This document shows positions 1-39,517 of a stretch of 39,517 bases of DNA, piece by piece (position 1 is the stretch's first letter; each line of letters starts with the position of its first letter). Below the pieces are notes generated by a model, which saw only the letters and a list, made by a program, of their open reading frames with translations, had not been told where the DNA came from and made no database searches. The stretch is from an uncultured Candidatus Saccharibacteria bacterium (GTDB taxonomy: Bacteria > Patescibacteriota > Saccharimonadia > Saccharimonadales > EFPC-124), in contig CAYTEG010000001.1 in the NCBI GenBank assembly GCA_964436805.1, positions 1 to 39,517 on the forward strand, read 5' to 3'. Both the position numbers and the translations under genes were made by a program.

Positions 1-198
1 ACGGATCTGGCGCGACTGACCATCCCGGATGAGAGTTTGCGCCCGGAGCATGGCGCTGGCGACGTTTTTGGCGGCCATGTCGAGATCGTTGCGCGCCTGC
101 AGCGAAGCATACACCGGCAGCGACAGCCCGGCGAGCATCGCTAAAATGCTTACCGATAACATCATTTCGATTAGTGTAAAGCCGCGGGCGGTGGTCAT
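1..198 (-). CDS. type IV pilin / pseudopilin, N-terminal part only (gene runs off the window start)
   Basis: Not in the ORF track because there is no stop in the window. The reverse complement from ATG at 198 reads MTTARGFTLIEMMLSVSILAMLAGLSLPVYASLQARNDL..., which is a prepilin peptidase site G|FTLIEM followed by a hydrophobic helix. The start overlaps the pilC stop as ATGA (195-198). Confidence 0.8.
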   Translation of the reverse strand, partial: MTTARGFTLIEMMLSVSILAMLAGLSLPVYASLQARNDLDMAAKNVASAMLRAQTLIRDGQSRQIR

Positions 199-1292
199 GT
201 GTCGAGCCCGCCAACCAGGCTGTAAATTGGCAAAATCACCGCGACGGCCACGCCCATCACCCCAATCCACACCACGACAAGCAAAATTGGCTCGAGCATT
301 GCTTCGAGGTTTTGGGTTGAGGTATCGGCCTTTTCTTCGTAAATTGTGCCGACCCGCGCCAATGTTTCGGGCAGCGCACCCGAGCGCTCACCAGCAATAA
401 CCATTTGCTGCACGGCCGGTGGCAGTAACTTTGCGGCGCCTTTATATTTAGGCAAGCTGGCGCTAAAACTGTAGCCGTTTTCGAACTGGTCGTGCAAATA
501 GGCGTAAAATCTTTGGTAGCGCGGCGCGGTTGTGGCTCGGCCAAGCAAATCGAGTGCCTGCATGACCGTCAGGCCAGCGCCCAAAAGCGTGCCAAGCAAA
601 TAGCCAAAGCGCGCAATCTCGACTTCGTACAGCAAGCGCGAAATACCAGGGGTGTGAAACAATATGGCCTGGCCGGCATTGCGGGTTTTAGGCGCCACAA
701 ATAACATATACACCACCAGCGCGCCAACCGCCGCGCCCGTCGGCACTGCCCACACACCGTTGTCACGCAAAAACGTGCCAAAGCCAATAAATAGCTGCGA
801 AATCAACGGCAATTCGACATGCAGGTGCGTAAATGTGTCGGCCAATTTTGGCAGCAAAAACCAGGCGACCGCCAGGCCAATAACGAGCGTCAGGCTCATC
901 ACAAAGCCAGGGTAAATTAACGCCGAGCGCACTTTGTTACGAAAAATCCGTTGTTTTTCTTCTTGTTTTGACGCAACTTGCAGGTTTTGCACCAAATTGC
1001 CCGATTGCTCACCCAGTTTTACCAAGGCCAATGTTTGGGCGCTTATAATGCCACTGCGGTCGAGCGCCTTCCACAAAGCCATACCTTCGTCGATGTCGGC
1101 CTGGATTTGGCCAATCGCCGCCTTAAAAACAGCCGAATGCGTCGTGTTGGCCAGCGATGTCAGCGCCTCGCCCATCCCCACGCCGGCCTGCAATAAAATA
1201 CCAAGGTTGCTGGTAAAATATTCGCGGTCTTTGGCCGAGATATGAAATTTTTTTACGGTTTGGGCTGGTTTTTTAGGCGCGGGCTTGGGCAT
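195..1292 (-). CDS. pilC: type IV pilus assembly platform protein PilC (GspF family)
   Basis: 365 aa polytopic membrane protein with a duplicated GspF-type architecture. TM helices include ALIYPGFVMSLTLVIGLAVAWFLLP and PILLVVVWIGVMGVAVAVILPIY. It lies between a PilB-type ATPase and a prepilin gene, with overlapping stops and starts. Confidence 0.88.
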   Translation of the reverse strand: MPKPAPKKPAQTVKKFHISAKDREYFTSNLGILLQAGVGMGEALTSLANTTHSAVFKAAIGQIQADIDEGMALWKALDRSGIISAQTLALVKLGEQSGNLVQNLQVASKQEEKQRIFRNKVRSALIYPGFVMSLTLVIGLAVAWFLLPKLADTFTHLHVELPLISQLFIGFGTFLRDNGVWAVPTGAAVGALVVYMLFVAPKTRNAGQAILFHTPGISRLLYEVEIARFGYLLGTLLGAGLTVMQALDLLGRATTAPRYQRFYAYLHDQFENGYSFSASLPKYKGAAKLLPPAVQQMVIAGERSGALPETLARVGTIYEEKADTSTQNLEAMLEPILLVVVWIGVMGVAVAVILPIYSLVGGLDT

Positions 1293-2943
1293 CTTTCACC
1301 TTTTTGGGCGGCTCGACCACCCGCAGCACTTCGGCCACGGTGGTGACACCGGCTTTTACTTTGGCGATGCCGTCTTCGAACATCGACAAACTACCCTGAC
1401 TGTGCGCCAACGTTTCGATTTCCTGGGTCGAAGGCGCTTTTAGTATAAGCTCCTGCATTTCGGGCGTGACTTCGATAAACTGAAACAACGCGCTGCGGCC
1501 AATATAACCGGTGTTATTGCACGCATTACAGCCCTTGCCGGCGTACACCGTTGCGCGCGCGTCAAAATATTTCATCACGGCGTCGACGCCCGTTTTTAGC
1601 CCGGCTACGGCCTGCGCCACCGGAATACCATACCGGCACGTCCCGCATATTTGGCGTACCAAGCGCTGGGCAATCACCACCTGCAGCGTCGAAGCCAGCA
1701 AAAACGGCTCAATGCCCATGTCGGCCAGGCGCGGAATAGCCGTCGCGGCGTCGTTAGAGTGAAACGTCGAAAGCAGCAAGTGGCCGGTGAGCGCGGCGTT
1801 CACCGAAATCTCGGCGGTTTCTTGGTCGCGGATTTCGCCAACCAAAATAATGTCGGGGTCTTGGCGCACAATCGAGCGCAGCCCTTTGGCAAACGTCATG
1901 TTCGAAGCCTCGCGCACCTGGATTTGGTTCGCGCCGGCCATTTTATATTCGACCGGGTCTTCGATAGTTGTAATATTTACATTTGGCTTGTTGAGCAATT
2001 TGAGTAGCGCGTACAGCGTCGTCGTTTTGCCCGAACCTGTCGGCCCAACGGTTAAAATCATGCCGTACGGCTTGGCGGCGTAGGTTTCGATTAAACTACG
2101 GTGCGCTTCGTCGAGCCCAATGTCGCCCAAATCGTAACTTTGCACGTACGAGCTTAGCACGCGCATCACCACCTTTTCGCCGTGCACCGTGGGAATGAGC
2201 GACACGCGCAGGTCGGTGGTCGCGCCGTTGTCAATCCGCTGCAACGCGCCATCCTGCGCCGACATGTGTTCGTCAATGCGCATGCCACTTTCGACTTTAA
2301 TGCGGTTTAAAATATTTTCGTAATATTCTTTGGGCAATGTGCCGGCTTCGCGCAGCGTGCCATCGACCCTAAAGCGCACCATCACCTGGCTGGCTTGCGG
2401 CTCAAAGTGGATGTCGGAGGCGTGGTAGGTAAGCGCATCTTTAATAATTTCGTCGACCATTTCGGGGGCGACGCGCTGGCCGGTTTCGATAATCTGCGAA
2501 AACCGCGTGGCCAGCGGCTTTTCGTATAAACTAAAGCTCGACTCTATAAATTCGGGCAAGGCATAGGCCAGGCGCACTTTTTTGCCAGCAAACAGCGGCG
2601 AAATTTTGGCGAGGTCAACACCTTCGGGCTTGTCGGTCGCCACCGCCGCAACTTGGTCGGAGGCTTTTACAAACACCACACGTTGTTCGCGCGCTAAATC
2701 TTCGGGGATGAGCGCGACGTTGTCTTTAGTAATCGGGTTGGCCGTTAAGTCGGCGAACGGCATTTTGTAATCTTCGGCAAGCGCCTGGCCAAGCAACTGT
2801 TTGCTCAATAATTGCTGGCGAATCAAATAGTCAACATACCCGGCGCTGTCGTGCGACGCAGCTTCGGCCGCCTTGCTGTCAGCCTCGGCAATGTAATTCT
2901 CTTTTAATAGAATTGCCTTAATTTTGTCGATGTCCGGATACAT
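1273..2943 (-). CDS. pilB: type IV pilus assembly ATPase PilB (GspE family)
   Basis: 556 aa. Walker A GPTGSGKTTT, Walker B/Asp box DPDIILVGEIRD, His box LTGHLLLSTFH, and a tetracysteine cluster (CGTC ... CNAC) typical of GspE/PilB. It overlaps the pilC start by 20 nt. Confidence 0.92.
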   Translation of the reverse strand: MYPDIDKIKAILLKENYIAEADSKAAEAASHDSAGYVDYLIRQQLLSKQLLGQALAEDYKMPFADLTANPITKDNVALIPEDLAREQRVVFVKASDQVAAVATDKPEGVDLAKISPLFAGKKVRLAYALPEFIESSFSLYEKPLATRFSQIIETGQRVAPEMVDEIIKDALTYHASDIHFEPQASQVMVRFRVDGTLREAGTLPKEYYENILNRIKVESGMRIDEHMSAQDGALQRIDNGATTDLRVSLIPTVHGEKVVMRVLSSYVQSYDLGDIGLDEAHRSLIETYAAKPYGMILTVGPTGSGKTTTLYALLKLLNKPNVNITTIEDPVEYKMAGANQIQVREASNMTFAKGLRSIVRQDPDIILVGEIRDQETAEISVNAALTGHLLLSTFHSNDAATAIPRLADMGIEPFLLASTLQVVIAQRLVRQICGTCRYGIPVAQAVAGLKTGVDAVMKYFDARATVYAGKGCNACNNTGYIGRSALFQFIEVTPEMQELILKAPSTQEIETLAHSQGSLSMFEDGIAKVKAGVTTVAEVLRVVEPPKKVKDAQARA

Positions 2944-2959
2944 AGCCCACCCGTTTTAC

Positions 2960-3325
2960 TTACGCTTGTTTAACTTCGTTTACAATTACCTCGAGCGGCG
3001 TGTCTGACTTAATAAAGTATTTTTTCGCGCCGAGTTTTAGCACGCGGCTTTCGTCTTCGGCCTGGCTAAGGTTTGACAAAACAAACACGGTCGGGCGCTG
3101 CTCCTTTTTTTGCAGTTCTTCGAGTACCTGGAACCCGTCGAAAACGGGCATGACGAGGTCGAGCAAAACAACGTCGAACTGTTGTTCGTTGAGCGCCTTT
3201 AAGCATTCTTCGCCATTTTGGGCGACGACAGTTATAAAGCCTTCGTGTTGCAGTTTAAGGTCGAGTGCGTGCGAAAGCGGCCTTTCGTCTTCGACAATCA
3301 ACACTCGTTTTTGGGCGTCAGCCAT
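2960..3325 (-). CDS. single-domain response regulator (REC only, CheY-like)
   Basis: 121 aa. Acidic pocket LIVEDE, phospho-acceptor context VVLLDLVMP, conserved Lys in KYFIKS, and no output domain. RBS GGGGGA lies upstream of the ATG. Confidence 0.85.
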   Translation of the reverse strand: MADAQKRVLIVEDERPLSHALDLKLQHEGFITVVAQNGEECLKALNEQQFDVVLLDLVMPVFDGFQVLEELQKKEQRPTVFVLSNLSQAEDESRVLKLGAKKYFIKSDTPLEVIVNEVKQA

Positions 3326-3396
3326 TACAAATCCCCCTGTTACGTGAGTTACCTGTATTGTATCATTTACAAAGCTAAGCTAAAACCCGTTTGCGG

Positions 3397-4566
3397 TTAT
3401 TTTCCGGCTAATGCGATGTCGCCAATCATATTAACATGGGCGATTTCGAGCACGCGCATACACAAAGTTATGTACAAACCGTATTTTTTACGGAAGGCCG
3501 GTGGCAGGTCGGCGGTGTATTGGCGGGCGTGGGCAAAAAAGAGCGCCGGGATTTCGGTGGTGTATTTTTTTCGCGCACCTTCGCTGGTGTGGAAATCTTT
3601 AAAAGCCTGCTGCAGTTTTGCGACCTGCTGCTGGTCGCTCATGCCTGCCAAATCGCACAATTCGCCTACAAAACTGGGGTGGTAATGGTTAAACGGGTTG
3701 AGGCTAAAAACGCCCCAGGCCGGGTCGTTACCGGCATCGACCCACCAATCGCCTACTTCGTCGCCAATGCGCGCCACGGCGTTGCACATTTGCAAAAAAG
3801 CTTTCATGGTTGAGTCGCCGTGAACTTCGCTGAGCGGCGGCAAACTGTTGTCATTTTGACGATATATAGCATACAGCGGCGCGCTGACGCTTGGCAAACC
3901 GGCGTCGGCCACCAAAAACCGGGCGGCCTGCGCCGAATGTTCGCTTAAAAACGCCGGCTGTTTTTGTTTAGGCAAGGCTTTATAGGCGGCGCTTAAGCGG
4001 TGCATGCCGACTTCGTTGTATAACACTTGTTGGTCGTAGCAATCAAGCACAAACGGCGCGTCTTCGGGTAACGCCAAATCGTCGATGTGACGCTTAATAT
4101 CGCCGAGTGCCGCCAGCCGGCTCGCCACTCCCGCCGCCAGCTTTGCAGGGATTTTTGGCTGGTCGCCACATAACTTTTCGATCGCCAGCACCATTGCCTC
4201 GTCGCCGCGATCCATAGTTTGGTCGGCAAAATACATAGTGCCAATCGCCGACGCGGCCGATGCCAGGCGCTTGGTATTGGCGTCGCCCAACAGTTCGCCC
4301 GCAGCCAGCGCCGGGCAAAAACTAACGGCCTTAGGCGCTATTTCGCCCAAAATGCGTACGACGTCTTTTGGAGTGTATTCGGGGATTGCCTGTTGCACGC
4401 ATTGCTGCAAATCGGCATTGCAAATACCGGCGATCGCCGCAATTTGACCAGCGATATCGCCAAGCCGCGCCGTGGCGTCGGCACCAAACGAAACATCTTT
4501 GCCAAACACCGGGCCAGCATACGCAGCAGCAATAAGTTTTTGTAAGACTTGTGATTGTGTTGCCAT
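3397..4566 (-). CDS. hypothetical protein; possible divergent class I isoprenoid/terpene synthase-fold enzyme
   Basis: 389 aa, predicted all-helical. It has an Asp-rich segment D115-Q-T-M-D119-R-G-D-E and a second metal-site-like segment N262-A-V-A-R-I-G-D-E270, 147 residues apart. Arg216 lies exactly 46 residues upstream of N262, and R348-Q-Y350 lies about 85 residues downstream. This spacing resembles bacterial terpene synthases, but the motifs are degenerate. The coding call is solid; the function call is weak. Confidence 0.6.
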   Translation of the reverse strand: MATQSQVLQKLIAAAYAGPVFGKDVSFGADATARLGDIAGQIAAIAGICNADLQQCVQQAIPEYTPKDVVRILGEIAPKAVSFCPALAAGELLGDANTKRLASAASAIGTMYFADQTMDRGDEAMVLAIEKLCGDQPKIPAKLAAGVASRLAALGDIKRHIDDLALPEDAPFVLDCYDQQVLYNEVGMHRLSAAYKALPKQKQPAFLSEHSAQAARFLVADAGLPSVSAPLYAIYRQNDNSLPPLSEVHGDSTMKAFLQMCNAVARIGDEVGDWWVDAGNDPAWGVFSLNPFNHYHPSFVGELCDLAGMSDQQQVAKLQQAFKDFHTSEGARKKYTTEIPALFFAHARQYTADLPPAFRKKYGLYITLCMRVLEIAHVNMIGDIALAGK

Positions 4567-4641
4567 ATCCCTATTGTAACCTGCCGGGAATGTATATAAT
4601 TAGGTTAACTTAATTTGCGCGTTAGCCGAAAGGTATGGTAT

Positions 4642-5013
4642 ATGCCCGAAGAAAAACAATATAGTGTGGCCGCCAAGGGAGATTACATTCATTTAATAAC
4701 CCGCGGAGTGCTCGACATTAAAAACCTCGATGCGCCGGCAAACGCCGCACTCGAGCTCGGCAAAAAAAATAACATCACCAAACTGCTCGACGACATCCGT
4801 TACGTTGACAAAAGTTTCGTTAGTATCCCCATCCAGGCAAAAGGCGTCGGCATTTTATGGAAGCTGCGCGCCTTCGACAAAGTAGCGATTTTGTTTCAAG
4901 ACCAGGATTTAGAAAAAATGTTCTTTTCGACGCTCGAAGCCATTCATATTAATGGTAAATTCCGCGGGTTTTACGACGAGGCCGAGGCGGTCGCCTGGCT
5001 TCAAGAAAAATAA
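4642..5013 (+). CDS. hypothetical protein, possibly STAS/SpoIIAA-like fold
   Basis: The ORF track starts at 4615. The ATG at 4642 is preferred because AAAGG lies about 9 nt upstream. 123 aa. The ending ...FDKVAILFQD...FYDEAEAVAWLQEK resembles SpoIIAA-like/DUF3478 proteins, from weak recall only. Confidence 0.55.
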   Translation: MPEEKQYSVAAKGDYIHLITRGVLDIKNLDAPANAALELGKKNNITKLLDDIRYVDKSFVSIPIQAKGVGILWKLRAFDKVAILFQDQDLEKMFFSTLEAIHINGKFRGFYDEAEAVAWLQEK

Positions 5014-5019
5014 AACTAG

Positions 5020-6072
5020 CTATTTTTTGCGCCGCTCCAAAAACGCCACCATGCCCGTAAGCAAGCGGCGCACGTCGGGCGAAACATCGAGCGCGGCAAG
5101 TTGCGCCAAGCAGTCTTTGCGGTAGGTTTGCATCATTTTTTGGGCGTGGTCAAGGCCGCCGCTGTCGCGGATAATGCGGCGCACCTGCTCAATCTGTTGC
5201 GGCGTACATGTTTTATTACCAACGCACTGGCGCAGCACGGCTTTGTCGACGTCGCTTGCGGCTTGGTATGCCAGCCACATTGGCACGGTTTTTTTGCCTT
5301 GGGTTATATCGCCAGAGTTTGATTTGCCGGTGACCACCTGGTCGCCAAACAGCCCCAAAATGTCATCGCCGGTTTGAAACAATTTGCCGAGCGTGTCGGC
5401 CAAAGCCGCAAGCCCTGCCGGCAACGGCTGGCCCGCCACCGCGTATCCAAACGCCAGCGGCAACTTGGTGCTGTACTTGCCTGTTACCCACACAGTCGAG
5501 GTTTCGATGCGCTCCAAACTAAGCTCGGGCGAATCGAGCGGCAAATAATCCATTAAAAACTGGTCGTACCAGCCCCAAGTGACTTCTTCGGTTGCCTGCA
5601 CCAGCAACGCGGCAAGGCTGTTTTTTACATCGGCCGGCAGGTCGGACTCGGCGATTATTTTGTTGGCGGCGGCGAGCATAAGGTTGCCAGCGACAATTGC
5701 CAGCGAATTACCAAAATGGGCGCGCTCGGCCGGCACGGGGCACAACCCGGCCATTTTAGCGTGCACGGTTGGCGCGTTGTAGCGCACTTCGTCGCGGTCG
5801 ATTATGTCGTCGTGCGCCAAAATATGCTTATGAAACGCTTCGAGCGCCAGGTGCACCATGGCGTCGTCGTGGCCAAAACTGCGCGCAACACACAGCGAAA
5901 GCGCCGGGCGGAGGCGCTTGCCGCCTTCGGTTACAAAGCGGATTATCTCGCGGCGCAGCGGGTCGCCAGGCGCAAATGTTGGCGCAAAATACGGCGAGGC
6001 ATCTGGCAGTGCCGCCACAATATCGGCAGCCGCGGCTTTGTATCGCGCTAAAAAAAATGCTTCATCATCCAT
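5020..6072 (-). CDS. trans-polyprenyl diphosphate synthase (FPP/GGPP synthase family)
   Basis: First Asp-rich motif LAHDDIIDRDEVRYN and second Asp-rich motif FQTGDDILGLFGD, plus GKRLRP near the N-terminus. The start is set at MDDEAFF (ATG 6072) rather than the ORF-track 6114. Confidence 0.85.
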   Translation of the reverse strand: MDDEAFFLARYKAAAADIVAALPDASPYFAPTFAPGDPLRREIIRFVTEGGKRLRPALSLCVARSFGHDDAMVHLALEAFHKHILAHDDIIDRDEVRYNAPTVHAKMAGLCPVPAERAHFGNSLAIVAGNLMLAAANKIIAESDLPADVKNSLAALLVQATEEVTWGWYDQFLMDYLPLDSPELSLERIETSTVWVTGKYSTKLPLAFGYAVAGQPLPAGLAALADTLGKLFQTGDDILGLFGDQVVTGKSNSGDITQGKKTVPMWLAYQAASDVDKAVLRQCVGNKTCTPQQIEQVRRIIRDSGGLDHAQKMMQTYRKDCLAQLAALDVSPDVRRLLTGMVAFLERRKK

Positions 6073-6089
6073 AGTTTTATTGTAACAGG

Positions 6090-6491
6090 TTGGCGCAATT
6101 GACAATCCCGCCACTGTTTGCGATCATATTACTAATGCTTAATGTCGCATCGTTTGCACAATCGGCTGGGGAGCTGCTTGACGCCGCAGGGGTGATCGTT
6201 ATTATTAGCGGCGCCATTATTTCGACGTTGGCCGTTATGGTTATGGCATTTAACGGCAAGGGGCTGCACAATTTATACCGGTCGTACCGCCACAATCTGG
6301 CGCGCAGCATACTTATTGGCCTCGAATTTTTGGTCGCCGGCGATATTATCCGCTCGGTGGCTGGCAACCTCACCTTCGATAGTGTCATTATACTTGCAGT
6401 AATTGTGGCGATCCGCTCGCTGCTTGGCATGGAATTCGACATGGAAATAGAAGGCCACTGGCCGTGGCAGCGCTCAAAATCACAAAAATAG
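6090..6491 (+). CDS. small integral membrane protein, DUF1622-like
   Basis: 133 aa with 3-4 TM helices. LIGLEFLVAGDIIRSV and the C-terminal EGHWPWQ resemble DUF1622 family members (recall-based). The true start may be the internal ATG at 6135. Confidence 0.65.
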   Translation: MAQLTIPPLFAIILLMLNVASFAQSAGELLDAAGVIVIISGAIISTLAVMVMAFNGKGLHNLYRSYRHNLARSILIGLEFLVAGDIIRSVAGNLTFDSVIILAVIVAIRSLLGMEFDMEIEGHWPWQRSKSQK

Positions 6492-6517
6492 CCTCTACCG
6501 CACATAAACAAAAAATA

Positions 6518-7720
6518 ATGTATCCCGAACAAAACAAACCATTGCTGCCTATTAAAAAGATCATCCTCATCGGTGGAGGGTTTTTGTTTGTGGTGATTGC
6601 AGTCATTGTGTTCTTTTTGGTAAATAAGCCGGCGCCGACCGAGCCAGAGCAAGGTGGGGAGCCCCAAACCACGAGCCCACGTTCTGACTCGCCAAAAAAA
6701 GATGAGCCCGCACCACCAGCTGCTACGCCCGAAGACACAAGCAAAAAGTCTGCCGCCGGGAGCACAGGCAGCAGCGGTTCTGGCAGCACGGGTAGCAGCT
6801 CGGGCGGCACTTCTGGCAGCAGCGGCGGGAGTGACAGCGGTGGCGGCGGTGGTGGCACCACTCCAAACCCCTGCGACCCAGGCACCCACGTTGCCGGCGG
6901 CAGCGACGACACCGGCGGCTGCTGGCCAGGCCCCAACAACACTGGCGTGCCGTCGATGATTACCCTGAGCACCTACGCCGGCCCCTGCGTTATCACCGCC
7001 GACAACACCACCATCGACAGTAAAACCGTCAACTGCGACCTCGAGGTGCACGCCGCCAACTTTACGCTCAAAAACAGCAAAGTTAATGGCCTTGTTTTTC
7101 TCGACACCGACCTTGGCGGGTCGGGCAGTTGGTCGATGACCGTCATCGACTCAGAAGTCGACGCTGGCACCCAGCAACGCGCCGCGATTTCGGTTGGCAA
7201 CATGACCGTGCTCCGCGCCAACCTGCACGGTGGCCAAACAGGGGCGCAGTGCGAAGAAACCGGCTCGTTCTGTAGCATCACCGACTCCTGGCTGCACGGC
7301 CAATACCTACCCGACGACCAGCCATGGCACCTCGGCGGCTTCTTAAGCGACGGTGGCGTCAACATGACATTACGCCACAACACCATCGTGTGCGACCACG
7401 CCGTTAACTCGGTAAACGAAGGTTGTACCGGCGACGTTAACCTTATACCAAACTTCGCCCCCATATCTGGCGCACTCATCGAGCACAACCTGCTTGGCGC
7501 CAATGTTGGCTCGTCGTACTGCACATACGGCGGTGAAAAGTTTAGCTCGCCCACGCCACACTCCGACCACGTGGTATATAAAGACAACATTTTCCAGCGC
7601 GGCACAAACAACCAGTGCGCCGCCTTTGGGCCGGTCACCAACTTCGACATCAACCAGCCGGGCAACCAGTGGGTCAACAACCGCTGGGCAGACGGCGGCA
7701 TTGTCGACCCCGCCAACTAA
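6518..7720 (+). CDS. membrane-anchored secreted protein with Ser/Gly-rich linker and Cys-containing beta-helix-like C-terminal domain
   Basis: The start is set at ATG 6518 (MYPEQNKPLL) because the ORF-track start at 6464 overlaps the previous gene. It has an N-terminal TM segment IILIGGGFLFVVIAVIVFFLV and a low-complexity tract GSTGSSGSGSTGSSSGGTSGSSGGSDSGGGGGG. Repetitive N/T/D-rich segments follow (NTTIDSKTVNCDL, NFTLKNSKVNG, NMTVLRANLHGG, NMTLRHNTIVCD), which suggest a parallel beta-helix. Confidence 0.7.
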   Translation: MYPEQNKPLLPIKKIILIGGGFLFVVIAVIVFFLVNKPAPTEPEQGGEPQTTSPRSDSPKKDEPAPPAATPEDTSKKSAAGSTGSSGSGSTGSSSGGTSGSSGGSDSGGGGGGTTPNPCDPGTHVAGGSDDTGGCWPGPNNTGVPSMITLSTYAGPCVITADNTTIDSKTVNCDLEVHAANFTLKNSKVNGLVFLDTDLGGSGSWSMTVIDSEVDAGTQQRAAISVGNMTVLRANLHGGQTGAQCEETGSFCSITDSWLHGQYLPDDQPWHLGGFLSDGGVNMTLRHNTIVCDHAVNSVNEGCTGDVNLIPNFAPISGALIEHNLLGANVGSSYCTYGGEKFSSPTPHSDHVVYKDNIFQRGTNNQCAAFGPVTNFDINQPGNQWVNNRWADGGIVDPAN

Positions 7721-7721
7721 A

Positions 7722-7750
7722 TTGACAAAAACTCTTAAAAATGATATTAT
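7722..7750 (+). promoter_or_regulatory. consensus sigma70-type promoter for the 7786 ORF
   Basis: TTGACA (7722-7727), an exact 17 nt spacer, then TATTAT (7745-7750). AAGGAG lies 6 nt before the GTG start at 7786. Confidence 0.55.
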
Positions 7751-7785
7751 TTTTTCTAATACCCCTTACCAAATAAGGAGCGATC

Positions 7786-8385
7786 GTGGAGATCTGCATC
7801 GACCCGATGAGATTCCTCGTGACTACCGCTGGTGGAGTGGGTGGCACTTTCGCCCTCAACACCCCGCACCGGCTCGATGACTCGCACCGTTTCGTTGTCA
7901 CACACGACAACCGCAAGGGCGCGCTCATCAAGCTCAAGCACGACCCCAAGGTCGTCCAGCGCGGCTTGGTGCCGTTCCTGAGCGCCACCGCCGGACGCAA
8001 CGAAAACGGCGTGCCGCGCATTCAGCCGTGCGTCGTCGACCTCGACCCCAGCCGGCCGATCTTCCCGCTGGCGCCCGTCGTCGACGCACTGCTGGCGGCC
8101 GGGACCAGTTGGGGAGAAATCAGCCCCATGGCTGCCGAGAGCGAGCTGACCGACCACGCCCCCACCGACTCGATGCCGATGATGCACAGCAATGGCACCA
8201 TCGAGTGCGACGAGATCGGGAGCACCACCCGCTTCGTGGTCAGCGACGCCACCTGGGCTGTCACCAGCCAGGACGGCTGCACGACCCACGTTTACCTGTG
8301 GCCCGGCGCCGAAGCGCACACCGCCGAGATCGTGGCCACCGTCGGCCGCATCAACTCGGGCACACTCGCCTCCATCGAGGCCTAA
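7786..8385 (+). CDS. hypothetical protein (high-GC cassette 1)
   Basis: 199 aa with a GTG start preceded by AAGGAG. One sampled 60 nt line (8041-8100) is 77% GC, all Lys codons are AAG, and third codon positions are strongly G/C-biased in this frame. I recognise no domain. Confidence 0.7.
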   Translation: MEICIDPMRFLVTTAGGVGGTFALNTPHRLDDSHRFVVTHDNRKGALIKLKHDPKVVQRGLVPFLSATAGRNENGVPRIQPCVVDLDPSRPIFPLAPVVDALLAAGTSWGEISPMAAESELTDHAPTDSMPMMHSNGTIECDEIGSTTRFVVSDATWAVTSQDGCTTHVYLWPGAEAHTAEIVATVGRINSGTLASIEA

Positions 8386-8406
8386 GCCTCCCAACTGCAC
8401 TGGCAT

Positions 8407-8436
8407 TAGCCTCCGCACGCGGGAGGCTATTTGCTT
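8407..8436 (+). terminator. hairpin terminator after the 7786 ORF
   Basis: TAGCCTCC (8407-8414), a loop, then GGAGGCTA (8422-8429), followed by TTTGCTT. Confidence 0.45.
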
Positions 8437-8477
8437 ATAAAATTGCATTGTCATAAGTAAGGGTCGACCCCACAAAC

Positions 8478-8516
8478 AAGAATTAAGACCTGCCATAAAG
8501 ACAGGTCTTAATTCTT
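8478..8516. terminator. 15 bp perfect hairpin abutting the tRNA-Gln 3' end
   Basis: AAGAATTAAGACCTG (8478-8492), a 9 nt loop, then CAGGTCTTAATTCTT (8502-8516). It is AT-rich and placed to terminate the tRNA transcript and/or convergent + strand transcription. Confidence 0.5.
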
Positions 8517-8590
8517 GGCTGGCGAGGAAGGGGTCGAACCTTCGATCTCCGCATCCAGAGTGCGGCGCCTTACCACTTGGCCACTCGCCA
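8516..8590 (-). tRNA. tRNA-Gln (anticodon CUG)
   Basis: The 75 nt reverse complement folds as a cloverleaf. Acceptor stem TGGCGAG/CTCGCCA (U1-A72), discriminator G73 and an encoded CCA. D-arm GCCAAGTGGTAAGGC. Anticodon stem CCGCA/TGCGG with loop CTCTGGA. T-arm GAAGG-TTCGACC-CCTTC. It closely resembles E. coli tRNA-Gln. Confidence 0.9.
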
Positions 8591-8671
8591 TTAATCCCGC
8601 AAAGTACATTAACGGCGCCTTCCCATAACAAATACAATCCTAGCCGCTAACAGATAGATTATACCTAAATA

Positions 8672-9100
8672 CTACTTCTTTGAAAAGCCAATGGCTTTTG
8701 AGCCGTCGAGTACCATAAAGCTGATTTTGCCAAGCACGATCAGCGCAATACTGGCGGTGGCGGCGTACCAGTTGGCGGGCAGGTCGCCGGTTGAGATTAA
8801 GTAAACGATTTCGAGCCACACAAATACAGGGGTGATCAGCGAAAACAATGCGCTAAAGCCGCGTGCAAACACGCTCAACTTAAGGCGCAGCAAAAACGGC
8901 AGCGAAAATATTTGGAGTCCGGCCAAAACCGCGATAATCCATGGTTCGCCAGGGGTATGGTAGCTAATACCGCCAAAGTCGAAACCGCCAACTCCCATAA
9001 GTTGTACCACAACCAGCGCTACTAAAATAACCGCGTATGCCGTGGGGGCAATTAAAAATTGTGGGTGGCGCACTTTTGGCGCGGGTAGCGATTTAACCAT
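8672..9100 (-). CDS. hypothetical 4-TM membrane protein, co-directional with sodN-sodX
   Basis: 142 aa from ATG 9100 (the ORF track starts at 9121). Four hydrophobic helices. It overlaps the sodX stop by 8 nt, which suggests co-transcription. Confidence 0.6.
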   Translation of the reverse strand: MVKSLPAPKVRHPQFLIAPTAYAVILVALVVVQLMGVGGFDFGGISYHTPGEPWIIAVLAGLQIFSLPFLLRLKLSVFARGFSALFSLITPVFVWLEIVYLISTGDLPANWYAATASIALIVLGKISFMVLDGSKAIGFSKK

Positions 9101-9380
9101 TTTGACTCCTTGTGCCGCCAAGTACCACTGCCCGGATTGCGCTCAGCGGCAACCACCCGAACTGCCGGCTGTCGGTGCTTTCGGCGGGGTTGTCGCCGAG
9201 CAAATACACATGGCCGTCGTGGATTTGGTCGACTCTTTTAATTATTTCGATACGATGATGACGCGCGATAACAACATCGCCCACCTTTGGCCGGCGGCCT
9301 ACGCGCATCGCCACCACCAGCTTGCCATGGGCAAACGCGGGCAGCATACTTAGGCCTTCGACACGGCGGACGAAAAACAT
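9093..9380 (-). CDS. sodX: S26-family signal-peptidase-like NiSOD maturation protease
   Basis: 95 aa. Catalytic Ser context GLSMLP and the GD..ES.DSR motif (LLGDNPAESTDSRQFG). It lies immediately downstream (2 nt gap) of sodN, the arrangement known for NiSOD maturation. Confidence 0.8.
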   Translation of the reverse strand: MFFVRRVEGLSMLPAFAHGKLVVAMRVGRRPKVGDVVIARHHRIEIIKRVDQIHDGHVYLLGDNPAESTDSRQFGWLPLSAIRAVVLGGTRSQNG

Positions 9381-9382
9381 AG

Positions 9383-9796
9383 TTAGACTTTTGACTCCTT
9401 AAACATTTTGGCGATGTCACCGACCATGTGCAGCAGGGTGTGGGCTTCGTCGGGGCTAAGGCTTTGCTTAACTTTGCTACACTGTTTGGTGGCTTGCCAA
9501 AAGGCTTCGTGCAGATTGGGGAATTTTTGCAGGTGTTCGGGCTTAAAATAATCGCTCCATAAAATATAGAGCTGCTGTTTGCACGCTTCGGCGTGTTTTT
9601 CTTTGGTTATGACCATGCGGATAAAATTGTTGTGCTCGTCGGATTTTTCGCCTTTTACATCGGCCAAGGCTTCGATTTTTTCGATCATGCGCACGCAGGT
9701 TTCGGCGGCGTGGGTCATGGTATCGGTTTCGTAAATGCCGCAGGGCACGTCGCAATGGGCGTAGACCGGTCTTATAAACTTACTAAATATATTCAT
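9383..9796 (-). CDS. sodN: nickel superoxide dismutase precursor
   Basis: A short propeptide MNIFSKFIRPVYA is followed by the Ni-hook HCDVPCGIY (canonical HCDLPCGVY). The start is set at ATG 9796, with GAGGA 5 nt upstream, instead of the ORF-track 9883. 137 aa. Confidence 0.9.
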   Translation of the reverse strand: MNIFSKFIRPVYAHCDVPCGIYETDTMTHAAETCVRMIEKIEALADVKGEKSDEHNNFIRMVITKEKHAEACKQQLYILWSDYFKPEHLQKFPNLHEAFWQATKQCSKVKQSLSPDEAHTLLHMVGDIAKMFKESKV

Positions 9797-9818
9797 GTCA
9801 TCCTCGCTTATGTTTTTT

Positions 9819-9827
9819 ATTATAACA
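9819..9827 (-). promoter_or_regulatory. extended -10 element (TGTTATAAT) upstream of sodN
   Basis: The minus strand reads TGTTATAAT about 22 nt upstream of the sodN start codon. Confidence 0.4.
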
Positions 9828-9865
9828 GGCTTAAAAAACGATGTTGTAATTTTATTATAAAACGC

Positions 9866-9894
9866 TTGCGTTTGGCTGGCCAAGCGGTTACTAT
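9866..9894 (+). promoter_or_regulatory. sigma70-like promoter of an ORF-less transcription unit
   Basis: TTGCGT (9866-9871), a 17 nt spacer, then TACTAT (9889-9894). Confidence 0.4.
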
Positions 9895-9900
9895 ACTTGT

Positions 9901-10050
9901 AAGCGATACTTCACGTAAACAAAAACGTACAAAAACAAAAACGTGGTCGCTTGTAACACCACAACAACTCATTTTATTTGCCACGGTAAACGGGCAGGGC
10001 TTGCCCACCGTTTACCTGGCCTTTAACGGCTCCCGGGTGGGAGTTTTTTT
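9901..10050 (+). ncRNA. candidate small RNA (about 150 nt, unknown family)
   Basis: Predicted +1 is near 9901. Hairpin 1 spans 9901-9952 (AAGCGA..CACGT / ACGTG.TCGCTT) with an A-rich loop AAACAAAAACGTACAAAAACAAAA. Hairpin 2 spans 9985-10016 (GGTAAACGG...CCGTTTACC). An intrinsic terminator CTCCC-GGGT-GGGAG plus T7 spans 10030-10050. No plausible ORF lies inside or downstream on this strand. Confidence 0.35.
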
Positions 10051-10058
10051 AAAATGTT

Positions 10059-10174
10059 AAAGACTAGGGGGCAAGCCTCCGAGGGCTCCCAAACCGATGT
10101 CGGCTTTTTGCCTTACTAGGCAAAAAACGGTTACGCCCAGTGTTTGGGATACGGGGGCTGGACCCCTAGTCTTT
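10059..10174. repeat. 116 nt rod-like imperfect inverted repeat overlapping the trmD stop codon
   Basis: Outer 12 bp perfect stem AAAGACTAGGGG (10059-10070) / CCCCTAGTCTTT (10163-10174). Inner helices are AGCCTCC/GGGGGCT, TCCCAAAC/GTTTGGGA and TTTTTGCC/GGCAAAAA, with apical loop TTACTA. Confidence 0.5.
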
Positions 10175-10828
10175 AGCTTTTTTCTGCTGCTGCTTCCGCC
10201 ACTCAGCAATCTGCCCGTGGTGGCCGTTTAGCAAAACATCGGGCACTTTTAAGCCGTTAAATTCGGCCGGGCGCGTGTACTGCGGGAACTCAAGCGTTTC
10301 GCCGTCGCTAAAACTTTCGATTTCGGCGCTTGTTTCGCCACCCAAAACGCCGGGGATGAGCCTGATAATACTGTCGGCCACCACCATGGCTGGCAGCTCG
10401 CCGCCGGTCAAAACGTAATCGCCGATCGAAATTTGTTGGTCAACAACAGTGGTAATGCGCTCGTCGTAGCCTTCGTAACGGCCGCATATAATAATGAGTC
10501 CGCGTGGGTCGTCGGCCATTTTTTTGGCGCGCGCCTGCACCCAGCGTTCGCCGCGGGCGGTCATAAGCAGTACTTGGGCGTCGGGGTCGTTCTTTTTTGC
10601 CGCCGCAACCGCCGCAAACAGTGGTTCGGGTTTTAAAAGCATGCCATCGCCGCCGCCGTAGGGCGTGTCGTCGACCTGGCGGCGCGGGCCAAGGCCAAAA
10701 TCGCGCAGCTGGATGGTGGTAAGTTTAACAATGTCGCGGTCTTGCGCCTTCCAAAGCATGCTGGCGCCAAAAACGCCCGCAAACATTTCGGGGAAAAGCG
10801 TGATGACTTGTATAAGGCGTGGCTTCAT
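10166..10828 (-). CDS. trmD: tRNA (guanine37-N1)-methyltransferase
   Basis: 220 aa. The N-terminus IQVITLFPEMF and the segments YGGGDGMLLKPEP, GRYEGYDER and SIGDYVLTGGELPAMV are typical TrmD signatures. Confidence 0.92.
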   Translation of the reverse strand: MKPRLIQVITLFPEMFAGVFGASMLWKAQDRDIVKLTTIQLRDFGLGPRRQVDDTPYGGGDGMLLKPEPLFAAVAAAKKNDPDAQVLLMTARGERWVQARAKKMADDPRGLIIICGRYEGYDERITTVVDQQISIGDYVLTGGELPAMVVADSIIRLIPGVLGGETSAEIESFSDGETLEFPQYTRPAEFNGLKVPDVLLNGHHGQIAEWRKQQQKKAKD

Positions 10829-10919
10829 TACAGATGTGAGTATACCATAAAAATTGTATCGCTATTGCAGGGAACTGCTGCTACAATGGCGGCAGCGCCA
10901 ACCATAAACGAGATCAACC

Positions 10920-11537
10920 ATGCTCCCAGAGTGGTTTGTAGTGTATGCGGTCGCCCTGCGGCTTACCAGCGGGCTCAGTTACGCCCTGGCAGTCATAAAA
11001 AAACGGGCGAAACCAAACCCAATTACCTGGTTTTTTTGGGCACTCACGCCGGCGATCGTTTTTGTTGCCCAGCTGTTTGAGCACGCGGCGCTGAGCAGCA
11101 TGGCAATTACCCTGGCGCTTGGTTTTGGCCCACTGCTGGTTTTTATTTTATCGCTTAAATATTCGCTGCAGCGCACGCATTTTACTCCGGCGAGCATTAC
11201 CTGTGGCGTGGTGGCCGCGATTGGCGTTGCTTTATGGCTGACCACCAGCGACCCCAAACTCGCGATTATTTTTAGCATCGGCGCCGATATTTGCAGCAGC
11301 ATCCCGACAATCATAAAAATATGGCGCAAGCCGGGCAGCGAATTTTTGCCGGCCTACGCCATAACTATGGCCAGCATGGTTATAACCCTCCTTACTTTGC
11401 AAGCTTGGGATTTTGCCAGCTTTATATTCCCTGTCTACATTTTGGCGATTAACGCTGTTATTTTTGGCACGGGTTTTGTGGCGACGCGGCGCAAGCCGGC
11501 GCGCAGGGCGAGGCGCTTGACTTCTGCCCGCCGGTAA
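10920..11537 (+). CDS. hypothetical polytopic membrane protein
   Basis: 205 aa with about 6 hydrophobic helices and an Arg-rich C-terminus (RRKPARRARRLTSARR). I recognise no family. Confidence 0.6.
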   Translation: MLPEWFVVYAVALRLTSGLSYALAVIKKRAKPNPITWFFWALTPAIVFVAQLFEHAALSSMAITLALGFGPLLVFILSLKYSLQRTHFTPASITCGVVAAIGVALWLTTSDPKLAIIFSIGADICSSIPTIIKIWRKPGSEFLPAYAITMASMVITLLTLQAWDFASFIFPVYILAINAVIFGTGFVATRRKPARRARRLTSARR

Positions 11538-11567
11538 AAGATGATATAAGCAGTAAACATAACAATT

Positions 11568-12818
11568 ATGAACCCACAACAACCAACAACCCCACCACAA
11601 CAAACAAGTGCTGCACCTACGCCGCCAAGTGCGCCGCAAAATGGCACGTTTATTCCACCAGCTCCTGCGCCTGGCTTGCAACCCGAAACACCTAAAAAAG
11701 CACCGGCTAAACTCATGGCGGTTATTGCTGCGATAGTTGTCGCGCTTGCCGCCGCCGGCTTTGGCGTGTGGTGGTTTTTGCAAAACAACAACCAGGCCAG
11801 CGTGCCGCGCGTTAAGGTCGGGCTTATGATGGCCTTTAGCGGCGGCTCGTCGAGCATGGGGTATGGTGCCAATAAAGGCATCCAGCTCGCCAAAAAACAA
11901 CTGGGAGCCGACAACATCGAAATTGTGCAGGTCGACTCAAAATGCGACCCAAAAACAGCCGCCGAAGCCATAAAAACACTTATCGAACAAAAAGTCGTGG
12001 CAATTATTGGCGAAGGCTGCTCGAGCGCCAGCGTCGCCGCCTTGCCCGCCGCCAACAACGCAAAAATCCCAATGATCAGCCCGTCGGCCTCCAGCCCAAC
12101 GCTTACCATTCCTAACGATTACTTCTTCCGCGTTGTCCCGCCCGACAACTTGCAGGGCTCGTTTATGGCGCAAACCATCTACGATAAAGGCTACCGCAAC
12201 GTCGCCGTATTTTACACCAACGAACCGTACGGCAGCGGCATGAACACCGTGTTCCGCGAAAACTTCGAAAACCTGGGCGGCAAAGTTGTGGCCAGCGCCA
12301 CTGCCGAGCCAGATGTCATCGACCTCCGCACCCAAATGGAGCAAATTAAGGCCAAAAACCCGCAGGCGTTATTTATTGCGCCAAACTCGGTTGTTTCGGC
12401 CACGGCCGCCATGAAGGTTGCGCGCGAAGTCGGCATTACCGCACCATTTTACGGCGCCGACATTATGTACGACACCACTATTATCACCAACGCGCCGCAA
12501 GCCGCCGACGGCCTGACCATTTCGTCATTCCCCACTGGCAGCAAAGCATTTAAACAGGCGTTGACCAACGAATTCCAAAAAACCGAACAGCTATACGCGG
12601 CGCCACAAGCCTACGACATCATCCACGTGTTGCAGATTGCCACCCAAAAAGGCGCGAAAACTGGCGAGGCTGTTAAAAACGCCCTGCCGACGATTGATTT
12701 TGAAGGCGTTTCTGGCCACATTAAGTTCGATGTAAACGGCGAAATATCTGACAAAACATACAAGTACGACTTGTTCCAGGTAAAAGACGGCGCGTTTACC
12801 TTACTTGACCAAAACTAA
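11568..12818 (+). CDS. membrane-anchored type I solute-binding protein (LivJ / Peripla_BP_6-like)
   Basis: 416 aa. A Pro/Thr/Gln-rich N-terminus and a single TM anchor LMAVIAAIVVALAAAGFGVWWFL. A binding-protein fold follows: VKVGLMMAFSGG, VVAIIGEGCSSAS, IPMISPSASSP, FFRVVPPD. Confidence 0.82.
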   Translation: MNPQQPTTPPQQTSAAPTPPSAPQNGTFIPPAPAPGLQPETPKKAPAKLMAVIAAIVVALAAAGFGVWWFLQNNNQASVPRVKVGLMMAFSGGSSSMGYGANKGIQLAKKQLGADNIEIVQVDSKCDPKTAAEAIKTLIEQKVVAIIGEGCSSASVAALPAANNAKIPMISPSASSPTLTIPNDYFFRVVPPDNLQGSFMAQTIYDKGYRNVAVFYTNEPYGSGMNTVFRENFENLGGKVVASATAEPDVIDLRTQMEQIKAKNPQALFIAPNSVVSATAAMKVAREVGITAPFYGADIMYDTTIITNAPQAADGLTISSFPTGSKAFKQALTNEFQKTEQLYAAPQAYDIIHVLQIATQKGAKTGEAVKNALPTIDFEGVSGHIKFDVNGEISDKTYKYDLFQVKDGAFTLLDQN

Positions 12819-12837
12819 AGGGGTGTAGGTAACAAGG

Positions 12838-15066
12838 GTGAGCATTCGGATTAAGCTAACGATCATCATGCTCGCCATTGGGCTGGTGCCAACGATTGTT
12901 GTGAGCGCCCTGGCTTATGTTACCACTGGCGATGAGCTCACCCGCAAAACCGAAGACCAACTTAGTAGTGTCGCTGCCAACCAGCAGCAAAAAATCACGG
13001 CGCTGCTGCAAAAACACCAAGAAGAAGCAACAAAAACCGCCAACCAGTTTGACCTGCAAAGCGCGCTCAGCACCTATTTAAGTTCGGGCCACAAAAACGG
13101 CCGCAACGACATATTTAATGTTATTTCGACGAAAAAAATCGCGACGCCCGAGATTCAGGCAATTTATGTGGTCGGGCTGGACGGCGTTGTTATCTCTTCG
13201 ACCGTCAGCGGCAGCGAGGGCAAGCAATTGCAGCCCCAGGAATACGCCATACAAAGCGGCCAAGAGAGCAGTATCAGCGTTAAAGAAGATGCGCGCGATG
13301 GCATAGACAAGCTGTACATTACCATTAAAATCAGCGTTAACAAAAAAGAGTCAGGCTACCTCAACCTTATTTTTCGCATCGACGACATTGTGGCGGCAAT
13401 CCAGGATTACACTGGCCTTGGCACCACTGGCGAAACCATGATTGCCGAACGCAGCGCCGACGGCAGCGCGATTTCGCTGTTCCCGCTGCGGTTCGACACC
13501 GACGCGGCGCTCAAGAAAAACCTTAATTCGCTGCAAATACTTACGACCAGCGAAGCATTGTACCGTCAGGCAGTCGATTACCGCGGCCGCGACGTGCTTG
13601 TCACCTCGCGCTCGGTCGGTTTTGCCGATTGGGTGCTGGCCACCAAAATCGACATGGACGAAGCGCTGGCGCCAATTAACCAGCTGCGCACTACGCTATT
13701 TGCGATTGTACTGGGGTCGTCGATCGCCATTGCTATTATTTCGCTGTACTTTACCCGCTTTTTTACCGGCCCGATTTTACGCGTCGCACGCCTGGCCGAA
13801 AGTTTTGGCCGCGGCGATTTTAGCTCGCGCGTCGACTTTAAACGCCAGGACGAAATCGGTGCCCTGGGCAAAAGTATCAACACCATGGGTCGCAGTTTGC
13901 AAGATTTTGTGACCAGCCTTGAGTCGCAGCGCAACCGCCTGACGATCATCCTTAACAGCACCGCCGAAAGTATTATGGCCATCGACAAACAGGGGCGGAT
14001 TATTTTAGCCAATGCCGCAACCAACGACCTCACCCAGCTGCCCGAACGTTCGATCGTCGGCCGCCACATCGACGAATTATTTATCTGGAAGCACAACCTG
14101 CAGGATTTCGCGATCGACTACACCAAAGAAGGCACCAACACCTACTCCGACCTCGAGTACACCGATGTCGGCGGCGTCACCCACTACCTAAGCCTGACCG
14201 TGGCAAAAATTAACGGCGTGCAAGAGCTGCAACTGCCGCAAACCATTATTACCGTGCACGACCAAACCAAAAGCCGCGACCTCGAAAATATGAAGGTCGA
14301 CTTTGTGTCGATGGCCGCCCACGAACTGCGCACGCCGCTGGCTGCCACCCGTGGCTATCTGGAGCTCATCACCTTTACCGAAGGCGAAAACGTCTCGCCC
14401 GACGTTAAAAACTATCTGCAGCAGGCACTTAAAAGCACGGCCGAACTTGGCGGGTTAATCGACAACTTGCTTGGCGTCACGCGCATCGAACGTGGCACGC
14501 TCACCCTGCACCCCGAAAAGGTCGACATCGCCGCCGACATCCAGCAAGCAATACGCAACGCCAGCTTTAGCGCCACCGACAAACGCATCGCCCTTAATTA
14601 CGACGGCCCGGTCAGCGGCTGCTACGTTATTGCCGACCAAATCGCCCTGCACGAGGTGATTAACAACCTCATTACCAACGCCATAAAATACACCAACTCC
14701 GGCGGCACCGTCACCGTGCTGCTTGGGCGCGAGGGCACGCAGTTTGTGGTGCGCTTTAAAGACACCGGCATTGGCATCCCTAAAAAAGCCATGCAAAACC
14801 TGTTTACCAAATTTTACCGGGTGCGGGGCGGGCTTAACAGCGGGAGCACCGGCACCGGGCTGGGCTTGTTTATTTCAAAGTCGATCATCGAGCGCCATGG
14901 TGGTACCATTACTGTAGAGTCCGAAGAAGGCGTAGGGTCGGTGTTTAGCCTGACCATACCCGTGCTCGACGAGGCAAAACTCGCCGCGCTGCAGGTTCAC
15001 GCACAAAAATCACATACACCAACAAGGGGGAACCGTGGCTGGACTACGAAAAATATTACTCGTTGA
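12838..15066 (+). CDS. sensor histidine kinase (Cache-like sensor, HAMP, PAS, HisKA, HATPase)
   Basis: 742 aa with a GTG start. It has TM1, an extracytoplasmic region of about 250 aa, and TM2 (LFAIVLGSSIAIAIISLYF). Then come a HAMP-like region (EIGALGKSINTM) and a PAS-like region. H-box MAAHELRTPLAA, N-box NLITNAIKYT, G1 DTGIGIP, G2 GTGLGL. Confidence 0.9.
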   Translation: MSIRIKLTIIMLAIGLVPTIVVSALAYVTTGDELTRKTEDQLSSVAANQQQKITALLQKHQEEATKTANQFDLQSALSTYLSSGHKNGRNDIFNVISTKKIATPEIQAIYVVGLDGVVISSTVSGSEGKQLQPQEYAIQSGQESSISVKEDARDGIDKLYITIKISVNKKESGYLNLIFRIDDIVAAIQDYTGLGTTGETMIAERSADGSAISLFPLRFDTDAALKKNLNSLQILTTSEALYRQAVDYRGRDVLVTSRSVGFADWVLATKIDMDEALAPINQLRTTLFAIVLGSSIAIAIISLYFTRFFTGPILRVARLAESFGRGDFSSRVDFKRQDEIGALGKSINTMGRSLQDFVTSLESQRNRLTIILNSTAESIMAIDKQGRIILANAATNDLTQLPERSIVGRHIDELFIWKHNLQDFAIDYTKEGTNTYSDLEYTDVGGVTHYLSLTVAKINGVQELQLPQTIITVHDQTKSRDLENMKVDFVSMAAHELRTPLAATRGYLELITFTEGENVSPDVKNYLQQALKSTAELGGLIDNLLGVTRIERGTLTLHPEKVDIAADIQQAIRNASFSATDKRIALNYDGPVSGCYVIADQIALHEVINNLITNAIKYTNSGGTVTVLLGREGTQFVVRFKDTGIGIPKKAMQNLFTKFYRVRGGLNSGSTGTGLGLFISKSIIERHGGTITVESEEGVGSVFSLTIPVLDEAKLAALQVHAQKSHTPTRGNRGWTTKNITR

Positions 15067-15412
15067 AGACAATCCCGAACTGCGCAAAATGTACGAGACG
15101 TTTTTAAACCTTAACGGGTACTCGCTCGAAAGCGCCATCGACGGCGAAGACGGCATAAACAAAGCGCGCGAATTTAAACCAGACCTTATATTTTTAGATA
15201 TCATGATGCCCAAAAAAGACGGCTTCGAGGTGCTTAAAATATTGCGCCACGACCCGGCCTACAACTGCACGCGGGCAAAAATTGTGATGCTCACCAACCT
15301 TGGCGACAGCAAGCTCAGCGCCGAAACACGCAAAGACATGGACGGCTATGTTATTAAGGCCGAGATTGTACTAAGTGACCTCATAGAAGTTATTAAGTCG
15401 TTAGATAAATAA
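15035..15412 (+). CDS. single-domain response regulator (REC only)
   Basis: 125 aa with a GTG start preceded by AAGGGGGA, overlapping the kinase 3' end by 32 nt. Motifs LLVEDN, LIFLDIMMP and GYVIKA; no output domain. Confidence 0.85.
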   Translation: MAGLRKILLVEDNPELRKMYETFLNLNGYSLESAIDGEDGINKAREFKPDLIFLDIMMPKKDGFEVLKILRHDPAYNCTRAKIVMLTNLGDSKLSAETRKDMDGYVIKAEIVLSDLIEVIKSLDK

Positions 15413-15432
15413 GCGCCTGGTTCCGACAAACA

Positions 15433-15460
15433 AAAGCACCGGCCAACTGACCGGTGCTTT
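15433..15460. terminator. bidirectional hairpin terminator between convergent genes
   Basis: AAAGCACCGG (15433-15442), an 8 nt loop, then CCGGTGCTTT (15451-15460). An A-tract lies upstream and a T-tract downstream. Confidence 0.55.
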
Positions 15461-15544
15461 CGCCACATAAAGCTCTCAACTTACGTTGCTCGCATGAGCT
15501 TTTATTTTTGTTTTTCGTTCGCTTCTCGTTCGAACCTGTATGTA

Positions 15545-15982
15545 TTATATGTCGAGATCGTCTAAATCTGCAAGCTCTTTTCGGGTTCGAGTTGCGACAG
15601 ATTCTGATTCTTCCACAGGCTTATCTGTTGTTTTTTCCACAGGTTCGTCAACCGGAGCGGCAGCAACGGGTTTGGCAGTGTCGTCAGCAGCGTCATCGCT
15701 GGCTGTGCTGTCGTCGGCTGGTGCGCCGCCGGGGCGGTCGACATCGACGATTTTTAAGTTGTAACGGGCGTCGTTTTTAGTGCCCAGGGCGCGCAGCAAG
15801 GTGCGCACACTTTGGGCAGTTGCGCCGCGTTTGCCGATTACCCGGCCTAAATCTTCGGGGTCGACAGTAAGTTCGAGTAGTACGCCCTTTTCGTCGATGC
15901 GGCGTTCGATGGTCACGGCCTCTGGTTTACTGACGAGCGATTTTATAATGAATTCCACAAACTGCTGGTCGATGCTTGTCAT
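15545..15982 (-). CDS. KH-domain RNA-binding protein (YlqC/UPF0109-like) with acidic C-terminal tail
   Basis: 145 aa. The first 80 aa or so carry the KH GxxG loop (GRVIGKRGATAQSVRTLL). About 65 aa of Asp/Ala/Pro/Glu-rich low complexity follow. Confidence 0.82.
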   Translation of the reverse strand: MTSIDQQFVEFIIKSLVSKPEAVTIERRIDEKGVLLELTVDPEDLGRVIGKRGATAQSVRTLLRALGTKNDARYNLKIVDVDRPGGAPADDSTASDDAADDTAKPVAAAPVDEPVEKTTDKPVEESESVATRTRKELADLDDLDI

Positions 15983-16063
15983 GGACAGGCTCCCATTATT
16001 TACTGTACTAACGTATTGTAGCGCACTGCCTAGGCGCAGCGCAAACTGCTTGCGGCAAAATAC

Positions 16064-16092
16064 TTGCTTTTTTTATATTTTTATGTTAATAT
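16064..16092 (+). promoter_or_regulatory. sigma70-like promoter of alpha-CTD-like gene 1
   Basis: TTGCTT (16064-16069), a 17 nt AT-rich spacer, then TAATAT (16087-16092). Confidence 0.45.
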
Positions 16093-16170
16093 ACTTTTCA
16101 TAAGCTTTGCTCAACCCTGTCAAACAGAGTGGGCGAGCTCGCCCGCTTTACACAAGAAGGGATCGTCCGT

Positions 16171-16677
16171 ATGCGGAAGATCACCCCGACCACCAAGGCC
16201 AAGGCGAAGGCCAAGCTCAAGGCGCGCAACCAGCGTACCGCCCAGGCGAAGGCCGCGGCGCGCGGCGCGAAGTTCCGCCACTACAAGGGCGCGCAGCCGT
16301 CGACGATCGGCAGCAAGGCCAAGCCCGAGAGGGCCGAAGCCGAGGCTGTCCTGCCGACGCTGCCGACCCCCAAGCCGCCGCGCCCGCAGACCCCCGACTT
16401 CGCCGCCGCGACCACCGCGACGGAGCTGGCCCTCATCAAGGCCCGCGCCGCCAACGCCCTCGCCGAAGACCTGGCGCTGCCGATCGAGGAGCTCGACCTG
16501 TCCATCGGCGCCTACAACGAGGCCAAGCGGGCCGGCGTCAACATCGTCGGCGACCTGGTGACGCGCACGAAGCGGTACTTCACCGGCTTCAAGCGCATGA
16601 GCCAGCGCGCCGCCGACGACATCCAGGCTAAGCTCCTGGGCATGGGGCTCGACTTCCAGCCGCCCAAGGCTGCCTGA
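16171..16677 (+). CDS. basic protein with RpoA alpha-CTD-like helix-hairpin-helix domain (high-GC cassette 2a)
   Basis: 168 aa from ATG 16171 (GAAGGGA upstream; the ORF-track start is 16129). A Lys/Ala-rich N-terminus (KAKAKAKLKARNQ) is followed by a Pro-rich linker. The C-terminus PIEELDLSIGAYNEAKRAGVNIVGDLV...AADDIQAKLLGMGL parallels the RNAP alpha C-terminal domain (IEELDLSVRSYNCLKRAGI..V.EL...SL.EIK.KL..LGL). About 75% GC in a sampled line; all Lys codons are AAG. Confidence 0.7.
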   Translation: MRKITPTTKAKAKAKLKARNQRTAQAKAAARGAKFRHYKGAQPSTIGSKAKPERAEAEAVLPTLPTPKPPRPQTPDFAAATTATELALIKARAANALAEDLALPIEELDLSIGAYNEAKRAGVNIVGDLVTRTKRYFTGFKRMSQRAADDIQAKLLGMGLDFQPPKAA

Positions 16678-16697
16678 GTCGCATGTGTAAAGTGGGT

Positions 16698-16780
16698 ACC
16701 GGCTGCAGTTCGCATACTGCAGCCGGTCATCCATGAACTTATTTATAAAATACCCCACCAGGTTTTGGTGGGGTATTTTT
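16698..16780 (+). terminator. 12 bp perfect hairpin followed by an intrinsic terminator
   Basis: ACCGGCTGCAGT/ACTGCAGCCGGT (16698-16727). Then AAAATACCCCACCA / TGGTGGGGTATTTTT (16747-16780). Confidence 0.55.
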
Positions 16781-16793
16781 GTAGCGCGCCAGA

Positions 16794-16822
16794 TTGCTTA
16801 AAATTAGTTTTGATGATATCGT
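16794..16822 (+). promoter_or_regulatory. sigma70-like promoter of alpha-CTD-like gene 2
   Basis: TTGCTT (16794-16799), a 17 nt spacer, then TATCGT (16817-16822). The -35 hexamer is the same as for gene 1. Confidence 0.4.
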
Positions 16823-16864
16823 ATTACTGCAACAAACCACCCTCGACGCACAGTGAGGTACGGT

Positions 16865-17344
16865 ATGAAACAGCGTAAAAAGCCAAAGGAGCCCACTGCG
16901 CGGCACATGCGCAAGAAGGGCAACCAGACTGGCGGAGCGCCAGCGACAACCCAGGTTGTTTACATCATGGGCGGCACTGGCGCCGTGCAGCGTACGATCG
17001 CTGCCGCAGAGGCGCCGAAGAAAGGCAAAAAGGTCACGGCGAAGATCCCGCAGAAGCCGGTTGAGACACCGGTGGCCGAGCCGGCACCCGCCGCCGAGGT
17101 GCCCATCGCCGAAATGAGCTTGGCCGACAAGCTGGCGCAGCCGATCTCTGTGCTAGACCTCGACCTCCGGGTCTACAACAAGTTGGCGTTCCGCGGCTAT
17201 CAGACCATCGGCATGCTCACCGAGCGAGCAGCCGGCGATCTGTACGTGCGGCACACGTTCAGCGAGAGGTCGATCGCCGAGGTTCGCGCCAAGCTCGCCG
17301 CCATCGGCTTGACCCTCAAGGGCGAAACGCTGCCGGAAGCATGA
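16865..17344 (+). CDS. basic protein with RpoA alpha-CTD-like helix-hairpin-helix domain (high-GC cassette 2b, paralog of 2a)
   Basis: 159 aa from ATG 16865 (GAGG upstream). A basic N-terminus (KQRKKPKEPTARHMRKKG) and a Pro/Ala-rich linker. The C-terminus is PISVLDLDLRVYNKLAFRGYQTIGMLT...SIAEVRAKLAAIGLTL. Confidence 0.7.
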   Translation: MKQRKKPKEPTARHMRKKGNQTGGAPATTQVVYIMGGTGAVQRTIAAAEAPKKGKKVTAKIPQKPVETPVAEPAPAAEVPIAEMSLADKLAQPISVLDLDLRVYNKLAFRGYQTIGMLTERAAGDLYVRHTFSERSIAEVRAKLAAIGLTLKGETLPEA

Positions 17345-17354
17345 CTGCCCGGCC

Positions 17355-17388
17355 GGGTACTGGTTGCACCACGACGCAACCAGTACCC
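17355..17388 (+). terminator. 13 bp perfect GC-rich hairpin after cassette 2b
   Basis: GGGTACTGGTTGC (17355-17367), a loop, then GCAACCAGTACCC (17376-17388). Confidence 0.45.
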
Positions 17389-17410
17389 GCCCCTTAAAAA
17401 ATAGCATCCA

Positions 17411-17452
17411 AAAAAAATACCCCGCTCACTTTTTGCGAGCGGGGTATTTTTT
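17411..17452. terminator. bidirectional intrinsic terminator shared by cassette 2b (+) and rpsP (-)
   Basis: A7-ATACCCCGCTC, a loop, then GAGCGGGGTAT-T6. Confidence 0.55.
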
Positions 17453-17846
17453 ATTCTTCGGTTTTTTCTTCGGTGGCTTCTGGAGCCGCTTCTTCGGCCG
17501 GAGCTTCAGCCTCTACCGGCTTGGCTTCTTCTTTTGGCTGGTCTTTACGCAGCTTTTCGGCGTGGCGGATTTTGCCTTCGTTTTTGTCGGCCTTTTTTAC
17601 CCAGGCTGGCAGCGCGACTTTGTCGGCCTCGAGCAAGCGCACCACGCGAGGTGATGGCTGCGCGCCATTTTTAAGGTAAAATTCGATCTTTTCTTTGTCG
17701 AGTTTAGCCTCTTTGGTGTGCGGGTTGTAGGCGCCAACATAGGCGACCACACGGCCGCTGCTGGGGTGGCGTTGCGATTCTTGTACGGCGACACGGTATA
17801 CCGGCATTGCCTTGCGGCCGAGACGTTGCAAACGAATTGCGAGCAT
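17451..17846 (-). CDS. rpsP: 30S ribosomal protein S16 with Lys/Glu/Ala-rich C-terminal extension
   Basis: MLAIRLQRLGRKAMPVYRVAV...NPHTKEAKLDKEKIEFYLKNGAQPS is canonical bS16. 131 aa, with about 45 extra C-terminal residues. Confidence 0.92.
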   Translation of the reverse strand: MLAIRLQRLGRKAMPVYRVAVQESQRHPSSGRVVAYVGAYNPHTKEAKLDKEKIEFYLKNGAQPSPRVVRLLEADKVALPAWVKKADKNEGKIRHAEKLRKDQPKEEAKPVEAEAPAEEAAPEATEEKTEE

Positions 17847-17887
17847 GTAGTAATAATCCTCTTAATCTTATAAGTAAACTGCTACAC

Positions 17888-17916
17888 ATTTTACAGGGAA
17901 TAACCCCAGTTGTCAA
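17888..17916 (-). promoter_or_regulatory. consensus sigma70-type promoter of rpsP
   Basis: The minus strand reads TTGACA (17916-17911), a 17 nt spacer, then TAAAAT (17893-17888). A GGTGCGC/GCGCACC hairpin precedes it and closes the upstream high-GC ORF. Confidence 0.5.
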
Positions 17917-17946
17917 ATGAGGGGGAGGTGCGCCGGGGAGCGCACC

Positions 17947-18444
17947 TCACCACCTTCCATAGAACCGGCACAACCTGTTGCGGACGACAGCGGGTACATA
18001 TACGATCACGTTGCCAATCCGCCGGCCATCCGCAACGGTGTGGCCGCGCGGGTTTAGGGCTACCTGCGCTGGTACGCGCCGGCCGGTGACTGGATCCCAC
18101 ACCAGTAACCGGCCGTTGCCTGCCTCGGGCACAACTTCGTACATGAGGCGCACAAACGCCCATTCGGCCAGCTTTTCGCTGCCGCGCGGAAAGGGCCGCA
18201 GCACCCGGTACCCGTGCCTGCCAACCCGCCGCCCGGGCATATGCGTAACCACCGCAATTGCCTCGTTGCTCAGGCCAACTAAAAGGTCGTAGTCGGGCGT
18301 TACCGTTATTGGTGATGCGTCGTCCAAAAAGCCTTTGCCCACCTGGTATGGGTGGCGCATATATGCCTTAACGCACCACTCATCGTCGTCGGGGTACTGC
18401 GAAAGTGCCTCGACTAACTCCTGAGTTGTCCGCAGGAGTGCCAT
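17947..18444 (-). CDS. hypothetical protein (high-GC cassette 3)
   Basis: 165 aa with GGAG 7 nt upstream of the ATG. GC-rich with G/C-ending codons; Arg/Pro/Gly/Val-rich; no domain recognised. A possible promoter GTGACA-17-TATACT overlaps the rnc stop. Confidence 0.6.
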   Translation of the reverse strand: MALLRTTQELVEALSQYPDDDEWCVKAYMRHPYQVGKGFLDDASPITVTPDYDLLVGLSNEAIAVVTHMPGRRVGRHGYRVLRPFPRGSEKLAEWAFVRLMYEVVPEAGNGRLLVWDPVTGRRVPAQVALNPRGHTVADGRRIGNVIVYVPAVVRNRLCRFYGRW

Positions 18445-18486
18445 GATTGCTCCGTTCTATAGGCGCACAAAAAGTATAAGCGAAGG

Positions 18487-19191
18487 TTATTTTTTTGTCA
18501 CGTAAGTGGCGAGCGCCGCTTTGGCCGCTTCTTGCTGGGCGATCTGCTTAGAGGGGCCACTGCCCTTACCCTTTAGCTTGCCAGCAACGTACACGCCGAG
18601 CACGAACATTTTGTCGTGGTCGGGGCCGGTTTCTTCGATAACTTTGTAGATCGGCGTTTGGCCGTCAGTGCTCTGGGCGACTTCTTGCAGCCGGGATTTA
18701 GGGTCGCGCCACGATCCGGTATCGAGGATGTCTTTAAACGTGCTCAAAATATTTTTATGGATAAATTCTTTGGCGACGTCGTAGCCTTGGTCGAGGTAAA
18801 TTGCGCCAGTCACGGCTTCGAACGCGTTGGCTAAAATTTGGTCGCGCGCCCGCTGCGACCCGTGTTTTTCGCCGCGACTCAGACGCATCAGCTGGCCTAA
18901 ATCGAGTTTTGCACCGGCCGCGCCGATTGATTCGGTGCGCACCAAAGCCGCGCGCCAGTTGGTTAAAATACCTTCGGGCTCGCTGTAGTTGCGGTATAAA
19001 TATTCGGTGACCACAAGCTCAAGCACGGCGTCGCCTAAAAATTCGAGCCGTTCGTTGTGTTCTTTGGCGCTTTTTTTGTGCTCGTTCATGTACGAGCGGT
19101 GCGTTAAGGCCGTTACTAACAGTTCGGGGTCTTTAAAGGTAAACCCGAAGGTTGTTTTGGCGAACGTTTGGTAAAGGTTATAATCCTGCAT
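18487..19191 (-). CDS. rnc: ribonuclease III
   Basis: RNase III signature ERLEFLGDAVLELVV and a C-terminal dsRBD (GPDHDKMF...GSGPSKQIAQQEAAKAAL). Confidence 0.93.
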   Translation of the reverse strand: MQDYNLYQTFAKTTFGFTFKDPELLVTALTHRSYMNEHKKSAKEHNERLEFLGDAVLELVVTEYLYRNYSEPEGILTNWRAALVRTESIGAAGAKLDLGQLMRLSRGEKHGSQRARDQILANAFEAVTGAIYLDQGYDVAKEFIHKNILSTFKDILDTGSWRDPKSRLQEVAQSTDGQTPIYKVIEETGPDHDKMFVLGVYVAGKLKGKGSGPSKQIAQQEAAKAALATYVTKK

Positions 19192-19684
19192 GCCTTACTT
19201 TTTTCATCGCCATCAGCACCAATTTGCTAATGTCTTCGTATTCAATCATATCAAGTGCTTCGTGAACTTTAAACCAGCCAATACCGTTCATCCATTCTTC
19301 TTTTTTGAGGTCGTCGGTGTCGCCTTTTGCCCATACCAAATAAATTTGGGTGGTCATAAGCACCAAGCTAGTTTGGCGGCGGTAGCGAAAGTGGATTTTG
19401 CCCAGCCAGGCCATCATGTCCATTTCTTTGAGGCCGGTTTCTTCCTGGATTTCGCGCTCGGCGGTTTCTTTTGCGGTCTCGCCTTCTTCGATGTGGCCTT
19501 TGGGGATCGTCCAGCGGTCTTTGGCGTCTTGCGTCAGCAGCATTTCGAGCTCTTTGGTGTCTTTATTGCGGCGCAGCACAACACCGCCAGCAGTCTGCTC
19601 GCGGATTACTTCTTGGATAATAGGTTTTTTGCGTGCAAAGTATTTGCGGAACCGCTCAAACTTTGGCACTTGCATTGCTGCCAT
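19178..19684 (-). CDS. NUDIX hydrolase
   Basis: Perfect Nudix box GHIEEGETAKETAEREIQEETGL (Gx5Ex7REUxEExGU). Confidence 0.85.
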   Translation of the reverse strand: MAAMQVPKFERFRKYFARKKPIIQEVIREQTAGGVVLRRNKDTKELEMLLTQDAKDRWTIPKGHIEEGETAKETAEREIQEETGLKEMDMMAWLGKIHFRYRRQTSLVLMTTQIYLVWAKGDTDDLKKEEWMNGIGWFKVHEALDMIEYEDISKLVLMAMKKVRHAGL

Positions 19685-20123
19685 CGGTGTTTCCTTCGAT
19701 CAGCGTGCGGTACGCGGTACCAAGCACGCCGTTGATAAACTTCGAGGAGTTATCCGAACCAAACGCTTTGGCAAGCTCGACCGCTTCGTTGATCGCCACT
19801 TTGGGCGGGACTTTGTCGGTCATTTTTGTCAGTTCAAACAATGCAATGCGCAGCACTACAAGGTCGATCCGGGCAATTTGGGCAAGCGGCCACTCGGGCG
19901 CTATTGGTTGGATAATGGCATCAAGGTCGTTTTTGTCTGCGTCGGCGCCGTGCACAAGCTGCGTGACAAATGTTTTGTCTTCGACGGTTTCGTCGTAACG
20001 CTCAAGATTGCGCGCCAAAATCTCATCGAGGTCAGCGCTTGCGTCAGCCGAAGCCAACCTAAACTCGTACTCGTAGAGCGTTTGCAGCGCGATAATGCGG
20101 CCAAGATGACGGTTTGATGCCAT
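19656..20123 (-). CDS. nusB: transcription antitermination factor NusB
   Basis: 155 aa. N-terminus RIIALQTLYEYEF and C-terminus INEAVELAKAFGSDNSSKFINGVLG, typical of NusB. Confidence 0.87.
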   Translation of the reverse strand: MASNRHLGRIIALQTLYEYEFRLASADASADLDEILARNLERYDETVEDKTFVTQLVHGADADKNDLDAIIQPIAPEWPLAQIARIDLVVLRIALFELTKMTDKVPPKVAINEAVELAKAFGSDNSSKFINGVLGTAYRTLIEGNTDGSNASAKV

Positions 20124-20162
20124 ATATATTGAAGTTTGTTAAAGATTACTAATTACGGGGAA

Positions 20163-20336
20163 CTACTTTGTTGCAGCTTTGGTTTTGCTACCTGATTCGC
20201 GGCGGGTCGTAAAGGCTTTTACCTTGCTACCAGCTTTCGAAAGCAGGCCATTTACCCGGCGGGCGAGGTCAACACGCAAGTGACTCTGGCGCAGGCCAGT
20301 CTTGCGGGGTGAGGTCTGTTTTTTTGGTTTACCCAT
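20163..20336 (-). CDS. rpmF: probable 50S ribosomal protein L32
   Basis: Below the ORF-track size cutoff. The minus strand ATG at 20336 is preceded by AAGGAGG. It encodes 57 aa MGKPKKQTSPRKTGLRQSHLRVDLARRVNG..., which fits the bL32 N-terminal pattern (P-K-[KR]-x-T-S-x-x-[KR]...R-x-S-H). Confidence 0.55.
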   Translation of the reverse strand: MGKPKKQTSPRKTGLRQSHLRVDLARRVNGLLSKAGSKVKAFTTRRESGSKTKAATK

Positions 20337-20513
20337 ATAAAGGAAACCTCCTTATGGTTTATCTGTAATAACTTGACGTTAATTATAAAGCAAACATGCT
20401 TTTTGGGCAAGGATATGTTGCTAAATTGTGTATTTTATGGCAATATATGTCTAATACGTCCGTCGCAATTTGGTGGCCGTAAACCGCACATCCACACCCG
20501 AGGGGGAACCTGC

Positions 20514-21086
20514 ATGACAAGCCTCACCGCCCTGCCGGCAACAGGCAAGCAGACAACGCCGCCGGAGCTCCTGGAGCGTTCGCTCTGGGAGCGCGCCATC
20601 AACGGTGAACGCGCCCTGCGCGCCATCCGTGAGGATCCGCACTGGAAGGGCAGCACGGCCACCCTGGCCGAACGGCAGACCGCCGCCTGGGGTGCCCTGG
20701 CGCGGCTCTTCGCCGCGACCGACACCGGCCAGAACGACGCGGCCATCGTCGGCGCCTGCGACCCGCTGCTGCTGTTCAACCTCGGCAGGTCGGCCGACTG
20801 GCAGCGCTTCACCGACCTGCAGCGGCTCATCGGCATGATCGTCGACGTGCTGCAGCCCGTGCCCTACGCCGACAACCCCGAGCACGTCTGGGGGCCGTTC
20901 CTGGCGCTCATCGAGGCCGTGCGCAGCGATGACGAGGAGGCCACCCGGCTGCACCTCGACACGCTGGCCGCACTGCCGCCGAGCGGCCCGGCCGAGATGC
21001 CGAACCGGCGCTGGTGGGCTCAGCGGGTGGCGAACTACATCACCCTGGTCAACGACCACGGCCTGCCGATGGGCACCCGCGTCTGA
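20514..21086 (+). CDS. hypothetical protein (high-GC cassette 4)
   Basis: 190 aa from ATG 20514 (GAGGGGGA upstream). The ORF-track 5' extension to 20373 is AT-rich and looks like a promoter region (TTGCTA-17-CAATAT near 20419-20447). Ala/Leu/Arg/Trp-rich and predicted helical; no domain recognised. Confidence 0.6.
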   Translation: MTSLTALPATGKQTTPPELLERSLWERAINGERALRAIREDPHWKGSTATLAERQTAAWGALARLFAATDTGQNDAAIVGACDPLLLFNLGRSADWQRFTDLQRLIGMIVDVLQPVPYADNPEHVWGPFLALIEAVRSDDEEATRLHLDTLAALPPSGPAEMPNRRWWAQRVANYITLVNDHGLPMGTRV

Positions 21087-21108
21087 CGCAGGCATACTGG
21101 AAGTGCGG

Positions 21109-21146
21109 AAAGCCGTATCCCCTAAAGTGGGGTACGGCTTTTTGCT
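21109..21146 (+). terminator. intrinsic terminator after cassette 4
   Basis: AAAGCCGTA(T)CCCC, loop TAAAGT, then GGGGTACGGCTTTTT. Confidence 0.55.
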
Positions 21147-21201
21147 TTAGCGACTATGGTACTATAATCATAAGCGTTACTTAACAGCAGGAAGTATCAT
21201 T

Positions 21202-22290
21202 ATGAAATCAGCCCGCCGTATACTCATGTTAATTTTTGGGGTAGCCATTGTTCTACCGGTAATCATCATACTATTTGTTCCTATCCCCGAAAATCTTACG
21301 ACTATCAGAACACAAGAATACAAAGTCGCAACTGCCGCGGTAAGCGTCGTGGCGTGGTTGTATGCTGGCGCCGTTATTTTGTTCCTCACAGGCCTAAGGG
21401 GCTTTAAAGAACAATTTCGGCGCGCCTACAAAGCGATTTGTGTTGGCCTTGCCCTGTACGGCGTGAGTTTTTTGCAGTTTCCTGTTATCGCCACATTTAA
21501 CCTGTGGGATAGCCCGTGGGCGCAAAACGGCGGCAAGGCGCTCCCCTTAATTATTGCAAGCGTCGCCATTTTTACCGGCCTGCGGCAGTTTGCGCTGGCG
21601 CTTAACATACGCAGCCGGCTGACGAATTTTAGCATTTTAGCGCTCGTGCCACTTATTGCCATCCCCGGCGGCTGGTTAATCGAAGAATCGCAGCGTATTT
21701 CACTTATTGGCGACTTGCTTTGCGTGACCATAACCACCATTTTGGTGTTGCTTGCAATTCGCATCCAACGCGCCGCAGGCCCGGCGTATAAAAAGTCGCT
21801 GCGGTGGCTTTCGATTTTGCTTATAACCAATCTTACGGCTATGGCATTGCCGCCGATTATCCATATTTTGCATATTACCGAAGGCGCTTTTGTGACGCTT
21901 CCGTTTATGATCGCCAGTATTTTAAGTGTTGTTGCAGGGTACAGCTTTAATAAAATCGGCGAATCGTTTACGCTCAGCGACACAACGTTTAAGGGCGAGG
22001 CAAGAGCTGTCGATGTCGTACTATACCTTTCGTCACTTGCTTCTGACGCCAAAGCAGTCGCCCCGCTGCTTGATGACCTGCGGATTATTACAGCAAAAGC
22101 ACCAACCGATAGGCAGTTGTCTGACGGCGAACAGCAAACACTGGCAGGCATATACCGCCAGCTCATTACTTACCTGGCCGAGCAAGACCCTTTACACGTT
22201 TTCGACCGGCCGCTCTTGATAAATAAAATACAAAAACGTTTTGCAAACAAGCGGGCAAACGAAGCCATTTTTTGGCAAAGTATCGCCTAA
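21202..22290 (+). CDS. hypothetical polytopic membrane protein (AT-richer than the backbone)
   Basis: 362 aa with about 7-8 TM helices and a soluble tail of about 110 aa. A sampled line (21241-21300) is 40% GC. No family recognised. Confidence 0.62.
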   Translation: MKSARRILMLIFGVAIVLPVIIILFVPIPENLTTIRTQEYKVATAAVSVVAWLYAGAVILFLTGLRGFKEQFRRAYKAICVGLALYGVSFLQFPVIATFNLWDSPWAQNGGKALPLIIASVAIFTGLRQFALALNIRSRLTNFSILALVPLIAIPGGWLIEESQRISLIGDLLCVTITTILVLLAIRIQRAAGPAYKKSLRWLSILLITNLTAMALPPIIHILHITEGAFVTLPFMIASILSVVAGYSFNKIGESFTLSDTTFKGEARAVDVVLYLSSLASDAKAVAPLLDDLRIITAKAPTDRQLSDGEQQTLAGIYRQLITYLAEQDPLHVFDRPLLINKIQKRFANKRANEAIFWQSIA

Positions 22291-22293
22291 AGT

Positions 22294-22326
22294 AATTACA
22301 GCCACGCCAAGCATGTGGCTGTAATT
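22294..22326. terminator. bidirectional hairpin between convergent genes
   Basis: AATTACAGCCAC (22294-22305), a 9 nt loop, then GTGGCTGTAATT (22315-22326). Confidence 0.5.
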
Positions 22327-25185
22327 TTATATAACGAAGTTTACAAGTTTACCAGGCACGTAAATGGTGCGCGGTTTTTTGTTGCCCACAAACGTTTTAA
22401 CATGTTCGTCGGCCAAAGCCTGCTGCTCAATCTGCTCTTTGGTGGCATCGGCCGCAATCTGCAACTTGGCGCGCACTTTGCCATTTACCTGCACCACAAT
22501 CGTCACGGTATCTTCGACCAAATAGTTGTCGTCCCAGGTTGGCCAGTCGCTGAGGTGCACCGAACCTGTGCCACCAAATTGCTCCCACAACTCTTCGGCT
22601 ACGTGCGGCGCAAACGGCGCGAGCATCTGCGCCATGGCAGCCATTGCCCACTGCCAATCTTTCTTAGACTCACCCATGCTTTCGCGGAGTTTGTACAGTT
22701 CGTTAGTAGCTTCCATAAGCGCGGCGATGGCGGTATTGTAACCAAATTGATGCATGTCGTCGGTGACGCGCTTAATTGTTTTGTGCATAACGCGCTTGAT
22801 CGCCGTGTTTTCTTTGTCGCCTTCTGGCGCCTCGGTAACTTCTTGCGCGAGCGTCCACACCCGGTTTATAAAGCGGTACACGCCACCTAAACCTTCGGGG
22901 CTCCACGGAGTATTTTGGTGGAATGGTGCCAAAAACAAAATGGTTGCACGCAGCGCGTCGGCGCCGTAGCCGTTTTTAATAATGTCTTCGGGGTCGACGC
23001 CATTGCCTTTGCTTTTACTAAATTTAGTGCCGTCTTCGGCAAGCAGCAGGCCTTGGTTGCGCAGCGCGGTAAATGGTTCGGTAAAGCTTACCAGGCCAGC
23101 ATCGAACATAACTTTTGTCCACATGCGGGCGTACAAAAGGTGCATCACCGCGTGTTCGGCGCCGCCAACGTACAAATCAACCGGCGCCCAGTGTTCGACA
23201 AGTTTTTTACTAAATGCTTCGTTTGCGTTGTGCGGGTCGGCAAAGCGCAGCGCGTACCAGCTGCTGCAGGCAAAGCCGTCCATGGTGTCGGTTTCGCGTT
23301 CGGCTTTGCCGCCACATTTAGGGCAGGTTGTTTCGACCCACTCACGGTTTTTAGCCAGTGGCGAGCGGCCGTCGCCGGTGGGTTGGTAGTCTTTCATGTC
23401 GGGCAAAACAACCGGTAAATCGGCTTCGGGCACGGGCACAATGCCGTCGGTTGGGCAGTGCACCATGGGGATTGGGGCGCCCCAATAACGCTGGCGGCTA
23501 ATAAGCCAGTCGCGGATTTTGTACGTGACGCGCTCTTTGCCCATTTTTTTTGCGGCAAGGTCGGCCACAATTTTTTCGCGCACTTCAGCGCTTGGCATGC
23601 CGTCGTATTCGCCCGAGTTTACCATTAAGCCTTCGCCGTGGTAGCACTCGCCTTTTACTAATTGTTTAAAGGCGTTTAGGTGCGATTCGTCGTCGAACTT
23701 GGCTTCGACTTCGGCGGCACTCAGCCATTCCAATTTGAACATGTTTTTTTCGTTGTCGGCTAGTGCGGTCGCTGTTTTTTCGTCGTCGACTAAATCGTAC
23801 AACAAGCCGTACACTTCAATCCGGCGCGCGACTTTTTTGCTAAATGCGTAGTAGCTGTGGAACATGCGGCCGGTGCTGCTTACAAATTTTACGTTTTTGT
23901 AACCCGTTTCTTCGGCAATTTCGCGTGCGGCGGTTTGCTGGATTGTCTCGTCGCCTTCGATGCCGCCGCCAATAAACAGGTGCCCGCCAAACTTGGGGCC
24001 CCAGTTAAGCGCCAAATACTTGTTTGTTTTAGGATTGCGGATGATCCCCACAATGCTGCGCCGAAATTCGGGGTTTTGCTGCGGCTCGCCGGTTTCGGGC
24101 TCGATAACTTCGATGATCGGCAGGTCAAATTTTTTGGCAAACGCAAGGTCGCGTTGGTCGTGCGCGGGCACAGCCATAATCGCGCCGGTGCCGTAGCCAG
24201 CCAGCACGTAGTCGGCAATCCAAATCGGCACTTTGGCGCCGTTGACCGGGTTTACTGCGTAAGCGCCAGTAAACACGCCGGTTTTTTCGCGGTTTTGATC
24301 CATGCGCACGATGTCGGTTTTGGTGGCGGCTTCGCGGATGTAACTTTCGACAGCCTTTTTTTGTTCGGCAGTCGCCAGTTTTTTAGCCAAGGTGTGTTCG
24401 GGCGCAATTACCATAAATGTCGCGCCAAATAATGTGTCGGGGCGGGTGGTAAAAATGGTAAGCGACTCTTTGTGGCCGTCAATCGCAAAGTCGACTTCGG
24501 CGCCTTTGCTGCGGCCAATCCAGTTTTTTTGCATTGTTTTAATGCTGTGCGGCCAGTCTAAGCCCTCTAAATCTTGTTCCAAACGGTCAGCATAATCGGT
24601 AATCTTAAAAAACCATTGTTTGAGCGATTTTTTGGTGACCTCATTGCCGCAGCGCCAACATTTGCCGGCTTCTACCTGTTCGTTCGCCAAAACTGTTTTG
24701 TCGGTGTCGCACCAAAATTGCAAGCTTTCTTTTTGGTAGGCCAGGCCGCGTTTGTGGAGCAGTAAAAAGAACCACTGCGTCCATTTGTAATAATCGGGGT
24801 CGGAGCTGGCAAATTCGCGATCCCAGTCAATCGACAAACCTAAATGTTTGGCCTGTTCGCGAAAATTATCGGTATTTTGCTTAGTGGTTACCTGTGGCGG
24901 CGTGCCGGTTTTAATGGCATAATTTTCGGCCGGCAGACCAAAGCTATCCCAGCCCATGGGGTGCATAACCTCGTGCCCGAGCATTCGCTTAAAGCGCGCG
25001 GCGGCGTCGGTAATCGTAAAGTTGCGCACGTGGCCAATGTGCAGGCCGGCGCCACTGGGGTACGGAAAAAAACTCAGCGCGTAATACGGCGGTTTTTTGC
25101 TGTCGTCATGGGCTTTGTATGTTTTTTGCTCGTCCCATACTTTTTGCCATTTTGGTTCGATCTGCGAGGGGTTGTAGCGTTTCAT
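22327..25185 (-). CDS. leuS: leucine--tRNA ligase with an inserted Nudix-fold domain
   Basis: 952 aa from ATG 25185 (MKRYNPSQIEPKWQKVW; the ORF-track start is 25260). HIGH motif (LHIGHV), KMSKS variant KFSKSKG, CP1 editing-domain motifs (TTRPDTLFGAT, AVPAHDQRD) and RDWLISRQRYWGAPIP. An extra segment of about 145 aa (23641-24078) contains GGIEGDETIQQTAAREIAEETGY. Confidence 0.95.
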   Translation of the reverse strand: MKRYNPSQIEPKWQKVWDEQKTYKAHDDSKKPPYYALSFFPYPSGAGLHIGHVRNFTITDAAARFKRMLGHEVMHPMGWDSFGLPAENYAIKTGTPPQVTTKQNTDNFREQAKHLGLSIDWDREFASSDPDYYKWTQWFFLLLHKRGLAYQKESLQFWCDTDKTVLANEQVEAGKCWRCGNEVTKKSLKQWFFKITDYADRLEQDLEGLDWPHSIKTMQKNWIGRSKGAEVDFAIDGHKESLTIFTTRPDTLFGATFMVIAPEHTLAKKLATAEQKKAVESYIREAATKTDIVRMDQNREKTGVFTGAYAVNPVNGAKVPIWIADYVLAGYGTGAIMAVPAHDQRDLAFAKKFDLPIIEVIEPETGEPQQNPEFRRSIVGIIRNPKTNKYLALNWGPKFGGHLFIGGGIEGDETIQQTAAREIAEETGYKNVKFVSSTGRMFHSYYAFSKKVARRIEVYGLLYDLVDDEKTATALADNEKNMFKLEWLSAAEVEAKFDDESHLNAFKQLVKGECYHGEGLMVNSGEYDGMPSAEVREKIVADLAAKKMGKERVTYKIRDWLISRQRYWGAPIPMVHCPTDGIVPVPEADLPVVLPDMKDYQPTGDGRSPLAKNREWVETTCPKCGGKAERETDTMDGFACSSWYALRFADPHNANEAFSKKLVEHWAPVDLYVGGAEHAVMHLLYARMWTKVMFDAGLVSFTEPFTALRNQGLLLAEDGTKFSKSKGNGVDPEDIIKNGYGADALRATILFLAPFHQNTPWSPEGLGGVYRFINRVWTLAQEVTEAPEGDKENTAIKRVMHKTIKRVTDDMHQFGYNTAIAALMEATNELYKLRESMGESKKDWQWAMAAMAQMLAPFAPHVAEELWEQFGGTGSVHLSDWPTWDDNYLVEDTVTIVVQVNGKVRAKLQIAADATKEQIEQQALADEHVKTFVGNKKPRTIYVPGKLVNFVI

Positions 25186-25364
25186 AATAATGGGTACAGT
25201 ATACCTTTGTTTGGGCAGATTGCCCAGCCGCACGCGCTTGCGGGCACTCGCTACCATCATGTATTATGACAAATTAGAACCAGACGCTGGGCATGCCCGG
25301 CGTTTTGTTTTGCCCCGCTGCCGCACCCGCGGCCTACAGCGGAGTAGCATCGACAGAAAGGTAG

Positions 25365-26306
25365 ATGGTGAAAACCACCCGGTTTTTATTGGCGGCCAGC
25401 GTGGCTGCAGTGGCGACCTTGGGGTTGGCCACGCCCGCTCACGCCGACAAGCCAGTTACCGCGACGGCTGCAGTTTCGTGCCCCGGCGACCAGTTGATGG
25501 TTGGCGGGAAGTTCACGCTGACAAAGGTGCTTGCCACGCAGCAAATTGCGGTGCACACGCTGGCCTCAGACCTGCCGCTGGCAAGCCAGAGCAGCTACGT
25601 GGGCGACACCGCTACCTACGACGTGGCGTTCGACGCGGCGCTCAAAGCGGCCAGCCCAGCGACGGCCAGCGTGCCTAACAGCTGGAACGGCAGCTTTACG
25701 CTCACCACGCCGACCTGCAAGGCGCCGGTGGTGGCAACGACCAGCGCCACAACCTCGGCGTGCGGCGCTTCGCCCAGCCTGACACTGCAAGTGACCAACC
25801 ACAACCCGGTCATGGTGGACTACACGGCGATACTCACAACGCCCGGCACCAACCTGGTAAACAAAACTGCCACCGTACGGGCCGGCCAAACGGGCAACCT
25901 GGTATTCGCGGTCGTACGGGGCAAGGAATACCGCCTGAGCCTCGAGGGTGACGACAGCACCTCGCTACTGACCACGACGAAGATACCGCTGTGTGTGGTT
26001 TCGCCACCGGCCAGCAAGTCGCCCAAGGCAAAGCCGTCGTCGGCAGCGCCTAGCCCGGTGCCAACGCCGGCTGTCGCAACGCCTGAGCCGAGCGAGAACG
26101 TGCTCACCGAACCGGTGCCCACTTACGTCGAGATGAACTACGAGCGCAAAGCGGCGTGGATTCCGTGGGCGCTGATCATTGGCGCGACGCTGGTGGTGAT
26201 CGGCGGCGCGATATTTGTGCTGGCGATGCGCCGTCGCACAGACGAAGATGATGACGAAGACGACGATGACCCACCGCCCGTTACCGGCCGCCACCGCCAC
26301 CGCTGA
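25365..26306 (+). CDS. secreted, C-terminally membrane-anchored surface protein (high-GC cassette 5)
   Basis: 313 aa. Signal peptide MVKTTRFLLAASVAAVATLGLATPAHA|DKP. A Thr/Ser/Ala-rich ectodomain with paired Cys, a Pro/Ser/Ala-rich stalk (PPASKSPKAKPSSAAPSPVPTPAVATPEPS), and a TM helix WIPWALIIGATLVVIGGAIFVLA. The cytoplasmic tail is RRRTDEDDDEDDDDPPP. No LPXTG motif. Confidence 0.7.
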   Translation: MVKTTRFLLAASVAAVATLGLATPAHADKPVTATAAVSCPGDQLMVGGKFTLTKVLATQQIAVHTLASDLPLASQSSYVGDTATYDVAFDAALKAASPATASVPNSWNGSFTLTTPTCKAPVVATTSATTSACGASPSLTLQVTNHNPVMVDYTAILTTPGTNLVNKTATVRAGQTGNLVFAVVRGKEYRLSLEGDDSTSLLTTTKIPLCVVSPPASKSPKAKPSSAAPSPVPTPAVATPEPSENVLTEPVPTYVEMNYERKAAWIPWALIIGATLVVIGGAIFVLAMRRRTDEDDDEDDDDPPPVTGRHRHR

Positions 26307-26357
26307 CGATGCTGCCTGGGGCGCACATTTGGCTACCCGCCAATGTGCGTCCCGGCG

Positions 26358-27632
26358 CTAACTACCAAACTGCCGCTGTTTTATTGCCAGCCAATCCGGC
26401 GTTTGGCGCACCAAGCTTTTTTCTTCTTCGGTGCTGTGCAAAATAATTTTTATCGCTTCTTCGGCAAATACGCCATTTTGTGAACCTTTGGCAAGCACAA
26501 CTGCGCCGTTTTGCAATAATTTGTGTAACTCGGCGCCGGCATCGTACGGGCTTAAAAAGCTGCGCACGCGGCAACCACGTTTTTCGGCGACCGGCGCCAG
26601 GTATTTTTTGGCTTCGGCGCCAATAGTAATCACCCAGTCGAGCAGCGCCGGGTCGCAGGCGTTGGCGACGCGCTCGTGCGCTTCTTGCGAATACGCGCCG
26701 AGTTCGTTCATCGAGCCAAGCACGGCAATGCGCTGGGTCGTCTGAAACTTATACAAAGTTTGCAGCGCGGCAAGCGCCGAAATCGGGCTCGAATTATACG
26801 TGTCGTCAATAATCGTAGAGTTTTCGAGCCCCTTCAGTAAGTTCATGCGGCCATTAACCGGGCGGATTTTTTGCAGCCCGGCCGCCACTTGCTCGGCACT
26901 CAAACCCATTTTAATACCGACCGCACCGGCCGCCACCGCACTGCGGATGTTATGCTCGCCAACCAGTTGCAGCGCAACTTTTTGCTCTTTATATTCGGGC
27001 GACACGAACATGCCGGTAAAGCCCTGCCCGGGTTTGTAATCGTCGTTTATAAAGCGGTACTCGGCGACGCCAGTGGTGCCGTAGGTGTCTAAATTGATGC
27101 CTTCGGGCACGTATTTTGTGTATTCGGCGCTGATGTCGTCGCGGTTAATAAGCGACAACCCGGCAAAACTGGTGACCACAAGTTCTTCTTTTGCAACCGC
27201 GTCGAGCGTGCCAAAATAGGCCATGTGTTCTTCGGCGACCGCCGTTACAACCGCAATATCGGGGTGGACGTACTTTTTAAAATACTCAATATCGCCCGGG
27301 CTGTCAGAGCCAAGTTCGAGCACCAACACCTGGTACGGATACGGCTCGCGTAGCTGTTTCGACATTGCGCCCAGCACCTTAAACCACGAAAACGGGTCGC
27401 GCAACTTAAGTGGCAAATGCATATTAAATATCGCCAGCGGCAGCGCAATCGGCGTGTTGTAACTGCCGTAATGCGCCAGCACTTTATACTTTTCGCTCAG
27501 CACCGTGGCGATTGCCAGCTTAGTGCTGGTTTTGCCCGCGCTGCCGGTGACGGCGACAATTTTTGGTTTGTATTTTTTAAGCAGGCGTTTAGCCTTGGCT
27601 TCGAGTAGTTTGGTGATAAATTGTTTGACCAT
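26358..27632 (-). CDS. murF: UDP-N-acetylmuramoyl-tripeptide--D-alanyl-D-alanine ligase
   Basis: 424 aa Mur ligase. P-loop VTGSAGKTSTK and the MurF-type segment IIDDTYNSSPISALAALQTL. Confidence 0.82.
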   Translation of the reverse strand: MVKQFITKLLEAKAKRLLKKYKPKIVAVTGSAGKTSTKLAIATVLSEKYKVLAHYGSYNTPIALPLAIFNMHLPLKLRDPFSWFKVLGAMSKQLREPYPYQVLVLELGSDSPGDIEYFKKYVHPDIAVVTAVAEEHMAYFGTLDAVAKEELVVTSFAGLSLINRDDISAEYTKYVPEGINLDTYGTTGVAEYRFINDDYKPGQGFTGMFVSPEYKEQKVALQLVGEHNIRSAVAAGAVGIKMGLSAEQVAAGLQKIRPVNGRMNLLKGLENSTIIDDTYNSSPISALAALQTLYKFQTTQRIAVLGSMNELGAYSQEAHERVANACDPALLDWVITIGAEAKKYLAPVAEKRGCRVRSFLSPYDAGAELHKLLQNGAVVLAKGSQNGVFAEEAIKIILHSTEEEKSLVRQTPDWLAIKQRQFGS

Positions 27633-27698
27633 TGCTATAAGTATACTAAAAACGCCGCGACTTGTGGGCGCGGCGTTTTATAAAATGCGTCGTACTAC

Positions 27699-28787
27699 TT
27701 ACAGGTCGCTAAAGTCGTCTTGTGGCAATGGTGCCCCAAGCAGCGCGTTCATAAGCTGTGCAATTGGCTTGGCGCCAGCTGGCTTTTCGAACTTGTCGAA
27801 TGTTGGCAGCTTGCCGGTAAGCGTAAGCGTGATGTCGGTTTCTTCGCCAGCCTTTGTGTTGGCAATGCGGATTTGCTTAAACTTTTTGCTGTCGCGGGCA
27901 ATCCATACCTCAATCGTGCTGTCGGCAGTCTGCGTGGCGCTTTTTGCTTCAGCGATGTCTTGGTCGGTCACGGTAATAGTGGTCAGGTTAGCCGCTTTGA
28001 CTGCTTGCAAAAACGCAACTTCTTTGTCTTTGTCGACTTTTAGGCTAAAGTGAGCCGAGTTTGAACCGTCGACTGTTTCGTCGGCAAACACTTTGTCAGA
28101 CACGATAAATGGGTGCTGGGTGTAAATTTCGAGCATTTTTTTAATTTCGGCGGGCGAAACAGCGCCGCTGACGCTGTCGGTGCCGCTGCTTTGGGCCACT
28201 TGCTGGATTTCTTCTTTGGTCATAACGAACCACTGGCCATTGAGGTTCTTAAAGGCAGTGCTCAGCTCGGCCACGTCGCTTGGGCTCGCACCCGCGTTAA
28301 GCGCGCCAAACAAAGCGCCCAGGCGCTCAAGCTCGGTGCCTTTAAGGTAAAACGATTCGTCGAGCGACAAAACGCTCAGGCCAATGCGTTGGTCGCCCGA
28401 GCCGATCCCTAAAATGACTTCGCCGTTTTTTTCGTTTTTAGGGTCAACCGCAACCGCAACGTCACCGGTAAATGTAGACTTGCTGTTGCCAGTACCGCTG
28501 ACGATTTTAAGCGTCGCGGCCATTGTTTTTTCGCCGCTGATGTTTTGCACGGCCGACTGTAACATGCTTTCGGGAGTGTTGCTCACGTAGGCGTACACAC
28601 CCCAGGCAATTGCCGCGACCACAACGACGGCACCAATAATAATGCCCATCATCATGTTTTTATTAGCCGGCTTGCCTGCCATTGGCATTGGCTGTCCGCC
28701 ACCCATTGGCGCCGGGCTCGGTGGCGTCGCCATAGGTTGTGGTGCAGGCGCAGGTGCGCCCGGTTGCTGCTGCATATCTGGATTCAT
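27699..28787 (-). CDS. hypothetical membrane-anchored extracytoplasmic protein
   Basis: 362 aa. A Pro/Ala/Met/Gly-rich N-terminus, one TM helix (MMMGIIIGAVVVVAAIAWGVYAYV), and a soluble domain of about 290 aa. No family recognised. Confidence 0.62.
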   Translation of the reverse strand: MNPDMQQQPGAPAPAPQPMATPPSPAPMGGGQPMPMAGKPANKNMMMGIIIGAVVVVAAIAWGVYAYVSNTPESMLQSAVQNISGEKTMAATLKIVSGTGNSKSTFTGDVAVAVDPKNEKNGEVILGIGSGDQRIGLSVLSLDESFYLKGTELERLGALFGALNAGASPSDVAELSTAFKNLNGQWFVMTKEEIQQVAQSSGTDSVSGAVSPAEIKKMLEIYTQHPFIVSDKVFADETVDGSNSAHFSLKVDKDKEVAFLQAVKAANLTTITVTDQDIAEAKSATQTADSTIEVWIARDSKKFKQIRIANTKAGEETDITLTLTGKLPTFDKFEKPAGAKPIAQLMNALLGAPLPQDDFSDL

Positions 28788-28857
28788 AATCTACCCTCTT
28801 GTTATTTTGAATGTATCTTTTTTAAGCATACACCGAAAGCTGAGGGTTAGGCAAATC

Positions 28858-28882
28858 AAAAACGCCCGGCTTTGGGCGTTTT
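28858..28882. terminator. hairpin terminator downstream of tRNA-Ala
   Basis: AAAACGCCC, loop GGCTTT, then GGGCGTTTT. Confidence 0.5.
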
Positions 28883-28893
28883 AAATAATTCCA

Positions 28894-28969
28894 TGGTGGA
28901 GCATATCGGATTCGAACCGATCACCTCTTCCATGCCATGGAAGCGCTCTACCAAATGAGCTAATGCCCC
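28894..28969 (-). tRNA. tRNA-Ala (anticodon GGC)
   Basis: The 76 nt reverse complement is GGGGCAT-TA-GCTC-ATTTGGTA-GAGC-G-CTTCC-ATGGCAT-GGAAG-AGGTG-ATCGG-TTCGAAT-CCGAT-ATGCTCC-A-CCA. It contains the G3:U70 alanine identity pair and an encoded CCA. Confidence 0.9.
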
Positions 28970-28998
28970 TCGAATAACTTAGGCGATTATAGCATTAA

Positions 28999-29451
28999 CT
29001 ACGCCCCGAGGGAAGGGTGCGTAAAGTACGCAATTGGCTCGCGGCCATCTGGCAATGTGAGGCTGTATTGTTTTGGCACGCGGTCTGTTGTGGAATTGCC
29101 GATCACCTGGCCGTCACCGATAAAAAACGCCATGTGCATGTTGTCGCCCTGCGCGGCCCACTGCACGACATCGCCGGGTTTTGGGTTTTTAGTTTCGACC
29201 CAACCGGCTTCGAGCATGTGTTTTACGGTAGTACCAACGGTAGCGTGCGGATGGTCGATGAGCCCGTGCAGCGCCAAAATACCCGAAACGCTGTAGGCAC
29301 AGGCGTCGGTGCCATTGTCGAGGGCGTCGAATTCGCGGCCATCACGTTTGTCGCGCACGTAAATATGTTTAAAAAGTTCCGAACCAACCATTGTGCGGAT
29401 GGTGTACATGAGGTTTTTATGGATAAGTCGTTCTAAATTATTGTCGGGCAT
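28999..29451 (-). CDS. hypothetical protein, possibly a papain-like (NlpC/P60/CHAP-type) hydrolase
   Basis: 150 aa from ATG 29451 (AAGGA upstream). The ORF-track 5' extension to 29529 is an A-rich leader read as Lys/Thr. Candidate nucleophile DACAYSVSG and candidate His HMAFFIGDGQVIGNS. The function call is weak. Confidence 0.55.
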   Translation of the reverse strand: MPDNNLERLIHKNLMYTIRTMVGSELFKHIYVRDKRDGREFDALDNGTDACAYSVSGILALHGLIDHPHATVGTTVKHMLEAGWVETKNPKPGDVVQWAAQGDNMHMAFFIGDGQVIGNSTTDRVPKQYSLTLPDGREPIAYFTHPSLGA

Positions 29452-29557
29452 GGTTAAGTCCTTGGAGCTTGTGCGCGCCCACCCGGCTCTTTTTGTTTTT
29501 GCAGTTTTTGTTTTGCTTTTTCGCGCCAAGAGCCACTTTGCGCACGAGCTTATTTAA

Positions 29558-29586
29558 ATGATATAACGATTGTGCTTATGGCGCAA
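29558..29586 (-). promoter_or_regulatory. sigma70-like promoter for the 29451 gene
   Basis: The minus strand reads TTGCGC (29586-29581), a 17 nt spacer, then TATCAT (29563-29558). Confidence 0.35.
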
Positions 29587-29597
29587 GCTGCTCGCAG

Positions 29598-29698
29598 GAA
29601 AGCAGAGCACTATCCTCCGAAGGGTGCACGCCGGCGCAAGAAGCGCCTTCGTTCACTTGGGAAACAAGAGCCCCTTCTGAGGATAGTGCTCTGCTTTC
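29598..29698. ncRNA. 101 nt three-way-junction structured element (unknown family; strand undetermined)
   Basis: A 20 bp perfect closing stem GAAAGCAGAGCACTATCCTC (29598-29617) / GAGGATAGTGCTCTGCTTTC (29679-29698), extended by GAAGGG/CCCTTC. Two internal hairpins: TGCACG-CC-GGCGC-AAGAA-GCGCC-TT-CGTTCA and CTTG-GGAAA-CAAG. Confidence 0.4.
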
Positions 29699-29725
29699 TC
29701 AAGCCGTTTCGTAAAACCGCAGCTT

Positions 29726-30697
29726 TTATAGCTTGCGCAGCTTATACAACGCCGCTTTTTGCCCAGACACCAAAATATTATATTGCTTCTCGATCGTAAA
29801 CCCAACCTCGGCCGCCAATTTTTCGATAAACGGCACGCTCGTGACCAAAACAATGCAGCCTTTTACGCGCAGCACGCGGTGCATTTGAACAAACGACTCA
29901 TAATACAGGTGCTCCAAATGCTCGGGGCTGGCGGGTTCGAACTTGCCCCACGGCGGGTCGGTTATAACGCGGTCGGCGCTGCGGGTTTCGATATGCGGCA
30001 GCCGCGCGGCGTCGCCATGTTTGGCAATTAAGTGCGGGATCGATTTTAAATGCGGCACCAAATGTTCGTTAAATTCGACGGCGATAACTTCTTTGCAGTG
30101 GAAACCTTGCAAACATTCGCGCACAATCGAACCGTACCCGGCAAATGGATCAACCACTACATCGTCTTGGTCGAGGCTGGCCAGCAAGCCCATAATATGC
30201 GCCAGCTCTGGCCGCAGTTCACCCGGTTCGAGCTTGCGCGTTTTAAACCCAGGGCGCGGCAATTGCCAGCCCCACAGCGCGCGGCCATCGGCGCGGAGCC
30301 ACAGCAAAAATTCTAAATCAGGCCTGAACGAATCAGGAATCCTACCAGTTTGATCGGTCACCGCCTGCTGCAAAGCTTGCACATTCGCCAGCCCAATTGT
30401 CTGGTTGGCGTGACGGGTGTGAATTTTAAACCCAACTTTTGGCAACCCCGACATATCTGTTTTTGCCGCCAAAACCGCCGCGTCGTCGATTGTTTTTTGC
30501 TGGCCAAAATCGCCCAGGCAGCCAAATACATTGTTAAAAAAGCGCAGTTCGCTCAGCTGGTTGACGCTCAGCGACGAGGTAAACATAACCAAACCATCCT
30601 GCAGTTCATCGACTGCAAGTTCGGCACGCGGAAACTGCTGCAACCGCTTGCCGACAATCTCTTGCGTGCCCGAAACAAACGTTGCAAAGTATTTCAA
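29726..30697 (-). CDS. class I SAM-dependent RNA methyltransferase (UPF0020/THUMP-associated N2-G or N6-A type)
   Basis: SAM motif I VVVDPFAGYGSIVRE and catalytic motif IV VITDPPWG. The ORF-track start at 30766 overlaps the upstream gene by 73 nt. TTG at 30697 forms a TTGA start/stop overlap and gives LKYFATFVSGTQEI..., a typical N-terminus for this family. Confidence 0.78.
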   Translation of the reverse strand: MKYFATFVSGTQEIVGKRLQQFPRAELAVDELQDGLVMFTSSLSVNQLSELRFFNNVFGCLGDFGQQKTIDDAAVLAAKTDMSGLPKVGFKIHTRHANQTIGLANVQALQQAVTDQTGRIPDSFRPDLEFLLWLRADGRALWGWQLPRPGFKTRKLEPGELRPELAHIMGLLASLDQDDVVVDPFAGYGSIVRECLQGFHCKEVIAVEFNEHLVPHLKSIPHLIAKHGDAARLPHIETRSADRVITDPPWGKFEPASPEHLEHLYYESFVQMHRVLRVKGCIVLVTSVPFIEKLAAEVGFTIEKQYNILVSGQKAALYKLRKL

Positions 30698-31377
30698 CGT
30701 TTTGTGCCCGCCTTTGGCAAAATCCAAAACGCCAAGCTGAGCGCAAACAGCACGGCAAAACCGCACATAATCGACGGGATGCCTTTAATTGTTTCGGGGT
30801 CAACCAAGTTTGCAAGTGTTGTGGGCACAATAAATACTAAATAGCCAATGGCCAAACCCCACAATGCGGCTTTTGTTTTTGGCGTTTGCAGCTTTGCGCA
30901 TAGCCAAATGCCAGCCAGTAGCCAGCCGTAATAATATAGGCCATACAGCCAAGCGGCGTCCGGCGCCACCTGGAAAATAACGTAGTTACCCAGGCACGTA
31001 TTGCCGGTAAGTGCGTAGCCAATGAACAAAAAGAACACAATAAACGCTGCGCCGTTTAAATATGCTGGCCACATAAGCGCACGTTTTTTAGCGCCGGCCA
31101 GGGCGTACGCCAGGTGGATTCCCAGCGGCGGCAGCATGGTAATGGCCACGTAGCCAATGCGGCTGGCGGTGATAGAATCAATCCAGCCGGCCTCGCACAC
31201 GTTATATTCGGCAAGCTGAAAAAGCGCCAAAAAGAACAGCAGCGCGGCGGCCAAACGCCCGACTTCGTTGAGTTTATAGCGCCACAGTGTGTACAATGCC
31301 AAAATAATTTCTATGGCGAACGTCGCCAGCATTACAAACGGCGAAAAACACGAAAGGCGTAAATCACGCAGTTTCAT
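30694..31377 (-). CDS. hypothetical polytopic membrane protein
   Basis: 227 aa with about 7 TM helices. No family recognised. Confidence 0.6.
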   Translation of the reverse strand: MKLRDLRLSCFSPFVMLATFAIEIILALYTLWRYKLNEVGRLAAALLFFLALFQLAEYNVCEAGWIDSITASRIGYVAITMLPPLGIHLAYALAGAKKRALMWPAYLNGAAFIVFFLFIGYALTGNTCLGNYVIFQVAPDAAWLYGLYYYGWLLAGIWLCAKLQTPKTKAALWGLAIGYLVFIVPTTLANLVDPETIKGIPSIMCGFAVLFALSLAFWILPKAGTKR

Positions 31378-31912
31378 TTTTTAAAAACTCCTTTAATTTT
31401 TCGAGTGCTTGCTTGCGGTAAGACGTGTCGGCGTATTCTTGCTCGGTCATTTCGGCGCGGGTTTTGGGCTGACCGTCGTTTATAAAAACGGCGTCGTAGC
31501 CAAAACCGCCGGTGCCGCGCGGTTCGGGCGCGATGCTGCCGTGCATTTCGCCTTCGAAAAAGTGCATTGTTTTGCCGTCGTACAGGGCGTAACAAATGCG
31601 GCCATGCGCCGAGCGGTCGTCGTAACTATTGAGTATTTTACACAGGCCGTCAACGCCCAGCTCTTCTTTAAACCATTTTATGTATGGGCCAGGCAGCTGG
31701 CCGAACGCGGTAAATACTAACTGCGCATCTTCAATTAACACCGGTGACTTTAACACATCGTACGCTTGTTTTGCCTTGTGTGTCACCAGTTGGCGTAGGT
31801 CGAAGGTTTGGATTTCGTCCAAATCAAGCTTGTGGTGCGGTACGTCGGCGCCCAGCCACGCGGCCACATATTTGGCTTTTTCGTCGTTGCCGGTTATGAA
31901 CGTCAAGTTCAC
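31364..31912 (-). CDS. rdgB: non-canonical purine NTP pyrophosphatase (RdgB/HAM1 family)
   Basis: 182 aa with a GTG start in a GTGA overlap. Motifs FITGNDEKAKY, IEDAQL and GTGGFGYDAVF. Confidence 0.87.
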   Translation of the reverse strand: MNLTFITGNDEKAKYVAAWLGADVPHHKLDLDEIQTFDLRQLVTHKAKQAYDVLKSPVLIEDAQLVFTAFGQLPGPYIKWFKEELGVDGLCKILNSYDDRSAHGRICYALYDGKTMHFFEGEMHGSIAPEPRGTGGFGYDAVFINDGQPKTRAEMTEQEYADTSYRKQALEKLKEFLKNETA

Positions 31913-32418
31913 GCCAGCACCTTTTTTTCGGTCTCGAGCATTTCACGGCCGCACACACCAAAAATGGTGTTGTTGCGCAGTTTGGCTTCGCCGGCGGCAA
32001 AGCGCACCGAGTACCATGGGGCGCCGTTGTTTTCGAACTGCCACGTCATATTCGGCTCTTTTTTAAGTGTTGGTTCGATTGGCGCGGCGGTGTAAAAATC
32101 GACGTGGTCTAAGCCAAGAGCGTCGGTCGAGCCCGGCCGGCGCAGCATTAATTTTATAACGCTCAAACCCATGGGCAGCGTTTGGTCGCGCAGGTGCATT
32201 TTGGCAATCCAGCGCTCGTTCATCCACACGTCGAACACTTGGTCGCACAAATTGCGCAGTTCGAGCATTTTGGCAATGTAATCGTCGGGGTCGGCGACTT
32301 TCCAGGCGCAGGCCGTTGGTTTAAGTGCTTCAAAAAAGGCTTTGTCTTGCCGGTTCGCAACTTCGGCCTGCCATTTTTGCTGGTAATCTTGCAAGGCTTT
32401 GGTGATTTCGTCGATCAT
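31909..32418 (-). CDS. hypothetical protein
   Basis: 169 aa soluble protein. It is translationally coupled to rdgB (GTGA overlap) and lies 9 nt downstream of ligA. No motif recognised with confidence. Confidence 0.6.
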   Translation of the reverse strand: MIDEITKALQDYQQKWQAEVANRQDKAFFEALKPTACAWKVADPDDYIAKMLELRNLCDQVFDVWMNERWIAKMHLRDQTLPMGLSVIKLMLRRPGSTDALGLDHVDFYTAAPIEPTLKKEPNMTWQFENNGAPWYSVRFAAGEAKLRNNTIFGVCGREMLETEKKVLA

Positions 32419-32427
32419 AGGCTCCCC

Positions 32428-34446
32428 CTACTTTGAGTTGATTATAGCAAGCAGCGCGTCTTCGTCGATGATTTTTGTGCCCAATTTTTCGGCTTTGGTT
32501 ACTTTGCTGGCGCCGGGGTTGTCGCCCAACACCAAGTACGTGGTTGTTTTGCCAACCGAACTTTGGAACGTTCCCCCAAGCGAGCGAATTTTTTCGGCCG
32601 CGGCTTCGCGCTCCATATTGAGCGTGCCGCTAATCACAAAACTTTGGCCGTCAAGCGGGCCGCCGGTGCGCGTGACTTTTTGCGGCGCCACGCCGGCATT
32701 TGCAAATTTGGCGAGCAGTTGTTGGTTTGTTTCGGTCGCAAACCACGTAACAATGCTTTCGGCAACCACTTGGCCCACGCCTTCAACCTGCTGTAGTTCG
32801 TCAACCGTGGCTTCGCCAAGTTTTTGCAGCGAGCCAAAATGGTTGGCTAAATCAACCGCGGTTTGCGCGCCAACCTGGCGAATGCCAAGGCCGTATACAA
32901 AATGTGCCAGGCTAGGGTTCTTTTTTTCGGCAATTGCCGCCACTAATTTGCTGGCCGAGATTTCGGCAAAGCGGTCGAGCGTCAGCAGTTGCTCTTTGGT
33001 CAGGCTATACAAATCGGCCGAATCGCGGATTAATTTGGCGTCGAGCAGCGCCAACACATTTTTTTCGCCCATGCCTTCAATGTCGAGCGCCGCCTTACTG
33101 GCATAATGCTGAATTTGGTTGTGTACGCGCGCCGGGCAGTGGTTGTTGGGGCAGCGCCACACGGCGTCGTCGGCTTTTACTTTGATAAGTTCGGTGCTGC
33201 ATTCGGGGCATTTTTTGGGCATGACAAACTGCGGTTCGCGGCCTGCGCGCAGTGTTTTGAGCGATTCCACAACTTCGGGGATAATATCGCCGGCTTTGTG
33301 CACAATCACCGTGTCGCCCACACGCACGTCTTTGCGCAAAACTTCGCCTTCGTTGTGCAGTGTTGCCATTTGCACCGTGCTGCCCGCCACCACCACAGGC
33401 TCCAAAACGGCTACCGGTGTTGCCGCGCCAGTGCGGCCAATACTTATAAAAATGTCTTTCACTTTTGTGGTGGCTTGCTCGGCCGGGTATTTGTAGGCCA
33501 CGGCGCCGCGCGGCGCTTTGCCGACCACGCCAAGGTACGCAAATGTTTGGCGGTCGTTTACTTTTACCACCAAGCCGTCGGTGTTAAACGTCAGTTTGTG
33601 GCGGCGGTCTTCCCAGTGGTGGGCGAATTCCATAACTTTGGCAATGCTCGGCAACACCGCAGCGTGTTTGTTGGCAAACAGCCCAATGCTGCGGATGATT
33701 TCGTAAGCGTCGGCATACGTTGGCACATCGGTGGGGTTGTCGCGGATGATTTCCCACGCCACAAATTGCAGCGGCCGGGCGGCCACTAATTTGGGGTCGA
33801 GCTGACGCACCGTGCCCGCCGCCAAGTTGCGCGGGTTGGCAAATAGTGGTAATCCCTGCTTTTCGCGCGCGGCGTTTAATTTGGAAAACGCGTCTTTAAA
33901 CATCACAATTTCGCCGCGGACTTCGGTGCGGCCGTGCAAAAATGCTGCGTATTTTTTTGTAGCACGTAAACGCAGCGGAATAGATTCGATCGTTTTAACG
34001 TTTTGCGTCACGTCCTCGCCCACCGTGCCATTGCCGCGGGTCACGCCGCGCACCAACGCGCCGTCTTCGTATATTAATGAGCACGCCAGGCCGTCCATTT
34101 TGGTGTCGGCAAAAAACTCCAGCTTAGCTTGCGGCGCCAGTTTTTTAACGCGCTCCTCCCAGGCTTTTAGCTCGGCTTCGTCAAAAACGTCGTTTAAGCT
34201 GAGCATGCGCGTTTTGTGCTCAAAGCTCACAAACTGCGGCAGGGGCGCGCCGGCCACGCGTTGGGTTGGCGAATCAGGGGTAATAAGTTCGGGGAAGGTA
34301 TCTTCGAGCTCGGCACGTTCGTGCTTTAAGCCATCGGCTGCCGACTCGCTCATAATCGAATTGTTATTTACGTGGTATTCGTAGCGGTAGTCGTTTATAA
34401 GCTCGCGCAGTTTTGCAATGCGCGCCGCTGCTTGCGCTTTGGTCAT
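32428..34446 (-). CDS. ligA: NAD-dependent DNA ligase
   Basis: 672 aa from ATG 34446 (MTKAQAAARIAKLRELINDYRYEYHV), which forms an ATGA overlap with the upstream gene. Adenylation motif KMDG. Zn finger CPECSTEL...CPNNHCPA. HhH repeats and a C-terminal BRCT domain (GQSFVISGTL...). Confidence 0.95.
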   Translation of the reverse strand: MTKAQAAARIAKLRELINDYRYEYHVNNNSIMSESAADGLKHERAELEDTFPELITPDSPTQRVAGAPLPQFVSFEHKTRMLSLNDVFDEAELKAWEERVKKLAPQAKLEFFADTKMDGLACSLIYEDGALVRGVTRGNGTVGEDVTQNVKTIESIPLRLRATKKYAAFLHGRTEVRGEIVMFKDAFSKLNAAREKQGLPLFANPRNLAAGTVRQLDPKLVAARPLQFVAWEIIRDNPTDVPTYADAYEIIRSIGLFANKHAAVLPSIAKVMEFAHHWEDRRHKLTFNTDGLVVKVNDRQTFAYLGVVGKAPRGAVAYKYPAEQATTKVKDIFISIGRTGAATPVAVLEPVVVAGSTVQMATLHNEGEVLRKDVRVGDTVIVHKAGDIIPEVVESLKTLRAGREPQFVMPKKCPECSTELIKVKADDAVWRCPNNHCPARVHNQIQHYASKAALDIEGMGEKNVLALLDAKLIRDSADLYSLTKEQLLTLDRFAEISASKLVAAIAEKKNPSLAHFVYGLGIRQVGAQTAVDLANHFGSLQKLGEATVDELQQVEGVGQVVAESIVTWFATETNQQLLAKFANAGVAPQKVTRTGGPLDGQSFVISGTLNMEREAAAEKIRSLGGTFQSSVGKTTTYLVLGDNPGASKVTKAEKLGTKIIDEDALLAIINSK

Positions 34447-35420
34447 AACATGCTCCGGTACAAACGGTACACGTACGTGCCCAAATAAATAACCGTAAAG
34501 GCGCTTAATATTTGCACGATGGTGGGGATGATCGGCAACCATTCGAGCCGCAACATGCTGTCGAGCAACAGCGCAGGCAGCAAACAAACGACCCAGGTTA
34601 CAAATAATATTGCCGCAAGCGCCAACACATGGCCAACCATGCGCACCCGCCGGCCGACAGCCAGTTCGCTGGCAATTTGCAGCGCGCGCCAGGGGTACAT
34701 TTGCGGCAGCGTCGCGACTACCAAGGCGGTAAACGACGTCGCAAACCAGTAAATCGACAAACAACAGAGCAAAAAGGCGGCGGCGGCAAACATCATCACC
34801 TCGACCCCGCTATGTAAAAAACTGCCCGACTGCGCCGCGTTAAACACAAATAAGCCAACAGCGCCCGGCGACAACTGTAAAATAATGTACAAACCAACCA
34901 CAAGGTAGGCCGCAAAAGGCGCGCCAGCGCTGTAAATGGCGTCGCGGGCTTTTATTTTTTGGTCGGCAAAACGCATGCGCAGCAGCCAAACGATCGTCAG
35001 CCAAAAATATATGGCGAGCAGCACCGACAAAAACTGCTGCAGTTCGCTGAGCTCGCCATTAAATGCGCCCGACATGGTAGAGGTAAGCAACGACACGGCC
35101 GTGCCAAGCGAGTTAATACTGCCGCCAAGCACCTCGAGCGTGGCGTTACGCAACTCGACAAAATCGGCCTGCGCCACACCGCCCACAAACAAATACGTAA
35201 TGATTATATAAATGAGTGCGACGCGCCAAAACAGCCGCTTTTCGTGCCAAATTGTCTTAAATGACTCGACGGTGTTTTGCTTAATGCCTACCAGCGCCGG
35301 TTTTTTAAACGGCGTGCGGGTTTTGCGGAAACTGCGGTGCGGGTGCGAGGCCAAAAACGCCTTGCGCTTTTTGCGCGCCCACTTTTTTAATTGCGAGAGT
35401 TTTTGTTTGATCTGTTTCAT
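34443..35420 (-). CDS. hypothetical polytopic membrane protein
   Basis: 325 aa with a basic N-terminus and about 6 TM helices. It shares 1 nt with the htpX stop (TAATG) and 4 nt with the ligA start. Confidence 0.62.
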   Translation of the reverse strand: MKQIKQKLSQLKKWARKKRKAFLASHPHRSFRKTRTPFKKPALVGIKQNTVESFKTIWHEKRLFWRVALIYIIITYLFVGGVAQADFVELRNATLEVLGGSINSLGTAVSLLTSTMSGAFNGELSELQQFLSVLLAIYFWLTIVWLLRMRFADQKIKARDAIYSAGAPFAAYLVVGLYIILQLSPGAVGLFVFNAAQSGSFLHSGVEVMMFAAAAFLLCCLSIYWFATSFTALVVATLPQMYPWRALQIASELAVGRRVRMVGHVLALAAILFVTWVVCLLPALLLDSMLRLEWLPIIPTIVQILSAFTVIYLGTYVYRLYRSML

Positions 35421-36295
35421 TATAATTTTGTGCCCATTGTCTCGAGCCGCGCAATGCGGTCGGCGATTGGCGGGTGCGTGCTTAGTAAGCGCATAAGCCC
35501 GTTGCCTTTAAGCGGGTTTGCAAAAAACAAGTGGGCGGTTGAGGTGTTTTGGCGTTTGGTGGCCGAGCCGTGGGCCTCGATTTTTTTAAGCGCGCTCACC
35601 AGCCCCAGCGGATGGCGCGTTGTCATGGCGCTGGTGCCATCGGCCAAATATTCGCGCTGTCGCGAAACCGCAAGCTGCACCAAAAGCGCGACCGCAGGCG
35701 CCAAAATAGCGGCGGCAAACGCCAAGGCCATAACGAAAGGGTTGTTGTTTTCGCGGTCGTCACCCCGCCACCACAACATGTGCATTAACATGTCGGCGAT
35801 AAAACCAATGGCGCTCACCAAGCCAAACACGATCATCATGACCCGAATGTCATAGTTTTGCACGTGGCCGAGTTCGTGCGCCATAACGGCTTCGAGCTCG
35901 GTGTCGGTCATGATTTCGAGCAAACCGGTTGTTGCACACACCACCGCATGTTTAGGGTCGCGGCCGGTGGCAAAGGCGTTAAGCGCGGGGTCGTCAATAA
36001 CATACACTTTTGGCATCGGCATACCAGTGGTGATCGCCAGGTTTTCGACGGTGCGGTACAAGCGCGGGTTGTCGCGTTTTTGGATTTCGTGGGCGCCATT
36101 GACTGCCAGCGCAATGTTGGCGGCGGCAAAATACTCAACCAAAACATATATTGCCGTGACAATAAATGCCAGGTAAAAATAGCTTAAATTGTTGTATATT
36201 GCGCTAAAAATCCAGGCAAATAGCGCAATAATGGCGACAAAAATCGCCATTATGAGCACTGTTTTGCGTTTATTCGCGGCAATTGCGGTATACAT
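35420..36295 (-). CDS. htpX: M48 family zinc metalloprotease HtpX
   Basis: HEXXH motif in MAHELGHVQNYD, four TM helices and the C-terminal LSTHPPIADRIARL. Confidence 0.9.
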   Translation of the reverse strand: MYTAIAANKRKTVLIMAIFVAIIALFAWIFSAIYNNLSYFYLAFIVTAIYVLVEYFAAANIALAVNGAHEIQKRDNPRLYRTVENLAITTGMPMPKVYVIDDPALNAFATGRDPKHAVVCATTGLLEIMTDTELEAVMAHELGHVQNYDIRVMMIVFGLVSAIGFIADMLMHMLWWRGDDRENNNPFVMALAFAAAILAPAVALLVQLAVSRQREYLADGTSAMTTRHPLGLVSALKKIEAHGSATKRQNTSTAHLFFANPLKGNGLMRLLSTHPPIADRIARLETMGTKL

Positions 36296-36322
36296 AGGTC
36301 GCCTCCGTATGCGGAGCTATGG

Positions 36323-36880
36323 TTAGAACTTAACTTCGACTGGCTTTTCGACGGTGGCGTGGTCTTCGACTTCGTAAAAGTCGCGCTGTTTAAAGCCAAA
36401 CATGCCGGCAATCAAGTTAGAAGGAAAGGTGTTGATCTTGATGTTAAGTTCGCGGGCAGAACCGTTGTAAAAGCGGCGCGAAGCCATAATTTTGTCTTCG
36501 GTGTCGGTAAGTTCGGCCTGCAACTGCTGGAAGTTTTGGTTTGCCTTGAGGTCGGGGTAGGCTTCAGAAACAGCAAACAAGCTTTTAAGCGCGCCTTCGA
36601 ACTGGTTTTCGGCCTCGGCGGTTTGCTTGACGCCCTGGGCGTTAAGCGCGCTGGCGCGGGCTTCGGTGACCTTTTCGAAGACCTCTTTTTCGTGGGTGGC
36701 GTAGCCTTTTACGGTGTTAATAAGGTTTGGAATTAAATCTAGACGGCGTTTAAGCTGTACGGTAATGTCGCTCCAGGCTTCGTCGACGCGCACTTTTGTT
36801 TTAACTAAACCGTTATAAATGCCAACAATAACAACGACGACAATCAGTACGACTGCAAGGATGATCCACATGAGTTCCAT
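36323..36880 (-). CDS. lemA: LemA family protein
   Basis: 185 aa. An N-terminal TM helix followed by YNGLV..., RRLDLIPNL, HEKEVFEKVTEARA and RRFYNGSARELN, all typical LemA features. The LemA-HtpX pairing is common. Confidence 0.9.
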   Translation of the reverse strand: MELMWIILAVVLIVVVVIVGIYNGLVKTKVRVDEAWSDITVQLKRRLDLIPNLINTVKGYATHEKEVFEKVTEARASALNAQGVKQTAEAENQFEGALKSLFAVSEAYPDLKANQNFQQLQAELTDTEDKIMASRRFYNGSARELNIKINTFPSNLIAGMFGFKQRDFYEVEDHATVEKPVEVKF

Positions 36881-36979
36881 GAGTAATATACTCCTGTTAG
36901 GTTATAGTTTAATTATAGCCTAAGCTACATAATTGTACAGCTGAAACTTTTACGTAATCGCAGCCGTATACTAACCGCA

Positions 36980-37498
36980 ATGAACGAAACCAACGTTATT
37001 AAACAAGTCCTTGCCGGTGACACCAATGCTTACGAGCATTTGGTTGCCCGCTACCACGTGGGTTTGATTATCCACTGTGAACGCCTGGTTGGCGACCGCG
37101 ATAACGCCGAAGACATTGCCCAAGAAGCCTTTATTAAAGCATTTAACACCTTGGGTAATTTTGATTCTGGCCGCGCGCGGTTTAGCACCTGGCTGTATAA
37201 AATTGCAACCAATAAAGCGATTGACCACTTACGGGCGAGCAAACGCAAAGTGCCTGTTGAAGATATTGAACTCGTGTCCGACCACGCCGCCCCCGATTAC
37301 GAAGCCGACGAAACAAAGCGCGAAGTACGCGACGCAGTCACCAAACTGCAGCCGCCTACCTACCGTCAAGTTATCGAAGCCTACTACTGGGAAGGCCAAA
37401 GCTACGAGCAAATTGCGGAGTCGCATAACATCCCTATTAATACCGTGCGCACCTGGCTGCGCCGGGCAAAGCAACAATTAAGGAGCGACCTGTCATGA
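36980..37498 (+). CDS. ECF-type RNA polymerase sigma factor (sigma-70 family group 4)
   Basis: 172 aa. Region 2 (NAEDIAQEAFIKAF...FSTWLYKIATNKAIDHLR) and region 4 (YRQVIEAYYWEGQSYEQIAESHNIPINTVRTWLRRAKQQL). Confidence 0.9.
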   Translation: MNETNVIKQVLAGDTNAYEHLVARYHVGLIIHCERLVGDRDNAEDIAQEAFIKAFNTLGNFDSGRARFSTWLYKIATNKAIDHLRASKRKVPVEDIELVSDHAAPDYEADETKREVRDAVTKLQPPTYRQVIEAYYWEGQSYEQIAESHNIPINTVRTWLRRAKQQLRSDLS

Positions 37499-38760
37499 AA
37501 GATTATACTTTCGATGCCAAAATCGTCGCTGCGAGCCCATACAGCGACAAAATAAACAGCTTCGTAAAACAAACTATGCAGCAAATTAACCGCGCACATC
37601 CGCCAAAAAAGCAAAGCTTTGTTTTGTGGGCGCAATTACACAAACCGGCGTTTGCACTGCTCGCCTTTATCGCAGTGGTGCTGCTTGGCAGCGCTGTGTA
37701 CGCCGCCGTGCATTTTGCACCCGCGTTCGTACAACTGCTTGGCAAAGAAACAAACCAGCGCGGCGCAACCGAATATTCGATTGCCGGCTTTGGCGACTGC
37801 GCCAAAAACGACGGCCCGGCCTTAAAACGGCTCGAAGTTAAAAAAGACGCCAACCTCAGCGACGACGAAGTGCATAAAATATTGCAAGCTCGCTGCGAAA
37901 TGCTTTGGCTGCAGAATTTTCCTGGCAAAGTTTGGCCAACCACCGGCACCAACGCCGAGTGGAAGGACGGCGACACCATTTACTACACCCGCCTCGACAT
38001 GTTGGGCGGCTATAAAAATGGTGACCAAAACCACGCCACGATTGATTTTGGTGGGAACGTTGTCGAGCACACACCACCTAACGGCGAAAAAATACGCGCC
38101 TTTGCCGCTGGCGAAGAAATCCAGCTTGGCGGCCTTAAACCAGGCGACACGGTGTTTACCATTAGCCGCGTCAGCGAAACCTACCACGAAATGAAGGGCG
38201 CAGTGTTCAACAAATCGATGAACCAGCTTAACGTCTACCCCAGCGAACAGCCAAAAGTCATCGGCTTGGTCGCCCTGTTTAAAATGAGCCTGCCGTTAGA
38301 CTACTACATAGAAAAGCAGATGTACGTGACCGAAGTCCCGGAGTGCCCGGGCAACCCTGGCGAGCTCTGCCCTAACACCGCCAGCGTCGACGTCTACCCC
38401 CGTGCCGGTGGCGAAGGTGCAAGCAACCCCTACCGCACGCCTTTCACCGAATCAAACATTATGCGCCAAATTAGCGGCACCGTCACCCAACTGGGCGACG
38501 ACACGCTCACGCTCAAATCGCGCAGCGGCAAAACATACACCGTCACGGTTGGCGACGCCGGGTTTAAAGACTACAACCAAAACTACACCCAAGCCTACGG
38601 CAGCGAAGACGTCACCTTGCGGGTTGGCAGCACCGTGCAAATAATATACGTGCAGGCGCAAAACGACGACGTCACGAAAATCACAAAACAGCAAGTTGAA
38701 AGGGTGACATTACAACTCGACTCGCTCAACCCTAAAAAAGATACGATAAAACAGTACTAG
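37495..38760 (+). CDS. putative anti-sigma factor / membrane-anchored extracytoplasmic protein
   Basis: 421 aa in an ATGA overlap with the sigma gene. A short cytoplasmic N-terminus, one TM helix (FALLAFIAVVLLGSAVYAAV) and an outside domain of about 340 aa. No zinc-binding HxxxCxxC motif, so the anti-sigma role rests on position only. Confidence 0.6.
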   Translation: MKDYTFDAKIVAASPYSDKINSFVKQTMQQINRAHPPKKQSFVLWAQLHKPAFALLAFIAVVLLGSAVYAAVHFAPAFVQLLGKETNQRGATEYSIAGFGDCAKNDGPALKRLEVKKDANLSDDEVHKILQARCEMLWLQNFPGKVWPTTGTNAEWKDGDTIYYTRLDMLGGYKNGDQNHATIDFGGNVVEHTPPNGEKIRAFAAGEEIQLGGLKPGDTVFTISRVSETYHEMKGAVFNKSMNQLNVYPSEQPKVIGLVALFKMSLPLDYYIEKQMYVTEVPECPGNPGELCPNTASVDVYPRAGGEGASNPYRTPFTESNIMRQISGTVTQLGDDTLTLKSRSGKTYTVTVGDAGFKDYNQNYTQAYGSEDVTLRVGSTVQIIYVQAQNDDVTKITKQQVERVTLQLDSLNPKKDTIKQY

Positions 38761-38780
38761 CAACAAAAAAAGTTCTGCAT

Positions 38781-38810
38781 AAAATACCAGCCGTCGTGGC
38801 TGGTATTTTT
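38781..38810 (+). terminator. intrinsic terminator
   Basis: AAAATACCAGCC, a loop, then GGCTGGTAT plus T5. Confidence 0.6.
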
Positions 38811-38811
38811 A

Positions 38812-38840
38812 TTGTAAAAGCTAGTCTTTTGTTATATAAT
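38812..38840 (+). promoter_or_regulatory. near-consensus sigma70-type promoter for cassette 6
   Basis: TTGTAA (38812-38817), a 17 nt spacer, then TATAAT (38835-38840). Confidence 0.5.
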
Positions 38841-38911
38841 ATTAAAGCTTTAGCCACCCTGTGGCTTAATGCACAGGGTACAGGCACCGAGACGATTGGG
38901 AGACCTCAGCA

Positions 38912-39460
38912 ATGACCGACTCCATCCCCACCGCCAAAGCGTTCGCGCAGTTGCTCGAACGCGCCCAGCGGGGACGCAAGCGCACCGCCCGCGAGATCAC
39001 GGGCGACGCCGCGAGCAGCGCAGCCGACATCGTCGGCACCGGCGAGCAGTACACCAACCGCTACGCCGTGCCGGACGACTGCAGCGTGTTCCCGCGGCAC
39101 CACACCACGGCCGCCAGCCGGATCGACGTGTACGCGCATGACGACGGAACCCTGGTGGTGTACGCGGCGCTCACCTGGCAGACCGAGACGGCGACGCACC
39201 GGATCGCGACGCGCTACCGCATCACGGCCGAAGGCGACGGCGTCGTTGCCATCGTGACGACGCTGGCGGACGACATCACGCCGTTCAAGCCGGGCGAGAT
39301 CGACACTGACGCCGCGACGGCGTACCAGGCCAAGGTGAGCAACTGGCTGGCCGAAAACGCGGCCAACTCCATCACCCTCGGCGCGGTGCGGGGAACGCTC
39401 GACCAGCAGAGCCTGGCCGACTTCGCCATGATGATCACCACGACCCCGTCCGACCTGTAG
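38912..39460 (+). CDS. hypothetical protein (high-GC cassette 6)
   Basis: 182 aa with GGGAGA upstream of the ATG. GC-rich with G/C-ending codons; no domain recognised. Confidence 0.6.
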   Translation: MTDSIPTAKAFAQLLERAQRGRKRTAREITGDAASSAADIVGTGEQYTNRYAVPDDCSVFPRHHTTAASRIDVYAHDDGTLVVYAALTWQTETATHRIATRYRITAEGDGVVAIVTTLADDITPFKPGEIDTDAATAYQAKVSNWLAENAANSITLGAVRGTLDQQSLADFAMMITTTPSDL

Positions 39461-39517
39461 CCGACCCGCGTGCAGCGGCCCCCATACCCCCGGGCCCCCG
39501 CCCCCCACCAAAAACAA

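Follow-up and report, generated by a model that had tools for sequence, protein, structure and literature searches.

Saccharibacteria live as epibionts of Actinomycetota, and the known effects of GC-biased gene conversion in bacteria amount to a few percent of GC content at third codon positions (GC3). The window, by which we mean the entire 39,517-nucleotide stretch of DNA analyzed here, has a backbone that is saccharibacterial, as a first-pass annotation had suspected, with rnc 83 to 91% identical to that of Saccharimonadales metagenome-assembled genomes (MAGs). The same annotation read seven GC-rich ORFs (C1 to C7) (Table 1) as single genes taken up repeatedly from a high-GC donor; among these, only C2 and C3 resemble a specific donor group, namely, actinobacterial RpoA. 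Its description of the units proved largely accurate: all seven are single-gene cassettes with a Shine-Dalgarno site, and the neighbors named for C1, C2, C3, C4, and C6 are those in Table 1. An AT-rich sigma70-like promoter had been claimed for every unit, and five have a recognizable promoter-like site (C1, C2, C4, C5, and C7), while C3 and C6 have weak sites only. A stable hairpin follows the stop codon in all seven (folded segments, −24 to −57 kcal/mol), including C7, which had been exempted but whose hairpin begins inside the window; in C2, C3, and C7, a GC-rich hairpin lacking a T-tract is followed by a second, native-type terminator. Also as reported, the window contains no integrase or transposase, and no convincing direct repeats were found flanking the cassettes. 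We conclude that the seven ORFs are real genes and act as autonomous single-gene transcription units in the genome of a soil saccharibacterium (Saccharimonadales).

Table 1. Coordinates of the seven cassettes and associated features in the window
Feature	Position	Strand	Description
C1 cassette	7722-8429	+	Promoter-like site, Shine-Dalgarno (SD) site, ORF, hairpin
C1 promoter-like site	7722-7750	+	TTGACA-17-TATTAT with TG extension
C1 SD site		+	AAGGAG
C1 ORF	7786-8385	+	199 aa, GC3 0.88
C1 post-stop hairpin	8407-8429	+	
C1 neighbor	6464-7720		Secreted-protein gene
C1 neighbor	8516-8590		tRNA-Gln(CTG)
C2 cassette	16064-16779	+	Slot rpsP/KH
C2 promoter-like site	16064-16092	+	TTGCTT-17-TAATAT
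C2 5′ UTR hairpin	16131-16144	+	
C2 ORF	16171-16677	+	168 aa, GC3 0.96
C2 GC-rich hairpin	16698-16727	+	No T-tract
C2 native terminator	16747-16779	+	A-tract/stem/T-tract
C3 cassette	16794-17452	+	Slot rpsP/KH
C3 promoter-like site	16794-16822	+	Weak
C3 ORF	16865-17344	+	159 aa, GC3 0.80
C3 GC-rich hairpin	17355-17388	+	
Bidirectional terminator	17412-17452		Common to C3 and rpsP
C4 cassette	17922-18501	-	Strand of backbone; slot rnc/rpsP
C4 promoter-like site	18501-18473	-	Inside rnc 3′ end
C4 ORF	18444-17947	-	165 aa, GC3 0.70
C4 post-stop hairpin	17951-17922	-	
rpsP promoter	17916-17888	-	Downstream of C4
C5 cassette	20373-21141	+	rpmF-like ORF and nusB on one side; native-GC hypothetical gene and leuS on the other
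C5 conserved upstream block	20373-20390	+	Contains TTGACG
C5 promoter-like site	20418-20446	+	TTGCTA-17-CAATAT
C5 ORF	20514-21086	+	190 aa, GC3 0.92
C5 terminator hairpin	21109-21141	+	
C6 cassette	25365-26353	+	Slot leuS/murF
C6 ORF	25365-26306	+	313 aa, GC3 0.78
C6 post-stop hairpin	26318-26353	+	
C7 cassette	38812-39517	+	Downstream of ECF sigma gene and 421-aa ORF
C7 promoter-like site	38812-38840	+	TTGTAA-17-TATAAT
C7 5′ UTR hairpin	38852-38866	+	
C7 ORF	38912-39460	+	182 aa, GC3 0.94
C7 GC-rich hairpin	From about 39468	+	

The seven ORFs were compositionally distinct from the backbone, as had been claimed from their letters. GC3 of every cassette ORF (0.70 to 0.96) exceeded that of each of 35 backbone genes (average, 0.61; SD, 0.04; range, 0.53 to 0.69; Mann-Whitney P = 4e-8, 7 versus 35) without overlap, C4 being the weakest outlier. 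GC1 and GC2 were also above backbone values, coding periodicity of GC3 > GC1 > GC2 was present, and amino acid usage shifted in the GC-rich direction (GARP, 0.34 versus 0.27 in the backbone; FYMINK, 0.18 versus 0.26). Near-exclusive use of AAG for Lys was confirmed in C2, which has 18 AAG and 0 AAA codons versus 3 AAG and 10 AAA in the receiver gene at 15035. The reported GC content of 75 to 77%, however, describes the richest lines only, as whole ORFs had values of 0.61 to 0.71 and peak 300-nt windows 0.65 to 0.74. The GC boundary was sharp at the transcript ends, and AT-rich promoters separated tandem cassettes. Elsewhere in the window, a GC peak at 6651 to 7050 is a Gly/Ser low-complexity tract within a native gene.

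One explanation for such units is an artifact, in the form of a chimeric assembly, binning contamination, or chance ORFs in GC-rich noncoding DNA. The window does come from a MAG contig, its last 35 nt or so appear corrupted, and long chance ORFs arise on both strands of GC-rich DNA. Independent Logan assemblies of two runs (SRR9179563 and SRR9179560) nevertheless matched the junctions of C1, C2, and C7 exactly: contig L157 (SRR9179560) equals window positions 6761 to 8486 and spans the C1 junctions, L072 equals 15594 to 16852 and spans those of C2, and L156 reproduces the upstream junction of C7 and contains the intact C7 hairpin followed by a native T-tract terminator. Moreover, the same architecture recurred in separate JGI and ENA metagenomes, and codon periodicity, a Pfam domain, a confident fold, the Shine-Dalgarno sites, and ORF lengths kept among orthologs point to genes. 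We conclude that assembly chimerism is contradicted for C1, C2, and C7 and that an artifact is scarcely credible.

Homologs of six of the seven genes were found, in closely related Saccharibacteria only, and five (C2 to C6) occupied the same intergenic slot. Searches of the large protein databases covered C2, C5, and C7. Among 5.8 billion clusters, C2 had one homolog and C7 none besides itself; for C5, HMMER run exhaustively against 1.84 billion representatives gave two real homologs only, P0012 and P0014, both adjoining leuS on Saccharibacteria contigs, and all six members of the C5 family share one slot. No actinobacterial or other outside homolog was found for full-length C2, C5, or C7, and none of the cassette families appeared in 50,697 phages, 72,556 plasmids (except rpoA), or IMG/VR. 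Gene order on contig L073 is C2′, C3′, rpsP, C4′, rnc, with orthologs 55% identical to C2 (P0011; GC3, 0.94), 54% identical to C3 (GC3, 0.71), and 52 to 57% identical to C4. L075 has GC3-rich genes at KH/rpsP, rpsP/rnc, and nusB/leuS and beside murF, a pattern shared by L076, L078, L079, and L080. Orthologs of C6 in L075, L076, and L078 lie in the same slot (36 to 39% identity; GC3, 0.65 to 0.74), the C4 slot of L075, L080, and L077 holds ORFs of similar length (159 to 166 aa) whose sole feature shared with C4 is a C-terminal hV.hP...L motif, and the single homolog of C1 is a 186-aa ORF of L075 with 27 to 31% identity in a different slot. GC3 was raised in the homologs. Some slot genes that encode domains like the RNA polymerase alpha C-terminal domain (alpha-CTD), those of L039 (0.55) and L077 (0.57), have native GC3. 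Two outcomes that the first-pass annotation had named as counting against its own reading, the same genes at the same loci in relatives and best hits confined to the lineage, were largely observed: C2 to C6 keep their loci and C1 sits elsewhere, and every detectable homolog is in-lineage, C7 having none. The rnc/rpsP and rpsP/KH slots are empty (80 to 263 bp) in the more distant relatives L001, L002, and L082, which places the gain of the genes at the base of a subclade or earlier.

The flanking signals were conserved along with the genes. Upstream of C2, the window and L073 share 87% identity, the C5 flanks are conserved across six lineages, and cassette hairpin stems, including that of C3 compared with L073, bear compensatory changes. 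Moreover, the C5 gene tree is in accord with that of the backbone, as in the close pair L076/L078 (51% identity for C5, 96% for the backbone). Promoters, 5′ UTRs, and hairpins kept with the genes, together with the agreement of C5 with the backbone, therefore indicate vertical inheritance rather than fresh insertion. Also in line with vertical inheritance, cassette dS matched that of neighboring core genes (C2, 0.41, versus rpsP, 0.43; L076/L078 cassettes, 0.76 to 1.0, and backbone, 0.4 to 1.9), with the proviso that Nei-Gojobori dS is biased where GC3 is extreme, and dN was 5 to 20 times higher. Omega was 0.78 for C2, about 1.1 for C5 and for C3 versus L075, 0.42 for C6, and 0.30 to 0.77 for cassettes of the L076/L078 pair, versus 0.03 to 0.15 in the backbone. 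Protein change at this pace would be typical of genes that are in an arms race or under weak constraint, and as omega is near 1 and GC-rich DNA has few chance stops, some ORFs could be weakly constrained only. We conclude that the cassettes are vertically inherited, lineage-restricted accessory genes in fixed inter-core-gene slots of one subclade.

These results run against the idea of repeated, separate, fairly recent acquisitions from the Actinomycetota host under native promoters, with GC3 as an undecayed donor signature. Composition and codon usage of the cassettes lie closer to an actinobacterial reference than to the backbone (correlation of relative synonymous codon usage, 0.85 versus 0.71), which, like the actinobacterial resemblance of the alpha-CTDs, the empty slots of distant relatives, and the epibiotic lifestyle, would suit recent transfer. 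Recent transfer does not account for same-slot orthologs with kept promoters and hairpins in several relatives, for dS equal to that of adjacent core genes, for exclusively in-lineage homologs, or for GC3 of 0.92 to 0.96 retained in orthologs of 29 to 58% identity. We conclude that slot orthology largely refutes recent acquisition for C2 to C6 and that the model as a whole is quite unlikely.

C2 and C3 are paralogs. In the C2 protein, a basic tail of Lys and Ala and a linker rich in Pro accompany an alpha-CTD-like domain (Pfam PF03118, 41.3 bits), and the C3 protein has a basic tail and a similar domain (28.5 bits; cutoff for both, 23.8). Their best PDB match was Streptomyces RpoA (E = 1e-12), and NF003514 was the best NCBIfam model for five of six scanned slot alpha-CTD proteins, that of L039 giving none. 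For Streptomyces and M. tuberculosis CTDs, NF003514 beats the generic model by about 30 bits; for the slot alpha-CTDs, the actinobacterial model leads other RpoA models by 4 to 12 bits only, and the domain could instead have come from duplication of the rpoA gene of the organism itself. The T-tract-less hairpins of C2, C3, and C7, each with a native-type terminator behind it, are a further hint of a donor. The proposed Actinomycetota donor is thus plausible for the alpha-CTD pair, while no donor homolog was found for C2, C5, or C7, and an old origin of the cassettes from a high-GC donor is plausible.

Third codon positions of the cassettes have changed in an unusual manner. Synonymous differences, although few (16 to 26 per gene), were G↔C in 12 of 16 cases for C2 versus 3 of 24 for rpsP (P = 1e-4) and in 12 of 18 for C5 versus 35 of 269 for leuS (P = 9e-7), and G↔C substitutions occurred at about 3 times the backbone rate. 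C5 orthologs, moreover, hold GC3 at 0.92 to 0.93 while backbone synonymous sites are saturated. Because the differences are mostly G↔C, a continuing gene-specific force appears to hold third positions at G or C, and the high GC is thus more than the undecayed signature of a recent transfer. Passive decay after transfer does not agree with the same G↔C-dominated pattern. The explanation that we favor, with modest confidence, is that the cassettes are old, lineage-specific slot genes that descend vertically with their promoters and hairpins, encode proteins diverging 5 to 20 times faster than their neighbors, and have their GC3 kept by a GC-favoring force on each gene. We infer that they came, at the root of the subclade or earlier, from a high-GC source, probably an actinobacterial one, and entered by DNA uptake and recombination into hot spots between core genes, for which no integrase would be needed.

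Alternatively, the genes could be native, for example as duplicates of the CTD of the organism's own rpoA and as de novo or very divergent genes. Their GC3 would then have been raised locally, either by compositional selection or, in an organism with natural competence, by GC-biased gene conversion in accessory slots prone to recombination. In-situ upkeep of GC3 with an elevated G↔C rate, raised GC1 and GC2 as from a nucleotide-level force, GC3 that differs by lineage, the native GC3 of the L039 and L077 genes, and the failure to find outside homologs fit a native origin, as does the choice of C versus G for Val, Leu, and Gly, which is the same as in the backbone. Conversion effects of a few percent nevertheless compare poorly with the +0.35 seen here, and other native, poorly conserved genes of these slots have an ordinary GC3 (hyp362, 0.53). 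The sharp GC boundaries with AT-rich promoters between tandem cassettes, the actinobacterial model as best match of the alpha-CTDs, and T-tract-less hairpins backed by redundant native terminators also argue against a native origin, which we regard as unlikely.

Recurrent allele replacement, in which homologous recombination would keep exchanging the alleles of conserved slots with an unsampled reservoir of the same families at high GC (host, plasmid, or phage) and GC3 would reflect the time since the latest exchange, would account for C5-family GC3 (0.68 to 0.93), which does not track the backbone tree. G↔C-dominated changes would be expected from divergence within a high-GC genome, and the cassette ends (5′ UTR hairpin, first codons, and 3′ hairpin) show more conservation than the central part. 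No such reservoir, however, emerged from 1.84 to 5.8 billion proteins or the phage, plasmid, and IMG/VR collections, C2 and rpsP have equal dS, and the C5 identity of the close pair is what the backbone tree would lead one to expect. We consider allele replacement very unlikely.

The proteins suggest what the vertically inherited cassettes might do. C2 and C3 may bind DNA or serve as decoys for alpha-CTD partners. C5 is predicted to be a soluble protein of six helices (AF2 model; pLDDT, 78; pTM, 0.74), and the model had no fold match in the PDB. C1, C4, and C7 are ORFans. Host-interaction (arms-race) or regulatory factors seem the likeliest roles overall. The C6 product combines a signal peptide with a body rich in Thr, Ser, Ala, and Pro, a membrane anchor at the C terminus, and an acidic tail, and it is therefore probably a membrane-anchored protein of the cell surface.

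Codon-position GC content was computed, after translation, for the seven cassette ORFs (C1 to C7, each a single gene with a promoter-like site and a hairpin after its stop codon) and for 35 other plausible genes of the window, the native backbone. All seven ORFs exceeded every one of the 35 backbone genes in third-codon-position GC (GC3; Mann-Whitney p = 4e-8), backbone GC3 averaging 0.61 (sd 0.04, maximum 0.69), and the compositional separation claimed in a first-pass annotation was thus borne out. Moreover, GC3 exceeded GC1 and GC1 exceeded GC2 in each cassette ORF, a periodicity typical of genuine coding sequence under GC pressure. The lysine codon bias noted earlier was also found, with 18 AAG and no AAA codons in C2 against 3 AAG and 10 AAA in the receiver gene at 15035, and GARP amino acids made up 0.34 of cassette proteins versus 0.27 of backbone proteins. 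Sliding-window GC peaks of 0.65 to 0.74 coincided with the cassettes over a background of about 0.52; an extra peak at 6651-7050 corresponded to a Gly/Ser low-complexity tract of a native secreted protein.

Positions and GC3 of the window's cassette ORFs and of genes in the slots (intervals between two core genes) of the related contig L075
Gene	Source	Position or slot	Strand	GC3
C1	window	7786-8385		0.88
C2	window	16171-16677		0.96
C3	window	16865-17344		0.80
C4	window	17947-18444	minus	0.70
C5	window	20514-21086		0.92
C6	window	25365-26306		0.78
C7	window	38912-39460		0.94
Two alpha-CTD genes	L075	RR-KH		0.73-0.76
One alpha-CTD gene	L075	KH-rpsP		0.93
164-aa ORF	L075	rpsP-rnc		0.65
C5 homologue	L075	nusB-leuS		0.93
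C6 homologue	L075	adjoining murF		0.74
C1 homologue	L075	after leuS		0.75

In all seven cassettes the GC-rich segment spanned from the 5′ untranslated region to the terminator hairpin. A Shine-Dalgarno-like sequence was readable 5′ of every start, as first described. Promoter-like sites were present at C1, C2, C4, C5, and C7 but were weak at C3 and C6, such that the earlier claim of a promoter for each cassette held in part. Stable hairpins had been reported after all ORFs except the last, and the last proved to be no exception, as a hairpin followed all seven. Two consecutive hairpins followed C2, C3, and C7, the first GC-rich and without a T-tract, the second a native-type A-tract/stem/T-tract terminator. 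The likeness of the terminators on either side of C7 was discounted, as it fits the A-tract/stem/T-tract form that terminators of this genome generally take. The last ~35 nucleotides of the window (39483-39517) differ from a Logan assembly contig of the same run (L156) by what read like G/T-to-C errors that destroy the post-C7 hairpin, and the disagreement is probably a contig-end or assembly error. Directly upstream of C7, at 36980-38760 (+), lie an ECF sigma gene and a 421-aa ORF whose start it overlaps; the ORF has no family match and possibly encodes an anti-sigma factor.

Neither an integrase nor a transposase, nor likewise a reverse transcriptase, was present in the window annotation, and a search for direct repeats or target-site duplications at the cassettes gave none that was convincing, in agreement with the first reading as to integrase, transposase, and direct repeats. 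An Rfam scan of the window returned two tRNAs and nothing else. Integron cassettes were rejected as a description because the window contains no integrase and the cassettes are scattered, most of them with a promoter-like site of their own; their hairpins, moreover, form short perfect stems in which nothing resembling an attC core site was seen on inspection. A tRNA-targeted island was likewise rejected: C1 lies 130 nucleotides from tRNA-Gln, but the integrase is absent and the sole flanking repeat is 15 nucleotides with an 87% match and is not the tRNA 3′ end. The cassettes were also rejected as targets of a diversity-generating retroelement (DGR), there being no repeat pairs in addition to the missing reverse transcriptase. 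DGR-like adenine mutagenesis was rejected because of that absence and because the sense strand is richer in A than in T (AT skew up to +0.44) and so shows no depletion of adenine.

The backbone genes include those for type IV pilus ATPase and platform proteins, trmD, a KH protein, rpsP, rnc, a NUDIX protein, nusB, leuS, murF, and ligA. The product of rnc was 83% identical to that of a Candidatus Saccharimonas metagenome-assembled genome and 68 to 91% identical to those of dozens of other Saccharibacteria contigs, so the affiliation guessed in the first-pass annotation was right. The window proteins were singletons at 90% clustering. Chimeric assembly, which the annotation had asked to be excluded at each junction, was checked against Logan assemblies, and these reproduced the C1, C2, and C7 junctions exactly. 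One contig from run SRR9179563 (L072) matched window positions 15594-16852 exactly over the KH gene, C2, and the C2 terminator; another from that run, L156, covered the upstream gene through C7; and a contig from a separate run, SRR9179560 (L157), matched 6761-8486 exactly over the upstream gene, C1, and the C1 hairpin. The same cassette architecture was also found in unrelated JGI and ENA metagenomes. With exact junctions and recurrence in unrelated metagenomes, chimerism at C1, C2, and C7 is very unlikely. As an explanation of the cassettes in general, an artefact is given scarcely any weight.

Searches of relatives returned few homologues, most of them in the same slots. By tblastn, none of the seven cassette proteins matched the first 71 genome loci at E < 1e-5, and slots were empty in the more distant L001, L002, and L082 (rnc-rpsP, 80 to 150 bp; rpsP-KH, 116 to 263 bp). 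Among 5.8 billion clusters C2 had one homologue (P0011, 55% identity), encoded on L073, a 2.6-kb JGI contig on which C2′, C3′, rpsP, C4′, and part of rnc (its end) are ordered and oriented as in the window, with GC3 of 0.94, 0.71, 0.51, and 0.61 for the first four. For C5, exhaustive searching of 1.84 billion representatives with HMMER yielded just two real homologues (30 to 33% identity), both adjoining leuS on Saccharibacteria contigs. C7 had no homologue among the 5.8 billion clusters or in an iterated search of all fetched ORFs. L075, a 57.6-kb farmland contig, was collinear with the window at 74 to 92% backbone identity, and six loci added by a metagenome scan (L076 to L081) repeated the pattern of GC3-rich slot genes, gene calls in relatives' loci being heuristic. 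Families built by iterated search across all fetched ORFs comprised six members for C5 (all six in the same slot, GC3 0.68 to 0.93) and four for C6; C4 had one clear orthologue and C1 one homologue, sited in another slot. The rnc-rpsP ORFs of L075, L080, and L077 are of C4-like length (159 to 166 aa) and have nothing in common with C4 except a C-terminal hV.hP...L motif, which suggests that they are C4 orthologues diverged nearly past detection.

These results bear on two expectations of the first-pass annotation. Insertion into loci that are empty in relatives had been expected, and homologues of C2 to C6 were instead found in the same slots of L073, L075, L076, L078, L079, and L080, missing only from relatives whose rnc is at most 83% identical. 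Best matches had been expected among outside donors, and C2 (over its full length), C5, and C7 had no homologue outside the lineage in large protein databases. Recent repeated transfer is improbable, since several relatives already hold the homologues in place. A tblastn search of the seven proteins against 50,697 phages gave weak alpha-CTD matches only, and against 72,556 plasmids gave rpoA copies only, mostly from Streptomyces; many large Streptomyces "plasmid" records (matches H9 to H33) hold an rpoA copy. IMG/VR scans for C5, C2, C7, and C1 gave no match, PHROGs gave no significant match for any cassette protein, and NCBIfam and Pfam recognized the alpha-CTD domain alone.

GC3-rich genes were also observed in other loci. 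An orthologous small gene lies between KH and trmD in five loci of a Saccharibacteria subclade different from the window's (L003 13624-14010, L004 5530-5958, L005 9355-9831, L083 7486-7827, and L084 12038-12379), with GC3 of 0.88 to 0.97, high divergence, and the strand opposite to the backbone. A 199-aa secreted protein with GC3 of 0.82 is encoded in L037 (20029-20628) and L116 (19226-19825), where backbone GC3 is ~0.40, and the phenomenon is thus not confined to the window's subclade. The KH-RR slot of L078 (12572-16946) holds a 605-aa ORF (GC3 0.72) followed by four tandem ~188-aa paralogues with GC3 of 0.43 to 0.49. In the window's subclade, the KH-trmD interval (10920-15412, +, in the window) contains a hypothetical gene, a periplasmic binding protein, a Cache/HAMP/PAS histidine kinase, and a receiver protein; in other relatives the interval is a 0.6- to 1-kb gap.

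Between the window and L073, the C2 promoter and 5′ untranslated region, including its hairpin, were 87% identical, above the conservation of the coding region, and the post-stop hairpins of C2 and C3 carried compensatory stem changes. In the C5 family, both the block upstream of the gene and the terminator hairpin could be aligned over six lineages. Synonymous divergence (dS, by simple Nei-Gojobori on pairwise alignments, as for dN/dS) was 0.41 for C2 and 0.43 for rpsP between the window and L073, and 0.76 to 1.0 for cassettes and 0.4 to 1.9 for the backbone between L076 and L078. Conserved flanks, together with dS equal to that of adjacent core genes, indicate that the cassettes are transmitted vertically with the chromosome. 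Nonsynonymous divergence of the cassettes was 5 to 20 times that of core genes: dN/dS was 0.78 for C2, 0.37 for C3, 0.42 for C6, ~1.1 for C5 and for C3 against L075, and 0.30 to 0.77 for cassettes of the L076/L078 pair, versus 0.03 to 0.15 for core genes. L076 and L078 shared 96% identity in nusB, nudix, and rnc together and 51% in C5, and all other C5-family pairs shared 88 to 94% and 22 to 33%, respectively. For the close pair, C5-family identities were consistent with the backbone tree; GC3 of the family differed between lineages in a manner incongruent with the tree. Recurrent replacement of alleles at these loci appears less probable again than recent repeated transfer.

Backbone synonymous sites were saturated between the window and L075 (pS 0.55 to 0.71), and the C5 orthologues of the two shared 29 to 32% protein identity, yet GC3 was 0.92 to 0.93 in both. 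A rough two-state estimate, in which each lineage has undergone 0.5 or more synonymous substitutions per site and the backbone equilibrium lies near 0.58, predicts that passive decay would have removed most of the GC3 excess and left a GC3 of roughly 0.75. Synonymous differences at codons for the same amino acid in C2 comprised 12 G-C exchanges and 4 strong-weak exchanges, versus 3 G-C and 21 other differences in rpsP of the same pair (p = 1e-4), and 12 of 18 were G-C exchanges in C5 versus 35 of 269 in leuS (p = 9e-7), the counts per cassette gene being small. The rate of G-C exchange was ~3 times the backbone's, again on small numbers. Dominance of G-C exchanges implies that A/T-ending codons are filtered out while the genes diverge in place, and we infer that cassette GC3 is kept up, rather than decaying, by a gene-specific force. 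Ordinary translational selection was rejected as its cause, because GC3 of rpsP is just 0.57. The choice of C versus G among G/C-ending codons gave a mixed result relative both to the backbone and to an Aeromicrobium/Nocardioidaceae reference. The main rival explanation, in which the cassettes are native and their GC is driven locally by biased gene conversion or selection, is unlikely, if the strongest of the alternatives.

In both C2 and C3, a basic N-terminal Lys/Arg tail is joined through a linker rich in Pro and Ala to a domain resembling the RNA polymerase alpha-CTD. Both passed the PF03118 cutoff of 23.8 bits (C2, 41.3; C3, 28.5; 59 of 67 model positions), and their alignments took in the entire helix-hairpin-helix domain with its PIEELDL...YN.L motif. 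Neither is RpoA, as the best NCBIfam equivalog score was 47 bits against a cutoff of 434; matches to RpoA models were restricted to the last ~70 model positions, and the alpha N-terminal domain is absent. C2 is without the Arg of the TVRS motif (it reads LSIGAYN), the DNA-contacting Arg265 of Escherichia coli alpha. Relatives encode one to three alpha-CTD paralogues per locus, all fast-evolving, and one paralogue has two tandem CTDs. Residues 95-163 of C2 aligned with PDB RpoA chains, best with that of Streptomyces (E = 1e-12), followed by Mycobacterium tuberculosis (2e-9), Bacillus (~1e-8), and E. coli (0.03). The model NF003514, which outscores the generic model by ~30 bits on Streptomyces and M. 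tuberculosis CTDs, was the top model for every slot alpha-CTD with an NCBIfam match, by 4 to 12 bits; the protein of L039 had none. The scores hint, but do not decide, that the alpha-CTDs are of actinobacterial origin; among the 157 fetched loci there was no Saccharibacteria RpoA for comparison.

Among the other proteins, in C6 a signal peptide precedes a body rich in Thr, Ser, Ala, and Pro, which is followed by a membrane anchor and an acidic tail. C5 was predicted by AF2 with confidence to form six helices, and the model had no meaningful counterpart in a PDB fold search (best E = 1.6). For C7, single-sequence AF2 yielded a poor model (pLDDT 53). C1, C4, and C7 had no family or phage-family match in Pfam, PHROGs, or NCBIfam and have no structural assignment.

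Phage morons, described by Hendrix and colleagues, each consist of one gene equipped with its own promoter and terminator; they lie between conserved neighbors, differ from their flanks in base composition, and have no associated recombinase genes. The cassettes resemble morons as autonomous single genes of deviant composition between conserved neighbors without recombinase genes, but unlike morons they lie in a cellular housekeeping region (rnc, rpsP, nusB, leuS, murF) rather than a prophage, and unlike sporadic morons they are slot-conserved and vertically inherited. A moron or prophage remnant was rejected on those neighbors, the lack of a significant PHROG match, and the negative phage tblastn and four IMG/VR scans. 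In the hot-spot model of chromosomal gene transfer, accessory genes integrate between core genes in naturally transformable bacteria. The cassettes are similar in that variable, lineage-specific genes occupy a few inter-core-gene slots without integrases or repeats, and slots of more distant relatives hold a PadR-like gene and a membrane protein, or a methyltransferase-like ORF. Unlike in that model, slot content is orthologous across the subclade and diverges in place, and composition is held far from the backbone. Small stand-alone alpha-CTD-like proteins are exemplified by PRK07758 (NCBIfam), to which C2 and C3 are comparable in the PF03118 domain; they differ from the alpha subunit in lacking its N-terminal domain and in the added basic tail and Pro-rich linker.

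The PE/PPE (PE_PGRS) genes of mycobacteria are lineage specific, fast-evolving, GC-richer than their genome, and associated with host interaction and recombination. The likeness of the cassettes, which are also lineage specific, fast-evolving, and GC-richer than their own genome, is an analogy only: they have no sequence similarity to PE/PPE and no repeats, they are slot genes present in single copy, not members of large families of paralogues, and their GC excess relative to the backbone is much larger. Individually transferred genes, together with islands, account for as much as 13% of Patescibacteria genomes (PMC12455944; 10.64898/2026.09.16.751625), and transfer between Saccharimonadia and actinobacterial hosts has been proposed (10.64898/2026.09.16.751625). 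Those transfers are recent and of high identity, whereas the cassettes have no detectable donor and are unusual in being orthologous by slot, in the extreme divergence of their proteins, and in keeping up their GC3. No account of slot-orthologous, hyperdivergent genes that maintain their GC3 turned up in the literature searched.

The reading we favor, at somewhat better than even confidence, is that the cassettes are lineage-restricted, slot-resident accessory genes that were gained early, inherited vertically, diversified fast, and kept GC-rich by a gene-specific force. Their gain would date to the base of a Saccharimonadales subclade or earlier, a high-GC donor being plausible. That mobility genes are absent would be explained if DNA was taken up and recombined into hot spots between core genes. 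Vertical inheritance and diversification at arms-race speed would have followed, with the cassettes held GC-rich since. Given the obligate epibiont lifestyle, host-interaction roles would be the most natural ones for the cassettes.

According to a 2026 preprint (10.64898/2026.06.21.733656), Patescibacteria take up RNA from their hosts and have codon usage complementary to that of the host, which makes host-like codons inside a parasite genome the more curious. That selection actively favors the host-like, GC-rich composition owing to a role of the genes at the host interface is a speculation to which we give less credence than to allele replacement. Host-like codons may tie cassette translation to host-derived tRNA or RNA, and hence to host attachment, or the cassettes may have begun as host transcripts; under either version the alpha-CTD paralogues may be evolving mimics of the host RNA polymerase alpha-CTD.

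Compositional outliers are routinely read as recent, decaying horizontal transfers. Under the favored reading of early gain and vertical inheritance these outliers are old residents, with a foreign-looking composition kept up while their proteins change almost past recognition, and GC-based transfer calls in Patescibacteria would misdate such genes. The cassettes also point to a gene-specific force on synonymous sites in a reduced genome; candidates for it are biased gene conversion, selection on composition, and an effect of the epibiotic lifestyle. They offer a compact candidate set of host-interaction factors for Saccharibacteria, for which we know of almost none, including stand-alone alpha-CTD-like proteins whose best match among the RpoA models tested was the actinobacterial one. 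Because the pattern extends to other Saccharibacteria lineages, it is testable genome-wide.

Several backbone genes were unusual in their own right. The leucyl-tRNA synthetase (22327-25260, -) has a NUDIX domain (residues ~400-527) inserted past the editing domain, and that of L075 has the same Pfam pattern. A 57-aa ORF at 20163-20336 (-; MGKPKKQTSPRKTGLRQSH...) had no Pfam match and, as we take it, resembles ribosomal protein L32; a 57-aa gene occupies the same position in L075. The mechanically called ligA ORF (32428-35420, -) has an N-terminal extension of ~176 aa and overlaps the 3′ end of ORF 34443-35420 by ~320 nucleotides, and thus the true ligA start is probably further downstream. At 9093-9883 (-), a nickel superoxide dismutase gene (Sod_Ni) lies beside an S26-type peptidase gene, a pair typical of Actinomycetota and cyanobacteria. 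The pair is kept in relatives at native GC3 (0.57 to 0.64) and, unlike the cassettes, may represent an older, fully blended transfer.

Follow-up and report, generated by a model that had tools for sequence, protein, structure and literature searches.

Alpha C-terminal domains (alpha-CTDs) lying outside the RNA polymerase alpha subunit, RpoA, are already a class at the level of the databases. Our representative search returned 3759 matches, many of the best 150 of which show non-RpoA architectures, and one homolog of the proteins treated here (P0153, from locus L004) carries the NCBI name 'DNA-directed RNA polymerase subunit alpha C-terminal domain-containing protein'. Saccharibacteria possess very small genomes with few recognisable regulators and are dependent on actinobacterial hosts; the cultured ones are obligate epibionts of Actinobacteria, their known host phylum. 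Among other described systems, the actinobacterial nucleoid proteins HupB/MDP1 bear Lys/Ala-rich, histone-H1-like tails, and the 'eukaryotic-like effector' paradigm of Legionella concerns host-derived domain mimics of intracellular pathogens. In the literature on alpha-CTD-only proteins and Saccharibacteria, no paper on the present proteins was found.

In this study, a stretch of 39,517 nucleotides from an uncultured Candidatus Saccharibacteria bacterium (contig CAYTEG010000001.1), hereafter the window, was investigated around two neighbouring genes, aCTD1 and aCTD2, whose products are free-standing alpha-CTD proteins. Our preferred reading, held tentatively and with somewhat less than even confidence, is that they belong to a fast-evolving family of small proteins, derived from Actinobacteria and associated with transcription or DNA, that is clade-specific in soil Saccharibacteria.

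The slot between khpA and rpsP

The features of the slot are collected in Table 1. Both aCTD genes are antisense to both flanking genes, khpA and rpsP, and since the spacing of this pair is about 300 bp or less in 42 of the 52 Saccharibacteria loci taken from species representatives (median 121 bp), the earlier note was right that two antisense genes here part neighbours that are normally adjacent. Antisense alpha-CTD genes, one to three in each slot, were observed in a soil sub-clade of Saccharibacteria only, and the S16 relatives of the window protein all come from Saccharibacteria or Saccharimonadales. Both genes lie outside the S13-S11-S4-rpoA-L17 (rpsM-rpsK-rpsD-rpoA-rplQ) operon, for which loci L067-L070 served as the true rpoA loci for comparison. 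An assembly chimera with actinobacterial reads was considered and rejected, as the same arrangement is seen in assemblies from NCBI, JGI, ENA and Logan, also on a contig of 1.13 Mb.

The ortholog in L002 and a GAGG ribosome-binding site both support the start of aCTD2 at 16865; the public call P0003 begins 14 residues downstream. Coding on the opposite strand was ruled out, as the Pfam domain lies in the + frame and third-position GC content (GC3) in that frame is 0.96 for aCTD1 and 0.80 for aCTD2. Each codon of the long - strand ORF begins opposite a sense third position, and because the sense codons are of the form NNS this frame cannot hold a stop, which makes the ORF a by-product.

Table 1. 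Coordinates of the features in and around the khpA-rpsP slot, with the predicted protein layouts (positions within the window)
Feature	Position	Strand	Details
khpA	15545..15982	-	KH-domain protein, 145 aa; left slot border; Pfam KH_KhpA-B 76.7 bits
khpA promoter	16015..16054	-	-10 TACAAT 16020-16015, -35 TTGCGC 16044-16039; read from sequence
Motif GCAAACTGCT(T/C)G(C/T)G in khpA promoter	16041-16054	-	invariant in 7/7 aligned genomes
aCTD1 promoter-like site	16064..16092	+	TTGCTT (16064-16069), 17 nt spacer, TAATAT; read from sequence
Long ORF	16120-16758	-	212 aa
Palindrome GGGCGAGCTCGCCC	16131..16144	+	in aCTD1 5' leader; partly conserved in L002
aCTD1	16171..16677	+	ATG 16171 to TGA 16677; 168 aa; khpA-side gene
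GC-rich hairpin	16698..16727	+	12 bp, perfect; directly 3' of aCTD1; without U tract
A/T-flanked hairpin	16747..16779		14 bp; AAAATACCCC.../...GGGGTATTTT intrinsic terminator with T run, usable both ways
aCTD2 promoter-like site (inferred)	16794..16822	+	TTGCTT (16794-16799), 17 nt spacer, weak -10 TATCGT
aCTD2	16865..17344	+	ATG 16865 to TGA 17344; 159 aa; rpsP-side gene
GC-rich hairpin	17351..17392	+	17 nt, 94%; 13 bp perfect core; directly 3' of aCTD2; without U tract
A/T-flanked hairpin	17412..17452		16 bp, perfect; AAAATACCCC.../...GGGGTATTTT terminator, T run, bidirectional; common to convergent aCTD2 and rpsP
rpsP	17451..17846	-	ribosomal protein S16, 131 aa; right slot border; Pfam Ribosomal_S16 53.6 bits
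aCTD1 protein layout			predicted: basic helix 6-34, disordered Pro/Ala linker 35-77, helix 78-101, alpha-CTD 105-157
aCTD2 protein layout			predicted: N-terminal 80 residues disordered, basic, Pro/Ala-rich; alpha-CTD 86-146

Each aCTD gene comes with promoter-like and terminator signals of its own, and the TTGCTT hexamer that had been claimed before both genes was found before both. The earlier description of a perfect 12-13 bp hairpin followed by a terminator applies in sequence and order to the two genes, with the qualification that the second hairpin is perfect in its core and not over its whole length. The folded 3' regions of the two genes reach z-scores of -7.6 and -10.0; the aCTD1 leader fold is without significance (z -1.6), and no known RNA was found above threshold in an Rfam search of the spacers. 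In a comparison with relatives, the divergent promoter region proved to be conserved among the basic-tail aCTD genomes. The TTGCT and TTATGTTAATATAC box of the aCTD1 promoter-like site recurs in L002, L062 and L063, and the site scored under threshold in a consensus promoter scan. Of the seven aligned genomes, six have the -10 box of khpA; the invariant khpA motif is also present in L074, a locus without an aCTD gene. GC-rich hairpins after the stop codon recur in relatives as well, with 15 nt arms identical between L063 and L064. A 13 nt inverted repeat around aCTD1 (16142-16154 and 16684-16696) was also noticed; by our estimate, chance alone would give about 0.6 pairs of this kind.

Domain identity, residue states and actinobacterial affinity

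The alpha-CTD likeness proposed for both C-terminal domains was borne out by profile and structure searches. With the Pfam profile RNA_pol_A_CTD (PF03118; gathering cut-off 23.8 bits), aCTD1 scored 41.3 bits (E 1.3e-10, residues 97-155) and aCTD2 28.5 bits (E 1.3e-6, residues 87-145). AlphaFold2 models have pLDDT above 90 across both C-terminal domains, and alpha-CTDs were the top Foldseek matches in the PDB (1z3e_B, TM 0.90; Streptomyces coelicolor 8hvr_K, TM 0.88/0.89), with rmsd of 1.0-1.5 A and 44-45% identity, so that by superposition both proteins are predicted to adopt the compact helical two-HhH fold of alpha-CTDs. The shared layout of basic N-terminus, linker and C-terminal domain is likewise seen in both proteins with Pfam and AlphaFold2. 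Pfam profiles detected no alpha N-terminal domains (PF01193, PF01000) in either protein, and their best scores against the RpoA equivalog models (TIGR02027, NF0035xx), 47.2 and 40.9 bits, lie far under cut-offs of 228-523, placing both outside RpoA.

The DNA-contact residues were compared in E. coli numbering, which was checked on PDB chains. All six residues of the 265 determinant (R265, N268, C269, G296, K298, S299) are kept in 14 of 14 aligned RpoAs. At the same positions aCTD1 has G, N, E, S, R and A, and aCTD2 has R, N, K, S, R and S; the determinant is thus lost in aCTD1 and partly kept in aCTD2, and neither copy carries the full set. C269, invariant in RpoA, is kept by no member of the aCTD family, while the least diverged members keep the full DNA-contact residue set and the acidic IEELDL patch. 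As aCTD1 is without R265 and G296, a role in UP-element binding is plausible for aCTD2 at most, and since G296 is lost in both window copies and C269 is kept nowhere, canonical UP-element binding may be weaker even in aCTD2.

As to affinity, the actinobacterial RpoA model NF003514 was the best-scoring model for every family member tested, by a large margin in the least diverged members (92.5 vs 66.9, 84.9 vs 62.8 and 91.8 vs 72.4 bits); actinobacterial RpoAs themselves reach 638-639 bits with this model, and a Firmicutes-like RpoA prefers NF003515. PDB sequences ranked in the order S. coelicolor RpoA, Mycobacterium, Bacillus. The CTDs of the least diverged members reach 66-79% identity to that of an actinobacterial RpoA, often exceeding the identity between members, and a DNA-level comparison with the 3' end of a Streptomyces rpoA gave 77-79% identity across roughly 200 nt. 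The window copies are the most diverged members, with 44-47% identity to actinobacterial CTDs. Among the models and RpoAs so compared, the family is closer to actinobacterial RpoA CTDs than to those of other phyla. The window and the retrieved loci contained no Saccharibacterial rpoA, and among the best 120 profile matches none was named as a Saccharibacterial RpoA, while actinobacterial ones were many. RpoAs of 310 aa on contigs of 0.7-0.85 Mb, which had been suspected to be Saccharibacterial, were set aside as their context and sequence look actinobacterial-like. A plasmid donor of a CTD-only gene was also rejected, the Streptomyces plasmid matches being full-length rpoA paralogs. A phage origin was dropped too: the aCTD proteins had no match in PHROGs, and matches in phage databases were weak (34-51% identity), CTD-length, unannotated and read as rpoA-like.

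Third-position GC content sets the family apart, ranging from 0.72 to 0.98 vs 0.41-0.67 in neighbouring genes. Other high-GC3 orphan genes lie scattered in the window. The GC3 of the islet genes stays near 0.9 although the genomes have about 52% GC, and this lack of decay towards the genome value is unexplained by a single old transfer.

Paralogy, distribution and explanations

The two window proteins are 32% identical over 71 residues, and the view that they are paralogs was upheld. The further claim, that a whole cassette had been duplicated, with the implication of a recent event, did not survive: apart from 10-11 nt terminator arms, a DNA repeat search between the genes gave only short (11-17 nt), imperfect matches, and at such protein identity aCTD1 and aCTD2 are old paralogs. 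Relatives possess none, one, two or three such genes with differing N-terminal parts, which indicates that the array is old and dynamic. All basic-tail members whose context was examined (L002, L004, L006, L062 on the 1.13 Mb contig, L063, L064, L072, L075, L078) lie antisense between khpA and rpsP, and intact aCTD ORFs with ribosome-binding sites were observed in at least ten independent assemblies. The S16 proteins of L002, L004 and L006, for which identity was computed, are 62-92% identical to that of the window. Elsewhere the slot holds unrelated small genes (L005, L010, L015, L022, L038, L045, L046, L052) or no gene at all (L074); about 50 other Saccharibacterial species lack aCTD genes at this locus, as does L074, and GTDB species representatives searched with aCTD1 patterns gave no match. 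The family shows two spacers between housekeeping genes, rpsP-khpA and rnc-rpsP, acting as landing sites for new genes in reduced genomes. Between the window and L002, dN/dS is 0.36 for aCTD2, 0.80 for aCTD1 and 0.15 for S16; the aCTD1 value is near neutral. Between the aCTD1 proteins of the window and L002, identity is 72% in the N-terminal helix and about 65% in the CTD, and the linker is barely alignable.

According to the preferred reading, the most likely source of the domain is the 3' end of an actinobacterial rpoA, from which it would have been captured, though internal duplication of the Saccharibacterium's own rpoA CTD might instead have given rise to it. The captured genes would have become fixed in the rpsP-khpA spacer, where they would be transcribed independently, and would afterwards have been duplicated, diverged, fused and lost. 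Judging from residues and domains, the most likely role of the proteins lies inside the Saccharibacterium, as small factors associated with transcription or DNA. The type nearer rpsP, aCTD2, which combines the minor-groove residues R265, N268, K/R298 and S299 with a disordered basic tail, should bind AT-rich, UP-element-like DNA and might compete with or replace the polymerase's alpha-CTD at promoters. The type nearer khpA, aCTD1, is without R265 and the hairpin glycine G296, both lost, and has gained a conserved basic N-terminal helix together with a surface, RYFTGF(K/C)RMS, that is likewise conserved; nucleic acid is probably bound through the helix, with the alpha-CTD fold serving as a putative protein-docking module.

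A different use of the domain is conceivable, namely as host-directed mimics delivered into the actinobacterial host, for example by type IV secretion or a pilus, where they would titrate alpha-CTD-dependent activators or occupy UP elements and in this way re-programme the host's transcription. We consider this unlikely. The specifically actinobacterial character of the domain speaks for it, as do the contact residues and acidic patch retained by the least diverged members and the combination of rapid evolution, copy numbers between 0 and 3, domain fusion and diverse N-termini, a pattern typical of host-interaction genes. Yet the window copies are by now far removed from the host domain, with invariant residues lost, where a faithful mimic needs the opposite; no hydrophobic N-terminal signal peptide is evident in the sequences as read without a predictor, the pilus genes of the window lie 13 kb off with no evident link to the aCTD genes, and we know of no demonstration of protein delivery by Saccharibacteria. 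In an extended form, which we hold to be rather improbable, the islet genes would be host-mimicry genes made from the alpha-CTD of the actinobacterial host, whose sequence and codon usage stay host-like because host DNA is taken up and recombined again and again, and they would interfere with alpha-CTD-dependent activation in the host. If true, this would account for the unameliorated GC3 and would constitute the first bacterial-host domain-mimic effector family in Patescibacteria.

The genes could also be functionless: accidental actinobacterial rpoA fragments, decaying or neutral, in a permissive intergenic slot, as the loss of invariant RpoA residues, the dN/dS of aCTD1, the further high-GC3 orphan genes in the window and a slot that elsewhere is empty or filled with unrelated small genes might suggest. 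This is improbable in our judgement, given the intact, ribosome-binding-site-equipped ORFs of the independent assemblies, the conserved promoters and 3' hairpins, the lower dN/dS of aCTD2, the conserved segments in aCTD1 and the confidently predicted fold. It is very improbable that the proteins serve as spare parts or replacements for the polymerase, either docking onto it as alternative alpha-CTD modules or compensating for a truncated RpoA, in effect a split alpha subunit. Split rpoA is known (P0229 is a separate 80 aa CTD ORF after an NTD ORF in a Firmicutes-like operon), and the acidic '261' patch is retained along with the alpha-CTD fold; but the genes are missing at this locus from L074 and from the other Saccharibacterial species noted above, stand apart from the rpoA operon, have no alpha-NTD or linker for tethering to polymerase, are without the otherwise invariant C269 and evolve far faster than core subunits. 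Returning to the clade-specific family, we regard it as a candidate for self-regulation through a trans-acting alpha-CTD or for manipulation of host transcription, and both roles are open to testing in those epibiont-host pairs now available that can be cultured and are genetically tractable.

Comparison with known systems

The closest described counterpart is the RpoA alpha-CTD itself (PF03118; actinobacterial NF003514; PDB 7vpd, 8hvr, 5uh5), which the aCTDs resemble in fold (TM 0.88-0.90) and in length, aligning without gaps to residues 255-312 of the E. coli protein. Both have the PIEELDL patch and N268, and aCTD2 also shares R265. Unlike the aCTDs, the RpoA domain has an NTD tether, a location in the rpoA operon, C269 and G296; the aCTDs in turn add a basic helix or tail at the N-terminus and evolve fast. 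The Streptomyces plasmid rpoA paralogs are extra actinobacterial rpoA genes on mobile DNA, with a CTD 60-70% identical to P0038, but they encode full-length alpha of 338 aa, whereas the aCTDs are CTD-only.

With regard to the basic tail, the composition of the aCTD1 N-terminus TKAKAKAKLKARNQRTAQAKAAARGAK matches that of the HupB/MDP1 tails, and by analogy it would bind nucleic acid non-specifically; the likeness is one of composition only, as the tail of aCTD1 is N-terminal and predicted to be helical and its partner is an alpha-CTD in place of the HU fold. The Legionella effectors are similar in logic only, being likewise fast-evolving, multi-copy, host-like domains in a dependent organism; for the aCTDs, the host is a bacterium, and their sequences show no evident secretion signal. 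The uncharacterised proteins with 1-10 alpha-CTD repeats hold the domain outside RpoA just as the aCTD family does. The family differs from these other non-RpoA alpha-CTD proteins in being confined to a single clade of Saccharibacteria and a single genomic slot, in its host-like codon usage and in its own N-terminal motifs, MRKIT... or MSQVRIES...HPKFPA.

The two inserted genes and their signals

Both small plus-strand genes of the window, aCTD1 (khpA-proximal) and aCTD2 (rpsP-proximal), exceeded the curated Pfam cut-off of 23.8 bits for RNA_pol_A_CTD, the C-terminal domain of RNA polymerase alpha (alpha-CTD), with scores of 41.3 and 28.5 bits, and their match to NCBIfam RpoA models was confined to the last ~70 model residues. 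In AlphaFold2 models built from small input alignments, residues 6-34 of aCTD1 form a confidently predicted basic helix, 35-77 are a disordered linker, 78-101 form another helix and 105-157 the alpha-CTD (pLDDT 92-97); in aCTD2, residues 1-80 are disordered and 86-146 make up the alpha-CTD. The top Foldseek PDB matches of both were alpha-CTDs, including B. subtilis 1z3e_B (TM 0.90) and S. coelicolor 8hvr_K (TM 0.88/0.89, 44-45% identity). The domain identity proposed in the earlier note was therefore borne out by profile and structure searches, as was its plus-strand coding frame: the minus-strand ORF at 16120-16758 was rejected as a real gene, being a by-product of plus-frame codon usage in which no stop is possible because each of its codons starts opposite a third position of the sense frame, and 96% of those are G/C. 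The aCTD2 start at 16865 is backed by a GAGG ribosome-binding site and by the ortholog at L002, a locus from another genome; the public aCTD2 protein (P0003, 145 aa) begins 14 residues downstream.

Features of the window and of related loci (L-numbers) and homologous proteins (P-numbers) from other genomes
Feature	Location	Strand	Description
khpA	window 15545-15982	-	Pfam KH_KhpA-B
aCTD1	window 16171-16677	+	168 aa
aCTD2	window 16865-17344	+	159 aa
rpsP	window 17451-17846	-	Pfam Ribosomal_S16
TTGCTT hexamers	window 16064 and 16794	+	read in sequence
GC-rich hairpins	window 16698-16727 (aCTD1), 17351-17392 (aCTD2)		after each stop codon, without U tract
Hairpin terminators	window 16747-16779, 17412-17452		A/T-flanked
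Orphan genes with high GC3	window 7786-8385 (+), 17947-18444 (-), 20373-21086 (+), 25365-26306 (+), 38912-39460 (+)
khpA-(aCTD genes)-rpsP	L002, L064		two genes each
khpA-(aCTD genes)-rpsP	L062		three genes, 1.13 Mb contig
khpA-(aCTD genes)-rpsP	L063, L072, L078		one gene each
Single ORF in khpA-rpsP slot	L075 4105-4566	+	153 aa, two alpha-CTD repeats
N-domain plus degenerate alpha-CTD loci	L071, L073
Locus without aCTD gene	L074
N-domain plus alpha-CTD genes	L062 5425-5886, L064 873-1388, L073 6293-6769, L071 70-534 (-), P0030, P0058
R265-keeping type	window aCTD2, L002_a2, L062_a2, L063, L064_a, L006, P0065, P0129
Full-length rpoA paralogs	L076 3233-4249 (NZ_CP108493.1), L077 680-1696 (NZ_CP109579.1)		338 aa
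Separate alpha-CTD ORF	L080 and L082 4001-4243, L081 1846-2088		80 aa

All the signals that had been described around the genes, namely the TTGCTT hexamers, the post-stop hairpins and the A/T-flanked terminators, were found, and folding of the 3' regions went far beyond shuffled controls (z = -7.6 and -10.0). The divergent promoter region is kept: the khpA -10 box TACAAT is present in 6/7 aligned genomes, and the aCTD gene retains its TTGCT/TTATGTTAATATAC boxes; judged from sequence, this conservation supports separate transcription of khpA and the inserted genes. The motif GCAAACTGCT(T/C)G(C/T)G (window 16041-16054), which overlaps the khpA -35 region and lies shortly before the aCTD promoter, is invariant in 7/7 aligned genomes; it occurs in the window, L002, L004, L006, L062-L064 and L071-L075, including L074 with its lack of an aCTD gene, and may be an operator or UP-like site. 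A 13 nt inverted repeat (12/13 complementary; 16142-16154 and 16684-16696) also brackets the aCTD1 coding region, which is probably meaningless, since chance alone would give an estimated ~0.6 pairs of this kind in 1.5 kb.

An old and dynamic array in one genomic slot

Close relatives by S16 protein came only from Saccharibacteria/Saccharimonadales genomes (best identity 74-78%). Among 52 species representatives whose rpsP and khpA share a strand, the two genes were at most ~300 bp apart in 42 (median 121 bp) and more than 700 bp apart in 10, and an antisense high-GC alpha-CTD gene was harbored between them only by L004 and L006, the two closest relatives, the remaining enlarged spacers holding unrelated small genes. 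Further loci, obtained from exhaustive-profile-search homologs and a DNA-motif scan of metagenomes, display the same khpA-(aCTD genes)-rpsP arrangement, which rules out a private insertion in the window and indicates that the slot array is old, conserved yet dynamic, within one soil/rhizosphere clade. The L075 ORF (Pfam 94.5 bits over two stretches) has no basic tail. The third alpha-CTD gene of L062 (6721-7149, plus strand, 142 aa, GC3 0.87, Pfam 19.4 bits) is publicly annotated on the wrong strand (6673-7083, minus), a typical error for NNS-coded genes. A second family architecture fuses a ~90 aa N-terminal domain (motif ...RPYV...), for which no Pfam match was obtained, to an often degenerate alpha-CTD; this type is khpA-proximal in L062, L064, L073 and L071, and P0030 is encoded next to RimK-type genes at the end of a contig.

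The two window paralogs share 32% identity over 71 residues and have unrelated N-terminal parts. The terminator arms (AAAATACCCC / GGGGTATTTTT), identical over 10-11 nt, are the sole exact DNA match of such length between the two units, the repeat search giving otherwise just short imperfect matches, and the whole-cassette duplication suggested earlier does not hold as a recent event. Between the window and L002, protein identity and dN/dS were 56% and 0.80 for aCTD1, 54% and 0.36 for aCTD2, and 92% and 0.15 for S16.

Basic-tail genes, those with a basic N-terminus, showed GC3 of 0.72-0.98 in every genome versus 0.41-0.67 in their neighbours, equally high in tail-coding and CTD-coding parts. 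After a single old transfer, amelioration would be expected to have lowered GC3 by now, contrary to these values; silent-site selection and recurrent uptake of high-GC DNA are possible causes. Five orphan genes of the window carry the same codon signature as the alpha-CTD genes (GC3 0.70-0.94 versus a genome backbone of ~0.6). Four of them had no Pfam match at E <= 0.01, and that at 38912-39460 had only a sub-threshold one (Zona_CL1, 15.7 bits; cut-off 26 bits). One orphan adjoins a tRNA (8519-8590), and one has a signal-peptide-like N-terminus with weak matches to sortase-signal models. The rnc-rpsP spacer (window 17847-18486) is a second variable slot, spanning 750-4500 bp in 19/50 species representatives (loci L003-L056); in the window it holds the 165 aa orphan at 17947-18444, 56% identical in L002. 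The left end of the window (195-2943, minus strand) encodes a T2SSF platform protein and a T2SSE ATPase of type IV pilus/T2SS type, which fits the pilus-dependent lifestyle of Saccharibacteria.

Origin and possible function

The best PDB sequence match of aCTD1 and aCTD2 was S. coelicolor RpoA (51.9 and 40.1 bits), with Mycobacterium next and Bacillus and Clostridioides after it. Scored against eight NCBIfam RpoA equivalogs, the family members tested always matched NF003514 best, with a margin of 19-26 bits in the least diverged; this model gives actinobacterial RpoAs 638-639 bits, and a Firmicutes-like RpoA prefers NF003515. The least diverged members have 66-79% CTD identity to an actinobacterial RpoA, often exceeding the identity between family members in a star-like pattern, and some reach 77-79% DNA identity to a Streptomyces rpoA 3' end over ~200 nt. 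The best 120 matches of the family profile included many RpoAs named actinobacterial and none named Saccharibacterial, and no rpoA was present in the window or the fetched loci. Saccharibacteria are epibionts of Actinobacteria; combining this with the affinity to actinobacterial RpoA among the sequences compared, we infer that the alpha-CTD was probably captured from a host-phylum rpoA.

In E. coli numbering, with the E. coli sequence verified against PDB chains, all 14 aligned RpoAs keep R265, N268, C269, K271, N294, G296, K298 and S299, and C269 is kept in no family member. R265 and N268 are both present in the basic-tail type that is rpsP-proximal or single-copy, and so, for the most part, are G296, K/R298 and S299. 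R265 is absent from the khpA-proximal type (window aCTD1, L002_a1, L062_a1, L064_x171), from the single-copy L004 protein and from P0058; G296 is replaced by S in both window proteins and L002_a1. As alpha-CTD contacts the minor groove above all through R265, it is plausible from the residue states that aCTD2 binds DNA in the canonical way and unlikely that aCTD1 does; conserved in aCTD1 instead are a basic helix and an RYFTGF(K/C)RMS segment.

No paper on the proteins of this family was found in the literature. We tentatively favor, at somewhat less than even chance, small DNA- or transcription-associated factors acting inside the epibiont: aCTD2 would bind AT-rich DNA via its alpha-CTD and basic tail, and aCTD1 would serve for docking and carry a helix that binds nucleic acid. 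Mimicry directed at the host would accord with a domain that resembles the host's and with rapid evolution at varying copy number, but it is unlikely: no sign of secretion was found, and the window copies have drifted from host sequence. That the genes are neutral remnants is rather improbable, as intact ORFs and conserved promoters and hairpins persist across deep divergence, and a split alpha subunit is very improbable in view of the patchy distribution and the missing tether to polymerase.

Comparison with known alpha-CTD proteins

Sequence databases abound in alpha-CTD domains that lie outside RpoA: our search of protein representatives returned 3759 matches, many with 2-10 repeats. Hundreds of uncharacterised proteins (P0004-P0016 and others) carry 2-10 tandem repeats in up to ~1400 aa, some fused to sigma-70 region 4 or SRPBCC-type (COXG) domains. 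NCBI already labels one homolog 'alpha C-terminal domain-containing protein', and for both reasons the domain call itself is not new. More than 20 Streptomyces plasmid records match through a sequence that codes for an alpha-CTD, in most cases under an RpoA annotation, and the two records opened hold full-length paralogs, indicating extra alpha subunit genes on mobile DNA. At L080-L082, which carry a Firmicutes-like S13-S11-S4-rpoA-L17 operon, a separate ORF is called for the alpha-CTD after a 221 aa NTD ORF; this arrangement, found in 69 blocks of the collection, may reflect either a genuinely split rpoA or a frameshift that recurs. The novelty lies in the combination of a Saccharibacteria-specific family fixed in one genomic slot, an actinobacterial-like domain, N-terminal basic tails, R265 lost systematically along one line of paralogs, and persistent, extreme GC3.
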